IMG/VR virus record: IMGVR_UViG_3300014204_000123
Coordinates: 69,714-133,713 of that record
Length of the DNA stretch: 64,000 bases
Source: a virus
Lineage: Duplodnaviria; Caudoviricetes
Direction: 5' to 3' (one strand)
Below are positions 1 to 64,000 of the stretch, in pieces. A program made the position numbers and the translations under genes. The notes beneath the pieces were generated by a model. It was not told where the DNA came from. It was given only the letters and a program-made list of their open reading frames with translations, and made no database searches. How positions within the stretch are numbered: the stretch's first letter is position 1; each line of letters begins with the position of its first letter.

Positions 1-1
1 C

Positions 2-595
2 TTGCTCATGTTTTTCAACAAGGGATTCATGGCCAGCTACACAACTACGCTTTGGAACTACGTGTGGTTCCCGAGTCGTTACGCCGTGGCCCAAAACCCA
101 AGGTCCTACTTTGTCACATTGGCCCATGAGCTTGCCCACATCGATCGATATGGCAGAAGTGTTTTTAGGTACTTGTGGTTTTGCATTAGATACATGTTCC
201 CTCAGTGTTTGGCACTGCTATCGCTTGGGGCGTTCTCTGCCATTTGGGTTGGGCCGTGGGGTCTCGTGTTCCTTGTGTTTTTGGCGGCTGCGTTCCCTTG
301 GCCTGCTCCTGGTAGGGTCAGGGAAGAGATCATTGGTTACGCCATGAGCGAGGTCTGCTGGCTTTGGCTGTTGGGCCGGGACTGGAGCGGGAGCAAGATC
401 GACGATGGGGTTGTCAGCGAGTTTACTGGCAGCGGGTACTATTGGATGAAGTGGGGTGACGCCTCGTCGGTCCGAACGGATATTTCGCTTCGGTGCGGCT
501 GGCTTGTGGCTGAAACAAACTGGGCTCTTGGTCGTGCGGTTAGGTACATTGCCCTGTATGGCAGTTCGGAATACTACTCCATGTACGGTGAGTAG
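2..595 (+). CDS. membrane-associated zinc metallopeptidase-like protein (5' partial)
   Basis: HExxH motif (LAHELAHID), downstream E (VREEIIGY), hydrophobic hairpin; the ORF runs off the window start. Confidence 0.55.
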   Translation: MLMFFNKGFMASYTTTLWNYVWFPSRYAVAQNPRSYFVTLAHELAHIDRYGRSVFRYLWFCIRYMFPQCLALLSLGAFSAIWVGPWGLVFLVFLAAAFPWPAPGRVREEIIGYAMSEVCWLWLLGRDWSGSKIDDGVVSEFTGSGYYWMKWGDASSVRTDISLRCGWLVAETNWALGRAVRYIALYGSSEYYSMYGE

Positions 596-596
596 C

Positions 597-860
597 ATGG
601 CTGAAAGGCAGACAGAGGTATATTATGACCAGACGTTGAAAGAGTTGATCTTCGACACAAGCAACGGCCGTGAGCGTGTCAAGCTGGCCAAGTTGATGGA
701 GTGGAAGGTCAAGGGCAAGGGGATGCACCATATGATTAGGGCGTTGGCGCTCCATTTCGGAGCCAGCTTCGAGGAACAGACCATGTATTCTATCGTTGGG
801 GCGCTCCAAGACGTGGAGTCTAGCGAGAATATCTCATTTGGAGGGAAGGCATCATGGTAG
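597..860 (+). CDS. hypothetical protein
   Basis: ATG 597 immediately after the upstream stop; overlaps the next gene. Confidence 0.6.
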   Translation: MAERQTEVYYDQTLKELIFDTSNGRERVKLAKLMEWKVKGKGMHHMIRALALHFGASFEEQTMYSIVGALQDVESSENISFGGKASW

Positions 861-1201
861 GCGGGAAGTCTGTGGTTTTCACCTATTACGGGGGTGAGCC
901 TATCTTCAAAATGGGTCCGTACTGCGGTGAGCGGGCTTGCGACGTGGTAGTCGAAGACCCAGGGTATTTTCGTGAACTTCTTGCGCTGAGACTCCAGCCC
1001 GAAGACCGGGATTCTGTTCTCCAGGTCATGGAAAGGTCTGGGCTGGATTCGGCCGTTGACGATGGGTTTGACGGCGCAGTTGTGGCCGGGTCCGATGGTA
1101 AGTTTAGGGCTGTTGTCAATAGCAGGCCAAGGGATGATGTCGAGGTTCCAGTAGCGAGTGTCCATGATGTTCTCGGTGCCATTTTCGGAGGGTCGAAATG
1201 A
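854..1201 (+). CDS. hypothetical protein
   Basis: GGAGGG SD; ATGA overlap with the next gene. Confidence 0.65.
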   Translation: MVGGKSVVFTYYGGEPIFKMGPYCGERACDVVVEDPGYFRELLALRLQPEDRDSVLQVMERSGLDSAVDDGFDGAVVAGSDGKFRAVVNSRPRDDVEVPVASVHDVLGAIFGGSK

Positions 1202-1581
1202 AAGTTACGGCTGTTGGTGGCAAGGTTGCGATTGTGTTGGACGAGGAGCTAGAGCAAAAGCTCAGGCTGGAAGGCGAGGTCTCTATTGGTGAGGGTAAGA
1301 CGCTGTTCCTTGTCCGGGAGCAGAAAGGCACGATTCTGCCTCAGATGCGAGTCGGGAAAATCATAAGCGTTGGGAAGGGCATATGGAAAAAGGTCGACGG
1401 GTCCGACCGCTGGATACCAATGCCAGAATCCATCAAGGTCGGGATGACTGTCGGCATCCCTCCGTTTATGCTCGCCCCGTTTTTCATCGAGGGCGTGGGC
1501 AACGTCGTTATGGTTAATCCGCATTCTCTTATGGGGTTGGTGACCAGCCGTGAACGCCGATCAAATTCGGGAGTTGTGTGA
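1198..1581 (+). CDS. GroES/T4 gp31-like co-chaperonin
   Basis: GKIISVGKG...PMPESIKVGMTV...LMGLV matches the GroES fold pattern. Confidence 0.65.
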   Translation: MKVTAVGGKVAIVLDEELEQKLRLEGEVSIGEGKTLFLVREQKGTILPQMRVGKIISVGKGIWKKVDGSDRWIPMPESIKVGMTVGIPPFMLAPFFIEGVGNVVMVNPHSLMGLVTSRERRSNSGVV

Positions 1582-2623
1582 GCTGTTAGGTTCCGGTTGT
1601 TCGGACAGAAATGCCAACATGTATACGCACTGCCCGCTGTCGGAGTGGACTCACGATGCAGGGACAGACAATAGAGCCTCATTCAGTATCGGGGTCAGAG
1701 ACGATGGAGGGCACAGCCCATGCCGGTGTTGGTCGTGCGGTTTCAACGGCACTTTGTGGATGCTTGGTTCCGAGCTGGTTAAGCGGGACAACGTCAAATA
1801 CAGCCCGATCAACAGGTTCATTCGCCACATTGAGGACGGATGGGATAGTGGTTGCGGAGGGGTTTCCGTTTCTCCGATTGAGCGGAAGGCCGATAGGTCC
1901 ATAGAGGGGGACATCGCTGAATACCCTGACGAAAAGGTGATTCCAGAGCAGGACTACGCTGTATTTGCTGGCCGGGTTCCGATGTATGCGTTGGACCGAG
2001 GCTTGCGCCTGGAAACTTGCAAGGCCTGGGAGTTGGGGCATGATCAATGGCGGAAGCGGTTGCTGTTCCCTGCGCGGGATTATCGGGGCCGTCTGGTAGG
2101 GGTGTCGGGGAGGCTTTACACTCCAGGATGCCCACGTTGTCATAGGCTTCCTGGAGCCAAGAAGTATAGGTCTTGCCCGTCGTGCGGGTATTCGTTGGGG
2201 GAGAAGTACCTACACACGGATGGCTTCAAAAAGGAGTACGTCCTATATGGCGAGCACATGATCAACCGGGACTTGGACTATGGGATTGTGGTCGAGGGTC
2301 CTTTGGACGTTTTGAAGCTATGGCAGCATGGATTCGAGAACGTAGTCGGAGTGTTCGGTTCGGAGCCGAGCGTCAAGCAAATGCGGAAGCTGGTTCATTT
2401 CTTCAAGCGGGTTGTGGTGTTTATTGATGCCGACAAGGCGGGCAAGAAAATGGGCGAGAAGCTGGCTCAGCGATTGGTGCCTTTTCTGGAGGACTACCAT
2501 GTTGTTGGCGGGTACAAGAATGACGGCAAGGACCCGGCAGACAGGTCGTGTTTCGAGGTTATGGGGATGCTAAGTCAGGTGGGTATTGGCCCGACTAGGT
2601 CATTGGTTCGGGATTCCCCTTGA
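1550..2623 (+). CDS. DnaG-like DNA primase (Zn finger + TOPRIM)
   Basis: CP..H..D..ASF and CWSC Zn-binding domain; RLLFPARD..GRLVG.SGR; KYL; VEGPLD; FIDADKAG; KDPAD. Confidence 0.9.
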   Translation: MNADQIRELCELLGSGCSDRNANMYTHCPLSEWTHDAGTDNRASFSIGVRDDGGHSPCRCWSCGFNGTLWMLGSELVKRDNVKYSPINRFIRHIEDGWDSGCGGVSVSPIERKADRSIEGDIAEYPDEKVIPEQDYAVFAGRVPMYALDRGLRLETCKAWELGHDQWRKRLLFPARDYRGRLVGVSGRLYTPGCPRCHRLPGAKKYRSCPSCGYSLGEKYLHTDGFKKEYVLYGEHMINRDLDYGIVVEGPLDVLKLWQHGFENVVGVFGSEPSVKQMRKLVHFFKRVVVFIDADKAGKKMGEKLAQRLVPFLEDYHVVGGYKNDGKDPADRSCFEVMGMLSQVGIGPTRSLVRDSP

Positions 2624-2647
2624 CTTTGTCCGGGGCTGGATTATGCT
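2620..2647 (+). promoter_or_regulatory. sigma70-type promoter TTGACT-N16-TATGCT
   Basis: same -10 hexamer as the other copies; lies upstream of the SSB-like gene. Confidence 0.6.
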
Positions 2648-2684
2648 ACAACGGATGGTAGGCTTTTTCATCGGACGGGGGTTG

Positions 2685-3377
2685 ATGATGTGGTACAGGC
2701 GAGGGTTCGGGTATTTTGAGGAGTTCAATCGGTTGAAGTTGATGCAGGGACTCCAGCCTACTCGGTTTATGATCCGAAAGGACGAGAAGCGGGACGTTGT
2801 TTTCCTTGACGGCGGCGATGATGATGCTCCGTTCATGGTGGTCGAGCACAGAAAGAAAGTCGCCGGTGCCTGGACATATCCTGTGTGCCAGAATTCGGAT
2901 AAGTACCTATCGGGAGAGGCCGTAGACTTGCAGCCGTGCGTGGCGTGTGACGAGAACTCCGGTCGACATACGGTTGGTATGCTTAGCGTCATTGATATCG
3001 CCGGATATGAGCGAGACAAGAAAAAGTACCCAGGTCTTCGTCGGTTGTTTTGCGCCGATGAGGCTTGTTTGCGGACGCTGTCTGAGATTCGTGCTCAGTG
3101 TCCGGGTGGGAGCCTTACGGGTGCGGTGATTCGGGTCAATGATACAGCCGGGGAGTGGGGGAGTTGTGGCACGAGTTGGGAGTTGCTAAAGGTGCTTCCC
3201 AAGGACAAGTGGGATGCAGCGATCAAGAAAATGGGTTTTGACGTGTCCAAGAATCCCTGGCAGCCGTTTGACTACGCCAGCTTCGTGAAGCTTGTCCCGA
3301 ACGAAACCATGCGCTCTATTTGGGCTGGGAAGGTCACAGTCCCGGATGCGGGGGCCGATGAAGAGGTAAAATACTAA
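2685..3377 (+). CDS. putative gp32-like single-stranded DNA-binding protein
   Basis: aromatic/basic OB-type pattern (RF.IRKDEKR.VVFLD, H..C...CVAC), acidic C-terminus DAGADEEVKY; follows the primase. Confidence 0.55.
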   Translation: MMWYRRGFGYFEEFNRLKLMQGLQPTRFMIRKDEKRDVVFLDGGDDDAPFMVVEHRKKVAGAWTYPVCQNSDKYLSGEAVDLQPCVACDENSGRHTVGMLSVIDIAGYERDKKKYPGLRRLFCADEACLRTLSEIRAQCPGGSLTGAVIRVNDTAGEWGSCGTSWELLKVLPKDKWDAAIKKMGFDVSKNPWQPFDYASFVKLVPNETMRSIWAGKVTVPDAGADEEVKY

Positions 3378-3523
3378 TGCCTTTCGATCTCGACTCCAGG
3401 ATGGTTGCCATGGGCTTGGTCTTCATTGGACTACTGGCCGTGGGCCTTATTGGTGCTACGGTGATCGATGCCTTGTCCGTTATGGCCGACAGGTCGAAGA
3501 GGGGCAATAAATGGTACAAGTGA
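3377..3523 (+). CDS. small membrane protein (48 aa, below ORF-track cutoff)
   Basis: TAATG coupling; MPFDLDSRMVAMGLVFIGLLAVGLIGATVIDALSV...; fills the gap. Confidence 0.55.
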   Translation: MPFDLDSRMVAMGLVFIGLLAVGLIGATVIDALSVMADRSKRGNKWYK

Positions 3524-3801
3524 TTCAGGATGTCCCATTATGGTTTAAGATTTTCTTTGTCATGATGGCGGCTAGTTGTGTCGGGATTCTGTTTCTTTTG
3601 TTGCAGATTCAATTGGCCATATCAAGGCTGGCCGAAGGCATGATACTAATGAACAAAGAAAACAAAAATATGGCGAAGAGATTGGACGCTCTATGTGACG
3701 CATATATGATTGAGGAAGACGGTACGGTGCCATGCGTGATTCGTGCCGGTGAATCAAATTTGGACGATGAACAAGAGGGACGACGATGGAAGAGAAGGTA
3801 G
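3511..3801 (+). CDS. membrane protein with coiled coil
   Basis: N-terminal TM helix followed by a heptad segment. Confidence 0.6.
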   Translation: MVQVIQDVPLWFKIFFVMMAASCVGILFLLLQIQLAISRLAEGMILMNKENKNMAKRLDALCDAYMIEEDGTVPCVIRAGESNLDDEQEGRRWKRR

Positions 3802-4049
3802 TGAAGCCTAGAACGAGAACAGGCGGCGGGTCGATTGCTTGGGGCTATTTCCTGATTCAGGAGGATGGCAGCGAGGCATTCCACATGGTGGAGGGGGCGA
3901 CCAGCACCGAGGACGTGAAGGATATGATACGGAAAGAGATGCTGCAATTAGGCGCTAACTCTGTATTCTATAAAAACGTGGTGAAGATTTTTGCTATCAA
4001 GGCGGAAATCAAGCCTAACTTATCGTCTAAAGTGGTGGTGAAGCTATGA
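3786..4049 (+). CDS. hypothetical protein
   Basis: GAGGG SD, coupled overlaps. Confidence 0.65.
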   Translation: MEEKVVKPRTRTGGGSIAWGYFLIQEDGSEAFHMVEGATSTEDVKDMIRKEMLQLGANSVFYKNVVKIFAIKAEIKPNLSSKVVVKL

Positions 4050-4507
4050 GTTCGAGCTGGGTTCCGAAGGTTGGGGAGATGGTCTACGGCGTTTCCAGGG
4101 TAGAGTCTACTCGGCCACCTATGTATATGATCCATCATGGGGTGGTCCGGGAGTCCGACGCCAATGCTAGGATGGTGCACCTTGAAGATGGCCTTCCCGG
4201 CGGCAAGCTGATTATCTTGCTGATGAACAAGACATTCAGGACCAGGACTGCCGCGCTTGCGGATATCGTTGCGATGTCGGAGCAGGCCTTGTCTCGCTAC
4301 TGTGAGACCTCCATTGAGAAGCCTGGGAGCATTCCCGAGCATGTTATTGAAGCATGGAGGACCCAGGTCGAGATGGCCAAGGACGGGGCGGTGCCCATGA
4401 TTGGTGGTCTTATTGACCCAGGAACTGGGAAGCCTGTTTCGTTCCGCCAGCGTAAAATTCGGACCAGGAAGATGAAGCGGTCCAACTTTCTGACTGTCTG
4501 CAATTGA
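4046..4507 (+). CDS. hypothetical protein
   Basis: ATGA overlap; SH3/KOW-like start (PKVGEMVY). Confidence 0.65.
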   Translation: MSSSWVPKVGEMVYGVSRVESTRPPMYMIHHGVVRESDANARMVHLEDGLPGGKLIILLMNKTFRTRTAALADIVAMSEQALSRYCETSIEKPGSIPEHVIEAWRTQVEMAKDGAVPMIGGLIDPGTGKPVSFRQRKIRTRKMKRSNFLTVCN

Positions 4508-4512
4508 TTGCC
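4499..4512. promoter_or_regulatory. palindromic junction motif variant TGCAATTGATTGCC
   Basis: member of the dispersed TGCAATCGATTGCA family; directly before the SD of the helicase. Confidence 0.6.
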
Positions 4513-4523
4513 GGGGGGTCAGG

Positions 4524-6035
4524 ATGTCGGTAGCTCCTGTAAGGTTCAAGGATACGGAAGTGGTCATCGACCGTATGGCTTGGATTCCAAAGGCCTCATT
4601 GAGCGACCAGGACATGTTCCTTTTGCGAAGGGAGCTAGTCAAGACACCTATCAAGATGGCTGAGTTCGCCGGGATGGACGAGGACGAGAAGCCGGTGGTG
4701 CTATATGAGGAGCACGGCCGGTGGTTTGGAGTTCCCAGGGCGTATTATGAATCAGTCATGAGGTCCAAGTGTTCCGGCTTGACCGAGAAGCCGATGTTTT
4801 GCGAGACCCGATCGATTCCAGACAGCAGGATGGAGTTGAAGGGCATCAAGTTGGGCGGGACCTATTCAGAGCAAGCGGAGATGGTTCGGCAACTGTCCGA
4901 GTTTTTCAAGGGCGGGGGCATGGGAGGCATCTTCCGGGCCGACCCTGGATACGGCAAGACAGTGGTAGCGCTTCGGGTGATCTCAGAGTTGAAGGTTCCT
5001 ACGCTGGTTGTGGTCCACAAGGACTTCCTGCTCACGCAATGGATCAACCGAATCAGGAAGTACCTTCCCAACGCCAAGATCGGTCACATACAGCAAGACA
5101 AGGTGGTAGTGGAGGGCTGCGATATTGTGATAGCGATGCTCCAGTCGTTGTCTCAAAGGGAATATGATAGGTCTATTTACAGTGCGTTCGGGTTGGTGGT
5201 CATTGACGAGACGCACCGGCTGGGGGCCAGCTCGTGGGCTCCGGTCATTCGCAAGTTTAGGGGCCGCTGGCGACTTGGACTTACTGCTACGGCGAGGCGC
5301 AAGGATGGCATGGAGGACGTGTTCTTCTGGAACATAGGTCCGATCATTGTCTCTGCCAAGGTCAAGACCAAGCTTCCCAAGTTGAAGCGAATCAGGACGG
5401 CGAGCAAGTTGCCTCGTGCGGGCACGCTGGAGGGCAATGCTAGGGTATCGAAGACTGACAAGGAGCAGGCGAAGTCAGTCATGACACCTACGGTGTTGCG
5501 GCATATAGCGAGGGATACACAGAGGAACAAGGTCATTGTGGAGCAGATTTTCGAGGCTGCCACGAGTGAAAATCTGAGGAAGGTCATAGTGCTGAGTGAA
5601 CGAAAGGACTCGCATTTGCACCTTTTGAAAGACGACTTCGAGAAGTTCTGTGTGAAGAAAAAGGCGTCTGTGACCACTGGCTTCTACTACGGGGGGCTCT
5701 CCGAGCGGGAGCTGTTGGAGTCCGAGGGGAAACGGGTTCTGTTCTGTACTTACCAGATGGTGAGTGAGGCGCTGGACATAGAGTCCTTGGATACGTTGGT
5801 GCTGGCGACGCCAATTTCGGATGTAGAGCAGGCTGTTGGCAGAATTCGACGGCAGTGCACTCCTGATAGCGACAAGTGCGCCCGGTTATGTCCGTGGCGG
5901 GCCGGGGTGTGCAAGGGCAAGCCCGATCCGATCGTTGTGGACATCCTGGACCCGCTGATTGATCGGTGCGAGGCGAAGGCCAGATGGCGCATGATGTTCT
6001 ACCGGGAAGAGGGGATTATGGGCAAGCAGGCTTGA
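4524..6035 (+). CDS. superfamily 2 (UvsW/XPB-like) DNA helicase
   Basis: PGYGKT Walker A, IDETH Walker B, GLTATARRKDG, SEALDI, QAVGRIRR. Confidence 0.9.
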   Translation: MSVAPVRFKDTEVVIDRMAWIPKASLSDQDMFLLRRELVKTPIKMAEFAGMDEDEKPVVLYEEHGRWFGVPRAYYESVMRSKCSGLTEKPMFCETRSIPDSRMELKGIKLGGTYSEQAEMVRQLSEFFKGGGMGGIFRADPGYGKTVVALRVISELKVPTLVVVHKDFLLTQWINRIRKYLPNAKIGHIQQDKVVVEGCDIVIAMLQSLSQREYDRSIYSAFGLVVIDETHRLGASSWAPVIRKFRGRWRLGLTATARRKDGMEDVFFWNIGPIIVSAKVKTKLPKLKRIRTASKLPRAGTLEGNARVSKTDKEQAKSVMTPTVLRHIARDTQRNKVIVEQIFEAATSENLRKVIVLSERKDSHLHLLKDDFEKFCVKKKASVTTGFYYGGLSERELLESEGKRVLFCTYQMVSEALDIESLDTLVLATPISDVEQAVGRIRRQCTPDSDKCARLCPWRAGVCKGKPDPIVVDILDPLIDRCEAKARWRMMFYREEGIMGKQA

Positions 6036-6060
6036 CAGCGCTGGGCAAGCCGATTATGCT
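6032..6060 (+). promoter_or_regulatory. sigma70-type promoter TTGACA-N17-TATGCT
   Basis: consensus -35 and 17-bp spacer in an intergenic gap. Confidence 0.75.
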
Positions 6061-6069
6061 ACAATAGGT

Positions 6070-6381
6070 GTGGAGGTGCTCATGAGATCGATTAGGACTA
6101 GGAAGCCTTTGGAACTGGAGTTCCGAGGCAAGGCGTACACTGTGTTTTGGGTTGGAGACTTGGCCACTGAGGTTGGCCGGTCATCTAGGACGGTTGGCTG
6201 TTGGTGCAGGAGCGGGGTGCTTCCCGAGTCTCCATTCCGGTCACCACGGGGGGACAGGTACTTCACGTCGGAGATGATTGGGGTCATCAAGGCCGCTGTT
6301 GCCAAGTGTGGCGGGGCCAATTTGGATCTCCAGTCCTTTACCAAGGAGGTGAAGGAAGGCTGGGCGAAACTAGGTTACTGA
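6070..6381 (+). CDS. MerR-type helix-turn-helix DNA-binding protein
   Basis: VGDLATEVGRSSRTV..W...GVLP...R..RG.RYFT. Confidence 0.75.
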   Translation: MEVLMRSIRTRKPLELEFRGKAYTVFWVGDLATEVGRSSRTVGCWCRSGVLPESPFRSPRGDRYFTSEMIGVIKAAVAKCGGANLDLQSFTKEVKEGWAKLGY

Positions 6382-6411
6382 GCGGACTATATGAGACGAA
6401 GCACATGAGGT

Positions 6412-6978
6412 GTGGCATTGAAGAACAATCCTATTTTCTTTGAGTCGGTAGTTGTAACCAAGACAAACAGAGACAAAACCAAGACGGTAGAGTCTGCGGA
6501 AGACGGGTATGGTCGGCCTCCATTTCCGGCCCCTTCGTTTCCAACGGCGCACCTATTCGTGTCGATGGGCTTCACGAAGAACTTGCAGGATTTCCGAAGC
6601 AAGAAAGCCAATGTAGGCGTGAGTGTTCCGTTCGATGCCACTCGTCTGGACGAGGTGTGGGCGACTGTCAAACCGTGGGTCAGCCGTAGGCTCATGGAGC
6701 TGATCAATGGTAAGACTTCCACGGAAGAGCCGCTGGCGATTCTCCCGGTGGTGTTGGTGGATACGGTGCCCGCTTCCGATGTCGTTAGCGTTCCGGTGAG
6801 CTGCGGCCACACGGTACCGCTTGGCAACTTTGAGTTCGCATCAATAGAGATCGGCCTTACGCTGCTGTCGGACCCAGATAAGGTGGTTGACGCATACAAC
6901 TGGGGCGCTGCCTGGACAAAGGAAAAGGCGGATGATATTGCCGAAGGCGTAGAGCGGGCCAGGGCGAAAAAGAAGTAG
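6412..6978 (+). CDS. hypothetical phage protein with two internal repeats
   Basis: two similar halves (VSMGFTKNLQDF..ANVGVS / VSCGHTVPLGNF..IEIGLT). Confidence 0.65.
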   Translation: MALKNNPIFFESVVVTKTNRDKTKTVESAEDGYGRPPFPAPSFPTAHLFVSMGFTKNLQDFRSKKANVGVSVPFDATRLDEVWATVKPWVSRRLMELINGKTSTEEPLAILPVVLVDTVPASDVVSVPVSCGHTVPLGNFEFASIEIGLTLLSDPDKVVDAYNWGAAWTKEKADDIAEGVERARAKKK

Positions 6979-7003
6979 TCAACTCATTTCTACGGCGGGA
7001 CCT

Positions 7004-8416
7004 ATGGCAAAGAAAGAAAAGAAGTCGGATTCGGCAGAGGAGCAGTCTGGAGCCAGTAAGGTCCAGAGGTTTAGGCTTCGCCAGGATTCGCTATGCTCCA
7101 AGTATGGGTCGGGGACTTCCGTTATGGCGTCCGTGATCCCTGATACGCTGCGCATTTCTACGGGCTCATTCCGGTTAGATTATGCGTCGGGCGGTGGTGT
7201 CCCTGTTGGCCGAACTTCGCTGATTTGGGGCGGGGAGTCGTCTGGCAAAACTGGGATGGTTTTGCGTATTGGTGCACAAGCTCAGAAGTTGTGCGCCAAC
7301 TGCTATCGGATGCCGGTATTGGCCTCGTTGCTCAAGATGGACGATGATACGATCGTCTTGGGGGTCCCGGATGGCAATGGTGGGTTTATCGACTCCGAGA
7401 CCGGGCGTGAGGTTGTGGTTGCGAGTGTGGCTGGGGAACTCAGCAAGATCCAGTATTGCGACTGCTATTCCAAAGCGCTGTTTGTTCCCAAGCCTCTACC
7501 GGGTAACGGCGATAATGAGTTCGAGAAAGATGCCATTTTTCAGGCTAGGCTAGAAGGTTATAGCACAAACTCATATGAGGACGTTACGGTACACTATGTA
7601 AACATAGAGGGCGACCTTGACGTTGGCTGGGCCAGGAAGATAGGTATTGACACGAGCAGAATGGCGGTGACGGTTTGCGAGACCGGGGAAGAGGCTGTCG
7701 ATGTTGTCAAGTTTCTGATTGATTCTTGCGATAACGACGTGATCATCGTGGATTCTCTGGCGATGATGGTGCCCATGACTGAGGTCGAGGAGAGTGCCCA
7801 CGACGCTCATATGGGGTTACAGTCCAGGATGCTGAATCAGGCTATGCGGGTGTGGACTCAGGCCAGAGTAGCGGCAAAGAGGAAGCACGGCAGGGACATC
7901 ACGATTCTGCTCGTGAACCAATGGCGAATGAAGATTGACAGGTTCGGTGGAGGCCCGCAGTTAGTTGGGGGGCTTGGCCAGCGGTTTGTGGGGTCGTTCC
8001 AGGTGAAGTGTTGGTCAAAGAAGGGTGAGTCGTCTCAGATCGACGTTGGCAAAAAGGGATATGAGGTGGACGTTGCGGAAACGGCTACAACATGTTTCAA
8101 GGTGGAAAAGAACAAGACGTTTGGGTCCAAGGAAGTCGAGGGTGAGATTGAGTTCTTTGTCCGTGATTGCGAAGAGGGTAAGGCCGGTGAGGTTCGGGAG
8201 TTCGATTACATATGGACTTTGGCGAAATACTTCGGGATCGTTTTCAAGCAGGAAAAGCCCATAAAGTGGATAATGAATGGGAAGGTGTTTGATACCGAAA
8301 CGGCGGCCAAGGCAGCGGTCAGAACGGACCCGGAGGTTATGGCTGGGCTTCGTTCGACGTTAATGACGTTGCTCCTGGGTCAGATCAAGAAAGAGATGCT
8401 GGGGGGCAAGCGATGA
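7004..8416 (+). CDS. recA: RecA/UvsX-like recombinase with ~100-aa Cys-containing insertion
   Basis: ISTGSFRLD...GGVPVGR, GGESSGKT, IIVDSLA, MGLQSRMLNQAMR, LVNQWRMKI, VEKNKT. Confidence 0.9.
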   Translation: MAKKEKKSDSAEEQSGASKVQRFRLRQDSLCSKYGSGTSVMASVIPDTLRISTGSFRLDYASGGGVPVGRTSLIWGGESSGKTGMVLRIGAQAQKLCANCYRMPVLASLLKMDDDTIVLGVPDGNGGFIDSETGREVVVASVAGELSKIQYCDCYSKALFVPKPLPGNGDNEFEKDAIFQARLEGYSTNSYEDVTVHYVNIEGDLDVGWARKIGIDTSRMAVTVCETGEEAVDVVKFLIDSCDNDVIIVDSLAMMVPMTEVEESAHDAHMGLQSRMLNQAMRVWTQARVAAKRKHGRDITILLVNQWRMKIDRFGGGPQLVGGLGQRFVGSFQVKCWSKKGESSQIDVGKKGYEVDVAETATTCFKVEKNKTFGSKEVEGEIEFFVRDCEEGKAGEVREFDYIWTLAKYFGIVFKQEKPIKWIMNGKVFDTETAAKAAVRTDPEVMAGLRSTLMTLLLGQIKKEMLGGKR

Positions 8417-8937
8417 AAAGCCACCTATTCCAGGAACTGACAGGCAATGGGGTGTCCCGTGGGAAGTCGGCGCCTGGGAAGCAGGAATCGAGACTTGCCA
8501 AAGAAGAGGGCGGGAGGGTCCACCGCCGTTCGGGGGCCGGTTGGGTCAAGTGGGATGGCTCTTCCAAGGGCAAGCTCTGGGATGCCAAACACACGGATGG
8601 TGATTCTATCCGCTTGCCAATATCGATGCTGGCTCATTTGGAGCGAGACTCAGTTTGCCAGGGCAAGATGGCGTTTTTTGAGCTGGAGTTCTCGAACCAT
8701 CCCTCGTCGATAGGTCCCCACTGGTATCTTATGCCGATGTTGACCTACTTCTCGTGCGGGGGCGGGAAGGTCAGTCAGGATATTCCAACCATTCCGGTGA
8801 AGGGGAGTTCTCTGGGGGTCAGTGTCTCCAGACTGGTAAAGGCTAGCGCCTCGCACGGAATGCTTGTGTTCGATGTTCCGTCTTTGGGCCAGTGGGTTGT
8901 CATTCCCAAGAGCAAGAAGGAACAGTTGCAATGGTGA
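8413..8937 (+). CDS. PD-(D/E)XK nuclease, Hjc-like resolvase
   Basis: QE..LAK..GG....SGAG..K.D......DAKHT pattern. Confidence 0.65.
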   Translation: MKSHLFQELTGNGVSRGKSAPGKQESRLAKEEGGRVHRRSGAGWVKWDGSSKGKLWDAKHTDGDSIRLPISMLAHLERDSVCQGKMAFFELEFSNHPSSIGPHWYLMPMLTYFSCGGGKVSQDIPTIPVKGSSLGVSVSRLVKASASHGMLVFDVPSLGQWVVIPKSKKEQLQW

Positions 8938-9428
8938 GCATCAACAGGCAAGAGGTCTTGCGCAAGGCGTTGTTCTCGCTTGTGTCCCATGCGAGGGATA
9001 CGGTCCCGGCTGGGGCGACGTTGCCGGATGACAAGATGGGCATTCCCATTCTTGATTCTGGGATTCTGCTGACTCTGGATCACCTAAAGCGTGACGGCTT
9101 TGACCGACCACTCAGGCCGCTTCTCGAAGCCGCGCTTGATGCGGCGGTTGTTGACGGGTATACGGCTTTCCCGAGGCCGGAAGGGTTTGTGCCAGACCCC
9201 ATGTTTGAATTGGTGGTCAAGCGCCTGACTCAGTTGTTTGGGGCCGCTGAATGGTTCCAGATGTATCAGGACGAGGCTCAATGTTCCGGGGAACTGGCGA
9301 TGCCGTTGTGGCTCATTCGGGCGGGATGCAAAACGAAAGAGGACGGCATTGAAGCGTGCAGAAAGATCTTGTCGAATGCTGGGTTGCTGAAGAAACGGGC
9401 GAAGTTGAAGATTGAAGGCAAGAAATAA
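8931..9428 (+). CDS. hypothetical protein
   Basis: overlap with the upstream gene; TAATG coupling downstream. Confidence 0.6.
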   Translation: MVSINRQEVLRKALFSLVSHARDTVPAGATLPDDKMGIPILDSGILLTLDHLKRDGFDRPLRPLLEAALDAAVVDGYTAFPRPEGFVPDPMFELVVKRLTQLFGAAEWFQMYQDEAQCSGELAMPLWLIRAGCKTKEDGIEACRKILSNAGLLKKRAKLKIEGKK

Positions 9429-10363
9429 TGGTAGAAGATCTTGGCGGTGTTGTATCTCAGATGCTGGCAGACCGAGGCGTTGGTGCTCCGAAGAACGCCA
9501 TTGACTTCTACCAGATCATAAAGTCTGGCAAGCGTCGGACCAGGACGCTTATGCCATGCAGGCCAGACACGATGTTCTCTACTCATGATTTTGGCCGTCT
9601 TTGCGCCTGGGAGGAGATCCTGTGCGCTCGATACAAGCTGGTTCGGATGAGGGAGGAGTCTCCGCAAGACAGGTACATGTTCAGTATCGGCAAGGCGTAC
9701 CATTGGATGTTCCAGAACCTTCTGTTTCCCCATGGCGGGGACACGATTATGACGAGGGACTGCCAAGCGAACAGGGTCGAGGCGGTTGGGGATGCCGATG
9801 ATCTGTTTCTGGGGTGGTGGAAGTGTGAGAGTTGCGCTGAGACTCATGCAGGGAAGGGGACCGGCTACCATAGCTGGATTCCGAGGCCCAAGCAGTGTCG
9901 CAAGTGTGGAGGCCATGAGTTCGAGTTCCGTGAGGCCGCTGCGGCGAGGGATGGATTCATATCCCACCAAGATGGCGGCATTAGGTACAACGGCAAGGTC
10001 TACCACGTAGAGTTCAAGACCATCAACGGGTTCTTTTTCAAGCAGTTGGGGATCGTTCCCAGGGACCCGGACCACATTGTCCAGGTCAGGTTGAACCAGC
10101 ACACATGCGGGATAGATCGGTCGTTGCTGGTATATATCAACAAAGAGGAGCCGACCGGCTCAAAGTCCATGAAAACCTATGAGGTTAGATATGCAGCGAA
10201 AGACGTTGCCCCTTCCCTTAGAAAAGCCGAGTCGATCATCAACGGGATCAAAAACGAAGACTCCCCGCTCCCGGCAGGATGTGCTTCCTGCGCAGATCCC
10301 GGTGACAAGCGCGCTCAGGCGTGTATCGCCCGGAAGTGGTGTCCGGTATGTGTTGGGCCTTGA
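9428..10363 (+). CDS. Cas4/AddB-like PD-(D/E)XK exonuclease with Fe-S-type cysteines
   Basis: N-terminal Cys (GRLC), G..YH, HQDG..VEFKT, HIVQV, C-terminal C..C...C.....C; inserted CESC/CRKC ribbon. Confidence 0.75.
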   Translation: MVEDLGGVVSQMLADRGVGAPKNAIDFYQIIKSGKRRTRTLMPCRPDTMFSTHDFGRLCAWEEILCARYKLVRMREESPQDRYMFSIGKAYHWMFQNLLFPHGGDTIMTRDCQANRVEAVGDADDLFLGWWKCESCAETHAGKGTGYHSWIPRPKQCRKCGGHEFEFREAAAARDGFISHQDGGIRYNGKVYHVEFKTINGFFFKQLGIVPRDPDHIVQVRLNQHTCGIDRSLLVYINKEEPTGSKSMKTYEVRYAAKDVAPSLRKAESIINGIKNEDSPLPAGCASCADPGDKRAQACIARKWCPVCVGP

Positions 10364-10913
10364 CCTATCGAATCGGGCCGCGGGCATTACGGTGGTTGAC
10401 CAGACGGGCCGAAAATGCTATGAAGATGTCAGTGGGTTCGCTCTTGCGAAAGCTGATTCTGAGGAGTCTCGGGTGTTGCGGATTTGCACTGTTCGTGATG
10501 CGTGCCTTCGGCCATTCAACCTATACAAGATAGATTCGGTTTGGTGTGAGGATTATGCCTTTAGTCGGGCAGGTTCGAGCAGTGTGACAGGCCTTGCCGA
10601 ACTGAGGGGCGCCATAAAGGCGATGCTTTGGGAGAAGCACAAGGTCACCATGAAGTTCGCCGGCGTTCGGACTGTCAGGTCCAGGTTGCTGGGCAAAGGT
10701 TGGGGCGGGAGCAAAACGAAGCGCCAGATTCTGGATTTTCTCAGTTTGCATGGTCGCGAGTTTCAAGACGACAACAGTATGGACGCTTGGTTGACCGGGA
10801 CCTATGGAATGTTGGTCGACGTGGGGGTTATCGATGAGACGGGGAATCAACGTAGTGGTTCAGGCAGGAAACGTGGGCGAGGCGTCAAAAGGGAGGCTCA
10901 GCAAGAAGGGTGA
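10302..10913 (+). CDS. RuvC-like Holliday junction resolvase (start uncertain)
   Basis: VLGLDLS...G, WCEDYAF, LAELRGAIK, DDNSMDAW. Confidence 0.8.
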   Translation: MTSALRRVSPGSGVRYVLGLDLSNRAAGITVVDQTGRKCYEDVSGFALAKADSEESRVLRICTVRDACLRPFNLYKIDSVWCEDYAFSRAGSSSVTGLAELRGAIKAMLWEKHKVTMKFAGVRTVRSRLLGKGWGGSKTKRQILDFLSLHGREFQDDNSMDAWLTGTYGMLVDVGVIDETGNQRSGSGRKRGRGVKREAQQEG

Positions 10914-11112
10914 GCCTGTTGTCGAGTTTACCCTGGCTGTCGAGGACCGGGGTGGATTCACTACATGGGTCAAGGTTAACGCCTACGGTGGTTTGGTACC
11001 TATTTGCGAGGGTAGGATGGTGTCGGGCGATTATGTGGTGGTCCGTGGAGAGTTGATCAATAAGAGCGGCGGGGTCTTAGAGGTCCGAGCCGAAGAGGTG
11101 ATTTGGGCTTAA
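10834..11112 (+). CDS. short OB-fold SSB-like protein
   Basis: INVVVQAGNVG...FTLAV...TTWVKVNAYG...GDYVVVRGEL...EVRAEEV; lacks the acidic tail. Confidence 0.8.
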   Translation: MRRGINVVVQAGNVGEASKGRLSKKGEPVVEFTLAVEDRGGFTTWVKVNAYGGLVPICEGRMVSGDYVVVRGELINKSGGVLEVRAEEVIWA

Positions 11113-11113
11113 C

Positions 11114-11129
11114 GTGCAATCGATTGCAC
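11114..11129. promoter_or_regulatory. perfect 16-bp palindrome GTGCAATCGATTGCAC
   Basis: between stop 11112 and SD GAGGAGG (11131-11137). Confidence 0.7.
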
Positions 11130-11141
11130 AGAGGAGGTGCT

Positions 11142-12191
11142 ATGAGTAGGAAGGTATTGGAGCAGGGTTTGACGAAGTTCGACGAGGCGTTGTTCCAGTC
11201 GTTGCTTAAGCTCTTTGACGAGGACGGGGTCGGGGCTGTCGACGGGAGCAAGGTCACGTCTGTATCAGATCCTGTCACCGGAGAAGAGATTTCCGACCCA
11301 GAGGCCATAGGTGAGATGTTTGGCCGTCTGGTGGCTTCGGGTCGACTGGTGGAAGAGACGGGCGACGATGGAACCAAGCTGTATCGGCGGGCTGGTGGTG
11401 AAGTCGCTGGGGCTTCGGATGCCATGACCGGGTCCGAAATGGAAATAGCGAATCGGGCCTTGTCGAAGGTCATGGATCTCAAATCTGCGATTGAAGTGAA
11501 GTTCTTCTACCTTGGCGGGGCCTTGAAAGAGGTCTTTGTTCACGAGCACTGGAAGGCCAAGGGATACAAGGGCTTTGACGAGTATGTCGAGAAGGAAGTG
11601 GACTTGAAGCGTCGAATGGCGCGGTATCTCATTCGCGTTTACGAGGTGTTCACCGAGATCGACAAGAATCTTCCCGATGGTCGAGTTCTCACGAAGCTCC
11701 AGATGATGGGGACCACCAAGGCAATCGAGCTTGTGGGCGTTGTCAATGGTTCCAACTTCGACGAGTGGGCGACCAGGGCGCAGGGCTTGACCGTTCGTGA
11801 ATTGAAGCGGATGGTTGCTTCGTCCGAGGGTGGTGGTACGGCCCTTCCCAAGTCAGTTGACGGCAAGTTGTCGGATAGCGGGGAACCTATGGAGAAAATG
11901 ACAAGGCTCACATTCGTCTTGGCTCCAGAACAGCTCAAGAACATCAACATGGCTCTGGAGGTATTGCGGGAAGAGACCAAGTCGGACAAGACGGGACACC
12001 TGCTGGACACGATGGCCTCGATCCTGCTGTCGCACTATGGCGACAAGGCTCCCACCGATGTTATGCTGGCGAACGTGGAGCGTTCAACCGGGCTTCGTCT
12101 GATTGCGTTCTCCGCTGAGGGTGACTGCATTCATGGTGAAGAGCTGCTGGCAAACGTAACGTCTGCGGTTGACGAGGACTCGGCAGATTGA
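11142..12191 (+). CDS. putative DNA-binding protein (DUF3102-like HTH region)
   Basis: FYLGGALKEV...GYKGFDEYVEKEVDLKRRMARYLI motif; strong SD before ATG 11142. Confidence 0.55.
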   Translation: MSRKVLEQGLTKFDEALFQSLLKLFDEDGVGAVDGSKVTSVSDPVTGEEISDPEAIGEMFGRLVASGRLVEETGDDGTKLYRRAGGEVAGASDAMTGSEMEIANRALSKVMDLKSAIEVKFFYLGGALKEVFVHEHWKAKGYKGFDEYVEKEVDLKRRMARYLIRVYEVFTEIDKNLPDGRVLTKLQMMGTTKAIELVGVVNGSNFDEWATRAQGLTVRELKRMVASSEGGGTALPKSVDGKLSDSGEPMEKMTRLTFVLAPEQLKNINMALEVLREETKSDKTGHLLDTMASILLSHYGDKAPTDVMLANVERSTGLRLIAFSAEGDCIHGEELLANVTSAVDEDSAD

Positions 12192-12238
12192 CCTATTCAG
12201 TACGGTTTGTGGTATGGTGAGGTCAGTGGGGGTGGCTT

Positions 12239-12898
12239 ATGGCGAGGCAAGACCATAACGTTGTGGACATTGGTGACGCCGTTCTCCTTAAGCTGCCCTG
12301 CATTGACGTTGTGGTAGTCATGCTCCGAACGGGGAGCACTCCAGAGAAAGTCGCAGAATACATACAAGCAGATTGCAGGCTGCTAGAGTCAATGCCCAGA
12401 TATGAGTTGGTATCTAGGCTTATCACCATGCAAGACAAGCTGGCGGATGCTGTAGGCCCTCCCCTGTCCGATATAGACCCGAACGATGACAGTCGGGTGG
12501 ATGAGCTGTCTTTGCTCGCTGACCTATATGAGATGCAGTACAAGCGTCTCTTGTGGATCGAGGCGATAGAACGAAAAGCAGACTATCCGATCAAAACCTT
12601 TCCGTTAGAGATCGGCGCTGCCAGAGCGATCTTGAAAGTTTCCGGGGAGCTTCGAGACCGGCGGCGTGCATCCGGGGCACTTACCACAGTCCCGGACGAC
12701 GGCAAAGAGAAACAGCTTAGGTTGCTGGAGTCGAAATACGGGAAGAGCGTTATGTCTGTTCTGGCCAGCCCCGCCCGCAGGCGTAAACTCTTAGGTACGG
12801 TCGAGATGCTTCGAGCGGATGACCGGATCACGAAGACGGATGAGCTTGTCGAAGAGACATTGAGAGACCAGGAGGACGACGATGGCAATGACGGGTAA
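12239..12898 (+). CDS. putative terminase small subunit
   Basis: helical protein overlapping the TerL start. Confidence 0.5.
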   Translation: MARQDHNVVDIGDAVLLKLPCIDVVVVMLRTGSTPEKVAEYIQADCRLLESMPRYELVSRLITMQDKLADAVGPPLSDIDPNDDSRVDELSLLADLYEMQYKRLLWIEAIERKADYPIKTFPLEIGAARAILKVSGELRDRRRASGALTTVPDDGKEKQLRLLESKYGKSVMSVLASPARRRKLLGTVEMLRADDRITKTDELVEETLRDQEDDDGNDG

Positions 12899-14876
12899 GA
12901 GCTATGCTCGTCGAAGCTACCGTACTCCAGAAGAGATCCAGGTCCTTTTGCATGGGGAAGTGTCCCGCCTGAATCCAGAAGAGATGGACGTGTTGACGTC
13001 TGCCATAGGTGACGAGGCGCTTATGGCGGCGCTGTTGGAAATGGAGTACGACGAGATCCCCGTTTCTCCGAAGCAGTTTCTGGAAGACGACCGATACTAT
13101 GGGATGTTCGGGGCGAGTATGCACGCTCCGCTTCAACGGGACTTCGCTGACCTATTCACGGACGGATATGACGAGGTAGTTCTGTCCGGTTCGTTGGGGT
13201 GGGGCAAGAGCTATTTCTCCACCGCCTGCATCATTTACGATGCGTACAAGACGTTGTGCCTCAGAGACCCGCAGCAGAGTTACGGGTTGGCCCCAAGGAG
13301 CCGTATTCTGTCGGCAGTGATTTCGTTGTCGATCGAGCACGCCCGCTTAGGTGTTTTGGAGGATATCTCCACTCGTGTTCTGATGATGCCCATTTTCCGA
13401 GAGAAGTTCCCGTGTACGGTTCGGAAGTCCGGCCTGTTCTTCTTGAACAAGAACTTGGTGATTTTGCCGGAGAACTATGCGGCGCAGCGTATCATCGGAT
13501 TGAACGTGTATTCTGCGTTCATTGACGAGGCCAACTTCGCCAAGGGCGGGAAGAGTGCTGCATCTAGTGGGGGTCAGTCGGTGGGTAAAGCGAAGGCCAT
13601 TTATGAGTCGGTCATGAACCGCCGGAAGTCTCGTTACATGGTTGGCGGTAGAGTCCCTGGGATGTGCATTATCGTGTCTTCCGCTACGGTACAGTCTGCA
13701 TTTACGGTGGAGAAGGTCCGTGAAGCGGAGAAGAACCCCAACATCTTTGTCAGGAACTACGCTACCTGGGATGTCAAGCCCGACCAGTTCAACAAGGGCG
13801 TGTTCTATGTATTGGTGGCTTCCGGTGGGAAGCACTGCCGGATTCTCACGGATGAAGAGGCGAAGTTCTACCAAGAGAAGTCGGACCTTGACCCTGCGAT
13901 ATCAGTTGTTCCGGTTCCAACCGACTATCGGGATGCGTTCGACACGAACCTGATTGGGAGCCTCAGAGAAATTGCAGGCATACCAGCGGAGGCGGTTACT
14001 CACCTATTCCCGGACAGCATTGTCGTTGATAGGGCCGAAGATCCAGGGTGGGGGCCAGAGTTGCAGCATGGGTTCACGACGAAGGAATGGGAGTGCGAGG
14101 GCGAGGGGGGGTTTGTTTGGGAGCGCTTGTGTGAGCGAAGGGACGACTTGGTTGGGGCCGGGTATTCAGAGAGCCAGTGGAGGCCCAAGATAGACCCGGA
14201 AGCGCTTCGGTTTGCTCATATAGATACGTCGGTCAATGGTGACGCCACGGGCATTTGCGTGGGCCACGTTCATGGGTATACCGAGGTGGTCAGGCGTGAC
14301 AGCGATCTCAAGGAGTACACGGAGATTGCCCCGAGGATCATCATCGACTTTGAGCTTCGGATTCTACCTCCTCCTGGAGGGGATATCAGGCTTGGTGCGG
14401 TTAGGGCGTTGCTCTATGAGATGCAGGACCACGGGTTTGTGTTCGCATTGGTAACGACAGACGGCTACCAGAGCGTGGACACTCGGCAGAAATTGGAACA
14501 GCACGGTATCAAAGCCGAACTTGCATCAATGGACAGGGATGATGTACCCTACATGAAGTTGCAGTCGGCCTATATGGAGCGCCGGGTGAAGCGTGTTCCA
14601 TTCCCGCATTTGACGTGGGAGTTGACCAACCTGATTCACGATCGAGCAGCAAGGAAGGTTGATCATCCGTCTCAAATGGTGGATAACCGGCTTCCGAGCA
14701 AGGACGTTTCCGATGCTGAGTGCGGGGTTGTTGCTGCGATAGAGCTAAGGCGTCCAGGGATGAGGTCGATGCAGTTGGCCAATTCTTTGGAAGTTGGCAC
14801 CGATGATGATGATGACAGGTGGGTAACTGGGGGCCGGAGACTGGCGGGGTCAAGCGACCCGTTTAGGAGGATGTAG
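12882..14876 (+). CDS. terL: terminase large subunit
   Basis: GSLGWGKS Walker A, FIDEANF Walker B, VSSA coupling motif, HIDTS and KDVSDA nuclease aspartates. Confidence 0.92.
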   Translation: MAMTGKSYARRSYRTPEEIQVLLHGEVSRLNPEEMDVLTSAIGDEALMAALLEMEYDEIPVSPKQFLEDDRYYGMFGASMHAPLQRDFADLFTDGYDEVVLSGSLGWGKSYFSTACIIYDAYKTLCLRDPQQSYGLAPRSRILSAVISLSIEHARLGVLEDISTRVLMMPIFREKFPCTVRKSGLFFLNKNLVILPENYAAQRIIGLNVYSAFIDEANFAKGGKSAASSGGQSVGKAKAIYESVMNRRKSRYMVGGRVPGMCIIVSSATVQSAFTVEKVREAEKNPNIFVRNYATWDVKPDQFNKGVFYVLVASGGKHCRILTDEEAKFYQEKSDLDPAISVVPVPTDYRDAFDTNLIGSLREIAGIPAEAVTHLFPDSIVVDRAEDPGWGPELQHGFTTKEWECEGEGGFVWERLCERRDDLVGAGYSESQWRPKIDPEALRFAHIDTSVNGDATGICVGHVHGYTEVVRRDSDLKEYTEIAPRIIIDFELRILPPPGGDIRLGAVRALLYEMQDHGFVFALVTTDGYQSVDTRQKLEQHGIKAELASMDRDDVPYMKLQSAYMERRVKRVPFPHLTWELTNLIHDRAARKVDHPSQMVDNRLPSKDVSDAECGVVAAIELRRPGMRSMQLANSLEVGTDDDDDRWVTGGRRLAGSSDPFRRM

Positions 14877-16577
14877 ATGGGTTTCGGAACCAAGGTCAGG
14901 GAGCGGGTAGCTAAGTACCTATCGAAGAACGAAACCTCCATCAAGTCGAAGGAAGAGGAGAGGGATGAACTCCGGTCTCTGTCGTCCTCTGGCATAGGTG
15001 ATGTGGCGACCGACTATGATGTCTGGGGCTGGTACGAGAGTAAGACGTCGATAGAGAAGAATCTAACATCAAGATATATAGACTACGAGGATATGGATGA
15101 TTATCCTGATCACTCAGCCGCCCTCGACACATGGGCCGATGAGAGTACACAGCCAGATCAAATGAAAAAGGTTCCTATATGGGTTGAGAGTACAAACCAT
15201 TCAGTAATGGAGCGAGGGAACGAGCTATTAGATCACTTGAAGGTCGACGGGGATATGTGGGGCCTATCTCGGGGCATTGCGAAGTACGGCAACCAGTTTG
15301 GGGAGCTGCTGATAGGTGATAACGGAGTGGAGGGAATCCGGTATTTGGATGCTCCTACCGTGAGGGTTGTTGCCAGGGCCGGGAAGGTTATAGGGTACGT
15401 CCAGGACCCAACTGGGAAATTCCAAATAAACGCTTCACAGTTTGAAAAATGTTTAGAGAGCAACACCTATCTCGTGGGAGATATGGCTTTATTCCATCCC
15501 TATGAGATGGTCCATTGGAAGTTGATGCTCAGGCGGCTGCGAGGCCTTTACGGTCATGGGATAGGTGAGCCTGTTCGGTGGTTGCACAAGCGGATGATCA
15601 TGCTGGAGGACTCTGCGGTTTTGTTCAAGATCACGCGTGCGCCTGTTCGTCTAGCGTATTATGTGTCATGCGGGGACATCCCGGCAGAGAAGCGCATGGC
15701 GTATGTCAAGCAGGTCAAGTCCATGTACGCCCGGAAGCCGTACAAGTCGTCCGATGGCAAGATGCAGTTCCCCTACAACCCGCTGAACCCCATGGAAGAG
15801 TTCTGGTTTCCAGCCGGAAGCGGGGGTGGAGATACCAGGATAGAAACCGTTGGAGGTTCGGACTTCCAGTCCATGGAACTTTTGGATTACTTCCAGAACA
15901 AATACCATATGGCGTTGAAGGTCCCGAGACTCCACATAGGCGGGAACGGTGAGGTGTCTGGGTCGTTTTTGGCGCAGACGAGTGTGATATTCGCTCGGTC
16001 GATACTGAGGCAGCAGGGGGCGATATGCGACGGCTGGGATTATGTCGTTGGTGTTGACCTCATGGCCAGGAACATAGACCCGGAATCCGTGAGCTATGCT
16101 ACGCGCATGACCATTCCTTCGTCGATTTTCGAGTTGGCGAGGATGGAGGTGTGGAACGCCAGAGCGGATCTCATGAGTCGAATTGGCGAATACATGCCCA
16201 CGACGTGGATGCTCTTGAACATCATAGGTCTCAGCGAAGAGGAATCGGCTCAGATCATCGCCTTGAAGCAATATGAGCGGCGTGTTCTGTCGCTTTGGGA
16301 TGCCAGGAATCTTGCGGACGGTGAGAAGATCCAGGCTGGCGCCGGTGGGGACGCCTCTAGTGAAGAGGAAGAGGTTTCCTCTGCGTTGAAGGCCAAGTGG
16401 GGTCAGCTTTTGGCCAACGAGGAAAAGCACAGCAAGTTCGGCCTAGCGGAAGAGCGTAGGGTTTTGAGCAAGGTCAACGACCTATTGTCTCAGGATCGTA
16501 AGCTTGCGAGCAGGATGGACGATATCGCAACCATGGTGCGCGACATGAAGCGAATCACATTGATGACGAGGAAGTAG
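14877..16577 (+). CDS. portal protein (T4 gp20-like)
   Basis: YEDMDDYPD.SAALD..ADE, LEDSAVLFKITRAP.R..YYV..G.IP, EEFWFP, ALKVP. Confidence 0.92.
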   Translation: MGFGTKVRERVAKYLSKNETSIKSKEEERDELRSLSSSGIGDVATDYDVWGWYESKTSIEKNLTSRYIDYEDMDDYPDHSAALDTWADESTQPDQMKKVPIWVESTNHSVMERGNELLDHLKVDGDMWGLSRGIAKYGNQFGELLIGDNGVEGIRYLDAPTVRVVARAGKVIGYVQDPTGKFQINASQFEKCLESNTYLVGDMALFHPYEMVHWKLMLRRLRGLYGHGIGEPVRWLHKRMIMLEDSAVLFKITRAPVRLAYYVSCGDIPAEKRMAYVKQVKSMYARKPYKSSDGKMQFPYNPLNPMEEFWFPAGSGGGDTRIETVGGSDFQSMELLDYFQNKYHMALKVPRLHIGGNGEVSGSFLAQTSVIFARSILRQQGAICDGWDYVVGVDLMARNIDPESVSYATRMTIPSSIFELARMEVWNARADLMSRIGEYMPTTWMLLNIIGLSEEESAQIIALKQYERRVLSLWDARNLADGEKIQAGAGGDASSEEEEVSSALKAKWGQLLANEEKHSKFGLAEERRVLSKVNDLLSQDRKLASRMDDIATMVRDMKRITLMTRK

Positions 16578-16647
16578 TTGTCTGGAAGGTGGCTTCCCGT
16601 TTCTGGGAAGTGCAATTGTGCTTGCCCATGGCGGACCTGAGAATAGC

Positions 16648-16675
16648 TTGACACTCAAATTGGCGCGGGTACTAT
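16648..16675 (+). promoter_or_regulatory. sigma70-type promoter TTGACA-N16-TACTAT upstream of head genes
   Basis: consensus -35 in a 107-bp intergenic gap. Confidence 0.5.
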
Positions 16676-16684
16676 AAAGTCAGC

Positions 16685-17563
16685 ATGGGGGGTTTCATGA
16701 GACGGCTTCCTGGACCTATCGAGAAGTTGTGCGGCGGTAGTCTTGAATCGATCAAAAATCGATTCTCTACGGCATATCCTACAGAAGAAGTTATCGCCAC
16801 GTTTAGCACCTACGTAGTGTCCAAGAAGGGTTTGGACTACGTCAGGCGAGACCTATCCGAGGCTATGGATTTTATAGGTGAGCAAACCATCTGGAGTGCG
16901 TCCAATGGGGATGCCTTGCTGGAGGCCCGTAGGGTAGCGGAGAAGGTTGCGTCCGATGCGATGACAGGGGCAGTGGACCCAGAGGACATGGACCTATTGG
17001 TAGGCCATATCCTGTCAGGCAACTCGTTCACAGTTGCAAGCGTGAAAGAGTCCATTATGACAGTTCTGGTTGGCACGAGTGTATGGAGATCCTTCTACCG
17101 AGAGTTCGAGCCAAGGATTCGGAAGCTGTTGCGCGGGGAACTTGGCAAGTTGACCGGCAATCAATTGCAGCCCAAGTTCCGAGATATTCGGCTTGGAGAA
17201 TTGGACAAGGGGGCGTCTGCCGATGCCATGAACTCTATCCGGCTGTCGTTGCGTGAGGTGGCGTCTCGGTTGGATGCTCTTCACCAACGGGCGTTGGCGA
17301 TTCAGATCCCAAATGCTCCGGTTGGCAGGATGGACCTGGAGCATGACTACGTGCAATTCCGGGCATTGAAGGCTTCTCTGGAAGCGGAGATAGTCAGGAT
17401 TTACGAGTATATTGTAGGTATAGACGTTACGACCGGGAACCTTGAAGACGCTGCTGTGACCTATGACCTCCTGACGGAGGAGCTGTATAGGTACGAGGTT
17501 ATGCTGGCGTTCTTTGTTAGGGCTATCAATGTGGCGTCGATGGACGACGTTGCAGGTATTTAG
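16685..17563 (+). CDS. hypothetical head-module protein
   Basis: long helical ORF between portal and protease. Confidence 0.7.
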   Translation: MGGFMRRLPGPIEKLCGGSLESIKNRFSTAYPTEEVIATFSTYVVSKKGLDYVRRDLSEAMDFIGEQTIWSASNGDALLEARRVAEKVASDAMTGAVDPEDMDLLVGHILSGNSFTVASVKESIMTVLVGTSVWRSFYREFEPRIRKLLRGELGKLTGNQLQPKFRDIRLGELDKGASADAMNSIRLSLREVASRLDALHQRALAIQIPNAPVGRMDLEHDYVQFRALKASLEAEIVRIYEYIVGIDVTTGNLEDAAVTYDLLTEELYRYEVMLAFFVRAINVASMDDVAGI

Positions 17564-17574
17564 TGGAGGATCAC

Positions 17575-18303
17575 ATGAACAGAACCCCGAAAACCCTGCT
17601 CGAAGAGCTGGCGGGAGTGGGCGTTAGCCTTCCTGAGATGAATCAGATGGCTGGCGCGCCTGCTGCTAATGGCAGCGAGAAAAGCGCCCAGGATGGCGAG
17701 ATTGCGACCGAAGGGCTGAAGAAAACCCGCAAGCAGATTGGCGGGGCTGCCCGGATAAGGAAGATCAAGCGTCGCAAGTATTATCGAGCGCACAAGTCAG
17801 AGATCAAGCGAGGCAATCGCCAGTATAGGCGCAGCGCTTCTGGTAAGAGAAACTCTCGCCTGCGTAAGCGTCTCGCCCCGAAGATCAATAAGATGCGTAG
17901 TTCCGCTCCTGACGGGGTCCGTATCTCGCTTAGCGACACCGGGATCTCGTCCAATCTGGCAGAGCGCATCCGAATGGAGTCTGTTTCTGCTGGCGTTGGC
18001 AAGGCGTCTGGACCTATTGCTGAGGCTTACGAGTCCTTTGTCCGAGGGGCAGACCTTGCTCTGGAGATGATGGTTCGTTACGGGGCATCTGGGAGCCTGG
18101 ATGTTGCCAATGAGATGGGCAATCTTGCCGAAGCTCTGATGGATCTTGCAGATCGAGCGGAAGCGAGTTCGGCTGTCGAAGGCCTGGAGTCTCTGGAAGT
18201 GGAAGCGAAGGGAGCTTTCAAGGGGCTGAATGCCTGCTTGGAGGACTATTTTCGCAACCGATATGGGATGGGCCTGGGCGACGATTCTAGCGACGAAGAC
18301 TGA
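17575..18303 (+). CDS. prohead core protein-like (basic K/R-rich centre, T4 gp68-like position)
   Basis: KKTRKQIGGAARIRKIKRRKYYR...; acidic C-terminal half; GGAGG SD. Confidence 0.5.
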   Translation: MNRTPKTLLEELAGVGVSLPEMNQMAGAPAANGSEKSAQDGEIATEGLKKTRKQIGGAARIRKIKRRKYYRAHKSEIKRGNRQYRRSASGKRNSRLRKRLAPKINKMRSSAPDGVRISLSDTGISSNLAERIRMESVSAGVGKASGPIAEAYESFVRGADLALEMMVRYGASGSLDVANEMGNLAEALMDLADRAEASSAVEGLESLEVEAKGAFKGLNACLEDYFRNRYGMGLGDDSSDED

Positions 18304-18304
18304 T

Positions 18305-18517
18305 TTGAGAGTAGAGGGGGCCTCCCCGGTAGACGGAGGTTCCCTTTACCTATCAGAATACGGTCGGAAGCGCAGGACGGCGTACCGTAGCGGGAGACTG
18401 GAATTGATCGGGTACGAGCGACCACGGTTTCGCAAGAAGCGAAAGAGCCCAACGGCGGATTCTTCGATTCTTTCCAGGACCCCGTTACGGAGTCGCCATA
18501 GGTGGAGGAGGTATTAG
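18305..18517 (+). CDS. small very basic protein (start uncertain)
   Basis: fills the gap exactly; Arg-rich; its TAG abuts the protease ATG. Confidence 0.4.
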   Translation: MRVEGASPVDGGSLYLSEYGRKRRTAYRSGRLELIGYERPRFRKKRKSPTADSSILSRTPLRSRHRWRRY

Positions 18518-20215
18518 ATGAAGCTCGACCCTAAAGCCCAACTGCTGATTGAGACCTATGAGCTTTCGAGCTATCAGCTCGATGAGGCAGCGGCCAAAGA
18601 CGGCAAGGTGGTTCTTTCTGGCATCTTCGCCAGGGCCGATGTTCCGACGAAGAACAAGCGTGTATATGGGCGGAAGGACTACCTGGAAAACGTCCAGCGA
18701 ATGCTCCCGCTCATGAAGCGCAAGGCGGTTTACGGTGAGCTGGATCATCCGGCGGATGGCAAGACCAAGTTACAGCGAGCGAGCCATTACCTGACCAATC
18801 TGGAAGTCCTAGAGGATGGTACGGTTATGGGCACGATGGAACTGCTTCCCGACAAGCCAGGGACTCCGGCCGCTCAGTTGCACTCAATCGTTCAGTCCGG
18901 TGGGGCCATAGGTGTTTCGAGCCGTGGGTTTGGCCTGACTGAAACGGACAAGAATGGAAACACGATGATCAAGGAAGGGACGTTCCGCCTTGATTCATTT
19001 GATGCCGTGGCCGACCCGGCAGTAGAGGTTGCGTATCCGTCTGTTCATTATGAGGACGTGTGCGAGAATGGAGTTGATATGACTGCGCCTACCGTTGCGG
19101 ATCTCAGGACGGCTTATCCGACCCTTATCGAAGAGATTGAGGCGTCGGCTTTGGGGACCAATGGCAAACAGCTTGAAGAGGCTGCTGCCGTGATTTCCGA
19201 GCTTACCGAACGAGTCAAGGGCTCAGAGACGGCGGAAGACGTGAAGCGCAAGCTGGCTTCTCAGGTTGCCGAAGCCATTGAGCGCAAGCGCACCGAGATT
19301 GCGGACAGCGTTAGGGCCGAGCTTCTGGCAGACCCCAAGACTGCGGCAGCCAGGGGTGTCTTGGGAGGCATTATCTCGCTGGTCCGTCCGTTCACGGGGG
19401 ACAACGATCCCGTATTCGGTGAACTTGCCGATCTGAAAGTACGTTACGCCGATTTGGCCTCGAAGCTGGATGAGGCTATCGAATACGTGAGGGAGACCAC
19501 TCTTGCTATTTGTCTGGAGCGGTCGCTTAGCGGCAATCCATCTGCTGACGCCATTCGCAGGGTCATTGGTCCGGTCGGGGTATTCAAGTCCCGTGAGGAT
19601 CTGGAAGCTAGGCTGGCGGTGTTGAAGGAAGAGCTTAAGAGGCCCGAACCTATTCGTGTTGAATCGGCAGAAGTTGATGCTCTCAGGTCTGAACTGGAGT
19701 CTATGGCCAAGAACCTTGCCACTGCCGAAAGCAGGGCAGCCATGGTTACTGGGTTGCAGGCCCAGGGTGAGACATTGAGGGCACAGATCAAGAGCCTGGA
19801 GGAAGAAAACCAGGAGCTTGAAGAGGCCGCAGAACGTTTCGAGTTCGAGCGGGACGTAGAGATGCGTATTGCCCATAGGCCGGACCGGGAGAAAATCCGT
19901 GAGGGCCTATTGGAGTGTGAGAGTTTGGAAGAGGTTGCGAATGTGCTGACTCGTCTTGACCGAAGGGAGACTCGTGGCGTGTCGCCTAGAGGTCGGGTGA
20001 TGGAGCAGATCCGCAATAGGTTGGGAGCCCGTGGCAGGGAACTATTGGACGACGATGCTTCTCTTGATCGCAATGCTGATGTTGACGGTTCGCGAGATGG
20101 CACCGGCCCGGCACCCAGATCTGCGTCTCAGCCTGTATCTCCGGTTCTCGAAAGTGAGCTGGCTAGTATCGGGTTGAGCGTTAACGACGTTGTCGAGACC
20201 AATGGTAGGAATTGA
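18518..20215 (+). CDS. prohead protease (T4 gp21-like) fused to coiled-coil scaffold
   Basis: NKRVY, GELDHP, ASH, GVSSRGFG, DAVADPA; long Glu-rich coiled-coil C-terminus. Confidence 0.9.
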   Translation: MKLDPKAQLLIETYELSSYQLDEAAAKDGKVVLSGIFARADVPTKNKRVYGRKDYLENVQRMLPLMKRKAVYGELDHPADGKTKLQRASHYLTNLEVLEDGTVMGTMELLPDKPGTPAAQLHSIVQSGGAIGVSSRGFGLTETDKNGNTMIKEGTFRLDSFDAVADPAVEVAYPSVHYEDVCENGVDMTAPTVADLRTAYPTLIEEIEASALGTNGKQLEEAAAVISELTERVKGSETAEDVKRKLASQVAEAIERKRTEIADSVRAELLADPKTAAARGVLGGIISLVRPFTGDNDPVFGELADLKVRYADLASKLDEAIEYVRETTLAICLERSLSGNPSADAIRRVIGPVGVFKSREDLEARLAVLKEELKRPEPIRVESAEVDALRSELESMAKNLATAESRAAMVTGLQAQGETLRAQIKSLEEENQELEEAAERFEFERDVEMRIAHRPDREKIREGLLECESLEEVANVLTRLDRRETRGVSPRGRVMEQIRNRLGARGRELLDDDASLDRNADVDGSRDGTGPAPRSASQPVSPVLESELASIGLSVNDVVETNGRN

Positions 20216-20265
20216 CACGTCTGGTTTCCGGGACTGAAAAAAATGCGATTGCGAGGAGGTTCATT

Positions 20266-21807
20266 ATGGAACAGAGAGACTTTGAACAAGTAATTGGGAA
20301 GCATGGCGCAGATGCCGCCAACACTATCTTTGACCCCAGACGGCTTGCCATTCTGGAGGACAAGTGGGCACCTGCTATGCGTGGGATCAAGGGCAGCTAT
20401 CATCGTAGAGTCTGTGCGATGGCCTTTGAGGCTCAGCTCCAGGAAATGTCTCGGGTACAATTGCGGGCTCGTGGAAGCCTGACCGAAGACGTTACCACAG
20501 CCAATGTTGGCTCCTACACGAAGTACATCTTCCCGATTCTGCGGAAGCTGTTCCCTTCGTTGATTGCTCACAACATCGTCACCGTCCAGCCCATGAACGC
20601 ACCGATTGGTGCTGTGTTCTTCTGGGACTACAAGGCCGGAACGACCAAGGGCAGAGTCACCGCTGGCGACAATGCACCTATCACTAACCCCCACTACTCT
20701 TCGGAATACGTGGATGGCGAGCAGCTTGAAACTGGCGACGGTGCCAAGTGGGGCGGCGGCGGTGCTGCGCTTAGCGCTCAGCTCAGCTTCTACCCTGTTC
20801 GTCCACTGAACACGACTCACGGATATTCCGTGATCATTCGTGAAGAGCACGTCACGACTGAGGCCGTGGTCCAGACTGCTACCGATAACGGCAGCGGCGG
20901 ATTCACTGGTGACACCACTTCTGGCGCTGTCAACTACGCCACTGGTGCTGTGACCAACTTCAAGTTCACGAACCCTCCGGCGAACACCAACCGGGTCAGG
21001 GCCTACTATCGCTACAACTCCGAACTGAATGCGAACGTATCCGAATTCAGTCTGGACATTGCGATGGAGTCCGTGAAGGCAGAGCCCAGGAAGCTGAAGT
21101 TCAAGTGGTCTCCTGAGTCGATGGAAGATCTCGCCGCATTGCATGGTTCGTCCGGGGAGTCGGATCTGGTGTCCGGTGTCGCTCAGCAGATGATGTACGA
21201 GATTGACAGAGAGATCATCACCGACCTGTCGCTCTTCGCCGCTTCTGGTACCACTGCCACGTTCGACATGACCGTACCTAACGAGATGGTCAACAGTCTG
21301 GACGCTCTGCGCCGGATCTTCCTGCCGATGAACGACGTTTCTGCCGCCATTCACCGGAAGACCAAGCGTGGAAACGCCAACTGGATCGTTACCAGTTCTC
21401 AGATGGTCGGTCTGCTTGAGCAGTTCGCAACTCATCAGGACTATCGTGGAATGTTCACTCGCGATGGTACTCCTGCTGGCGAGCTGGACTACACTCAGGT
21501 CGAGCCGTCGTGGAACTCTGTCACCGGCCAGATGGGCGTGACCAAGGTCGGCGTCTTGAACAAGAAGTGGATGGTTTACGAAGATCCCGCATACACCTAT
21601 AACAAGATGTTGATGGGATTCAAGGGCCAGTCATTCCTTGACGCCGGGTATGCTTGGTGCCCGTATGTCACCGTGCAGATGACCCAGACCTTTGAGGACC
21701 CGGACGACTTCTCGATGAAGAAGGGAATTCGCTCCAGGTACGCACTCAAGCGTCTGCGACCCGAATGGTACGGTCTTGTTACCGTGACCAACTGGTCCGA
21801 GATCTAA
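20266..21807 (+). CDS. major capsid protein (T4 gp23-like)
   Basis: IVTVQPMNAPIG.VF, RKLKFKWSPESMEDL.ALHG, EIDREII, DAGYAWCPYV, KGIRSRY; SD GAGGAGG before ATG 20266. Confidence 0.93.
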   Translation: MEQRDFEQVIGKHGADAANTIFDPRRLAILEDKWAPAMRGIKGSYHRRVCAMAFEAQLQEMSRVQLRARGSLTEDVTTANVGSYTKYIFPILRKLFPSLIAHNIVTVQPMNAPIGAVFFWDYKAGTTKGRVTAGDNAPITNPHYSSEYVDGEQLETGDGAKWGGGGAALSAQLSFYPVRPLNTTHGYSVIIREEHVTTEAVVQTATDNGSGGFTGDTTSGAVNYATGAVTNFKFTNPPANTNRVRAYYRYNSELNANVSEFSLDIAMESVKAEPRKLKFKWSPESMEDLAALHGSSGESDLVSGVAQQMMYEIDREIITDLSLFAASGTTATFDMTVPNEMVNSLDALRRIFLPMNDVSAAIHRKTKRGNANWIVTSSQMVGLLEQFATHQDYRGMFTRDGTPAGELDYTQVEPSWNSVTGQMGVTKVGVLNKKWMVYEDPAYTYNKMLMGFKGQSFLDAGYAWCPYVTVQMTQTFEDPDDFSMKKGIRSRYALKRLRPEWYGLVTVTNWSEI

Positions 21808-21817
21808 GCCGTTCTTT

Positions 21818-21862
21818 CCCCCTGCAATTTGATTGCACGCCACGCGATCGGGTTGCAGGGGG
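21818..21862 (+). terminator. 19-bp stem-loop after the major capsid gene (contains a palindrome-family variant)
   Basis: CCCCCTGCAATTTGATTGC-ACGCCAC-GCGATCGGGTTGCAGGGGG pairs fully if G-U is allowed; no U-tract. Confidence 0.55.
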
Positions 21863-21885
21863 GGCGTTGATTCTGGGGGTTATCT

Positions 21886-22374
21886 ATGATGCGATATAAG
21901 CTGCCACGAGGTTCTACTGCCCCATGTTCGCTGCATTTCTTCATCCCTGGGGTTGGGGAAAGGCGCCGGACTGTTCATCCTGGGGAGTTGCTGGTAGGCG
22001 ACGAGTTCGCTCAGTTTGTCTCATGCGGGGTTTTGGTCGAGGACGAGGAACTTCCTGTTGCCCGTCCGTCTACGTCTTCGCTTCCTAAGATTGCGCCTTT
22101 GCCGCAAGTAGCGAGACCTATGGAGGCGGTAGTCGAGACTCCTGTAGCAAAGACGTTTCGGCCAGAGAGTGTAGTCGACAAAATGGCGGGTTTGTTTGAC
22201 CTGGGCGTCCATAATCCGAATCCGGTTCGTGAGCCGGTGGTCCCTTCCCCTGTCGTTGTTGATGCGGTCCATGTTGAACCCGATGCTCCCGTCGAGGAAG
22301 CTAAGCCAGCATTGCCCGACTTGCCAACTGGTAGGGTCATGGGCCGAGGGGTAAGGCCGAAAGGTCGAAGGTAG
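21886..22374 (+). CDS. hypothetical protein, Pro-rich disordered C-terminus
   Basis: GGGGG SD; typical post-capsid small gene. Confidence 0.65.
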   Translation: MMRYKLPRGSTAPCSLHFFIPGVGERRRTVHPGELLVGDEFAQFVSCGVLVEDEELPVARPSTSSLPKIAPLPQVARPMEAVVETPVAKTFRPESVVDKMAGLFDLGVHNPNPVREPVVPSPVVVDAVHVEPDAPVEEAKPALPDLPTGRVMGRGVRPKGRR

Positions 22375-22404
22375 TTTGTCCTTCGTTTCTGGAGGTTTGC
22401 ACCT

Positions 22405-23142
22405 ATGTCCGCGTATCGTCCGGCTACGTCAGCCGAAGCTATAGATCAAGTCAAGGCCATGCTCGGGTATCCCATTGTCGGTGTAGAAATGGGGCCGGAG
22501 AACTTTGATGCAGCATATGGGGCAACGGAGCGATGGTACAGCGCCCGGAAGGGCCAGACCAAGATGTATTCGCTCACACTGGTCGATGGGCAGCAGGCGT
22601 ACACGATGCCTACCGATTGCGACGAGGTTGTAGACGCGTTCTTCCCGCCTGGGAAGTGGGACACCTATCAGGCTTCCGTGTTGGACTACGGGGTGGAGCT
22701 TAGCGGTAATCCCGTGGATATCATGCGAGACAGGTCGGGGATGGGGCCGTACAGCAGGATCGTCCAGATCCTGGAGAACAATGAGATTGCCAGGGACATA
22801 TTTGCGAACACCTATGAGTGGTTTTACGACACGACGGAGCGGGTGTTGACTATAGGCGGGAACCCCGCCGGTGGGTCTCTGGCGCTGATTAAGTACAAAA
22901 GCATGACGGTGGATATAACGAAGTTTACGTCACTAGAGATCGATATTTTCATGCGATTCCTACTGGCGCAAATAAAGGTAATATACGGCAGAATACTGAG
23001 GAAGCATTCAGAGATTCCCGGAGCTTCCGGTCCGAAGACAACGGACGGAGCGGAGCTTGTATCCGAGGGAACTGCCGAGATGGAACGACTAGACGAGAGG
23101 ATTGGGATGATCAACGGGCCTTCAGGGTTCTTTGCTGGATAG
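22405..23142 (+). CDS. neck/head-tail adaptor (T4 gp13-like)
   Basis: MLGYPIVGVEM, GRILRKHSEIPG.SG..T.DG.ELVSEG..E..RL, C-terminal GFFAG. Confidence 0.75.
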   Translation: MSAYRPATSAEAIDQVKAMLGYPIVGVEMGPENFDAAYGATERWYSARKGQTKMYSLTLVDGQQAYTMPTDCDEVVDAFFPPGKWDTYQASVLDYGVELSGNPVDIMRDRSGMGPYSRIVQILENNEIARDIFANTYEWFYDTTERVLTIGGNPAGGSLALIKYKSMTVDITKFTSLEIDIFMRFLLAQIKVIYGRILRKHSEIPGASGPKTTDGAELVSEGTAEMERLDERIGMINGPSGFFAG

Positions 23143-23147
23143 GTGTA

Positions 23148-23459
23148 ATGATGCCTGGAAAAGGAACGAATGAGCTGCTTAGGCTATGTGTGAGGGCGGT
23201 GTCCGACAAGGAAGGGAAGGACCGTAAGGGTGTGTCCAAAGCCTTCGCTGTCTGTACTGCCAGCCTTCAAGACAAAGGCTACATGACGGGTGGGAAGTTG
23301 ACCCCAAAGGGTCGGTCTAGGCTTCGAGCGAAGCGCAAGGAGCCGGACTTCAAAAGGAAGCAGGATGGATATGAGGCCACTCTTGCTGCGGCTCGTGGCG
23401 AGGACCTTGATCCGTTCCTGTGGATGGCGGCTATTGCGGAAGGGCTGGATGACCTATGA
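23148..23459 (+). CDS. hypothetical basic protein
   Basis: C...KAFAVCTASL motif; coupled overlap. Confidence 0.6.
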   Translation: MMPGKGTNELLRLCVRAVSDKEGKDRKGVSKAFAVCTASLQDKGYMTGGKLTPKGRSRLRAKRKEPDFKRKQDGYEATLAAARGEDLDPFLWMAAIAEGLDDL

Positions 23460-23956
23460 GTGAGAACCTTCCGAGAAGCAGGCTGATTTTCGACCAGGAC
23501 ATTGCCCTGTTCGACAAGCTTGCGGTAGAGGAGGTGACTCTGTATGGGGTGTCCGTCGACTACTACCGTTTGGACAAGCGCAACTATGATCCGATAGACC
23601 AGGAAGTGTTCGATGAAGGGTTTGTCGGGCCGTTCAAGATGTTCGCCAATGTGGAGTGGAACCGGGCCGAAGATCAGCAGGATGCCACGGAGAACGGGTA
23701 TAAAGAGACGGCGGAAGCAGAGATCAGGATTCCGAGGCAGCTATTCCACCAAGCGGCCGGGACGCTACCTCCTGTTGTTGGCGACGCTGTGAAGATGTTC
23801 GTTGGGGAGTCTGTTGGTGACGTGTGGTTCGATATTGTCCATGCGAAACAGGGGGAGCCGGTGTATAGTTCGGCTTCGTTCGTGTGGTATCTGTGTCGAG
23901 GGCGACGCAGGAGCGAGTCATTACCGAATGAGCGGGCAAGAGGGGGGATAGAATGA
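23456..23956 (+). CDS. head closure/neck protein (T4 gp14-like)
   Basis: E.VTLYGVSVDYY, DPI..E, P.VGD.V; position after the adaptor. Confidence 0.6.
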   Translation: MSENLPRSRLIFDQDIALFDKLAVEEVTLYGVSVDYYRLDKRNYDPIDQEVFDEGFVGPFKMFANVEWNRAEDQQDATENGYKETAEAEIRIPRQLFHQAAGTLPPVVGDAVKMFVGESVGDVWFDIVHAKQGEPVYSSASFVWYLCRGRRRSESLPNERARGGIE

Positions 23957-24240
23957 GCATGGCGAGTGTGGACACCATCATGAGGCAGCGTGAGATAATG
24001 GAGGGGTCTTTGACCCAGGTACTCTCGCTGTGCGATATGAGCCGTGGAGATCTGGTAGTGGTAAGAGACCTGAATTTCCCGGATCGGATGGCGTGGGGGA
24101 GAGTTGTGGAGGTCAATCCCAGAGTCGGCTACGTTATGGTATCTGGACCTGGAGGGGTCTTGTCTGTCCACGACGTGAAGACGTACTCGTTCCATGGGGT
24201 CGTTGGTGCGAAGGAACGCGAGGTTCTGACAAATGGTTAA
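23953..24240 (+). CDS. small KOW/SH3-like protein
   Basis: RGDLVVV...GRVVEVN. Confidence 0.5.
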   Translation: MSMASVDTIMRQREIMEGSLTQVLSLCDMSRGDLVVVRDLNFPDRMAWGRVVEVNPRVGYVMVSGPGGVLSVHDVKTYSFHGVVGAKEREVLTNG

Positions 24241-24670
24241 GTCGAAGCTGGTTGATGCGCTGACCCACGCGTATGTAGAGCAGGGCGACGGGTCTTGGGT
24301 CCATCCCGACTTTGTGGGCAGAAAGGTGGGTCCGAAGTCAGTAGAAGAGGCAATTGCGGAGATTGAGAAGCGGGCCTTTTCTATGATGTCAATGGGATTC
24401 TGCTTGGTGTGTTCGTTCTGCCATAACCTGTGGGAAGCCCACGACGCTGGGCTGTCTTCATGTTCAATCATAGGTTGCTCAGGACCCAAGAAGATGGGAG
24501 ATTTTCCCATGTACCGAGGCGAGTTGCCAAGGCACTTATGGGGGAAGTGGTGCATGGTGTGTGGCGCTGAGGCTACTGTCGGATTCCGGCCAAAGGGCAA
24601 TGGCGTTGTTTTTGGGCTATGTTCGAGCCATAAAAGTATGTTTATAGACAAGGAGATCGGAAATGAGTGA
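24233..24670 (+). CDS. Cys-rich putative Zn-binding protein
   Basis: CLVCSFC, C....C.GP, CMVCG, CSSH. Confidence 0.6.
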   Translation: MVKSKLVDALTHAYVEQGDGSWVHPDFVGRKVGPKSVEEAIAEIEKRAFSMMSMGFCLVCSFCHNLWEAHDAGLSSCSIIGCSGPKKMGDFPMYRGELPRHLWGKWCMVCGAEATVGFRPKGNGVVFGLCSSHKSMFIDKEIGNE

Positions 24671-24938
24671 TTTTCAAAGAGTCTTAGAGGAGGCCCGTAG
24701 TGTGCTCGGCAAGTCGTCAGACATTGCCAACATAACAGAAGGCAAGATGACCAAGGATGCGTTTTTGAAGGCCACGAAGCTGTTGCTTGGCGTTCCTTCC
24801 GAAATGAGCGCAGTCAAGGTCGTTCTGGACTTCCGAACAGAAGACGGCCTATTGGTGGCGAAGGCAGTCTACCGGAAAGACAAGGAGCCTATTTTCTTGC
24901 GGGCAGATGGGAAGGAAGATGAGGAAGGTGGGAAGTAA
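24663..24938 (+). CDS. hypothetical protein
   Basis: AGGAG SD; TAATG coupling. Confidence 0.6.
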   Translation: MSDFQRVLEEARSVLGKSSDIANITEGKMTKDAFLKATKLLLGVPSEMSAVKVVLDFRTEDGLLVAKAVYRKDKEPIFLRADGKEDEEGGK

Positions 24939-25717
24939 TGTCCAAAGGCCTTCTCTACTGTTCTATGGCCCCCAAGGACCGGAGGGAGTTGAAGAAACTC
25001 ATTAGGTGCCTGCGTGACCCCAAGCTTATGAAGGATGTAAGGCGGGGCGTTGCGCTGGAATCTGCATCCGGTTTTATGGACGGCGTTAGGGGACGGTTGG
25101 AGGCTGGAGGCGCTGGAGATCTTGCCCGGTCGATGGAGTTGGTCGAAGTGGATGGCGCTGCCGGTGTTGCTGTTTTACCTAAGCGCAAGTCGATGCGGCT
25201 GTCTGATTTTGAGTCGAACCATGCCGTATACGTTTTCCCCAAGGGTGTGCCGGACGACACGGGTCTACTGGATGCGTTCAGAACAACGAATCCATGGCCT
25301 GGGAAGTCGTTACCATGGCTGCCGCCTGAGTCTATGGCTGTAGTTGTAGTCCGTGAGGTCACAAGCGACGAGGTCTCCAGACTGGAGGCGTTGGTCAAGC
25401 CTGTCCGGGCTGCAATGATTGCAGGGCTTTCAGCGAGGGGTCAATCAATTCCCCAGAGCGAGGCCCGTACAGTATGGGTTGACGTTGGATTTGCTGGGCG
25501 ACGGGCAGAGAAGGGCATAGGTCGAAGTGGGGTTATTGGGGCATGGCGGAAGCAGGTAAGTGCCACTGAAAGGGGCGTATCTCCTGCGATGCGGCGCAAG
25601 ATTGAAAAGGTGTTATTTGAGGGAGAGAAATGGAACTTGACAACTAGTGGAGTTCCCCGGAAAATGAGGGAGTCAGAAGTGCCTATGGTGCTCGACTTCC
25701 AAGACGAGATTACGTAA
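24938..25717 (+). CDS. putative neck/tail-completion protein
   Basis: basic protein in the head-tail joining block; assignment by position only. Confidence 0.4.
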   Translation: MSKGLLYCSMAPKDRRELKKLIRCLRDPKLMKDVRRGVALESASGFMDGVRGRLEAGGAGDLARSMELVEVDGAAGVAVLPKRKSMRLSDFESNHAVYVFPKGVPDDTGLLDAFRTTNPWPGKSLPWLPPESMAVVVVREVTSDEVSRLEALVKPVRAAMIAGLSARGQSIPQSEARTVWVDVGFAGRRAEKGIGRSGVIGAWRKQVSATERGVSPAMRRKIEKVLFEGEKWNLTTSGVPRKMRESEVPMVLDFQDEIT

Positions 25718-25738
25718 TCGGGCTCAGTGGAGGGTAAA

Positions 25739-26194
25739 ATGAAATACGGAGAGATTAGCGTTGCTTTTTCAGGGATCAAGAACGATTTGGTCGCAGAGGA
25801 ACTGGAGCAGACGGCTCGGGTTCTGCATGAGCAACTGGAGGCCCGTGGGCTTATCCGGGATGGCCAGCTTGCCAGCGTGACCGAAGACGGTCAGGTATTC
25901 TTTGGTGACGAACTGGAAGAGGGTGTTATGGTAGAGGATGCCAGCACGTTTCTCCAGGCCGCCGTCGACCAGATGATGTCTGAGTTCGACATTGACGAGG
26001 ACGAGGCCTACAGCGCTGTTGGTGCATTCCTTGACCAAGCGACTGAGGAAGGTATGCTTCCCGAGTTCCCAGAAGACGGGGATGTCGAGGGTGATGCCAA
26101 GTGGCTTGATGCCGCCATTTCCATGAACTTCATTGACGAGATGCTGAATTGGGCCTCGGACGATGGGGAAGAGGAAGAAGGCGAAGACGACTGA
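25739..26194 (+). CDS. highly acidic hypothetical protein
   Basis: very D/E-rich; GGAGGG SD before ATG 25739. Confidence 0.65.
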   Translation: MKYGEISVAFSGIKNDLVAEELEQTARVLHEQLEARGLIRDGQLASVTEDGQVFFGDELEEGVMVEDASTFLQAAVDQMMSEFDIDEDEAYSAVGAFLDQATEEGMLPEFPEDGDVEGDAKWLDAAISMNFIDEMLNWASDDGEEEEGEDD

Positions 26195-26221
26195 GTATCG
26201 GATAGGTAACCGGGGGCGCTT

Positions 26222-26905
26222 ATGTCTGGGATCACGTCAAAGCACTTCGACGAGGCAGTTTTCCGCAAGATAGGCGGGGAGCTGGTTGATGTGGTTTGGC
26301 CTGACGGGAGTAGGCGGTACTACGCAGCGAGAGTTGTCGGCGTTGACGGTCCTGATAGGTTCAACGGCATGATCCCGGTCATCTACCGGAATCCAGAAGA
26401 ACGTGTCATGGATTACCTGTTGCCATGCTTTTGCGTAGTTCCAGGCGCCCCCGACCCTGACCCTGCGAGGATGCAGGGAGCGATGGAGGGCACGAGGGCT
26501 CCGGCTTCGGGTGCTGCCGTCAAGACCATCACTCGCATGAGCGGGGAGGTGGTGAGTGGTTACGACGCGTATACTACCACTTCTCCTGCTTGGCCGTTCA
26601 ACTTGCCCTATGAGATTGAGTGTCGTGGCAAGAAAAAGGGCCAGGAGCGGGACATGTTCCTGCACCTATTGAAGACGTTCCCTCTGAATCGAGGGTTTGT
26701 TGTTGCGACGGTCGACGGTGACAGCCGGAGTTACAGCGCGTTTTTGGATGGTACCAGTGACCTTACGGAAATTGCGGATGTTGTGAATCGGGTCCCCGGC
26801 AAGAGCATATCCATTAGGGTCGAGGGTGAGATTGACCTGATGGAACCGTCCGACTCGGTGAGTTGCTTTGTTGGGGTTACAGTCACCGCTCACATTATGA
26901 CATAG
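26222..26905 (+). CDS. tail terminator / sheath stabiliser-like protein
   Basis: LPCFCV, P.PFNLPYEIE, SIRVEGEID; upstream of the sheath. Confidence 0.55.
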   Translation: MSGITSKHFDEAVFRKIGGELVDVVWPDGSRRYYAARVVGVDGPDRFNGMIPVIYRNPEERVMDYLLPCFCVVPGAPDPDPARMQGAMEGTRAPASGAAVKTITRMSGEVVSGYDAYTTTSPAWPFNLPYEIECRGKKKGQERDMFLHLLKTFPLNRGFVVATVDGDSRSYSAFLDGTSDLTEIADVVNRVPGKSISIRVEGEIDLMEPSDSVSCFVGVTVTAHIMT

Positions 26906-26913
26906 GGGATAGC

Positions 26914-27297
26914 ATGATAGTATACTTCTATAAGGGCAGAACAAGGCAGGCGGTTACGCTTCCCAATGGGGAGGTAGTTTCGTTGGCTCCGATGAGATAC
27001 TATAGGTTCCCGGACGGGGCTAAGCTTTCATCTATCGAGGGTTTGTCTTCCGTGTCGCTGTCTCCTGGTAGAATGGGCGAAGTGGTAGATCTGTGTGGGG
27101 TCCAGAAGGGTCAGACGACTGTTCCGAAGGCCCCGGAAGTTATCGAAGTAGGTGCGAAGGGGGTTCCGTTTTCTGCTGCTATTGAAGAGAAGGTTGTGAA
27201 GGCTGCTGCTGTCGACGACCCCAAGCCTTTGGATTTGAAGGGGCTGAATATGGCTCCTAGAGTTCCGAGGAAGTTTCGAGACAAGGGCTCTGAATAA
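26914..27297 (+). CDS. hypothetical protein
   Basis: GGGG SD before ATG 26914. Confidence 0.6.
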   Translation: MIVYFYKGRTRQAVTLPNGEVVSLAPMRYYRFPDGAKLSSIEGLSSVSLSPGRMGEVVDLCGVQKGQTTVPKAPEVIEVGAKGVPFSAAIEEKVVKAAAVDDPKPLDLKGLNMAPRVPRKFRDKGSE

Positions 27298-27316
27298 TAA
27301 GTAATGGAGGGTCAAG

Positions 27317-30300
27317 ATGGTGCAGACATACCCCGGAGTTGCAATAGAAGAGCGGCCGAGTGGTAATGCCCCAGTAGAGGGTGTTGCGGCTTCGGCTATG
27401 GCGATATGCGGATACACCTACAAGGGGGAGGAGGACGTTTACACTCTGTCTACTTCTCCCGAGCAGTTCCTGGACCAACACGGCCCTGCTTTGGCGGGAT
27501 GGCTGGTTCCGACCACGGTGTCTGCGTTTTTCGGTAACGGCGGCAAGCGGGTGTATACTTGCCGAGTTGTGGCCTCCGATGCCGTTGCTGCCAACCTGGA
27601 CATCGACGAGCCGGTAGCGGCAGAAACACCTTTGTTTGCTCCCGCTCCTGACGGATGCGAGGGCAAGGTGGCTGTTGCCGACCACTCTGGTACTCCAGTG
27701 AGCCAGTTCACGCTTACGCTGGTTACGGCTCCGTTGGTGGACACGCTGGAAGTCAACTTCGACAGTGTCGCCACGGCCGCAACCGATTCTTCGGTTATGG
27801 CAGGCAACGGAGCTGAGCTGTCATTCGCATTGAAGCCCAATCTGGCGTCGTTTGCCGACAACGTTGCGGTCTACAATGCGTTCTGCGGTGGCGTGGCTGG
27901 CAAGTGGAATTTGCATCTTGCGAACACGGGTGGTTTGTACCACGGCATAGCAGATATCATCAATCCTGTGGCCGCTGGTTCTCCGACCGACCAAGCGAAC
28001 TTCATCGTCAAGGTGAATGCGCTTCGAGCCAAGATGCAGAACCACGGTGGCAACGTTGGTGCTGCGTTCCACTTGGGCGTTGACCCTGTGGCTCCTCCGG
28101 GTGCTGCCCCGGTCGCCACCTATGCCGGTGCGGTGATTCTCCTCCGGGATCTCATCGACTGGTACAACCTTCATATCGCCAAAAACGGCGCTGTGGTCCA
28201 TGCCGTGGCCGATGTCGCCAACGGAGCAGTGACCACGGGTATAACCTTCCCGTACAATTCCGGTACGGACTATCGGCTTGAGCCGGGTTCCGTGGAAATC
28301 GTCTGGGGAGCAAATACCATCTATGACAAGGGTGACGGCACGTTCATCGCAACTGCGTTCCTTGGGGCTGGTACGGTCAATTACACGACCGGGGCCATTT
28401 CCCTCACGGCGTTAGCGGCACCTCCTGCGCTTCCGGCAGTGGCGAACATCACCTATAATCTGGTTGCGTCGAGGACGACAAAGACGTTCTGGATCAACTC
28501 CAACGACGAGTTCGTTGATGCGGCACCTCCTGCTGTCGGGGCGTTCCCTGCAACGATATTGGATGTGGCCGGGACGAACCAGATTGACAGAACGGCGAAA
28601 ACGATTGAGTTCAAGACGAAGGTTTCGTCTGGCGTATTGGTGCCTGATAGCCATTTGCAGGCCAACTACGTGGACAATGTCACTACGGCCGAAGTGGACT
28701 ATACCAAGCTCTACTGGCGGTTGAAGTGCATTGGCAAGGGCTCTTATGGCAACGGCATCCAGTGTGCATTCGCTGGGGAGCCTGACTCGTTTGTGTCGGT
28801 GGTTTACGACCCGGTCCAAGACCGCTGGGAAGACACAACCGGAGACAACACGAACCCTGACCTTGGCAAATACCTGTCGTATTCGTTGGTGGTGAGAGAA
28901 GCCACTGAGATTGGCGGAACGACCTATGAGGACAAGGAAGAGTTCGGGGATTTGAACCTGAGCGATCCTGACCTTGCCAACTACCTGCCCGATGTTGTGA
29001 ACGATACTCTGTCCGGCTCGAAGCTGGTTGAGATTGACACACCTTACGGTACGGGTCTTCCGGCTGGCCTGGACGCAGTGAAGGTTACTGCCGAGTCATT
29101 GGTGCTCGCTGGTGGCGGCGCCCTGGTTGGCGACGGAGTGACCAGTGCCTACATCGGGGAGATTGTTTCCGCCCATGCCGGTAACGGCGTTGTTCCCCAG
29201 ACTCTGAAACTGTCTTATGTGGACGCCCTTGGTGCCACCAAGATCGTTTACGACGATGGTTACGGCAATTTGATCGGTTGGGTCAACGCCGGTGGAACGA
29301 ACGTGGTGGACTATGACCTTGGCACGTTCAACGTTATGCTTCGGACTCCTCTTCAGGGAGCGGCCTCGATCGCTGCGACCTACTACAAGGAGCCTGCGTC
29401 TACCGAACTGGCATACACTCTTATCAGTGGTAGCGACGGTGTGGCATTGATCGGCAGTGCCGAGACGGTCAGCTCTGCTCTTGACGCCACCAACCGTGGA
29501 ATCTATGCGTTCAAGACCATCGAAGAGCCGCTTATTGGCCCGGTGGTTCCTGACTTCGCTGGCAATGCCACGGTGGACAATTTGATTCTGGCGTTTGCCG
29601 AAGTTCGTAAGAACTTCTTTGCTCCGCTGGTTGTCCCGAGAGGCGTAACTGCTACGGGTGCGAAGCATTACCGCAAGGCAGTGCTTGGAGCCAATACCAG
29701 TTACGGTGCGCTCTATGCTCCGTGGGTCAAGATTCTGGACCCGGTTCTGGACACGTCCGTAACGTTCCCCCCGCTTGGGCATATCGCCGGTGCTTACGCC
29801 AGATGCGATATCGAGCGTAACGTAGGTGAGACCCCGGCAGGAACCGAGAAGGGCAAGCTGCTCCAGACCATTGGCCTGGAGACCTACTTCACGAAGGAAG
29901 AGGTTGGGGACCTGAACAGTTCTGGCGTCAACTGCATCGTCGACTGGCCGCAAACCGGGAGAGTTATCTGGGGAGGCCGTTCGCTGAGCTATACGCCGGA
30001 GTGGAGATACCTGAGTGCTCGCCGGTTGTTCGAGTACGTGGAAATGTCCCTGTACCTGTCGACGTGGTGGGCCTGCTTCGAGAACAACGGGTCCAACCTT
30101 AGACTGAGGCTGTACTCTCAGGTCTACAACTTCATGAAGAGGCTGTATTCCGAAGGGTACTTCAATGCCAATGCCAAGTCGGAGCGTGAGGCGTTCTACG
30201 TCGTGTGCAACGACTCCAACAATCCGACCAACGTGGTCAGTGCCGGTCAGGTGGTGGTTGATGTCTACATCGCCCCGTCCACCCCGGCAGAGTTCATCCG

Positions 30301-30340
30301 CCTGAGATTTACTCAGATCACTCAGGGGGCTTCGGCTTAG
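27317..30340 (+). CDS. contractile tail sheath protein (Afp/PVC-type) with large insertions
   Basis: YPGVAIEE.PSG..PVEGV, YGALYAPWVKI.DP, PPLGHIAGAYAR.D, GVNCI, WGGRSL, WRYLSARRL, PAEFIRLRFTQ. Confidence 0.95.
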   Translation: MVQTYPGVAIEERPSGNAPVEGVAASAMAICGYTYKGEEDVYTLSTSPEQFLDQHGPALAGWLVPTTVSAFFGNGGKRVYTCRVVASDAVAANLDIDEPVAAETPLFAPAPDGCEGKVAVADHSGTPVSQFTLTLVTAPLVDTLEVNFDSVATAATDSSVMAGNGAELSFALKPNLASFADNVAVYNAFCGGVAGKWNLHLANTGGLYHGIADIINPVAAGSPTDQANFIVKVNALRAKMQNHGGNVGAAFHLGVDPVAPPGAAPVATYAGAVILLRDLIDWYNLHIAKNGAVVHAVADVANGAVTTGITFPYNSGTDYRLEPGSVEIVWGANTIYDKGDGTFIATAFLGAGTVNYTTGAISLTALAAPPALPAVANITYNLVASRTTKTFWINSNDEFVDAAPPAVGAFPATILDVAGTNQIDRTAKTIEFKTKVSSGVLVPDSHLQANYVDNVTTAEVDYTKLYWRLKCIGKGSYGNGIQCAFAGEPDSFVSVVYDPVQDRWEDTTGDNTNPDLGKYLSYSLVVREATEIGGTTYEDKEEFGDLNLSDPDLANYLPDVVNDTLSGSKLVEIDTPYGTGLPAGLDAVKVTAESLVLAGGGALVGDGVTSAYIGEIVSAHAGNGVVPQTLKLSYVDALGATKIVYDDGYGNLIGWVNAGGTNVVDYDLGTFNVMLRTPLQGAASIAATYYKEPASTELAYTLISGSDGVALIGSAETVSSALDATNRGIYAFKTIEEPLIGPVVPDFAGNATVDNLILAFAEVRKNFFAPLVVPRGVTATGAKHYRKAVLGANTSYGALYAPWVKILDPVLDTSVTFPPLGHIAGAYARCDIERNVGETPAGTEKGKLLQTIGLETYFTKEEVGDLNSSGVNCIVDWPQTGRVIWGGRSLSYTPEWRYLSARRLFEYVEMSLYLSTWWACFENNGSNLRLRLYSQVYNFMKRLYSEGYFNANAKSEREAFYVVCNDSNNPTNVVSAGQVVVDVYIAPSTPAEFIRLRFTQITQGASA

Positions 30341-30341
30341 C

Positions 30342-30355
30342 GGCAATTGATTGCA
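30342..30355. promoter_or_regulatory. palindromic junction motif variant GGCAATTGATTGCA
   Basis: right after the sheath stop, before a GGGGG SD. Confidence 0.6.
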
Positions 30356-30369
30356 CGATGGGGGTCTAA

Positions 30370-30801
30370 GTGGGTTCACTAAACACACCGATGATTACTA
30401 GGCAGAGCACGGCGGCTGCGATTGATTTTGATGGAGTCGCCCCAACGGGGGTCTCGGTCATCACCAATCGCAGGGAGGAGTTCCCGATCGATGCGGTTCA
30501 TGGTGGGTTGTTTACGTTGAACCCGGATTATTCCCACGTCGTGTGGCAGATTCGCATTGAGGCCCCACAGGCCACTGGTTACTCGATAGCGGTGGTGAGT
30601 GCGAGCGGCGGCTCGTTCACTCTCGCTTCGGCTACTGGTTTGGCCTCTGGGGCCTCCGTGTGTCTTCCAAATCTGCGGCTTCACCTTTGCGGTGGGGACC
30701 AGTTGTCGGTAGTCACTACTGGCATTGGTCTGGGGGACCCTGACGGGGTTATCTGCGAGATTTTCCACGAAGTGCTAGGCAGCATGAGCAGTCCATACTA
30801 G
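30370..30801 (+). CDS. hypothetical beta-rich virion protein
   Basis: between sheath and tube; jelly-roll-like alternation pattern. Confidence 0.55.
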   Translation: MGSLNTPMITRQSTAAAIDFDGVAPTGVSVITNRREEFPIDAVHGGLFTLNPDYSHVVWQIRIEAPQATGYSIAVVSASGGSFTLASATGLASGASVCLPNLRLHLCGGDQLSVVTTGIGLGDPDGVICEIFHEVLGSMSSPY

Positions 30802-30813
30802 AGGAGGGGCACA

Positions 30814-31368
30814 ATGGCACCGAGAGCGCAAGGTTACGATTTTCTTCATGGGTTCAAATTCCGGGCCAAGGCTGAGCAGGTACAGGGGGTTAACCTATTG
30901 AAGCACTCCGTTAACGGAGATGCGGGATTCAACTCGATCACTACGCCTGAGACCACTGCGGAAATTTCCGAGTACCGAGAAGGGATGTACGCCTTCACAC
31001 GGAAAGAACCAGGGGTTCCGAGTCAGGGCGACGTTACGTTTTCCAGGGGAGTGGTCCTTTCTGACACCATGTTTTGGGATTGGCTCAAGAGGGTGTTGTT
31101 TGGTGGCTCTTACCGAGCAGAAGTGACCTATTACCACTACCACAGGACGGCCATGCCACATGCGGCTGGCGTGGCTCCTGATGTTCCCTCTGGCCAGTAT
31201 GCGTCCGATGCTTTGACCGCCAAAGACGCTTCCAACATATATGTTCTGTCCGAGGCTTTCCCGAGCCGTGTAAAGCCTGCCGGTGATCTTGACGCTACGG
31301 CGTCGGACATTTCGTTGCAGGAAATGGATATGTCATATGAGTGGTGGGACTACGGCACCTCCGTTTAA
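30814..31368 (+). CDS. tail tube protein (T4 gp19 / Afp1-type)
   Basis: AGFNSIT.PE...EYREG...KEPG....DVTFSRGV...FWDW, LDATASDISLQEM. Confidence 0.9.
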   Translation: MAPRAQGYDFLHGFKFRAKAEQVQGVNLLKHSVNGDAGFNSITTPETTAEISEYREGMYAFTRKEPGVPSQGDVTFSRGVVLSDTMFWDWLKRVLFGGSYRAEVTYYHYHRTAMPHAAGVAPDVPSGQYASDALTAKDASNIYVLSEAFPSRVKPAGDLDATASDISLQEMDMSYEWWDYGTSV

Positions 31369-31400
31369 TGGTGACAAGGGCTTGAAGAGGTTATTGACCT

Positions 31401-32072
31401 ATGTCTCTTCCCTTGGAATCATCTCGGTCCAGGATCTTCGACATCCTTCAGGACTATGCGTTCTGGCTTGTCGACGTATCCCCTAGCCTCGCTCCTCCGT
31501 ATTACTCGCTGCTTCCCGTCTACGGGTTTTCATCGATAACTGCTCCAGAAGTCACGCTGGCCATGAGGGAGATTGTCCAGGCGAATAGGATGCTCCCGGT
31601 CCAGGTGGTAGAAAGTGCATCGTTGGCGCCCATGACGTTGGTTCGTGGTGCGACCATTGCTGACGGGGATTTCTGGAAATGGATACGGCAGACGATCCAC
31701 GGTCACTCGAACACAGACAAGAGCTTTCTGTTGATTCAGTTCGTTGGTGGCGGGGTTGACGATGCAGCGAGCGCTGTCGCCGGGGCGGCGGCCCAGGCGA
31801 TGTTGGCAACGGCTTTGGGGCTGAGTGCTGGCTATGCTGCGGCGGGGACTCTTGCCGGGGCTTTCGGTGTGATGCAGGCAGCGTACCATAGGTCAGATTT
31901 GGGCGGTGGTGGGTCGTGGGTTCCGAGAATGCCTGCTAGGGCATGGATGTTGAGCAATTGCAAGGCTACCAGATACAAAGTCGCCACAGATTTTGATGCC
32001 ACGAGCAGTGGGGTGTCCTTGATGGAGCTCGATCTGGTTATGGAAGATTTTGAAGAGTTCTCTCTCGTGTAG
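31401..32072 (+). CDS. second tail tube paralogue (Afp5-like) with Ala/Gly insertion
   Basis: GFSSITAPE, TLVRGA...DFWKWI, AWML, DFDATSSGVSLMELDL. Confidence 0.8.
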   Translation: MSLPLESSRSRIFDILQDYAFWLVDVSPSLAPPYYSLLPVYGFSSITAPEVTLAMREIVQANRMLPVQVVESASLAPMTLVRGATIADGDFWKWIRQTIHGHSNTDKSFLLIQFVGGGVDDAASAVAGAAAQAMLATALGLSAGYAAAGTLAGAFGVMQAAYHRSDLGGGGSWVPRMPARAWMLSNCKATRYKVATDFDATSSGVSLMELDLVMEDFEEFSLV

Positions 32073-32086
32073 AGTGGAGGGTGGCC

Positions 32087-32194
32087 ATGGAGAAGCTGAA
32101 AGTTATCGGGTCAAAGGTCAAGAACAATCCCCAATTTGTAGGGTTGTTTATTGCGTGGATTATGGTGATACTAATGGCGCTCCGCTGTGTGTGA
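32087..32194 (+). CDS. 35-aa single-TM peptide
   Basis: GGAGGG SD; MEKLKVIGSKVKNNPQFVGLFIAWIMVILMALRCV. Confidence 0.5.
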   Translation: MEKLKVIGSKVKNNPQFVGLFIAWIMVILMALRCV

Positions 32195-32226
32195 TTTTCG
32201 GTTTGGGTGGTCAGGTGGAGGGCATT

Positions 32227-32733
32227 ATGAGATGGATGATTCTTCAGACTTCGGCCGCTCAGGATATGTATGCGGCCTCGCCATACGTCATGTGGGGCGT
32301 TGTGGCCACTTCTGTCGCTACCGTATTGGTGGCGTGGTTCAAGTTCCGGGCTCAAATGCGGGCCGATGCCGGTGATAGTCGTGAGAAGGCCGACAAGCTT
32401 ACTGAGGTTTTGAACGAGCTAAGGGCGCTTAAGACGGCCATGACAACCACCATTACGTGTGTGGCGGTTCCCGCCGATAAGCTGGATAGGCTGATGGTGT
32501 GTGCCGCTGATATTCAGCGCATGGCTGGGGACCACCTTGGCGAGTTGAAGGACGAGAACGATACGCTGGGGGAGGTGCTTCGGGAGCTGTCGGCGTTGTC
32601 TGGTTCGCTCGAAAACTGTCGGTCTTGCCAAGCGCTAAGGCCGGAGGAGCGAGCCAAGATAATCAAGAGCTTAGAGGCGATAGTCACTGAGGACAGGCTT
32701 AGGCTCATCCTCATAGAGAAGGGACGCAAGTAA
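32227..32733 (+). CDS. TM + coiled-coil protein (possible holin/spanin)
   Basis: GGAGGG SD before ATG 32227; N-terminal TM helix, then heptads. Confidence 0.5.
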   Translation: MRWMILQTSAAQDMYAASPYVMWGVVATSVATVLVAWFKFRAQMRADAGDSREKADKLTEVLNELRALKTAMTTTITCVAVPADKLDRLMVCAADIQRMAGDHLGELKDENDTLGEVLRELSALSGSLENCRSCQALRPEERAKIIKSLEAIVTEDRLRLILIEKGRK

Positions 32734-32873
32734 TGGCGGTTGCCGACATATCCGAGGTCATAGGTGTGATCGCCCCGGACGTTTCTGTCTTTGGCGAGGT
32801 TGCGTCTATTTCCGAGTTGACCGGGACCGTGGACCCTTCTACTACTCTGGTCGTGATAATGGAGGTCGGTTGA
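32733..32873 (+). CDS. 46-aa beta-rich peptide
   Basis: TAATG and TGATG coupling on both sides. Confidence 0.55.
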   Translation: MAVADISEVIGVIAPDVSVFGEVASISELTGTVDPSTTLVVIMEVG

Positions 32874-33226
32874 TGGAACAGACGATATGGTTGGTGCGCG
32901 GGACCGACAAGACGATCAAGGTGTATGTCCGTGACGTGAATGGAGCCCCTTACAATCTGACGGGATGCACGGGATATCTGACCGTGAAGCTCAGGAAAGA
33001 GGACACCACGGCGAAGGCAACCAAGAGCACGGCGACTACGGGGCAAGGGGCGATTGTCTCTGCGGAAGGCGGGAAGATGGAGTTCTACCTTTCGGCGTCT
33101 GATTCTGCTACATGGGTCCCTGACTCTTACGTATATGATATCCAGGTGGCTACGGCTTCCCCATCATCGAAGAGGTATTCGGTGGTTTCCATGAGCAGAC
33201 TAGAGGTCAGCTATGATATCGGGTAG
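32873..33226 (+). CDS. BppU N-terminal-like Ig-fold virion protein
   Basis: LVRGTD.TI.VYV.D..G.PYNLTG.T...TVK ... YVYDIQV. Confidence 0.6.
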   Translation: MEQTIWLVRGTDKTIKVYVRDVNGAPYNLTGCTGYLTVKLRKEDTTAKATKSTATTGQGAIVSAEGGKMEFYLSASDSATWVPDSYVYDIQVATASPSSKRYSVVSMSRLEVSYDIG

Positions 33227-33490
33227 GTGGCTTTCGGCATTGGAGGCTTTGGTCTCTGGGGATATTCCACAGGTTCCGGTTCCTCTTACTGGCAAGGTGA
33301 AGCGTTTCAGCGACGGGCACGGGGAGATCACCCCTACGTGCAAGAAGTCGAGGCGAGGCGTCCGGTGCGGGACCCCGTTACTCAAAAGCCAAGCTCAGAA
33401 CGGCATAAAACCGTTGCCTTACGAGCAGTTTTGAGTAACATGAGCCAAAGAGGGGTGACCTATGCGTTTGAATGTCGAGGTTCCGAGTGA
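33227..33490 (+). CDS. hypothetical protein (N-terminal FGxGxFG)
   Basis: fills the gap; N-terminus resembles that of 51756..53537. Confidence 0.45.
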   Translation: MAFGIGGFGLWGYSTGSGSSYWQGEAFQRRARGDHPYVQEVEARRPVRDPVTQKPSSERHKTVALRAVLSNMSQRGVTYAFECRGSE

Positions 33491-33656
33491 GGAATATGAG
33501 GCATTCAGGCGTCTGTGCCAGGAGAACGGTGTTTCGCTGAGTGACGCTGTTCGTCACCTCTTGATAGGTGAGTTGGGCCGGGAGTTCTTTCTGCGGCATG
33601 GTGTTGTAGGATGGAGTCCGGCCGAGAGCCAAGGGGGAACGGATGCACACCATTGA
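33462..33656 (+). CDS. ribbon-helix-helix (CopG-like) DNA-binding protein
   Basis: MRLNVEVPSEEYEAFRRLCQENGVSLSDAVRHLL. Confidence 0.7.
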   Translation: MRLNVEVPSEEYEAFRRLCQENGVSLSDAVRHLLIGELGREFFLRHGVVGWSPAESQGGTDAHH

Positions 33657-34485
33657 GCCAGTTTCAGCGTTGCAGTCGGTTATGTTGGGTTGGGGATTTG
33701 TCGGGTCCGATGGGGTTTTGCATCGAGACGCATTGTTCCGTGAGATGAGCGGTGACGAGGAAGACTTGCTGGCCGATCGTTCATCGTCCTTCGTGACCAG
33801 GACCAAGCATATCTTTTTCAATTGCCTCCAGCGTTTGGGCACCATTGAGGACCGCAAGGAGTTGCTTCGGGCGGTGGAGAAGCTGACCTCTTCTGACCGT
33901 ATGCAGGTGATGCTTCATCTTCGGCGGATTTCTCTTGGTGACCTCTACAAAATGACCGTGGAGTGCGAGCGGTGCCACCGGGAATCAACGAAGCACATCG
34001 ACCTATCGAAGGTCGATGTCAAGCATCCCGAGTTTCCCGAGAAGCGCATTTATGAGGACTCTTTGCCGTCCGGCGCTCTGGCTGAGTGGGAAGTAATGTG
34101 CGGGTCTCAGGAAGAGATCACGTCCAAGATTCGAGAATATGAAACATCTACCGATTCAAAGCACAAGCGCACGAACAAGGATCTGGAGCAGTCCCGAATT
34201 TCGTTTGCCATGTGGATGCGAATGATTTCCATTGATGGTCACAAGTTTTCCAGGTCATTCCCGACAGATGTAGACGGGGTTCCTGTTGTGAACATGGAAG
34301 AGATCGCCATGATCAAGCGGATGCCCACTCGCGATCGACTGTGGCTTCGCCAGCGCATTGAAGCGGTAGAGGCTGGCCCCGATTTGAAGTTCGAGTACAG
34401 GTGCGACAATCCAGACTGCAAGCGATTGCAGACGGCTACTCTGGACATTTCGCAGCCGGAGTTCTTTTTCCCTTCGGTGATCTGA
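33643..34485 (+). CDS. tail assembly chaperone (T4 gp26-like, two-domain, Zn ribbons)
   Basis: REMSGDEED.L, DR...LRRISLG, CERC, RDR.WLR, C..PDC, EFFFP; upstream of the tape measure. Confidence 0.75.
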   Translation: MHTIEPVSALQSVMLGWGFVGSDGVLHRDALFREMSGDEEDLLADRSSSFVTRTKHIFFNCLQRLGTIEDRKELLRAVEKLTSSDRMQVMLHLRRISLGDLYKMTVECERCHRESTKHIDLSKVDVKHPEFPEKRIYEDSLPSGALAEWEVMCGSQEEITSKIREYETSTDSKHKRTNKDLEQSRISFAMWMRMISIDGHKFSRSFPTDVDGVPVVNMEEIAMIKRMPTRDRLWLRQRIEAVEAGPDLKFEYRCDNPDCKRLQTATLDISQPEFFFPSVI

Positions 34486-34676
34486 CAGGCTTAGAAAAGG
34501 AGTTTGTATATTGGAAGGAAATGTGGGGCGGCGATTACAGGGAGTACATGGGCATACCGTACTCCAGGCGGAAGCGGTTGTTGGACGAGAAAGACGCATT
34601 AGAGCAACAGAGGGCTCAGAACAAGAAGCAGCAGGAAGCCTCTCGCCCAAAGAGCAGAATGAGAGGTAGACGATAG
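34467..34676 (+). CDS. -1 frameshift extension of the tail assembly chaperone (gpGT-like)
   Basis: in-frame slippery heptamer T TTC CCT at 34467-34473; the -1 frame is open to 34676 (EFVYWKEMWGG.Y.EYM.IP.SRRK.L). Confidence 0.7.
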   Translation, partial: FPFGDLTGLEKEFVYWKEMWGGDYREYMGIPYSRRKRLLDEKDALEQQRAQNKKQQEASRPKSRMRGRR

Positions 34677-34692
34677 GTAAGGGGGTGCGGAA

Positions 34693-37600
34693 TTGAAACT
34701 ACTCGGTCTTGGGTTCATGATGGGAGCGAAGGACCGGGGGTTAGGGCGCGGGCTGAAGGATGTTAGCTCCGGCCTATCTAGGATTGATTCCGCATCTTCC
34801 AAGCTCGACAAGACGCTAGGCTCCTCATTCCTTCCTAAGTTTCTCCAGAGTTTGCCGGTGTACCAATTGGATGCACTGGGGCGATCGGTGGACTCTCTGT
34901 CAGATAAGTTTTCGCCTCGCGGGGGACTGACCACAAGCATAGAGCAGTTTGGGATTTCTGCGGCGAAGAGCGGGCGGCAAGCGGCGTTCCGCATGGGCGG
35001 GAACTTGGACGCCATAGCGGGCAAGATGCAAAAGGTGAGTTCGGCGGCATACGGGTTGAATGCCAGTGCGGAGAGTGCCCAGGCGGCGTATGGTGCGTTG
35101 GCTGAGAAGTTTACCGAAGCAGAGATTGCCGCGTTAGGATTTGCGAACGCCCAGGATATGATCCGAATGTCCGAAATGATCGGGGACTTCAAGGGCTACG
35201 TTGGTGTCTTAGATGAGCTTGCAGATTCGTGGGGTTTTGGAGCCAAGGGCGCCAAGGAACTCATGGACGACATCTACCGAATAGGTGGGGCTTTCGGCCA
35301 AGGTGAGGCGTCTGTGAGCCAAATGGGCCAGACCTTGGATATGCTAGGCGAGCAATTTGCATCATTCCCTGACAAGGTGCGTCCCGAGATGATTAGGGCG
35401 GCGGCCGAGAATATCACGGCGTTGGCGGGGGCTTTGTCTCGGTCTGGGTTTTCTGCCGATGAAGCGTTTGATAAGTCACGAGAATTGTTCAAGTTTTTGA
35501 GCGGGCCGAAAGTCAATCTTGGGAAAATCCTTCAGGGCCGTGACCCAGGAGGGGACATATTCGATTCATTGGTGAAGCTTGCGCCTGCTCTGGGCAGTGT
35601 TGCCGATGCCCAAGCCATGTTGGAGAAGTCACCAATACAGTTCATGCAAACTATGGCAAAGACCTACAAAGGTATGGACAAGAACTCCACTGAGGCCAGA
35701 TATTTGCAGGGTGTTATGTCCGATCTTGGCCTGACTTGGGCTCTTGATAATGACAGCCTTGATGCTTACTTGAAAACCATAGTAAATGCGGATGGAACAC
35801 TAAACAAGACAGGGAAGAGTTTGCAACAGGCTGCGAATGCGGCGTATCAGACCGGCCTGACCATGGACGAGCAGATGGAGCGGGTCAAGGATATGTTCGA
35901 GACCCGAATGAACAAGGTGGCGTCCAAGGAGCTTGGGTCATTGGTGGGCCGGACGAGGCGGGCGTATGGGGCGTTGGGGGACATTATCACTGACCTTGCG
36001 TCCGACCGTGGACCGCTGGGATTGCTGGTTACGAAGATGGTTGCCGTTCGGAGAATAGGTCTATCTGCGCTGTTCCCTACGTTCGGAGCGCTTGGGGATA
36101 TGGCGTTGCAGGCAGTTGTTGATATGGCGCCTATGCTAGCGGCTCTTGGGTCGATGGGGTTCCGATTCGAGCATCTTGTGGCCCCGTTGGGGTGGTTCAA
36201 TAAGATGATGTTGGGGATTCCAGGAACGCTTATGGGCGTTCTTGGGCCTGTGGCTCTTGTCGCCGGGGGCGTTGCTCTTTTGGGCAATGCGTTTGGGGAA
36301 GGGAGCGTCCTGAGTGAGTCGTTTCAGAAGCGGATAGACGCCCTGCCTGAGAGTTTCATGAGGGTGATATCGTGGCTTAGCGGGGACAAGCTTTCCAAGA
36401 GTATGCTTGAGGGATTCAGGGGGATGACCAAGGGCGAGCAGTGGGACACTGTTCTGTCTGCCGGGAAGGCCCTTGCGTTGCGATTCTGGGATGGATTCAG
36501 GACCAGTTTCCTGGCTGGCGTCAACCTGCTGTCCGGGTGGCTGTCAAGTGCAGGGTCGTTCCTGTGGGAGAAAAAGGGAGTTGTGGTAGAGTGGCTGAAA
36601 GCAGGGTGGACCTATGCTTCCCAGACGGCATGGCCGTGGATTGAAGAGCAGATGTCGAACCTGTGGACTGGCGTGGTGGGGGTTATATCGTCAATTGACT
36701 GGAAGGGTATTGGGTCTGCTACTTGGGCATGGTTGACCAGCGGGTGGGAGTGGGCTGTTGATTCCGCATGGCCTGCAATCAGGAAGGCCGTGACGACGTT
36801 GTACTATCGTGTCGCTCATTTTGCGGGGACAGTGGACTGGAAAGAGCTTGGGATGTCCGTGTGGGGATGGTTCGAGAAGGGTGCCGACTGGCTCTTGACC
36901 AATGGCAGGAAGTACGGCGAGAAGCTGCTCGACTTCATGGAGAGTGGAGCGGTCTGGGCATTTGAGAATTTCGGGAAGATCTGGAGTGCCGTAGAACCGT
37001 GGATCAAGGTTGCGGGGACGACAATTTGGGGATGGATAGGCCAGGGGTTGTCTGCTGCCGGTAATGCTGCCGAATTGATATCTACCCTTGCGGTAAAGGG
37101 AGCGGACTACATAGGTCAGGGCCTTGCCGGGATCGCTGTTTTCCTGGAAAAGATGGACGCTGCCGGGGTCGTTGCTGACCTCATTTCTGGGGTGGGCCGA
37201 ATTCTTGGGGCGGTGTTTGATGCGGCGTTCTCTGCGTTTACCGGATATGAGGTAGAACCTACGGTTGTCACTACGCCACTTGAGCGAGCGTTCCAAAATA
37301 TGGGCTTGGCCATTGGTAAGATCGCCAACTTCCTGACCGGGTTTATGCGGGAAATTTTTGACCAGATGTGGACGAAGGTTACTGCTCGGGTTTCGGAGTG
37401 GTGGTCCGACCCGTCGCGAACCTTGTGGGAGAAAATCAGCGAGGTTTTGTCCAATGCTGGCAAGGGGATTCTCATTGGTGCCATATTCTCCGAGTCTATC
37501 CGAAGCGCTATCTTTTCTGGCATCAGTGCAGTTGGGAGTTGGATTCAGTCGAGCAGGATCGTTAGCAAGTTAGGGAAGATCCAGGAAGCGCTATGCCAGA

Positions 37601-39987
37601 GCGTTACGCCTACAAGCGACTGCATATCGAATGGTCTTGGGGGTGCGCTTGCCGGTGCTACGGTTCCCGCTGCTCCTCTTGCTGCGGCGAGAAGTCGGAT
37701 CGTCGATGTTTCAGGTCGGGCCTATGATATGCCTGCGTTACCTCCTCCTGCGTCGGTTCCTATGGCCCAAGGTCGTTTGGCCGGGGCGTGGGGAAAGGCT
37801 AAGGGTTATGGGGCTGCGGGATGGAACGCTGCCAAGGGATATGGTGGTCAGGTAATGGGGCGTGCCGGTTGGGGCCTTGGCGGCCTTGTGGCGGCCCAGG
37901 CTATAGGTGGGATGATCAGCGGGGGTGGCGAAGAGGGCGGGGTCCAGGATTCTGCCGGTCGGATGATCGGGGATGTAGGAAGTGGTGCTTCGTTAGGTTT
38001 CGCTGTTGGCGGTCCATGGGGCGCGCTTATAGGTGGCGCTGCGGGTGCGGCGAAGGGGTTGTATGGTTTGTTCGATGCAGCGGAAGCGAGAGGTGAAGCT
38101 GAGAAGAAGTTGGCTCGTGATGTTGCTGGGGCGAAGTGGGTTAAGAACATGGAAGATAGTGTGAAGCCTTTTGAAGAGTCAATGAAAAAGAACGCTAAGA
38201 AGTTCGACGAGAGCATGAAGTGGTTCGATACTGCGATGTCCGAATCTGCGCTTAGCATACAGTACGTTTCCGATACTTATGATTCGCATGTAAATCAATC
38301 GCAAATTCAACTTGCTGCGCTGTCATCCGTAACTGCCGGATTAGAGGCTTACGTGAGGGGTGATGCTCCGTTGTCTCCAACACAGATAGGTGCGATGACG
38401 GGCATGATGTCTGCATTGGCAAGGCAAGGGGGAATCACTGCGGAGCAGTTCCAGGATTTTGTGACGACTGGTTCGTTGAAGGGGTTAGAAGCTCAGGTGG
38501 TTCCGTTGACGGCGGGGATCAAAGCCGAGACGGAAGTAATCACCAATGCAGATAGGATCTATGCGCTGAAGATGGAGTCCGAAAAACTACAATACGAAGC
38601 GAAACTGCTAAAAATAAAACTGAAACAGGACCAGGGAGCAAGGGATAAGGCTGCGCTTGAAGAAAAATCGGTGAAGCTAGAGGCCGATCGTCAAGCGGCC
38701 CTCCAAGTAAATGCGGCAATGGCCCCTGCACTTGCGGTTGCCCTAGATTCAATAACGAAATGGAACAGATCCCAGGCTGCCGAGAGATTCATGCTCTATG
38801 GTAGCCAAGGGCAGAGCGAAGGCGACAAGTCGCTGCTGAAGGGCCTTAGTCAGAAAGAGGTTGAGGATTTGGCTATTCTTGCCCCAAGTCTGAAAGCTCC
38901 GGCTGAAGCCGCGGTGAAAACCTTGACGGACACGCTTGCTGGATTAGGGGAGTCAGTTCCACCATTGATTACTGCGGCCATTCAGTCCATGGCTACGGAT
39001 GTCGCAGCGGGCCAGCAAGTAGAGATTGACCAATACTCTACGGCATACAGGCAGACCATGGCCGACTTAGACGTTATAGGTGCAGACATTGCCGCAAGCA
39101 GTTCTGATTTGAGTTTTGCGGCCGCCCAGTTGCTTATTGATACGGAGACTGCTGGGAATGCTTTTCTTGAAGTAGAGCGTCAAGCAAACGACCAAGCGAC
39201 TATAATGCGCGATACTGCGGCCAAAGCTCGGGATGATGCAATGGCTGCGGCTTCGGCCGAACAGGCAGCGGCGGCGAAGAGGCTGGCGGATGAGGCTGCT
39301 GCTGCTACCAAGATGGAAGCATACAATAAGGCATTAGGCCCGACGCTTGCATCGCTCAACCAGAGCAATGTCGATCTGGGGAAGTCCATTGATGGAGTTG
39401 TTTACAACGCCGATATGTGGTCGAGGGCTCAGGCCATTAGGGGCCAGCTTGATTTTGCGCTCCAGACGCTTGACGAGAACAGAGCGGCAATGGGGGAGGC
39501 GCATTACACCGCGGCGAGAGGCGAATTGCTAGGTGGGGCTCCCGGCCTTATGGAATCAAAAGAAGACCCGCTAAAGTTTGCCACGAAGATCATGAAGGAA
39601 TATAAAATTCCTGGGTGGTCATCTGGAGGCATTTCCAATGCCCGTAGGAGCGGAGACCTTTCCATTCTCCATGGAAGGGAGTTGGTGTTCCCGCTTGACG
39701 CTTCCCCGTCTCAGGAGGCTTTTGCTGGTTTGAGGGAAGCTATTGGCAGGTACGGTAACAAGGCGAGTATTGACCGGAGCGCCAACAAGACAAGGGATGC
39801 GAAGCAGTTGATTGAATTGGTGATCGACGACGAGCGGAGCCAGGAAGAACTGATTTCTGTTTTGCGTGAGGAGCTGGCGGCTGTTCGTGGAGCGTTGGGG
39901 AATCGCCGGTACGTTTTGGTTGATACCAAGGGCAAAAGTGTAGGGGCGATTGAAGACCGCAGCAAGGGCGCTGCATTGGGGGTGTAA
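34693..39987 (+). CDS. tape measure protein
   Basis: 1764 aa, helical, Ala/Gly-rich, periodic Trp repeats, glycine zipper, C-terminal GG...LHG.ELV.PL. Confidence 0.9.
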   Translation: MKLLGLGFMMGAKDRGLGRGLKDVSSGLSRIDSASSKLDKTLGSSFLPKFLQSLPVYQLDALGRSVDSLSDKFSPRGGLTTSIEQFGISAAKSGRQAAFRMGGNLDAIAGKMQKVSSAAYGLNASAESAQAAYGALAEKFTEAEIAALGFANAQDMIRMSEMIGDFKGYVGVLDELADSWGFGAKGAKELMDDIYRIGGAFGQGEASVSQMGQTLDMLGEQFASFPDKVRPEMIRAAAENITALAGALSRSGFSADEAFDKSRELFKFLSGPKVNLGKILQGRDPGGDIFDSLVKLAPALGSVADAQAMLEKSPIQFMQTMAKTYKGMDKNSTEARYLQGVMSDLGLTWALDNDSLDAYLKTIVNADGTLNKTGKSLQQAANAAYQTGLTMDEQMERVKDMFETRMNKVASKELGSLVGRTRRAYGALGDIITDLASDRGPLGLLVTKMVAVRRIGLSALFPTFGALGDMALQAVVDMAPMLAALGSMGFRFEHLVAPLGWFNKMMLGIPGTLMGVLGPVALVAGGVALLGNAFGEGSVLSESFQKRIDALPESFMRVISWLSGDKLSKSMLEGFRGMTKGEQWDTVLSAGKALALRFWDGFRTSFLAGVNLLSGWLSSAGSFLWEKKGVVVEWLKAGWTYASQTAWPWIEEQMSNLWTGVVGVISSIDWKGIGSATWAWLTSGWEWAVDSAWPAIRKAVTTLYYRVAHFAGTVDWKELGMSVWGWFEKGADWLLTNGRKYGEKLLDFMESGAVWAFENFGKIWSAVEPWIKVAGTTIWGWIGQGLSAAGNAAELISTLAVKGADYIGQGLAGIAVFLEKMDAAGVVADLISGVGRILGAVFDAAFSAFTGYEVEPTVVTTPLERAFQNMGLAIGKIANFLTGFMREIFDQMWTKVTARVSEWWSDPSRTLWEKISEVLSNAGKGILIGAIFSESIRSAIFSGISAVGSWIQSSRIVSKLGKIQEALCQSVTPTSDCISNGLGGALAGATVPAAPLAAARSRIVDVSGRAYDMPALPPPASVPMAQGRLAGAWGKAKGYGAAGWNAAKGYGGQVMGRAGWGLGGLVAAQAIGGMISGGGEEGGVQDSAGRMIGDVGSGASLGFAVGGPWGALIGGAAGAAKGLYGLFDAAEARGEAEKKLARDVAGAKWVKNMEDSVKPFEESMKKNAKKFDESMKWFDTAMSESALSIQYVSDTYDSHVNQSQIQLAALSSVTAGLEAYVRGDAPLSPTQIGAMTGMMSALARQGGITAEQFQDFVTTGSLKGLEAQVVPLTAGIKAETEVITNADRIYALKMESEKLQYEAKLLKIKLKQDQGARDKAALEEKSVKLEADRQAALQVNAAMAPALAVALDSITKWNRSQAAERFMLYGSQGQSEGDKSLLKGLSQKEVEDLAILAPSLKAPAEAAVKTLTDTLAGLGESVPPLITAAIQSMATDVAAGQQVEIDQYSTAYRQTMADLDVIGADIAASSSDLSFAAAQLLIDTETAGNAFLEVERQANDQATIMRDTAAKARDDAMAAASAEQAAAAKRLADEAAAATKMEAYNKALGPTLASLNQSNVDLGKSIDGVVYNADMWSRAQAIRGQLDFALQTLDENRAAMGEAHYTAARGELLGGAPGLMESKEDPLKFATKIMKEYKIPGWSSGGISNARRSGDLSILHGRELVFPLDASPSQEAFAGLREAIGRYGNKASIDRSANKTRDAKQLIELVIDDERSQEELISVLREELAAVRGALGNRRYVLVDTKGKSVGAIEDRSKGAALGV

Positions 39988-39990
39988 CGC

Positions 39991-40314
39991 ATGGGCGGTG
40001 TTAGGTTAGATAAGGACTCGCTTGCTTGGTTTGCTCCATTGGTGCAGTTTACTGATGGGTCTCAAGCGTTTGGGATGCTGGACTTCCCGGTTTTGGAGGA
40101 GCGCCACGATGACCAAGTATGCGTAGTCGAGTCTGGGGACACGATCGAATCTCTGGCAAAAAGGTACTATGGGTCTGCCGAGTTGTGGGTTGTCCTTGCC
40201 GTTGCCAATGACATTGAGATGCCAACGGTGGACCTTTGGGTTGGCCGGACCCTTCGGGTTCCCGATCCGGTCTATGTTGCTGAAGTTTGGAAGCCAGGGA
40301 AGGGAGCGCAATGA
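39991..40314 (+). CDS. LysM-domain baseplate protein (tail X/gp53-like)
   Basis: VVESGDTIESLAKRYYGSAELW..LA.AN.I....L.VG.TLRVP. Confidence 0.85.
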   Translation: MGGVRLDKDSLAWFAPLVQFTDGSQAFGMLDFPVLEERHDDQVCVVESGDTIESLAKRYYGSAELWVVLAVANDIEMPTVDLWVGRTLRVPDPVYVAEVWKPGKGAQ

Positions 40315-41687
40315 GCCCATTGGTAGGTGACCAGCTTGGGGCTTATGTTGAGGTAATGGTGATTGTCCCGTCTTCTAACGGGCAGCCGGAACAGCGCTTT
40401 GTGTTGTGGGGGGACACTTCGGAATCGGATGGCGTTGAGGATTTATGTGCCTATTTACAACCAGAGAGTGTTGAAGTTACCTATGGCCTCAGTCTAATCC
40501 CGGAAGTCAAGTTTGCGGCGTTTGTTCCTTGGATGGTGATGGCGGAAGTCCTGGACAGCAACATCCTGAATTCTCTTGGGTCGCTCTGGGTCAGGTTCGT
40601 GGGAACCGGGGGGATGGCATCTCCGTGGTGGGGTGGGATCACAGTCGACCCAGACGTTTCCATTGGTGATGGAGGCGCCAACGTCACATTCAATTCCAAG
40701 GGCGTGAGTGTGTCCCTTTCCCAGTTTGGGTTGAAGAAAGAGTTCCACGATTGCACCGTGGAATATGTGGTGAACAACATATTCTCTGCGCTGAGCATCG
40801 GGCCTGAGAGATATGTGTTCGAGGCGGATAAGGCCATCAAGCTAACCAAGCCGTATGTTTTCGACCGGCCGTCTCTCTGGGATAACCTATGCGTTTTCCT
40901 GGCTGAATACGGGATGGTGATTGTGGACGAGATCCAGACCGGAAGTGACCCTACGGCAAGCAACGGTGTGTCGAAGTTCTACGTTCGGCAGGTCAAGGCA
41001 CTTACCTATGCGGTAGAGAAGGTGGTTCTTCGGTACATGCCTGGAGGGCAGATAGGGGATATGGGGGACGGGACGGTTGTGTTGCCTATCCTGTCTTTTT
41101 CTTACGAGTCCAAGGTGCTCTTTGCTCCTGGTTTTGGTGATGCTCTGGTTGTGACGGTTGACCGTGAGACGCATGGCGTTTCTCAGGAAAAGAAGGCTGC
41201 CGACAAAGACTCTCACCCCGGAAACAAGGGAGGCAAGCAGACTGTTGCATCGTCGACAATCACCATGCGTGGCCTTGCGGACAAGCTATCGTCGGGGACC
41301 CTTTCGGCCTATGGGTTTCGAGGGACAGTGATCCCGGAAGTGAAGGACACGGGGACGAAGGGTGGAGGGGCAGAGAAGGCTTCGGTGGAGGTGACGAAAG
41401 ACCTCGCCATTGCTGGATTCGAGGTGGAGATCGAGACTATAGGTTCACTGATCCGGCCTGGGGATATGATCGGGGTTGACGGTTTGTGCAAGAAGTTGAA
41501 CGGCCGGTACTGGGTAAAAACGTTGGTGCAGACGGGGGGCTCAGGGGCCTGGGGAACGAAGTTGGGGTGTGTGAAGTTCGGGGACGATTCCGAAATCAAT
41601 GGAGTGGACGTAGAGCATAACCCCAGCCGTCTGGCGGATAGTTCCACTGGGGATGCGGAGAAGCAGCCAACGGAGGTTGGGGCATGA
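40311..41687 (+). CDS. baseplate hub protein (gp27/gpD-like)
   Basis: C-terminal IG.LIRPGD.I.V.GL..KLNGRYWVK; position. Confidence 0.75.
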   Translation: MSPLVGDQLGAYVEVMVIVPSSNGQPEQRFVLWGDTSESDGVEDLCAYLQPESVEVTYGLSLIPEVKFAAFVPWMVMAEVLDSNILNSLGSLWVRFVGTGGMASPWWGGITVDPDVSIGDGGANVTFNSKGVSVSLSQFGLKKEFHDCTVEYVVNNIFSALSIGPERYVFEADKAIKLTKPYVFDRPSLWDNLCVFLAEYGMVIVDEIQTGSDPTASNGVSKFYVRQVKALTYAVEKVVLRYMPGGQIGDMGDGTVVLPILSFSYESKVLFAPGFGDALVVTVDRETHGVSQEKKAADKDSHPGNKGGKQTVASSTITMRGLADKLSSGTLSAYGFRGTVIPEVKDTGTKGGGAEKASVEVTKDLAIAGFEVEIETIGSLIRPGDMIGVDGLCKKLNGRYWVKTLVQTGGSGAWGTKLGCVKFGDDSEINGVDVEHNPSRLADSSTGDAEKQPTEVGA

Positions 41688-42523
41688 GTGGGATATTCCT
41701 GAATTGGGTCGATAGGCTGGCGAGGCTTGGTCTGGAGGTTGTGTTGGGCCGGTACTATGGGGAATATGACGGTATTTGCAAGGACAATGCTGACCCATCG
41801 GGAAGAGGCAGGATCAAGGTCATGGTCCCGGCGACGGGCATTTTGGACGTTCCGTTATCGTGCTGGGCCTCACCTATATTTAGCACTGGAGCTGGCGTAG
41901 GATATGGGTCGTTCTGGCCCCCAGAGGTAGGGGACCACGTCATGGTTTCCTTCGATATGGGGGATATGGCAAAGCCGGTATACAAAGGCGGTTCGTTCAA
42001 GGTCGGAGGGGTCCCTGCTGAGTTCGCTCCCGAAGTTGGGAAGGCACCTATGAAGAGGGGATGGAAGTCTAAGGCTGGCCATTGGCTCAGGTTTGACGAC
42101 ACTCCAGGGGGCGAGAAGGTTACCATCGGGTCCAAGGGCAAGTCGTTTGTGAACCTCGACGACGGGGTGTTTATAGCTGCCAACGGCGGGAACTCAGTCT
42201 TCCAGATGAAGGATGGAACGATCGTTCTGGTTGATGCAGTTGGGAACGTTCTGAGCACCTCGTCGGACGGCTGGACGATTCAGAACGGGACGGTGTTCAT
42301 CCAGTTGAAGGGCGATATGATTCAGATGGTTGGGGCGAAGATCGCCATATGCGGTAGCACGTCTATAGGTGCTCCACAGGCGGATAGCCCGGCTGTTCGC
42401 TGGACTGAGTTGTCGTCCTGGCTGGCGACACACGCACATGACACGTTCCACGGCCCGAGCGGTCCACCATTGCAGGCGGCGTTGGTTTCCTCGTTCAAAT
42501 CGAAATCGGTGATGATCTCATGA
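41684..42523 (+). CDS. central spike (gp5/gpV-like OB fold + beta-helix, HxH apex)
   Basis: DNADP.GRGRIKV.VP, PPEVGD.V.VSF..GD, GH.LRFDD, THAH..GPSGPP. Confidence 0.88.
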   Translation: MSGIFLNWVDRLARLGLEVVLGRYYGEYDGICKDNADPSGRGRIKVMVPATGILDVPLSCWASPIFSTGAGVGYGSFWPPEVGDHVMVSFDMGDMAKPVYKGGSFKVGGVPAEFAPEVGKAPMKRGWKSKAGHWLRFDDTPGGEKVTIGSKGKSFVNLDDGVFIAANGGNSVFQMKDGTIVLVDAVGNVLSTSSDGWTIQNGTVFIQLKGDMIQMVGAKIAICGSTSIGAPQADSPAVRWTELSSWLATHAHDTFHGPSGPPLQAALVSSFKSKSVMIS

Positions 42524-42876
42524 GCAACTGCCAATTCCCTATGCCGTCGTTGCCGTCGTTGCCGAGCGCGGCGCTTCCGAGCATAACGCTGCCGTCGCTG
42601 CCGAGCCTTCCGACGCTGGCGTTGCCGGACATAGGGATAGATATCTCGTGGAGCCCCCCGACTTTGAAGCTCCCCAGTTTGCCGGGTGTGGCGTTGCCAG
42701 TGGTTACGCTGCCGAGTCTGCCGTCGCTGCCGAGCATTTCTCTCCCGGATATAGGTGTTGACTTCCCGACAATTAGTGTTGGAATTCCAAGCCTTCCTGG
42801 GTTATCGTTGCCGAGCGTGGTGCTTCCATCTTTGCCGGAGTTGCCCGACTTGGGGTTCTCCTGTCCGCTTGATTAA
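42520..42876 (+). CDS. Pro/Ser/Leu repeat protein
   Basis: three ~36-aa units of LPSLPS; single Cys near each end. Confidence 0.7.
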   Translation: MSNCQFPMPSLPSLPSAALPSITLPSLPSLPTLALPDIGIDISWSPPTLKLPSLPGVALPVVTLPSLPSLPSISLPDIGVDFPTISVGIPSLPGLSLPSVVLPSLPELPDLGFSCPLD

Positions 42877-42885
42877 GGAGTTAAA

Positions 42886-43425
42886 ATGGATAACATAGGC
42901 AGATTGGGCAAGTTGATAGGGATTAACATTATGGGCGAAAACGAAGTCAAAGATGGAATAAAGATTGCTGAAAACTCTAGGGTGGGTTACGGGTATAGGG
43001 TTACGGAAGAGCAGGGCGAAACCACAAGACTAACTGCAAAGGATTTGGCATTGTTAGAAATTGGGGATAGTGTTGTTGCGCAACATAGTGGGTTGAACTC
43101 AAGCTATATCCCTGCCGTGGTAAGTAAAAAGACACCAAAACAGATTACAATTAAGCCTGAGCCTCGTTTTGTAAAACTGATGAGTGAGATGACTTTTTCT
43201 CTCACAACGGGGAAGATGATTGGTGACGGGGGCCAGCATTGGAGTGCTGGCGACTGGACACTATTGCGTTCTGACAGCCAGTCAAAGCAGAAAGTTGAGA
43301 ATTGGCTCCAGGAACGGAAAAAACAAAGAACTATTAGGTTAGTCCAAGATGCGTCTAGCAGTCATGAGCAACTAAACAAACTTCCCATGGAAAAACTAGA
43401 GGCTATTCTTAAGCTCCTTACTTAG
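42886..43425 (+). CDS. low-GC inserted gene (moron), SH3-like barrel
   Basis: AAGGAG SD; about 38% GC in a sampled line versus about 57% around it. Confidence 0.7.
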   Translation: MDNIGRLGKLIGINIMGENEVKDGIKIAENSRVGYGYRVTEEQGETTRLTAKDLALLEIGDSVVAQHSGLNSSYIPAVVSKKTPKQITIKPEPRFVKLMSEMTFSLTTGKMIGDGGQHWSAGDWTLLRSDSQSKQKVENWLQERKKQRTIRLVQDASSSHEQLNKLPMEKLEAILKLLT

Positions 43426-43441
43426 GGGTTCCTGCGTAGGT

Positions 43442-43457
43442 CTGCAATCGATTGCAG
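43442..43457. promoter_or_regulatory. perfect 16-bp palindrome CTGCAATCGATTGCAG
   Basis: intergenic; abuts a GGGGG SD. Confidence 0.7.
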
Positions 43458-43463
43458 GGGGCG

Positions 43464-43874
43464 ATGATGCTTTCATTGTCAGTGCTACAGCAAGGGTTGA
43501 TTCAAATGGCGACAAGTCCGTCGTCGGATGTATCGTCTGCCGCTCAGCGGTTTGCTTCGGTTCTCCAGTCGTGGGCCATGGGCGCTACGGCTATGGGTAT
43601 TCCGGCGGTTCTGCCGCCCATGGGGGCTGTCATTGCTGGGTTCTCTGCCGGTGAAAAGCTGTCGAGCATCTTATCGAAGTTTTGGCCATTGGTGGTATTC
43701 CCTGGGATGATTGCTCCTCCATCAGGTCCGGCCATGATAGATCCATTGACGGTGGTAAGCTCTGATGCTTTAGGCCCTGCTGCAATTCTATCGACGGCGA
43801 TGCAGTCAAATGCTATGATGCAGATTGTGATGTTCATGGTAGGTCCTACTCCGACCCCGTTCCCTATTGTGTGA
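43464..43874 (+). CDS. hydrophobic baseplate-region protein
   Basis: almost no charged residues; between spike and gp25. Confidence 0.55.
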   Translation: MMLSLSVLQQGLIQMATSPSSDVSSAAQRFASVLQSWAMGATAMGIPAVLPPMGAVIAGFSAGEKLSSILSKFWPLVVFPGMIAPPSGPAMIDPLTVVSSDALGPAAILSTAMQSNAMMQIVMFMVGPTPTPFPIV

Positions 43875-43882
43875 GGGTGCAA

Positions 43883-44263
43883 ATGGCCATAGGGCTTAGG
43901 GATATAGCGTTTGGCCTAACGGAAAGCAATGGGGTGTTCCCTGTTGTTCTGGACGGGCCTGACTCTGTAGGTGACGTGATTTTGATCGCCACCTTGACTT
44001 CTCCAGGGGAGTTCCCTTGGCTCCCGGATTTCGGTGTTGACCTATCAGTGTTGGCATTCCAGAATGCAACGGACAAGGATTTGGGATCTAAGGCTCTGGA
44101 CATATTGAGGCAGTCGTTCTCGTCTTACCTGCCATTCGTTACCATTGTTGACGCCAAGCCCAAGACCAAGATAGAGGGCGGGAATGAGATACGGTTTATA
44201 GAGGTCCGGTATGTTTACCGCGGCGTTCCTGGAACGGTTGAAGCGTCGCTTGGGGGCATTTGA
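43883..44263 (+). CDS. baseplate wedge gp25/gpW-like protein
   Basis: LTSPGE..W.PDFG..L....F. Confidence 0.8.
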   Translation: MAIGLRDIAFGLTESNGVFPVVLDGPDSVGDVILIATLTSPGEFPWLPDFGVDLSVLAFQNATDKDLGSKALDILRQSFSSYLPFVTIVDAKPKTKIEGGNEIRFIEVRYVYRGVPGTVEASLGGI

Positions 44264-46521
44264 TGGCAACGAACGTTTCTATGGATCTTCCGGTAAGGCT
44301 ATATGGCTTGGATAGGTCATCGGTCAGGGCCTACGTCCTTCAAGCTCTAAAGTCCGACCCGACATTCGGCCCTGTATTCAACAACTTTGTCAGCGCAGGA
44401 CAGGGGATGCTGTTCGTGGAGGTCGTGGTCAATGCGACGATTCATGCGCTGTACTACGGGGACCGAAGAGCGAAGAATGCGTACCTACCGACTTCCGATA
44501 TGCGTTCGGCTGTTGCCGGTGCTTGCGAGACCTTGGGATACAAGATGCGTGGGGCTGTTGCGGGGACGGTTGATCTCGACACAGTGACGCTCCCGTCTGG
44601 TCCGTATGCGTTCGACGTTCCAATCCCTCGTGGGTTCAAGTTCACAGGGGATGGTAAAGTTTTCGAGTCGCTACAGGCGGTGACGATTCCTGCCGGTGCT
44701 ACTTCATTGGTGGGCGTCATTTCTCTGAGCCAGGGCGAGACCAAGGTCAGAACGTTCACAGGTACAGGGGTGGCGAATCAGCGGCTGGTCTTGGGGGACG
44801 TTAGCGATGCTGCCGGTAAGTTTGTGGCCAATGATTCGGTTCGGGTCTGGGTCGATGGTCTGGAGTGGGATGTTGTTGACTTCATATCATTCGACGATAC
44901 GGCGACCGAGGTCCAGGTCAACTACAATGCCACCTATCCAGAGATCCAGGGCGGCGACGGTGTGGCCGGTGAGGTGTTCCCCGATGGGGCGACGGTGAAG
45001 GTGTCTTATTTTGTGACAGATGGAGTTGCGGGCTCAGTTGCCAAGGAGCGGATCAACGCCGAAGTTTCACCATTGGTGGTCATGGGCCAGACGATTCCGC
45101 TTACGGTTCTGAATTCAACGAAGGTTGTCGGGGCATATGACCGTGAGACTCTGGCTGAGGCATCGACCACGGCTCCCAGGTGGAAAAGGACTGGGAACGT
45201 AGGTGTGTCCAGGGACGATATGGAGGCTCTGGCTGAGACGTTTTCAGATGGCCAGTACGGGACGGTGTCCAAGGCCAAAGCGCTGTCTGCGAGGTCTGCT
45301 TCGTCGGACCATGCGTTTATTGGGATGCTGTCGGACCTAGAGAACAGTGTGTCTGCTCCGTCGTCTGCGATCACCAGTGAGGTGGCTGTACTGAATGGGC
45401 TGATAGCGGACGCCACGGCATTGGTGGATTCTATCCGGTCGACCCTTACCGACCTTGGAACGACTAGATCTGACATAGTTACCCAAACGTCGGGCATAGT
45501 GGCTCAAAGAGCGGTGATAGACCCAGCGCTCGATATGCTTTCAACGTATCTATCGTCCTTGGCGTCTCATATTTCCACAATAACCGTTGGCGTTACCGCC
45601 ATAAAAACTGATTCAGCACTTGCTCTAGGCATGATGGGCACGACCATAACCAGCGGCGGCGTGCTAACCGAGTTAGAGCCAACGGTATACAATCAGCTCT
45701 TGGCGTACATTATAAGCTTGAACACAAACGGGTCGGACGTGGAGGCGAAGCACGGCGCTTTGTCAACGGACAGAACAAATATCTCTGCTGTTGGCACGGC
45801 TCTTTCCGGTGCAACCAGTGCTTTGACAACGATTACCAACGCTCTAGTGGGGGACACGTCTGATATTTTGGCTCAGGGCATTTCCATGATGGCGGACGTG
45901 ACCGCCCTTTCCAACGTGGGGGCCACTTCTGGCAAATTGGTAGACACTACGGCATCCGTCCTGGTTGTTGAAAACGAGAACGTGGGATGGCAGGATGCAG
46001 CGATGGAGCTTTCTGCCGACCTATATGACTACTTGGATAGCATTCTGGCTCATGACTGCAAAGCCAACGTTATCAGCTTGCCGATCCTGACTCTCGATTC
46101 GGATGGATTCTATGCCGCTCCGTCAATTGGCCTTGTCGCAAGGCTCGAAGAGTGGATGAACGCCGGGAGGGTTAGTCCAGCGGTCTATGTCTCTGTGGCG
46201 TCTGGGGAGGACTTCCTGGTCGAGGCCGATATCACCATTACCGGGGTGGTGCTGCCTGGGAATCTTGTCGCCACGGTCGAGAGTGATCTGGCAGATGTTG
46301 TGGACGGGGTCTTGAAGGGCCGTGCTTTTGGGGCGACTCTATATGAGAAGGAATTCTATGATGCGATCCGGGATGCTTCGGTTCCCGGAGTGGGGACTGC
46401 TCTGACTGTAAAGATCGTCGGGGACCCTGCATATCTTGACACTAATGGTAACCTTGCTATTGACTCTACCCATGTGGTCACCAAGGGAACCATAACATTC
46501 AATTTGACTGCTACGGTGTGA
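44263..46521 (+). CDS. baseplate J/gp6-like wedge protein with long helical insertion
   Basis: N-terminal YY.DR.A.NAYL.T...R.AV...LGYK, GDGVAG..P.G, ETL...AP, VS..D.E.LA. Confidence 0.85.
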   Translation: MATNVSMDLPVRLYGLDRSSVRAYVLQALKSDPTFGPVFNNFVSAGQGMLFVEVVVNATIHALYYGDRRAKNAYLPTSDMRSAVAGACETLGYKMRGAVAGTVDLDTVTLPSGPYAFDVPIPRGFKFTGDGKVFESLQAVTIPAGATSLVGVISLSQGETKVRTFTGTGVANQRLVLGDVSDAAGKFVANDSVRVWVDGLEWDVVDFISFDDTATEVQVNYNATYPEIQGGDGVAGEVFPDGATVKVSYFVTDGVAGSVAKERINAEVSPLVVMGQTIPLTVLNSTKVVGAYDRETLAEASTTAPRWKRTGNVGVSRDDMEALAETFSDGQYGTVSKAKALSARSASSDHAFIGMLSDLENSVSAPSSAITSEVAVLNGLIADATALVDSIRSTLTDLGTTRSDIVTQTSGIVAQRAVIDPALDMLSTYLSSLASHISTITVGVTAIKTDSALALGMMGTTITSGGVLTELEPTVYNQLLAYIISLNTNGSDVEAKHGALSTDRTNISAVGTALSGATSALTTITNALVGDTSDILAQGISMMADVTALSNVGATSGKLVDTTASVLVVENENVGWQDAAMELSADLYDYLDSILAHDCKANVISLPILTLDSDGFYAAPSIGLVARLEEWMNAGRVSPAVYVSVASGEDFLVEADITITGVVLPGNLVATVESDLADVVDGVLKGRAFGATLYEKEFYDAIRDASVPGVGTALTVKIVGDPAYLDTNGNLAIDSTHVVTKGTITFNLTATV

Positions 46522-46529
46522 GGTAAGAT

Positions 46530-48782
46530 ATGCCGCCTATTGGACTGATGGACTTAGGTAAGACCAATATCAAGCTTAGGTTCAAGGAGCCTCACCTTAC
46601 TGAGGGGATGAACGAACGGTTGTTCGGAGTCTCGTCGCGAGGCGTTTTGCGTGGTTTTGAGATCCAGCCGGATGTTGCTGCTCGGTCGGTCAAGTTGGTG
46701 GTTGATGCGGGCAGTTCTGATAGCGTTGCGGTAATCGAGCTTTCTACCGGGTATCAGGTGAGGGCTCGGCTGAGTGCGAACACAGCTTCGATCTCGCTGG
46801 CGGCTTTCCCCGACTTCTCTACCGTCCTATTGGTGCTGGTTGTGGATTATGCGGTCGCAGGCGAGACGGCGTTTGACCTGTATGCCTACTCTCTTGCCGA
46901 CTACCTCGCTGCGGCCGACAAGGAGTACCTGTGCGTTTTGGGCGAGGTTACGCTTCCGGCTGGGGCCGTCGTTATCCCGGCGGCGAACATAACTGAGCAC
47001 TATCGCCAGTGGCACTTCCTTGGGGCTCCCAGGGGAGTGGACGACTACCAACGTATGGGGCTGGGGCGAAGCAGGCTATCATATACCGATCCTGGAGGGA
47101 CCAAGTTCTCTCCAGACAAGAAGCTGTTCAGCTTCCCGAGTGCTGCGGATACGGCGCTAGAGGTTTTCGACGACTCTGCTGCTGGCGTAGACGGGGGCTG
47201 CGTTTTCCACTTCGATATGTGGCCAGTTCCTTTCGAGGCTGCGACCTATAAGGCGTTCTACATGCCGTTGACCGGGAGGGTCCCTGTTGCCGACGGGGAC
47301 AAGGTGGTTGTTGATTTTAGCGTGAAGGTGGCGGATATAACGTTCAATCCAGCGTTTGCCGCCGGTGGTGGGGTGACTCGCCTGGGTCTGAGAGTCTTGT
47401 TCTTCGATGTAGACGCTACGGCTATTGATGCGTTCGAGGGGTCGATTGATCTGAAGGCCGAACTTGGCGTCGCCCCGTATTCTACTGGAGGCGTCTATAA
47501 TAGGTACACAAGAACCTTCAATGTGCCTTCTACCGCAAGATACGCTTTTGCTTACCTAGAGTGCTATGGCATGGCCCTTAGCATTGTCGCTCCAGCCACC
47601 AATTACATCCGAGTGGCTTATGCGGATGTTTATACGGTGAGGACGGACAAGAGCCGTGGCAGCGAGTTTGCGCTAGGTGGGAGGTCCCTTGACGGTACGT
47701 CGTTGCTCCTGCATCCGATCCATGAGCCTATTGTCATTGAGCGAGCCTTCGACGATTCCGGGGAGGCGTACCCTTACGGCGCTGGGGTTAACCCGATAAC
47801 TGGTATTTACCTATACGTAGATGTAGAGGACGACGGCACTGGGAAGCCGGTGGGAGTTCTCAAAGTCGATACGTTGAACGGGGGTGCGCCAACGGGCGCC
47901 GGGCTGTGCAAGGTCCGCTTTGCTTCCAATTATGAGACCTATCTGGGGTCGGTGATTGATGCGACGGTGATTACCGGGGCGTTTTTCAAGACGACTGGCT
48001 CTGGTTCAACTGCTACGGCATCGATCATCACTCAGAACGGCCAACTTACGATCCAGGCTTTGGGGTCTGGCAAAATCTCATTGCTGGCCAAGGCCGGTGG
48101 TTTGGAGTTCCTGACCACTCTGGCTGGGAAGCTCACATTTGGGGCATCCGGGACAGGGGAGGTGGAGATATACACGGTTTCCGGGGACATCCTTCTGGAG
48201 TCTCGTGGGGTTGGCAAGTTCGAGATTTTCTCTCAGTCGGGCGGTTTGTTCTTGGGGACGACCGGCGGTGGGGATCTGGGGATTTCTTCTGATGGAAGGC
48301 TGGACCTCACTGGCCACGTAGACGACTACGTTCCGGCGGTGTTTCACGGTGTTGTGACCAATGGAGCGAATGTTGGCAAGATCACCGTGCTTCGAGAGAC
48401 GGTTGGCGCTGCTGCCTCGGGTGTTGTCGTGAAGCTGGTCGAGGACATCAAAGCGTGCGTCCCGGCCGAAGACATCCTCTATGAAGAGGAGTTTGTCGTT
48501 CTTGCCGCTGCGGCATTTGCCGTTGTTCCATTGTATTACATGTGGGTAAAATATCCATACTGTTACGTAAAGGGCGGTTCGCCTTTATTGCCAGCAAATT
48601 GGCATGAACCTACTATAGCAGAAATAGACATATCAGGGTCCGTGCTGGGGGCTCATGTGGACTCGGCTACTGTAGTGAAGGTAAGCAAAAGCGGGTTTCT
48701 TGTAGCGTTTGTGGCCGACGGTGCCGTAGTCGCCGGAGACGATATAGAATGCAGATTGAAGTGGAAGTTTGTTCCGGCATGA
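46530..48782 (+). CDS. putative tail fibre/receptor-binding protein
   Basis: N-terminal GVLRGF fibre-attachment-like region, carbohydrate-binding-like middle, Gly-rich beta repeats. Confidence 0.55.
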   Translation: MPPIGLMDLGKTNIKLRFKEPHLTEGMNERLFGVSSRGVLRGFEIQPDVAARSVKLVVDAGSSDSVAVIELSTGYQVRARLSANTASISLAAFPDFSTVLLVLVVDYAVAGETAFDLYAYSLADYLAAADKEYLCVLGEVTLPAGAVVIPAANITEHYRQWHFLGAPRGVDDYQRMGLGRSRLSYTDPGGTKFSPDKKLFSFPSAADTALEVFDDSAAGVDGGCVFHFDMWPVPFEAATYKAFYMPLTGRVPVADGDKVVVDFSVKVADITFNPAFAAGGGVTRLGLRVLFFDVDATAIDAFEGSIDLKAELGVAPYSTGGVYNRYTRTFNVPSTARYAFAYLECYGMALSIVAPATNYIRVAYADVYTVRTDKSRGSEFALGGRSLDGTSLLLHPIHEPIVIERAFDDSGEAYPYGAGVNPITGIYLYVDVEDDGTGKPVGVLKVDTLNGGAPTGAGLCKVRFASNYETYLGSVIDATVITGAFFKTTGSGSTATASIITQNGQLTIQALGSGKISLLAKAGGLEFLTTLAGKLTFGASGTGEVEIYTVSGDILLESRGVGKFEIFSQSGGLFLGTTGGGDLGISSDGRLDLTGHVDDYVPAVFHGVVTNGANVGKITVLRETVGAAASGVVVKLVEDIKACVPAEDILYEEEFVVLAAAAFAVVPLYYMWVKYPYCYVKGGSPLLPANWHEPTIAEIDISGSVLGAHVDSATVVKVSKSGFLVAFVADGAVVAGDDIECRLKWKFVPA

Positions 48783-48786
48783 TAGG

Positions 48787-48800
48787 TGCAATCGATTGCA
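48787..48800. promoter_or_regulatory. perfect palindrome TGCAATCGATTGCA
   Basis: between stop 48782 and a GGGGG SD. Confidence 0.7.
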
Positions 48801-48810
48801 GGGGGTGAAA

Positions 48811-49320
48811 ATGGCTAAGATTTCCGAGTCAATGTGGGGCGCTCTTGAAGCCGGGTCTGCCTCGTTGGTGACCTTGTGCGAGGATGCTATCCCGGCGAGG
48901 GTTCCAGACGCTTCGATGAAGACGGCGTTGACCAAGACGACCTTGAAGCTGTCCGGGGTGCTATCGGAGTTCTTCCAGGAAGAGTTCAAGAGATTCGGTG
49001 GTGTTTTGGTCTCGCTACAGTTTAGCGGCGGGAAGGCCTTGGTGAAGGGCACCATGAGGGTCAATGAGCACAAGATTGACTTGAAGGTGGTCTTCCAGTT
49101 CGTCCCTGGTATTGTGCTTTGGAAGATGGAGAAGGTTACTGGAGTTCCGTGGTCGGCTACTGTGACCCCTCCAGAGGGCGAGCCAGAGGAGATATCCGGG
49201 GAAGTCGCATTGGTGACTGGCCGGGTGGTGACCATGGATGATATAGTCGAGGCGATGGGGATCGGCAGAATTGTCGGGAACGCTGCCAAGAGGGCGCCGA
49301 AGGCCTTGGGAGCGGCGTAG
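48811..49320 (+). CDS. hypothetical protein
   Basis: SD GGGGG before ATG 48811. Confidence 0.6.
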   Translation: MAKISESMWGALEAGSASLVTLCEDAIPARVPDASMKTALTKTTLKLSGVLSEFFQEEFKRFGGVLVSLQFSGGKALVKGTMRVNEHKIDLKVVFQFVPGIVLWKMEKVTGVPWSATVTPPEGEPEEISGEVALVTGRVVTMDDIVEAMGIGRIVGNAAKRAPKALGAA

Positions 49321-49323
49321 GCC

Positions 49324-49695
49324 ATGGGCGAGGTAAGGCTTCGCACTCTTAGGTGTTGCAACAGCCATGTAGGCGATACGGATGAGGCGGTTCTCAGGAG
49401 TTCCGTGGCAGCGATCTTGAAGCATATGGCGTTGTACGGACTGAGCCGGTGCGGTGAAGCTCTGGCCCAAGACAATCGGTTGGAATGCCATGGGGAGACT
49501 TGCGATGGACTAGTTGTGGAAGTTGTGGTCTATCCGGTTATGGGCGGCTATAATGCAGAGATGAAGTTTGACGGGCGTTGGTTCGGGGAGTGGTTGGTTG
49601 AACGTGACCGTGTTTTGAGGGTCCGTGAGCTGCCCGAAGTGATAGGTTGGGCTGTGGAGAGTTTGCTGGCTCAGCGGTTCTCGGGAGGGATTTGA
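49324..49695 (+). CDS. hypothetical protein
   Basis: fills the gap; TGATG coupling. Confidence 0.55.
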   Translation: MGEVRLRTLRCCNSHVGDTDEAVLRSSVAAILKHMALYGLSRCGEALAQDNRLECHGETCDGLVVEVVVYPVMGGYNAEMKFDGRWFGEWLVERDRVLRVRELPEVIGWAVESLLAQRFSGGI

Positions 49696-50603
49696 TGGCG
49701 ACTACAGACAAGTGCACCTGGACGTACCCGGACGAGAATGTGAGGGACTGGTTCACAACGTTTGTCTCGATGTTGACCGGGATCGACGAGTCTGTGTTCG
49801 CTGCCAGGGAAGATCGTAACTTGGTGGTGGCGACGGATGCCGAGTTCACGTTCAATGCGGGCACCAATACTGTATCGTGGGATGCGAGCATCGGGATACT
49901 TGGCCCGACCACGGGGTTCGTTCCTAGTGTAGCTGCGGGGTCTATGGTTCTTCCCGATGGCAAGATGGCCGTGATCCAGTTGGTACGGGCGCCTCAGTCG
50001 ACAGGGGTTCTGACCGTTGATATCGTGGACGTTGTGACTGATTCAATCGGTGGAGTACCAATAGACCAAGATGGAGTTTTCCTTCTCGCTGTCCGGCGGG
50101 ACCTCGGAGTGGATGAACGGGTGTTTTTCAGGAATGGAGTAGTTCTGCGGGATGGCCAGTTCAAGCAAGTATTCGGAGGCTCTTGCTCTGGGTCTTGCGC
50201 CGTTCCTACAAGGATTTTGTTGACGACCGACAAGCAGGTTGACAACGCTTCTCCAGGCCCTCTATCCAGTGGATACACGGCATTGTCGGGGAGTTCGTTT
50301 GGAAATGGAGCGATCCTCAAATTCATGGCTGTTGCTGGATTCGGGGGGCCGACTCCTGGTATCCATGCGACGGTGACCCTCTACAACCTTACCAATGGCG
50401 AGGCGGTGACGAGTGGCATGTTGGACTTCGTTGCTGCTGGTCCGGCGAAGCTGGCATCTGTTGCTCTTGTGATTGGAGCCGGTGCGGGCAACTTTAGGTT
50501 GGCAGAGTCTATTTACGAGGTACGTTTGGAGTTGGTTGGTAGTGCCGACCCGGCGGATATTGGCCTGCTGGGAAGTGCTTGGCTTGAACTCACCTATGCG
50601 TAG
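49695..50603 (+). CDS. putative tail fibre/baseplate accessory protein
   Basis: N-terminal W.YP.E...W...F..M...ID motif; beta-rich. Confidence 0.55.
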   Translation: MATTDKCTWTYPDENVRDWFTTFVSMLTGIDESVFAAREDRNLVVATDAEFTFNAGTNTVSWDASIGILGPTTGFVPSVAAGSMVLPDGKMAVIQLVRAPQSTGVLTVDIVDVVTDSIGGVPIDQDGVFLLAVRRDLGVDERVFFRNGVVLRDGQFKQVFGGSCSGSCAVPTRILLTTDKQVDNASPGPLSSGYTALSGSSFGNGAILKFMAVAGFGGPTPGIHATVTLYNLTNGEAVTSGMLDFVAAGPAKLASVALVIGAGAGNFRLAESIYEVRLELVGSADPADIGLLGSAWLELTYA

Positions 50604-50611
50604 GAGTTGAC

Positions 50612-51490
50612 ATGGCGTACAGAGTCTTCAAGGAATCTGCGGGCGTGGGGCGACTGGTTGCCCTTTGGCGTATATACAATTTTATAAATGACGTTGCCGA
50701 GACTCAGTGGTCAGTCATTTACACCAACGGGAACTTCGCCACGGCAGACGGGGCGGGTCTGGTTGACGGGGACTACTTTGTCTGTAGGTGCAGCACGGCA
50801 TCTCCAGGTGGGGTTTATGGCGAGGTATTGATTGCTGCTACGGCGGGTGCCACGACGTTTGGCGGTGCCGCCGATAATGCCTATGTGCTTCCATTGAAGA
50901 GCTTTGGGGTTATCTATTCTCCCGATGGCGGGTGGGATGCGGGTACCAAGCTATTTGCTCCGTCCGGGGGCTTGGCAGCGGTCTACAAGACGAGCCAGGA
51001 CACTCACACTACGTTCTACTTCAAGTTGTCGATGTCGACCCACATCAACCACCTCCAGGTATTTATGGGTCATGGAACGTCTGTGGTTGGCACGACTGTT
51101 GACAAGGCTCTGTATGCTGGAGTGATCACGTCCTATGATACAAGCGACACCAAGGCTTGTGCCATTATGTTCGGCAAGCCGTTGGCGACCAATGTCTCTG
51201 GGAATTGGGGCAACGCCGGTGGTGGTTATGTTGCGGTTCCCAACTCAAGTTGGACTTCCTGGGAAGGCGGTTATTTGGAGTTCGGACAGGCATTTTCGAG
51301 TGTTGGAAGGACGAAGAACGGTGACAAGTACGTGGAGTTCCCCTGCTATGTTTTCACCGATGGAGGGAAGACGGCGGGTGAGCTTGTGATGGTCAAGAAG
51401 ATCGATTCTGCGTTGGCCAACTACTCCGTCTCTGGCGATGGTACGAGGGTCGTTGCGAATGGGCTGACGTTTTCGTGGGTCTCTCCATAA
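50612..51490 (+). CDS. putative virion structural protein
   Basis: AGGAG SD; Gly/Thr/aromatic beta-rich. Confidence 0.55.
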   Translation: MAYRVFKESAGVGRLVALWRIYNFINDVAETQWSVIYTNGNFATADGAGLVDGDYFVCRCSTASPGGVYGEVLIAATAGATTFGGAADNAYVLPLKSFGVIYSPDGGWDAGTKLFAPSGGLAAVYKTSQDTHTTFYFKLSMSTHINHLQVFMGHGTSVVGTTVDKALYAGVITSYDTSDTKACAIMFGKPLATNVSGNWGNAGGGYVAVPNSSWTSWEGGYLEFGQAFSSVGRTKNGDKYVEFPCYVFTDGGKTAGELVMVKKIDSALANYSVSGDGTRVVANGLTFSWVSP

Positions 51491-51502
51491 CGGGGGATTG
51501 GG

Positions 51503-51751
51503 ATGGCTGATATGGTGGAGGCCACGGGCCATGCTGTGGCGCTAACTAACCGAGAGTGGCTGGCTGCCGGTGGTAGCACCGAGACCACCTATATCTTTGT
51601 CAACCGAGCGAAGCGCATTGCAGACGGTGTGCTTACCAACTGGAGAAGCGAGGGGACTGGGCCTGACACTACAATGGCGCAGCATCCCGACCTTCCGAAT
51701 CCGGCGCTGTATGGCGACTTTGTGGTAATCGACAGAATGGCCATGGAGTAG
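51503..51751 (+). CDS. hypothetical protein
   Basis: GGGG SD; fills the gap. Confidence 0.55.
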   Translation: MADMVEATGHAVALTNREWLAAGGSTETTYIFVNRAKRIADGVLTNWRSEGTGPDTTMAQHPDLPNPALYGDFVVIDRMAME

Positions 51752-51755
51752 AGCG

Positions 51756-53537
51756 ATGGGATGGGGATTTGGGGCAGGTCCGTTTGGTGGTGGTCCGTTT
51801 GGCCATGCGGATTGGTCCGAGCGGATGCTCGTGGACATTTGGCCGAGCAAGCTTAGGTCCCTGGTCGAGTCCAGGGGTGGGTATCTGTTGACGCTGTGTT
51901 CGGCTATAAGGCCAGTGTTTGACGCATTGATTCGGGAGCAGCGGGACGCTGAGTTCTGGTTGGACGCCTGGAAGGTTCGAGACGAACAGGTTCTTCGGTC
52001 GGGGTTTTGGTGGGATGGCAAAGAGGTGAAGGATGCTTCCACGGTTACGCTCTTCGTGGATATGGACGACCCTGCATGGTCTAGCAATTTCCGGGTGTTG
52101 AAGGGGGCCTACTACATCGATAGTGGGGTGCCTGCGAAGTTCTGGTTGATCAAGGACTTCCGCATGGGCTACCCAAAAGACTATGTGAGAAGCGATGGGA
52201 TCACCTATTCGGATCTTCTCGAAGTCGACATAGTGTGCTCGAACATCGGGGCCGTTACACTTGTGACGGCGCCCCCAGGGACCGGGCACGGGATACGCCT
52301 GAAAGACGGTCTATTGGAGCACCTTGCGACAACGGTCGGGGCGAGGCTTGTAGACGGTATGGTCCCGGCTTGGAAGCGGCTCACGGTGGCGAGGAACCAC
52401 CAATTGGTGGAGTTGAAGGGGACGGCTCAAGGGGTTTGGGCGTTCACCAATATGTACGGCTATGAGGGGACCGAGGAAGGGTTGTACTGGCTGGGGGCCG
52501 AAGACATTGGACGGATTCCGGTGCCTTCTAGGGTGACAGCGACACAGAACCACTACCGATATCCGATTTTCTGGGGTGACGGGACGACGTTGATGATCCG
52601 GTCGGACGGGAGTTGGGGGACTCAGTGCCGGTATCTGAAAGAGGACGCCGACTACCGAGGTAACCTGATTGACCCAGGGGTTGGAAACACGGGGACGATG
52701 GTTGTGGAGTTCAACGTTCCCAGTGCATTGGCCGGTGGGGCATCGCGTAGGTTCAAGCTGGTTGACGTTGGCGTAGTTGCAGGCCAGGGGCAGTTGGTCC
52801 CGGCAGAGACGTACAACAGTGATTCCACGGTCCTTGGCCTCGTCAACTACGTTACTGGAGAGATTGCGCTGGCTTCGATTGACCTTGGTTCTCCCGGCAT
52901 TGTCTCGGTTCCGTTTTCCAAATATGAGCCGGTGTTGGTCTCGTTCCAGAGGGAAGGCACCTATACAAGAATCCCGGCTCGATTCCCGTTGATGGATGAG
53001 GTTCCGGCAGACTTTAGGGATGCGGACTATACGTGTTCTGAGACCCCTCCTGGACCTATAACGTTTGCGGATATGACAATTTCCGACTTGGTAGCTCCGG
53101 CCTTGCCGTACACTTCGGCCTCGGTTTGGGAGTTCAAGTTGACGAGTGCTTCCGAGACGGTCCAATTCCCGATCATTCCAGAGCAAGGTACGGCAGTTGG
53201 CAGTTGGGGGAAGGTTTCTGGCCGGTGGAAGATCGTGGACTTCGCAGGGCAAGAGCACTATGCGGAGACGATTGTGTGGGCTCCTCTAACCCCTGATAAG
53301 GCGTGGATTCGGGTATACGGGACCCTCCCTGTGACAATGGGGTTGGCGTCCTCAGTGACCTATATCTGCCCGGAAGGCTCTACTTGCGGATTCGGTCTAT
53401 CGAACAAGGTAACCATATCGCTGGTCCAACCTCACCCGGAGGCATTTGAGGGGGCTGTTGTCGGGGCGTACACTGCGGCCTTGAAGGGACGGTATGTTGA
53501 AGTTATAGGAGCGAACGAAGAGGTCCTGGAGGTCTGA
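51756..53537 (+). CDS. baseplate wedge gpI/gp7-like protein
   Basis: LLEHLA..VG, W..L........LKGT..GV motif; N-terminal GFGAGPFG. Confidence 0.65.
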   Translation: MGWGFGAGPFGGGPFGHADWSERMLVDIWPSKLRSLVESRGGYLLTLCSAIRPVFDALIREQRDAEFWLDAWKVRDEQVLRSGFWWDGKEVKDASTVTLFVDMDDPAWSSNFRVLKGAYYIDSGVPAKFWLIKDFRMGYPKDYVRSDGITYSDLLEVDIVCSNIGAVTLVTAPPGTGHGIRLKDGLLEHLATTVGARLVDGMVPAWKRLTVARNHQLVELKGTAQGVWAFTNMYGYEGTEEGLYWLGAEDIGRIPVPSRVTATQNHYRYPIFWGDGTTLMIRSDGSWGTQCRYLKEDADYRGNLIDPGVGNTGTMVVEFNVPSALAGGASRRFKLVDVGVVAGQGQLVPAETYNSDSTVLGLVNYVTGEIALASIDLGSPGIVSVPFSKYEPVLVSFQREGTYTRIPARFPLMDEVPADFRDADYTCSETPPGPITFADMTISDLVAPALPYTSASVWEFKLTSASETVQFPIIPEQGTAVGSWGKVSGRWKIVDFAGQEHYAETIVWAPLTPDKAWIRVYGTLPVTMGLASSVTYICPEGSTCGFGLSNKVTISLVQPHPEAFEGAVVGAYTAALKGRYVEVIGANEEVLEV

Positions 53538-53538
53538 T

Positions 53539-54186
53539 ATGGCGAACTTTCTAGATCTGTTTGGGAACCTTCCTGGCAGTCTAAGGGCGCATAAGCCGGT
53601 GCCGCTGACCATTGGGGTGCTAAGGGATGCAGCGAAGCAGACGTACTGGGATCGGACTGTCCAGTGGTTTCCCGAGACGCTACAGGAGCAGGTCGGCGCA
53701 GACTGGGAAGAGAAGAAAATAGCTGGGGGGAGCCACCCTTTATACACCTATACAGGGGGCACTGGACGGCCTTTCTCTTTGTCCCTGTCTCTGTCTTCCG
53801 ACCGAGATCCGCAGTTCTCAGAAGCTGGGGCGGTCAAAGACTCTGGGGCCGCCGGGGAAAGGAATCCAGATTTGGCGGTGGAGGTTGCATGGTTTCGCAA
53901 TCTGGTTCTTCCAACCTATTCAGCGAACTCTCTACAGCGGGTTGTCCCGCCGCCGGTGATCCGACTGACCGTCCCTAACTTGGGGTGGGGTGTTGGTGGC
54001 GACGCAAGCGTGTACTGCCTGTGCCAGTCGGTTGATATCACCTATGATAAGCTCTGGCCAAGTGGAAGCCCGAGGTTGGTGACTATTGCTCTGGCGTTTG
54101 TCGAGACGGTCCAAGAGACGGGGAAAATCAGGTTCATCGGACGAGACGTTTCGAGCTGGAAAAGTGGAATGAAGCGTGGGACGTGA
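53539..54186 (+). CDS. tube initiator (CIS tube/Afp7-like) protein
   Basis: QWFPETL...W.E..I.G.SHPLY.YTGG..R..SL.L, PP...L, V.ITY...GSPR. Confidence 0.75.
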   Translation: MANFLDLFGNLPGSLRAHKPVPLTIGVLRDAAKQTYWDRTVQWFPETLQEQVGADWEEKKIAGGSHPLYTYTGGTGRPFSLSLSLSSDRDPQFSEAGAVKDSGAAGERNPDLAVEVAWFRNLVLPTYSANSLQRVVPPPVIRLTVPNLGWGVGGDASVYCLCQSVDITYDKLWPSGSPRLVTIALAFVETVQETGKIRFIGRDVSSWKSGMKRGT

Positions 54187-54193
54187 TTCTCCG

Positions 54194-54221
54194 TTGACAA
54201 TGAGCGCTGCTTTCATATGCT
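54194..54221 (+). promoter_or_regulatory. sigma70-type promoter TTGACA-N16-TATGCT
   Basis: marks the start of the accessory region. Confidence 0.7.
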
Positions 54222-54244
54222 AGGGTTGTCAGGGAGGAGACCCC

Positions 54245-54343
54245 ATGAAGCGGATGCGATATAGTCCTATCCTAGTTTTGGCTGTTCTGGCCCTCGTGGT
54301 TCGTTACGTGGTGGAGCGGACGAAGGGGGCGAACAATGTCTGA
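54245..54343 (+). CDS. 32-aa hydrophobic peptide
   Basis: GGAGGAG SD; MKRMRYSPILVLAVLALVVRYVVERTKGANNV. Confidence 0.5.
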   Translation: MKRMRYSPILVLAVLALVVRYVVERTKGANNV

Positions 54344-54605
54344 TACCGATGCGAAGGTCGTGATAACCTTGCGCAATGTTGAAGCGAGGGTGGACGACTG
54401 TGGCGGTTGCCAGTTCTGCATTTTCGATGGGGTGGGCCGGTGTAGCTGCGGGTTGGCGCGCAAGGCAGGGTGGGTCCCGAAAGACCGGAAAATCCTATCC
54501 GGTGGTAGGGTGAAGCGTCTGCCGGAATGCCTTCGATCCGAGCCAGCACCGCTTCCGATCCTGGTTTCCCCAACATCGAAAAAGTCTTTTCGCTTTCCCT
54601 CTTGA
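54336..54605 (+). CDS. small Cys-rich protein
   Basis: C..C.FC......C.C; SD GGGGG. Confidence 0.6.
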   Translation: MSDTDAKVVITLRNVEARVDDCGGCQFCIFDGVGRCSCGLARKAGWVPKDRKILSGGRVKRLPECLRSEPAPLPILVSPTSKKSFRFPS

Positions 54606-54630
54606 CAACGTTTGAGCTTCGCCATATGCT
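54602..54630 (+). promoter_or_regulatory. sigma70-type promoter TTGACA-N17-TATGCT
   Basis: shares 19 bp (TTTCCCTCTTGACAACGTT) with the promoter at 57618. Confidence 0.75.
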
Positions 54631-54680
54631 ATGTCCGTGGTTGGCGGTTGTGCCAGCCCGAACGGCCATGGAGCGACGGC

Positions 54681-54968
54681 ATGTATATCTATATCACAAG
54701 AATCAACGGGGTGGTTGAGACCGATACAAACAAGAAAGCGGCTTCGTCCCGCCGGAGTCAAGCGGTTAGGGTCGGGGCGGAAGTCGTGGACTTCGGGGCG
54801 AGGGAGTTCAAGATTGCCCCTGCGAAGGACTGCGAAGGTAATAAGGGTTTCGCAGTGGCTTATTATGATGCCGTGGCCAAGTGCTGGGTTGGCCCGTATC
54901 CGATGCTGTACGGGAGCCGCAAGATAGCAGTACAGTGCCTCAGAGATAGCCTAAGAAACGCTCTGTAA
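54681..54968 (+). CDS. hypothetical protein
   Basis: GGAG SD; downstream of a promoter. Confidence 0.55.
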   Translation: MYIYITRINGVVETDTNKKAASSRRSQAVRVGAEVVDFGAREFKIAPAKDCEGNKGFAVAYYDAVAKCWVGPYPMLYGSRKIAVQCLRDSLRNAL

Positions 54969-54986
54969 CGTCTAACTGTCAGGGGA

Positions 54987-55265
54987 ATGGCAATGAAGAC
55001 TACTCGAACTTTCAGGATTAGAGACGATCATGGCAATTACTTTGGGGGTGGTGGCCATTGGGTCCAGAAGCCCCAAGCTAAGATATACGCCAACACGGCA
55101 GATTTGCCGGAGTGGATCGATTCTGTTGACGGGACCGAGCTGGAGAAGGAAGTGTTCGAGGACGGTGGGGATCAAACTGATATCCGGTACTATGCGGAAG
55201 GTATGGAAGATTCGGAAGCTCTTGTCGATGTTTACGAAGAGCAAAGCTTCGACGAGGGGGAATAA
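54987..55265 (+). CDS. acidic hypothetical protein
   Basis: AGGGG SD. Confidence 0.6.
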   Translation: MAMKTTRTFRIRDDHGNYFGGGGHWVQKPQAKIYANTADLPEWIDSVDGTELEKEVFEDGGDQTDIRYYAEGMEDSEALVDVYEEQSFDEGE

Positions 55266-55266
55266 G

Positions 55267-55485
55267 ATGAAAGTGAAAGTGACATACACTGTTCACTTGT
55301 TCGGGTGTGTCTATAGTTCCTGCACAAGTCTAGCCGAAGCAAGGAGAGATTTGGAAATGGCAGAGAGAACGGGACCCGCCGGGATATGGGCTTCGGTGGA
55401 CGGTCCAGAGTATACAGCGTCGACTACGGTTCTTCCGGGTGACAGCGCCAAGCTGATAGCAGAAAAGCTGTCTGCGGTATTGTGA
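55267..55485 (+). CDS. hypothetical protein
   Basis: GAGGGGG SD before ATG 55267. Confidence 0.55.
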   Translation: MKVKVTYTVHLFGCVYSSCTSLAEARRDLEMAERTGPAGIWASVDGPEYTASTTVLPGDSAKLIAEKLSAVL

Positions 55486-55495
55486 TTTAGGGGGT

Positions 55496-55699
55496 GTGGT
55501 TATGGAAATCAAACAGTGTCATATTGACTTGATCACGAAGTTCGCTGCCGAGCATGGTCGGTTCTGGCGAAGAAAGTTGGCTGATATGTTCGTGAACGGG
55601 AAGGATGCTTCCATCCCCGGAATGCGGGCCTTGCGAAATACGCTGGGTCCAGACGCCATTTACAAGATCAAGCCAGGGTCCAAGGTGGGTGAGAAATGA
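55496..55699 (+). CDS. hypothetical protein
   Basis: FAAEHGRFWRRKL...LRNTLGP; ATGA overlap. Confidence 0.6.
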   Translation: MVMEIKQCHIDLITKFAAEHGRFWRRKLADMFVNGKDASIPGMRALRNTLGPDAIYKIKPGSKVGEK

Positions 55700-55893
55700 C
55701 AAAGCAAGAGTTCTTGAACCAAGAGACAAAGGCCTTGATTAGCTTCGAGACCAAGGACTACTATGAGCACAGGGACTCGCCCTCCGTGCTGTCCAGAAGC
55801 TACGCCTGCGAGTGCGGCTATACGTGTCGCACCCCGAACGAGATCTACTCCCATGCCTTGGAATGTGAAGAGGGAACAGATGAAACAAGATAG
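55696..55893 (+). CDS. small Zn-finger-like protein
   Basis: CECG...H...C. Confidence 0.55.
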   Translation: MTKQEFLNQETKALISFETKDYYEHRDSPSVLSRSYACECGYTCRTPNEIYSHALECEEGTDETR

Positions 55894-56347
55894 TAACGTT
55901 GCTCACAAAATGACGATCTACCACGTCAAAGACAAAAACATAGTAGATCTCCTAGATGCTGCGTCTGAATACATGGTGGAGAACATTGCTTCCGGGGTGG
56001 ACCCTAAGCTGTGGTTCCTTTTCTTGGAGTCACGGGAGCATGAGTATGTGGAGGTCAGGGGAAAGGATATGGCGGACGTGGTTGGGAAGGCTATGGCGAT
56101 TCCCCATCGCCGGGCGGTTTGTGTCTCGCCAACCGAGTCTATGTGGGGATATGTTTTGGTGGTGTGGCGTGGGTTCATTTCCGCTTCCCCGCTGAGTTAC
56201 ACTGTTGGCCATGCCAATATAGGCCCCAACGGCGAGGTGGTCTATTCAAGGTTCACGTCGAATCCAGAGCTGGTAGGGTATGCGCCTGGGGAAGGTTGGA
56301 CGCAAGATCCTAAGACAGGCTGGTGGGTCAGGATAGTGGAGATATAG
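55880..56347 (+). CDS. hypothetical protein
   Basis: GAGGG SD before ATG 55880. Confidence 0.55.
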   Translation: MKQDSNVAHKMTIYHVKDKNIVDLLDAASEYMVENIASGVDPKLWFLFLESREHEYVEVRGKDMADVVGKAMAIPHRRAVCVSPTESMWGYVLVVWRGFISASPLSYTVGHANIGPNGEVVYSRFTSNPELVGYAPGEGWTQDPKTGWWVRIVEI

Positions 56348-56671
56348 GTGCAGAGCATTTATAGAGTGGTGAGGTCGGGAAGGAATGTGGACGTTGACGA
56401 TCGCCTTCTCCAACGAGGGGGAACGTTTATGCGGGATAGCAATCCCAAGCGGGCGATTCTGACTTGGGCAAGGCGAACATTCGCCAGACGCCTGTGGAAG
56501 CGCGAGGGGGAACAGATCGCTGCATGGATCGTTTCCCCATGTGGTAGGGTCAGGTTTGCGGTGGTGAAGATCTCCGGTTTCGCCAAGAATCGGGCAGTGC
56601 TTGAATTGGTGGTGTTTGAACGCCGTCGTGACCGTGACGGACCGGAGCAAAACTTAGGGGGCAGGAGATGA
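56348..56671 (+). CDS. basic hypothetical protein
   Basis: GGAG SD; fills the gap. Confidence 0.5.
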   Translation: MQSIYRVVRSGRNVDVDDRLLQRGGTFMRDSNPKRAILTWARRTFARRLWKREGEQIAAWIVSPCGRVRFAVVKISGFAKNRAVLELVVFERRRDRDGPEQNLGGRR

Positions 56672-57156
56672 CGGTAAGAGAAATTCTGGGCGACCAAATA
56701 GAGTTGTTCAGGCTGTCTTATGGCCTTCCAGAGGTCAAAGAGTGGATTAGGTCAAAGGATTATCTGGCCATCCGGTTTGAAGATGCTGGCTATGTGGAGC
56801 ACCCGGAGCGCATACGTGTTTGGCTTCGTGGCAAAGGGTGTGCGGATGTTTCCACAACCGAAGAGGCTATCACTTGGCTTGCCGACCGGGGCTTGGATAT
56901 CAGGAGTGAGCCAGAGCGACAGGGTTTGCCCAAGCCCGATGAGCGGATACGGGGCAACGTTACAGTCATGTGGATTTGGAATACCCAGGTGGGGCGGTTG
57001 GAGTTCTGGAGGCGCCCCAGGCAGGGCACATGGCAGGTATTGCTTTCTCCTCTTTGCAATTTCGCCAAGGCTATCGATTTGGAGTTCAAGACTCAGCAAG
57101 AGGCGATAGATATGGTGGGTCGGATTCTAGGAGTTCGGACGCCAGACTCTGAATAG
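56668..57156 (+). CDS. hypothetical protein
   Basis: ATGA overlap; SD. Confidence 0.6.
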   Translation: MTVREILGDQIELFRLSYGLPEVKEWIRSKDYLAIRFEDAGYVEHPERIRVWLRGKGCADVSTTEEAITWLADRGLDIRSEPERQGLPKPDERIRGNVTVMWIWNTQVGRLEFWRRPRQGTWQVLLSPLCNFAKAIDLEFKTQQEAIDMVGRILGVRTPDSE

Positions 57157-57157
57157 G

Positions 57158-57171
57158 TGCAATCGATTGCA
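57158..57171. promoter_or_regulatory. perfect palindrome TGCAATCGATTGCA
   Basis: between stop 57156 and SD; 20-bp context identical to 48782-48801. Confidence 0.7.
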
Positions 57172-57185
57172 GATAGGGGGAGAAA

Positions 57186-57599
57186 ATGGTTGACGAGACT
57201 TGCGAAGTCGGGCGACGGACCGGGAAGCGCGATGCGTGGTTGATTGAGACATTGGTGGAGGGCATTGGAGAACCTGGGTACCGGCTGATCATCATGTGCG
57301 GGGACCGGGTCCCTCTTCTCGTCGACGGAGCGCCACCTACGGCTACTCTTCGTGAGATCGTTACCGGGTACGTCCCGCCGTTTTCCAAGTATTGGGTCAT
57401 GGTTGGCGGGCACCGATTCAGCGTGGAGTACAGGGGAGAGTCCCCTTGTTCGGTCGGCCGTGGCGGTGACCTATTCATTTTTTCATACAGAGGTCCTGGC
57501 CTGACTGGGGTCAATATGTGGGAGGTTGCGACCGAGGCCGCTAGGTCTGGGGCTTGGAGGCTAGTCGAGAAAGAGGAAGAGATGGAACGGGAGATTTAG
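57186..57599 (+). CDS. hypothetical protein
   Basis: GGGGGAG SD. Confidence 0.6.
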   Translation: MVDETCEVGRRTGKRDAWLIETLVEGIGEPGYRLIIMCGDRVPLLVDGAPPTATLREIVTGYVPPFSKYWVMVGGHRFSVEYRGESPCSVGRGGDLFIFSYRGPGLTGVNMWEVATEAARSGAWRLVEKEEEMEREI

Positions 57600-57617
57600 C
57601 GCCTTTCATTTTCCCTC

Positions 57618-57646
57618 TTGACAACGTTCAAGACTAGGCTTATGTT
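57618..57646 (+). promoter_or_regulatory. sigma70-type promoter TTGACA-N17-TATGTT
   Basis: intergenic; consensus -35. Confidence 0.7.
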
Positions 57647-57678
57647 GCTTGTGAGGCCGATGGACGGCCTAAGAGGAA

Positions 57679-57888
57679 ATGGGAATGTGGGATGATATCG
57701 TCTACCTAGCGGCTATGATTTGGGTCCCCTTGGGGCTTCCTGCGGCCGGAGCCGGGGTGGTTCTGACCCATTCGTGGTTTATGTCCGGTTCGCTGGGTTT
57801 GGGGACCTTGGGGGTGATCCTGGTTTTTGCCCTGTTCGTTCTGTATTACATGGCGCTAGAAGCCATGTTTGGCCACAAGCACAACTAG
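57679..57888 (+). CDS. small two-TM membrane protein
   Basis: two hydrophobic helices. Confidence 0.6.
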   Translation: MGMWDDIVYLAAMIWVPLGLPAAGAGVVLTHSWFMSGSLGLGTLGVILVFALFVLYYMALEAMFGHKHN

Positions 57889-57897
57889 GGGGCCTAA

Positions 57898-58515
57898 ATG
57901 TTGGTTTATAAACTGACCGATGCCGATGGGCGAACCAGCGACGGGTATCAATGGGAATTAGGGGTAACCAGTGTTGTAAATGGGAAGGGGGATTTGCGTG
58001 GTCCTGGTTGGTTTCGTTGGCATAATTCGCCGGAGGTAGAGGTATTAATGGGCGGGATGCTAGGTCATTCTTCCCCATTGTCCATGAGGTTGTTCGAGGC
58101 AGAAGCGGGTGGCGAAGTATGTCGTGATGATTACTACAACATTGAGGGATTCAGTACGGAATTGACGTTAGTTCGAGAGATAGTGCCGCCAGTGATAACG
58201 GTAGAGCAGAGGGAAAAGATCGCCATTTTGTGTGCAAAGAAAGTATGCAATAATGCCCGATGGCTATCGTGGGCTGAGTTTTGGCTATCAGGGGAAGATC
58301 GAAGTGAGGAATCGGCTTATGCTACCATGAGGGCGGTGGTGCTTAAAGTGAATACTTCTGCGTTGGTGGCTGTGCAGATGGTTGCATCGGTGAGCGATGT
58401 AACAGAAGGGACGGGAGTAGCAATGAGGTTCGCTGCCTTGGAATCATGGGGAGATTTGATGGAAGATCTCCAGTCTATCATTAGTTCGGTATTGGGGGAG
58501 AGCCATGAGTTGTAG
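57898..58515 (+). CDS. conserved phage hypothetical protein
   Basis: YKLTD..G.T...YQW..G ... TLVREI ... WA..WLSGEDRS. Confidence 0.65.
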   Translation: MLVYKLTDADGRTSDGYQWELGVTSVVNGKGDLRGPGWFRWHNSPEVEVLMGGMLGHSSPLSMRLFEAEAGGEVCRDDYYNIEGFSTELTLVREIVPPVITVEQREKIAILCAKKVCNNARWLSWAEFWLSGEDRSEESAYATMRAVVLKVNTSALVAVQMVASVSDVTEGTGVAMRFAALESWGDLMEDLQSIISSVLGESHEL

Positions 58516-58735
58516 GCATAAATGGGTCTACCCGTATCAAGTAGTAGGGGGCCTGCTGGAAAACCCAGGGTGCTGGGATGCTGGAAATGGGGCTATGATG
58601 ACAAAGGCCGTTTGCTCCAAGTGTGGGAAGTATCGTGTGGAGATTCGGAGCTACTGCGGGGAGCGGGACGGCGACAAGAGAGTTACGTTCCGCCCGGCGG
58701 ATAAGGTCTCTTTGGAGTGGCTGTGGAGGGAATGA
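58505..58735 (+). CDS. small Zn-ribbon protein
   Basis: C.HKW...GG..ENPG...CSKCG. Confidence 0.6.
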   Translation: MSCRHKWVYPYQVVGGLLENPGCWDAGNGAMMTKAVCSKCGKYRVEIRSYCGERDGDKRVTFRPADKVSLEWLWRE

Positions 58736-58736
58736 T

Positions 58737-59201
58737 ATGGTGAAGGTTTTGATGTGGATAGGGGCTGTAACTCTCTTGTTCGCAGGGGCTGCATTGTGGT
58801 ACTTGGCTGCCACCGTGACAGCGGAGCAGGCTTGGACTGGGATTGCCCTGTATTTGTGGGCTGTAGCTTGCGTGCTTTTGTGGATGGTTTTTGTGCTAGG
58901 GGTGTCGTGTGGTCTTCCTTCCCGAAAAGAGAAGCAGGGGAGCCAGCCTGTACCGGCCTCTTCGCTTGTGGTTCCTGAGCCAATGCCGATTCGCAACGGT
59001 GGTGTTTCGGTGTGGGATCTGGTTATCTCGGATATGAAGGGCCGGGACGAGTTTGGCAGGCGCAAATACGGGACTCCGCTCCAAGTCAATAATGGGCGAG
59101 ATCCATTGGTTGATGCTTACCAAGAGGCTCTTGACCTTGTCGTTTACTTGCGACAGGCGATAGAACGAAGGACAACGGTTGACAAGTCTAGGAGAAAGTA
59201 G
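58737..59201 (+). CDS. two-TM protein fused to a MazG-like NTP-pyrophosphatase-type helix pair
   Basis: DM..RD..G..KYGT.L...NGRD.L.DAYQEALDLVVYL. Confidence 0.55.
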   Translation: MVKVLMWIGAVTLLFAGAALWYLAATVTAEQAWTGIALYLWAVACVLLWMVFVLGVSCGLPSRKEKQGSQPVPASSLVVPEPMPIRNGGVSVWDLVISDMKGRDEFGRRKYGTPLQVNNGRDPLVDAYQEALDLVVYLRQAIERRTTVDKSRRK

Positions 59202-59203
59202 AG

Positions 59204-59578
59204 ATGGAGAAGAGGAAGATAGATACAGAGTGCCAGCGGCTTGTTTGTGCGCTGAATCTTATCCCTGGTATTGAGACTCTGTCCTCTTGCTGCGGTCATG
59301 GGTCGCATGAGTTCTACGTGTTCTTCTGCATAAGCGGGACCGGGGGCCTCGACTTCCTTGTGAGCACTCTGGGGTCTAATAACATGGACTGGAGCGTCCA
59401 GGTGTACTTTGGGAACAGGAAGTCCAATGGTGATGGGACCATGTTCTATCTGGCCACGACCTCGGTTGGCGACGAGGCGTATGCTGCTGCCGATTCGTTG
59501 GCTACGGCCCTCCGGGATCGGATACTGGGTAGTTATTGGGTAATAGAGGGAGTCCCCGTCAAGATAGTGGAGGACTGA
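59204..59578 (+). CDS. TYW3/Taw3-like fold protein
   Basis: ID.....LV.ALN.IPGIETLSSCCGH. Confidence 0.5.
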   Translation: MEKRKIDTECQRLVCALNLIPGIETLSSCCGHGSHEFYVFFCISGTGGLDFLVSTLGSNNMDWSVQVYFGNRKSNGDGTMFYLATTSVGDEAYAAADSLATALRDRILGSYWVIEGVPVKIVED

Positions 59579-59580
59579 GC

Positions 59581-59784
59581 ATGGGAGGACTGAGGCCTAA
59601 GCGTTGTGAGCTGTGCTCTTTTTGGGATGGCCGTGTGCTTGTAGACGGGTCACGTCTTTTCGATACTGCGGTATGTTGGTCCGATGGCAAGGTAACGGGA
59701 TATGGCAATTGCTGTGATGGCTTCTATCCAAGGTCAAGAGCTGTTAGATCCCTGGATGGTTACAACTTGGGGGGTTGCAAATGA
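59581..59784 (+). CDS. small Cys-rich protein
   Basis: C..C.FW...C...CC. Confidence 0.5.
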   Translation: MGGLRPKRCELCSFWDGRVLVDGSRLFDTAVCWSDGKVTGYGNCCDGFYPRSRAVRSLDGYNLGGCK

Positions 59785-60077
59785 GATCGCTTCCAGAAGA
59801 CGGGCAGTTCCAACGTAGTGAATGGACGGGGGAATACTGCCCCAAGTGCGGGATGGAAACCATACAAGTTACGTGCTCGGGCTGTGAACATCAGTTTGAG
59901 TATTGCGAGGAGTGTGGTTGGACGCCGGAAGATGTCGAGACGGAGGCGAAGAAAAGGCTACAGGAGCAAGTAAAGCGGTTGACAGAGTATATCGCCAAGT
60001 CATGTTCCCCGGCTTGTGTCCCCGGCAGAGATATCCTGTGTGACGGGTGCCCCATTCCCTCGATTCACAAGGAGTAG
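59781..60077 (+). CDS. Zn-ribbon protein
   Basis: CPKC, CSGC, CEEC. Confidence 0.55.
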   Translation: MRSLPEDGQFQRSEWTGEYCPKCGMETIQVTCSGCEHQFEYCEECGWTPEDVETEAKKRLQEQVKRLTEYIAKSCSPACVPGRDILCDGCPIPSIHKE

Positions 60078-60081
60078 CACC

Positions 60082-60651
60082 ATGTTAGGTGAAGAGGTTG
60101 GGGAACAAGCTCGGTGTGCGGCATGTTTCAGGGCTGGGGACAAGGCCAAGATGGCGAAGCCTGCTTCAACCGCGGCTGGGAGTCAGTATTGGTTCTGCGA
60201 TGCTACGTGTTATGGCGCATGGTTCTCATCTCCGTCGCGGTTGTTGTCGCGTGTGGACTCATTGGTTCCCCTGGAATTATCGGTTGCCCAGGATAAGGAT
60301 GCTCGGACGGCGGCGGTAGAAAACAGGTTGCGATCTCATATAGGTGAAGCCTTCGACGCGGCAAGGAAGGCCAAGGGCCTCAGTATCCGGGCATTGGCGA
60401 AAGAGATGGGGACTTCCATTTCCCAGGTCCAGCGGATGCTCCACGAGGATATAGGTGGCGGCCTTACGCTTAGAACGCTGGTCAGGGGAGCGGATGTTCT
60501 AGGGCTGTCTGTTTCGTTCCATCTTGAACCACAGGAACAGGCTTACGCAAGAGACGCACTGGAGTCCCTTAAGCGGTGGGAAGGCAAGCTCTTGTCTTCG
60601 ATGATGCTGCCGCACGAGTTGCTGGAGGAGAAGCCCCATGGGGAAAGATGA
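60082..60651 (+). CDS. XRE-family HTH regulator with N-terminal TRASH/YHS-like Cys domain
   Basis: CAAC...YWFCDATC; ARKAKGLSIRALAKEMGTSISQVQRM...LTLRTL....VLG. Confidence 0.75.
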   Translation: MLGEEVGEQARCAACFRAGDKAKMAKPASTAAGSQYWFCDATCYGAWFSSPSRLLSRVDSLVPLELSVAQDKDARTAAVENRLRSHIGEAFDAARKAKGLSIRALAKEMGTSISQVQRMLHEDIGGGLTLRTLVRGADVLGLSVSFHLEPQEQAYARDALESLKRWEGKLLSSMMLPHELLEEKPHGER

Positions 60652-60946
60652 CATTGGTTCATTCATTCGCCAGCCGCTTTCTAGCCTGGAGGTTGTTAGG
60701 GGCCATGTGTCCGATGATGACTTTTGGTCCATGTGGACGGCACAGTTTGGGGATGCCACAGGTGCCGTTCGAGGTATCCTGCACAGGCGTTATGCCCGGT
60801 GGGTATTCGGCAAGGGGAAGGTTATGAATCTGGTCTTTCTGGACGAGAATGCCCGCGGAGCTTTCCCGGTGACGGTTGGCCCTGGACATCGCCTTATCTA
60901 TGCCCATTTGGCTGTGAACAGGTGGCTGGACGGTCTAGGTCTTTGA
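60638..60946 (+). CDS. hypothetical protein
   Basis: GGAGGAG SD. Confidence 0.5.
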   Translation: MGKDDIGSFIRQPLSSLEVVRGHVSDDDFWSMWTAQFGDATGAVRGILHRRYARWVFGKGKVMNLVFLDENARGAFPVTVGPGHRLIYAHLAVNRWLDGLGL

Positions 60947-60963
60947 GTTGACGGGGGTGCCGC

Positions 60964-61233
60964 ATGATATGCAGAAAGAAGAACTCAATGATAGAGGCAG
61001 AAGAGATCACGCCGGAGGTTTTCGAGCCCGGCTATGTTCCTGTTGGCCTGTTTGCTGCAAAAGAGGTTGAAAAGTTAGTGCCCGAAGTAGGCGGCGGCAG
61101 GGTTTGGATTCGGGGGAGTTATGGGCTGGGGTCGGTGACGGTAGGTGATTTCCTGGTAAGGTTTGATGATGGTACGATTGATGGATACTGCCGGGATGCT
61201 TTCTGGGACAGGTTTGAGTTTGTCAGCGAATGA
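60964..61233 (+). CDS. conserved phage hypothetical protein
   Basis: RKK..IEA...V.VGDFLV...G..Y..D.F...FE.V. Confidence 0.6.
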   Translation: MICRKKNSMIEAEEITPEVFEPGYVPVGLFAAKEVEKLVPEVGGGRVWIRGSYGLGSVTVGDFLVRFDDGTIDGYCRDAFWDRFEFVSE

Positions 61234-61242
61234 GGTGGTCTG

Positions 61243-61845
61243 TTGAAGAGCTATTCATTGATTTGGGTACTGAGGCCGCATCTTCACAAGATGCCGAAGG
61301 CGATATTGAGATACTTGTGGTATGTCGTCCGGCATAAGTGGTGGGTTGTGGTTGCCGGGGTGGTCCTCATGCGTCGGGGGAAGGTCCGTTTGTCCGAGGC
61401 GCTGCCGTTTGTCTGGAGGCTGTTGGTCCATGACTTATCGAAGCTGAGACCATCGGAGCTGTTTTCATATGCGGCCTACTTCCACACCAATATCAGGTCT
61501 GTGGAGTGCGGTAGACTGAGGGCAGAGTTTGGGCTGCCGGAAAGGGCTCCGCAGGGGGCTTGCTTGAAGGACCACTTCAATAGGTCATGGCTCAAGCACC
61601 AAAGAAGGAACGATCACCACTGGCAGTATTGGCTTCTCAAAGAGGATGGCGGCGGGGCGGCTTCCCCGTTACCAGTGCCAAGGGTAGCGGTGCTGGAGAT
61701 GGTTGCAGATTGGATGGGAGCGGGCCGGGCCATTGCAGGGAAGTGGGAGGTCAAGGATTGGTACTATCGGAACCGATTAGTGATTGATCTGCATCACGAG
61801 ACTCGGGCCTTGCTTGATGGATGGATGAGAGCGTTCGGCAATTGA
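61243..61845 (+). CDS. HD-like domain protein (DUF5662-like)
   Basis: RHK, HDLSK, H..RNDHHWQYW, EMVADW.GA. Confidence 0.75.
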   Translation: MKSYSLIWVLRPHLHKMPKAILRYLWYVVRHKWWVVVAGVVLMRRGKVRLSEALPFVWRLLVHDLSKLRPSELFSYAAYFHTNIRSVECGRLRAEFGLPERAPQGACLKDHFNRSWLKHQRRNDHHWQYWLLKEDGGGAASPLPVPRVAVLEMVADWMGAGRAIAGKWEVKDWYYRNRLVIDLHHETRALLDGWMRAFGN

Positions 61846-61850
61846 TTGCA
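61837..61850. promoter_or_regulatory. palindromic junction motif variant GGCAATTGATTGCA
   Basis: overlaps stop 61845; 15 bp identical to 30341-30355. Confidence 0.6.
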
Positions 61851-61869
61851 GGGGACCAATGGAGGGTTT

Positions 61870-62100
61870 ATGGGTACTGTAGATATTTGTTTTGCTTTGG
61901 AATGTTCTGGCTGTGGGAAGCCGCTGGAGGGTAGATTTCTGGGGAGGAGTATGGCTGGGGGAAGTATGGTTTTGGAAGTTGACGTATGCGAGAGCTGTCT
62001 TCTTGACGCCGAGAAGGAAGCGGAAAATCGGATATGGAGGTTGACCAATGAGAGTTATCAAGAGCCTGTTGAAGGGGAAGAGCATCATAGCGAGGCATGA
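61870..62100 (+). CDS. small Zn-binding protein
   Basis: CSGCG...CESC; GGAGGG SD. Confidence 0.55.
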   Translation: MGTVDICFALECSGCGKPLEGRFLGRSMAGGSMVLEVDVCESCLLDAEKEAENRIWRLTNESYQEPVEGEEHHSEA

Positions 62101-62344
62101 GCCCATACAGTTGCATCCGTGGGATCATCCTGGGATCGGTAAGATCGTCGTCAATTGGTACTGCGGGGGATATTCAGAGCGAGGGCGTTACCTTGGTCAA
62201 GAGGGAGAACTTCCTGAGTGCGGGAACGAGTTCACGACGGTAGAGGACATAGAAGACTGGCTGGAGGACCATTGCAGTACGGAGTGCCCTGACTGTGGAA
62301 GGGTATTGTTGCAAAACCCAGACGCCAGTAGTTGTTGCCATTAG
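62048..62344 (+). CDS. Zn-ribbon protein
   Basis: C...ECG..F...CPDCG; GGAGG SD. Confidence 0.55.
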   Translation: MRVIKSLLKGKSIIARHEPIQLHPWDHPGIGKIVVNWYCGGYSERGRYLGQEGELPECGNEFTTVEDIEDWLEDHCSTECPDCGRVLLQNPDASSCCH

Positions 62345-62823
62345 CTACAACCGGCAATGGTGCCGGAGAGCCCGCACTGGCCATGCGGAATAGAATGCTT
62401 GAATGCTTATACAAAGACAATGCCCGGTCTGGCCAACCGGGCAATTTTAGGGAGTCGATAATGATGGCCCGGACGATATTGGAGGCGAAGCAGACGGCAG
62501 CTAGAATGGCCAGAGAATATGCGGGAGAGTGCATACTTAGATGCAGGCCCCTCTGCCCTGAGTTCGCAACCAAGTCGGGGCCTTACGATGCCATTTATGA
62601 GGCTGCAAGGTTGCGCTTCAATGAGGACATACTGGAGGAGATAGAAACACGCCACGGGATCAGCCTGCTGCGGGCGATGGAGGAGCGGGAGGCGTGGGAA
62701 TGGGCATATGACAACGCACCTATGCTTGGCTGGCCGCCCAGGATCATTGTATTGGTGGGCCGTTGCGAGCGGGTTGAACTGCGGAGAAGCGAGCCCTTCG
62801 TTTACTCCTTTGACCAGCCCTAA
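62332..62823 (+). CDS. hypothetical protein (start uncertain)
   Basis: fills the gap. Confidence 0.5.
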   Translation: MLPLATTGNGAGEPALAMRNRMLECLYKDNARSGQPGNFRESIMMARTILEAKQTAARMAREYAGECILRCRPLCPEFATKSGPYDAIYEAARLRFNEDILEEIETRHGISLLRAMEEREAWEWAYDNAPMLGWPPRIIVLVGRCERVELRRSEPFVYSFDQP

Positions 62824-62867
62824 TCCCAGCATTTGGACTGCCTGATTTTTCTTGCATCATTTCCCCC

Positions 62868-62896
62868 TTGACATACCCGTCGCTCCGGCTTATGCT
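62868..62896 (+). promoter_or_regulatory. sigma70-type promoter TTGACA-N17-TATGCT
   Basis: intergenic; T-rich upstream element. Confidence 0.75.
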
Positions 62897-62918
62897 TTTA
62901 TTGAGACGGAGGGAAGCA

Positions 62919-63158
62919 ATGAGCCGGTGGATGATCATGGACGACGAGAATCGGATGCTTTGCGTCGGTGGTTGGACTAGCATTCAGGCTTGTGCGCTAG
63001 CCTATCCCACGAAGGAATCTGCTCCGGTAGAGATTGTTCGTCCTGGGACGTTGGGCGAATATATCCTATCCAGAAGTCGGGACGGGATTGAGTTTCGTGG
63101 CATACAGAACGCAACAGGCCGGATCTGCCCGGTCGAAGCAATCTTGGTGGAGGTCTAA
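62919..63158 (+). CDS. hypothetical protein
   Basis: GGAGGG SD before ATG 62919. Confidence 0.55.
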   Translation: MSRWMIMDDENRMLCVGGWTSIQACALAYPTKESAPVEIVRPGTLGEYILSRSRDGIEFRGIQNATGRICPVEAILVEV

Positions 63159-63395
63159 ATGCTTGATTCTAATTCGACTTTGATTGTTATTGCGGTGGGG
63201 AGGAGGCTTACCCTTTGGTCTAACGGGTTATCATACCCGTGCGTTGTGGAGCATGTAGGAACTCGGGAATTCCGGTGCAAGATAGGTCAGAATGAACGAG
63301 GTAGGCTCTACCCCGGAGGGAATAGATTCAGTTTGAAGACGGGTCGCCCTATAGGGGGCCATTTTGACGGTGCGTTTACGGAGGTGAATGGATGA
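63159..63395 (+). CDS. small beta-barrel protein similar to 42886..43425
   Basis: shared FSL.TG..IG motif. Confidence 0.55.
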   Translation: MLDSNSTLIVIAVGRRLTLWSNGLSYPCVVEHVGTREFRCKIGQNERGRLYPGGNRFSLKTGRPIGGHFDGAFTEVNG

Positions 63396-63793
63396 ACAAT
63401 GAAGCGTTGATTCTGAGATGTTTGGAACTGTTGAGTGGTTCTGCAAAGCAGGAACCGACTGTGGACTACGCCCAAGGCTCGGGGCAGGTTCACCCCAGAG
63501 TTGGGCAGTTCTGTATAGTCCGGTGTCGGGATGCCGGGGTGTGGGCAGGGACCGTGAAGGCCGTGAGAGGTCTGGAGTGCGAGATTGATCTTGTAAACGC
63601 CAGACAAATGTGGAAGTGGCGAGGCGAGTTCGTTTTGCCAGAAATTGCGCGCAATGGCCCCATTCCCTCAAAGGACAACAGATACTCGGTCATAGTCCCG
63701 GAGCATACCCTTGGCGGGTGGTGCCAGATTATGCCATGTACTGAGATCGCCAAAGAAAAGATCCTGGGGGTTCCAAATGCGAAACCGATGTAG
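63392..63793 (+). CDS. DUF6948-like protein
   Basis: CIVRC..AGVWAG.V...L.NARQMW.W.G..L.EIA..G ... I.PCT..A. Confidence 0.7.
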   Translation: MNNEALILRCLELLSGSAKQEPTVDYAQGSGQVHPRVGQFCIVRCRDAGVWAGTVKAVRGLECEIDLVNARQMWKWRGEFVLPEIARNGPIPSKDNRYSVIVPEHTLGGWCQIMPCTEIAKEKILGVPNAKPM

Positions 63794-64000
63794 GGACCGG
63801 GACTTCTGTCGGTCATTGCGTGGCTATGGCGATGGCTCTGGCTATGGCGATGGCGATGGCTCTGGCGATGGCTCTGGCGATGGCTCTGGCTATGGCGATG
63901 GCGATGGCGATGGCTATGGCTCTGGCTATGGCTCTGGCGATGGCTATGGCTCTGGCTATGGCTCTGGCGATGGCTCTGGCGATGGCTCTGGCGATGGCGA
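63777..64000 (+). CDS. Gly-(Tyr/Asp/Ser) repeat protein (3' partial)
   Basis: ATG 63777 after GGGGG; MRNRCRDRDFCRSLR then GYGDGSG...; runs off the window. Confidence 0.7.
   Translation, partial: MRNRCRDRDFCRSLRGYGDGSGYGDGDGSGDGSGDGSGYGDGDGDGYGSGYGSGDGYGSGYGSGDGSGDGSGDG
63822..64000 (+). repeat. hexamer tandem repeat GGC(TAT/GAT/TCT)
   Basis: about 30 units to the window end. Confidence 0.95.

Follow-up and report, generated by a model that had tools for sequence, protein, structure and literature searches.

Why does an uncultured T4-like phage repeat one asymmetric six-base word, in either orientation, throughout its genome? The genome (G000) is 133.7 kb long, and the stretch of it analyzed here, which we call the window, spans 64,000 nt. 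By eye, an earlier note on this DNA had put the + strand of the window at about 65–70 copies of ACCTAT and about 45–50 copies of its reverse complement, ATAGGT. The exact counts are 68 and 48, and every example coordinate that the note listed is a true site. The 116 copies lie dispersed between positions 881 and 63287, in all reading frames of the + strand genes and in intergenic DNA. Over the 133.7 kb of the whole genome, ACCTAT occurs 205 times when either strand is counted.

An excess carried by the DNA

The strong over-representation reported for both strands survives Markov models of rising order. For the + strand of the window, the copies of ACCTAT and ATAGGT expected were 8.2 and 17.9 at order 0, 10.0 and 10.8 at order 2, 19.2 and 17.1 at order 3, and 51.6 and 31.0 at the maximal order (z = 5.2 and 5.0). 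Synonymous-codon shuffles, in which the amino acids and codons were preserved and the non-coding sites were left as they are, predicted 21.0 + 18.8 copies in the window (39.9 for the set) compared with the 116 observed (z = 15), and 68–80 copies compared with 205 in the whole genome (z = 21–24). Genome-wide, the excess persisted when each codon was kept together with the next base (z = 20.7). Under none of these controls did the ratio of observed to expected copies, on which the note had staked its claim, fall to near 1. Furthermore, when the hexamers of the whole genome were ranked on both strands, ACCTAT was the most over-represented under every model, with 47.5 copies expected at order 2 and 130.6 when conditioned on 5-mers (z = 11.1).

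In coding DNA, ACCTAT occurs 94 times compared with 19.3 expected (4.9-fold) and ATAGGT 70 times compared with 22.5 (3.1-fold). The excess is found in every open frame, as had been claimed, save for frame 2 of ATAGGT, which is impossible because the word contains TAG. Among the 66 Thr-Tyr pairs, 41 (62%) are written ACC-TAT, compared with 8.7 expected, and all seven other codon combinations, ACC-TAC among them, are depleted. Similarly, 41 of 183 Ile-Gly pairs are ATA-GGT (8.7 expected), and the word is present in 167 of the 585 contexts in which it is synonymously accessible. The best extended form is SACCTAT (S = C or G), with GACCTAT observed 66 times compared with 23.6 expected, and the excess depends on the final T of ACCTAT. 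The codon shuffles, the shuffle of codon plus next base and the excess in all frames uphold the earlier view that a dipeptide effect is unlikely: the signal resides in the DNA rather than in dipeptides or codon usage.

The word is denser in one part of the window than in the other. Positions 1 to 54186, which hold replication, recombination and T4-like structural genes, contain 108 sites (~2 per kb), with a 3.9-fold enrichment in the replication genes and a 4.4-fold enrichment in the structural genes. Beyond 54.2 kb, where a thinning had rightly been noticed, the accessory tail (54187 to 64000) contains 8 sites; its coding sites are still enriched (5 compared with 1.8 expected from synonymous shuffles), and the enrichment there is 2.8-fold compared with 4.4-fold before. 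The two reported overlaps with a dispersed palindrome, TGCAATCGATTGC, are also real. ATAGGT is fused to it on the + strand at 48782 to 48799 and again at 57153 to 57170, 33 nt before a gene start, and the overlap at both 48782 and 57153 reads ATAGGTGCAATCGATTGC.

Spacing, turnover and lineage

Does the word have a preferred direction? The two orientations are represented by 108 and 97 copies in G000, so that the excess is symmetric between the strands. A runs test on orientation was not significant in this genome (P = 0.41) or in its relative G001 (P = 0.09), and we found no orientation domain and no clustering of ACCTAT sites at the ends. Sites shun one another within 100–300 bp regardless of direction. 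Gaps of <100 bp between realized sites number 7, compared with 18.3 under a null drawn from the accessible contexts (P = 0.002; P = 0.0003 under a block-wise null). When four genomes were pooled, opposite-orientation pairs within 100, 200 and 300 bp occurred at 0.46, 0.53 and 0.57 of expectation, and same-orientation pairs at 0.13, 0.47 and 0.60. With both strands taken together, the longest gaps reach 4.5 kb and the overall gap CV is ~1; therefore, coverage is not tightly enforced. On each strand separately, the spacing is ~1.2–1.4 kb, with gaps as long as 7–9 kb and a CV of ~1.

The enrichment is specific to a lineage. The two closest relatives are diverged, with a major capsid protein (MCP) 70–71% identical. 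In G001, with a median ortholog identity of 47%, ACCTAT is again the top hexamer (160 copies compared with 68.8 expected, z = 22.9), and in a third contig, L103, it is the top hexamer under the order-2 model (13 compared with 2.2). The enrichment is absent from a sister contig (L017) and from ~60 relatives whose MCPs are 44–50% identical. Density is upheld while individual sites turn over: position is kept in 13 of 104 alignable sites (12%) compared with a background of 4.8%, a small excess that a shared codon-pair preference could explain. The distant relatives G411, G413 and G414 offer a parallel: another asymmetric hexamer, AAACTC, is enriched in them over its reversed control (36 vs. 4, 70 vs. 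12 and 13 vs. 3, respectively). Short-range exclusion is present in G411 and G413, with a modal spacing of 390–550 bp in G413, whereas in G412 AAACTC is enriched without such exclusion, which counts against a reading based on coverage.

G000 and G001 also share a homologous, non-coding array of the word, with 5 copies in 180 bp (13315–13493) in G000 and 8 copies in 275 bp (23246–23519) in G001. The array copies are conserved, and some are arranged as inverted pairs. An identical 21-mer adjoins both arrays, and an early-type promoter (TTGACA-17-TATGCT) lies just downstream. In 500 random placements of the sites, the largest cluster had a mean of 4.4 copies and never exceeded 7.

Candidate readers and rival explanations

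What might maintain the word? Our preferred reading, to which we give a probability of roughly 0.4, is that ACCTAT is an orientation-independent duplex recognition word, selected for coverage and recognized by a protein of the phage that binds or modifies DNA. The phage lineage would maintain SACCTAT, whichever way it points, at a density of ~1.5 per kb, with selection acting on coverage and not on particular sites. A sequence-specific reader protein, more likely encoded by the phage than by the host, would bind or modify the word, and its orientation-free effect would reach ~100–300 bp, so that a second nearby copy would add little. The array of 5–8 copies would probably serve this reader as its principal site of control or nucleation, and overall the phage's own DNA would be marked or organized. 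We infer the existence, phage origin and action of this protein from the patterns described above. Of the three readings that the earlier note had offered, the binding site for a genome-organizing protein fits best, because of the enrichment on both strands, the random orientation, the mutual exclusion of sites and the conserved array; the Chi-like signal and methylation-biased repair did not hold up as well. It is hard to see what would make a site of binding or modification worth the recoding of more than one-quarter of the accessible codon pairs, and this counts against such a site.

The only named candidate for the reader is a predicted Dam-family N6-adenine methyltransferase (PF05869, E = 3e-27), encoded outside the window at 61760–62362 of the genome. 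This orphan gene is conserved in both full genomes that carry the motif (G000 and G001), whereas no copy was found in five distant relatives without the enrichment, of which two are ≥90% complete; the association rests on one evolutionary event. Small Dam-family methyltransferases usually recognize GATC or have relaxed specificity and do not recognize a 6–7 bp asymmetric word. A phyletic comparison of the ~50 genes private to G000 and G001 singled out no reader.

Could the word instead be Chi-like, such that a helicase-nuclease of the RecBCD/AddAB type, from the host (or the phage), recognizes it in single-stranded DNA and turns from degrading the DNA to recombination? In a circularly permuted genome packaged by the headful mechanism, dense copies in both directions would then protect the DNA whichever end the enzyme entered. 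The word is short, asymmetric and enriched genome-wide, accessory genes included, and random ends would call for both orientations; the end repeats do not fall at homologous positions in G000 and G001, a hint that the assemblies are permuted or circular. Some phages are rich in host Chi (PMC12315714), and Chi words vary between host lineages, which would explain the lineage specificity. We nevertheless consider a Chi-like role unlikely. Opposite-orientation exclusion is nearly as strong as same-orientation exclusion, and such mutual exclusion counts against a strand-specific signal, for which opposite copies could not substitute for each other; the 7–9 kb per-strand gaps with a CV of ~1 also speak against it. 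Known Chi words are G-rich, and none of 401 sampled bacterial genomes, all of one phylum, was enriched (ACCTAT/control of ~0.2–1.5, by eye, compared with 2.8 in the phage). The phage has a RecA/UvsX-like recombinase (7004–8416, + strand), whose presence speaks against dependence on host Chi, together with a Holliday junction resolvase and a PD-(D/E)XK exonuclease (Cas4-type), whereas Chi-rich lambdoid phages have no recombination modules and their sites are one-oriented and end-clustered (PMC12315714). A HIP1-like footprint, in which the target of the conserved Dam-family or of a host methyltransferase owes its continued abundance to biased repair or gene conversion and not to functional selection, seems to us improbable. 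Its neighbors by single substitution are not specifically drained (ratios of 0.67–1.3, except for ACCAAT, itself enriched), and the deamination products ACTTAT (0.69 of expectation) and ATCTAT (0.89) behave like the other neighbors, a pattern unlike that of very-short-patch repair; N6-adenine methylation, moreover, yields no deamination mismatch. Realized sites repel one another relative to the available opportunities, and an independent mutational drive is disfavored because it predicts no such repulsion. In favor of this footprint, asymmetric 6-mers are typical methyltransferase targets, the orphan Dam-family gene is conserved between G000 and G001 but was not found among the five unenriched distant relatives, and accessory genes are enriched 3.0-fold compared with 4.4-fold for core genes, matching the prediction from amelioration. 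HIP1 offers a precedent, being a hyper-abundant word with a link to orphan methyltransferases (PMC4390886; PMC5861425), but it has now been argued that selection maintains HIP1 (PMC5861425).

The phage encodes its own replisome of the DnaB/DnaC/DnaG type, and its DnaG-like primase (Toprim, DNAG_N; 1550–2623, + strand) might need the template 5'-ATAGGT(S)-3' and start primers with pppACC, with start sites enriched on both strands. The per-strand spacing of ~1.2–1.4 kb is comparable to the length of Okazaki fragments, the first base of the word is a purine, and S is preferred at the position before it; this arrangement is similar to that in T7, where ACCC/ACCA primers are made on the template (G/T)GGTC following a cryptic base. 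On the other hand, known primases specify about three bases, gaps of 7–9 kb per strand are tolerated, and opposite-strand copies exclude each other (0.46–0.57 of expectation) though unable to serve the same template. Every relative in the comparison, with the enrichment or without it, has a homologue of the primase, and there are relatives that have one and no enriched word, which leaves primer initiation very unlikely. Lastly, the excess might be a functionless by-product, either compensation for avoided restriction sites or words (e.g., CACCCA, CACCAG, CTAG) or a codon-pair effect. Dozens of words are very strongly avoided in the genome, and the deficits of CACCCA and CACCAG in G000 match the excesses of CACCTA and CACCAA in size. 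G001, however, is near expectation for CACCCA (74 vs. 88.6) and CACCAG (56 vs. 64.2), yet its ACCTAT excess is just as marked. The need for the final T, the excess after G as well, its persistence when codon plus next base is kept, the rise of both reverse-complement forms in all frames and the favoring of ACC-TAT alone over the seven alternative Thr-Tyr pairs bring this reading close to refuted, and we give it hardly any weight.

Comparison with known words and significance

How does a word read in the duplex by a phage protein compare with known systems? Like HIP1 of cyanobacteria (GCGATCGC), the phage word is short and hyper-abundant at ~1 per kb, lies within and between genes, and is not explained by peptide or RNA function. 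HIP1 is linked to orphan methyltransferases and has been argued to be selection-kept, non-random and tied to chromosome structure (PMC5861425; PMC4390886). However, HIP1 is an 8-bp palindrome of cellular genomes, 15–300-fold enriched and positionally conserved, with a periodicity of 10–90 kb, whereas the phage word is an asymmetric hexamer, 3–5-fold enriched, with 12% of its sites positionally conserved and exclusion at short range (100–300 bp). Chi, including that of the Chi-rich phages LLS, MD8 and P1, is likewise a short, asymmetric, over-represented and lineage-variable word thought to mark "own" DNA for a nuclease, but it acts in one orientation; phage Chi is strand-biased (e.g., 20 vs. 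3) and clustered toward one end in phages that lack a recombination module or an anti-RecBCD function (PMC12315714). The word described here, in contrast, is randomly oriented and free of end clustering, shows exclusion across orientations, and occurs in a phage with its own recombinase.

The uptake sequences of Neisseria (DUS) and Haemophilus (USS) also occur at ~1 per kb, with coding copies tolerated by the proteins and individual turnover, as in the phage. They are, however, 9–12 bp long and driven by uptake bias in competent bacteria; we know of no equivalent transmission bias for phages, and the mutual exclusion of the phage sites favors selection rather than drive. The sites of Noc, SlmA, MatP and ParB (parS) and the DnaA boxes offer a further resemblance, as a duplex binder recognizes dispersed sites and a dense cluster in a control region irrespective of orientation. 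Unlike the phage word, these sites are 9–16 bp long, number tens per megabase-scale genome and do not reshape codons genome-wide. To our knowledge, there is no phage example with ~200 six-base sites, and no orientation-free, asymmetric, lineage-specific and mutually spaced word is known to us in a lytic-type phage.

More tentatively, and with considerable doubt, we suggest that certain uncultured T4-like phages may carry a lineage-specific, asymmetric "self word" (ACCTAT here, AAACTC in another subclade), present in about one-quarter of the possible codon pairs at ~1–1.5 per kb, mutually spaced and read in the duplex by a phage-encoded protein that would tell phage from host DNA or organize the phage DNA. 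If true, the "self word" would be the phage counterpart of HIP1 or Chi, with the word changing as lineages diverge. The use of a single codon pair for 62% of Thr-Tyr pairs indicates the extent to which codon choice can yield to a signal in the DNA. Hyper-abundant words, among them Chi, uptake sequences, HIP1 and KOPS, have each brought a DNA-handling machine to light. If a phage protein does read ACCTAT, a virus that lacks modified bases would have a novel means of marking or organizing its DNA. Uncultured phages could then also be grouped by this simple sequence signature, and any recoding of phage genomes would need to respect the word.

Extent of the ACCTAT excess

We observed that the hand counts of the earlier note were exact: the window holds 68 copies of ACCTAT and 48 of its complement ATAGGT, and the whole source phage genome (G000) holds 108 and 97. 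Markov models predict 8 and 18 copies in the window at order 0 and up to 52 and 31 at order 4, where the excess claimed by the note persists (z about 5). On both strands of G000, ACCTAT is the top hexamer, with 205 copies compared with 47.5 expected at order 2, and it keeps this rank when the expectation is conditioned on 5-mers (130.6; z = 11.1). Synonymous codons were also shuffled in three ways: inside each gene, genome-wide, and within classes of codon plus next base. The excess stands against all three, the expectations for G000 being 75, 68, and 80 copies, respectively, including the intergenic copies, which were left unshuffled (z = 21–24). For the window only, 116 copies were observed compared with 39.9 by synonymous shuffle (z = 15).

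In coding DNA only, there are 94 ACCTAT (19.3 expected) and 70 ATAGGT (22.5 expected), with the excess in each open frame. ACC-TAT encodes 41 of the 66 Thr-Tyr pairs and ATA-GGT 41 of the 183 Ile-Gly pairs, with 8.7 expected in either case, and all their synonymous alternatives are depleted. The word is realised in 167 of the 585 peptide contexts able to hold it without a protein change. C or G is mildly preferred just before it (CACCTAT, 88 vs 27.6; GACCTAT, 66 vs 23.6), but the longer or gapped extension for which the note had proposed a search was not found, as positions −2, +1, and +2 lack specificity. These results confirm and strengthen the original observation.

Spacing of the copies and the non-coding array

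By a runs test, the copies are randomly oriented along the genome, and the pair-distance histogram shows no regular periodicity. The overall gap CV is about 1, and the largest gaps reach 4.5 kb (7–9 kb per strand). Short gaps are scarce. With a non-coding cluster of copies (the array) excluded, G000 has 9 gaps <100 bp where 27.9 are expected, and its diverged relative G001 has 7 where 16.9 are expected; in G001, gaps <200 bp are fewer than for each of 206 control hexamers. When realised sites were drawn at random from the accessible contexts, 18.3 gaps <100 bp were expected and 7 were observed (P = 0.002; block-wise P = 0.0003). Within 100, 200, and 300 bp, opposite-orientation pairs occur at 0.46, 0.53, and 0.57 of expectation and same-orientation pairs at 0.13, 0.47, and 0.60. 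Since both kinds of pair are subject to exclusion, copies of either orientation are interchangeable. This spacing fits an orientation-free function at the level of the duplex, with diminishing returns; neither a strand-specific signal nor an independent mutational drive fits it.

Some copies lie at gene starts. An intergenic ACCT-ATG overlaps the start codon of five window genes (ACCTATG at 7000, 10800, 22401, 31397, and 33458), and ATAGGT(G) lies in the ribosome-binding region, 6–20 nt before gene starts, at window 6064, 18498, 23139, 26202, and 34673.

The array, outside the window at G000 genome 13315–13493, packs five copies into 180 bp, and its homologue in G001 packs eight into 275 bp; this is the one homologous non-coding region where the spacing rule is broken. 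It lies within a conserved non-coding element (L099, G000 13250–13650; L011, G001 23180–23660). Some array copies form inverted pairs, such as CACCTAT-ACG-ATAGGTG. An identical 21-mer, ACTCCGGGACCCCCCACCCCC, adjoins the array in both genomes, and conserved blocks enclose two motif copies. The element also carries several runs of C (G on the opposite strand) and extends as far as an early-type promoter, TTGACA-17-TATGCT, 60–240 bp downstream of the array. No Rfam family was found in the array regions, and folding of the array strand was no better than in shuffles (z = −0.6). Among viral and metagenome contigs, only G001 has a related copy of a conserved 19-mer by the array; ten other metagenome matches to it are unrelated DNA without the motif, nine of them high-GC.

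Genome context and relatives

The 133,713-bp IMG/VR record, of which the window is the final 64 kb (69714–133713), has a 123-bp end repeat. Because such repeats sit at non-homologous positions in G000 and G001, they could be overlaps left by the assembly of circular or permuted genomes. G000 has a GC content of 54.5%, with G exceeding C on the + strand by about 20% throughout (a constant skew of ~0.2 with no switch point). A codon-model gene call gave 203 genes, all of them on the + strand and together occupying 88% of the genome; no tRNA genes were found. A T4-like structural module (Gp23 capsid, Gp20 portal, prohead protease, and sheath) is paired with a bacterial-type replisome, not T4-type replication proteins (window 1–12200; genome 46–70 kb). 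The replisome comprises SSB, a clamp-like processivity factor, a DnaC-like loader, a DnaB-like helicase, and a DnaG-like primase, alongside a RecA-like recombinase, a Holliday junction resolvase, and a Cas4-type exonuclease; the scanned proteins yielded no DNA polymerase. Megablast of 24 kb of sequence gave zero matches to cultured phages, and the major capsid protein (MCP) shares no more than 31% identity with that of any of them; the phage has no close cultured relative. A host search with a G000-only N6_N4 methyltransferase, using one genome per species, gave matches of at most 47% identity, spread over phyla.

Many 6-bp palindromes are nearly missing from G000, which also avoids some asymmetric words. 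GGATCC, CTGCAG, TTCGAA, CTCGAG, CCTAGG, and CACGTG are absent, GCCGGC is reduced to 6 copies (about 105 expected), avoidance of CGCG is strong (z = −27), and CTAG, TGCA, and GATC are avoided too, with much the same pattern in G001; the near-absent palindromes suggest hosts rich in restriction systems. Avoided asymmetric words include CACCCA (11 vs 70), CACCAG (18 vs 62), CTGAAG (26 vs 85), GTCCCA, CCTCTC, and ATACGA. CACCCA and CACCAG are near expectation in G001. The type IIS/IIG-like enzymes confronting G000 and G001 seem to differ. Shine-Dalgarno-like words are scarce within G000 genes compared with synonymous shuffles (AAGGAG, 49 vs 106; AGGAGG, 64 vs 117; TAAGGA, 14 vs 61).

G001 (IMGVR_UViG_3300014204_000124; 129.6 kb), from a municipal landfill metagenome, is syntenic with G000 at a median protein identity of 47%. 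ACCTAT is its top hexamer too (160 vs 68.8; z = 22.9), and L103, a third contig whose MCP is 84% identical to that of G001, has 13 copies vs 2.2. Only 13 of 104 alignable sites are common to G000 and G001, against a background of 4.8%; the density persists as individual sites turn over. Enrichment is 4.4-fold in core genes and 3.0-fold in genes without a G001 ortholog. The excess is missing in a sister contig (L017; MCP 66%; 3 vs 3.4) and in about 60 relatives with MCPs 44–50% identical. Across 401 bacterial genomes from a single phylum, ACCTAT counts divided by those of the reversed control give about 0.2–1.5 by eye, compared with 2.8 in the phage.

Another word, ACCAAT/ATTGGT, with CACCAAT as its best form, is about 2.3-fold enriched on both strands of G000 and G001, for example as ATTGGTG copies in the window, and is the top hexamer (order-2 model) in L017, which lacks the ACCTAT excess. 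It could represent a weaker version of the ACCTAT signal; the regional distributions of the two words differ.

In four distant relatives, G411–G414 (the records of L027, L059, L090, and L062; MCP about 46–48%), a different asymmetric hexamer, AAACTC/GAGTTT, is enriched 4–9-fold, with counts against the reversed control of 36 vs 4, 65 vs 18, 70 vs 12, and 13 vs 3, respectively. Copies are present in all frames and both orientations. G413 has one gap <200 bp vs 12.9 expected and a modal spacing of 390–550 bp; G411 resembles it, whereas G412 does not. Those relatives do not avoid AGCT, and an origin of AAACTC as a by-product of such avoidance was accordingly rejected. L062 (IMGVR_UViG_3300017963_000992) has 53 copies of the palindrome CTCGAG in 16.6 kb, roughly double the number expected from synonymous shuffles (z = 8.7) and the opposite of its absence from G000. 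No comparable enriched word was found in two near-complete relatives (G407 and G409).

Alternative explanations and candidate readers

Could the ACCTAT excess be a by-product of the avoidance of other words? The deficits of CACCCA and CACCAG in G000 are similar to the excesses of CACCTA and CACCAA. However, neither word is avoided in G001, where the ACCTAT excess is the same; the final T is required for the excess, which is also seen after G; CTAG avoidance was controlled for by the codon-plus-next-base shuffle; and no single-substitution neighbour is specially drained. The excess is not a by-product, and we give that explanation almost no weight. A primase site is very improbable. A Chi-like recombination signal is unlikely: Chi enrichment (PMC12315714) is the nearest phage precedent, but ACCTAT differs from it in orientation, distribution, and gene content. 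Methylation-biased repair is a slightly poorer candidate.

Among candidate readers of the word, a Dam-family methyltransferase (PF05869; genome 61760–62362) is conserved in G000 and G001 and went undetected in five distant relatives, but this pattern amounts to one evolutionary event. Another methyltransferase (PF01555) occurs in G000 but not in its relatives. We found no paper on ACCTAT and a methyltransferase. Primase, helicases, and recombinase also occur in relatives without the enrichment. Most early proteins have no assigned family. Across G001, G411–G413, G407, and G409, the phyletic pattern showed no gene limited to the enriched genomes, save a doubtful 92-aa protein.

We tentatively favour, at a probability of about 0.4, the reading that ACCTAT is a word recognised on the duplex regardless of its orientation and selected for coverage. 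It would be read by a predicted phage-encoded binder or modifier, and the array would serve in nucleation or control. The probability left over from these readings belongs to mechanisms we have not thought of. The nearest known analogue is HIP1, the hyper-abundant cyanobacterial word (PMC5861425). The AAACTC-enriched relatives show that the phenomenon has arisen more than once in this phage group, each time with its own word.
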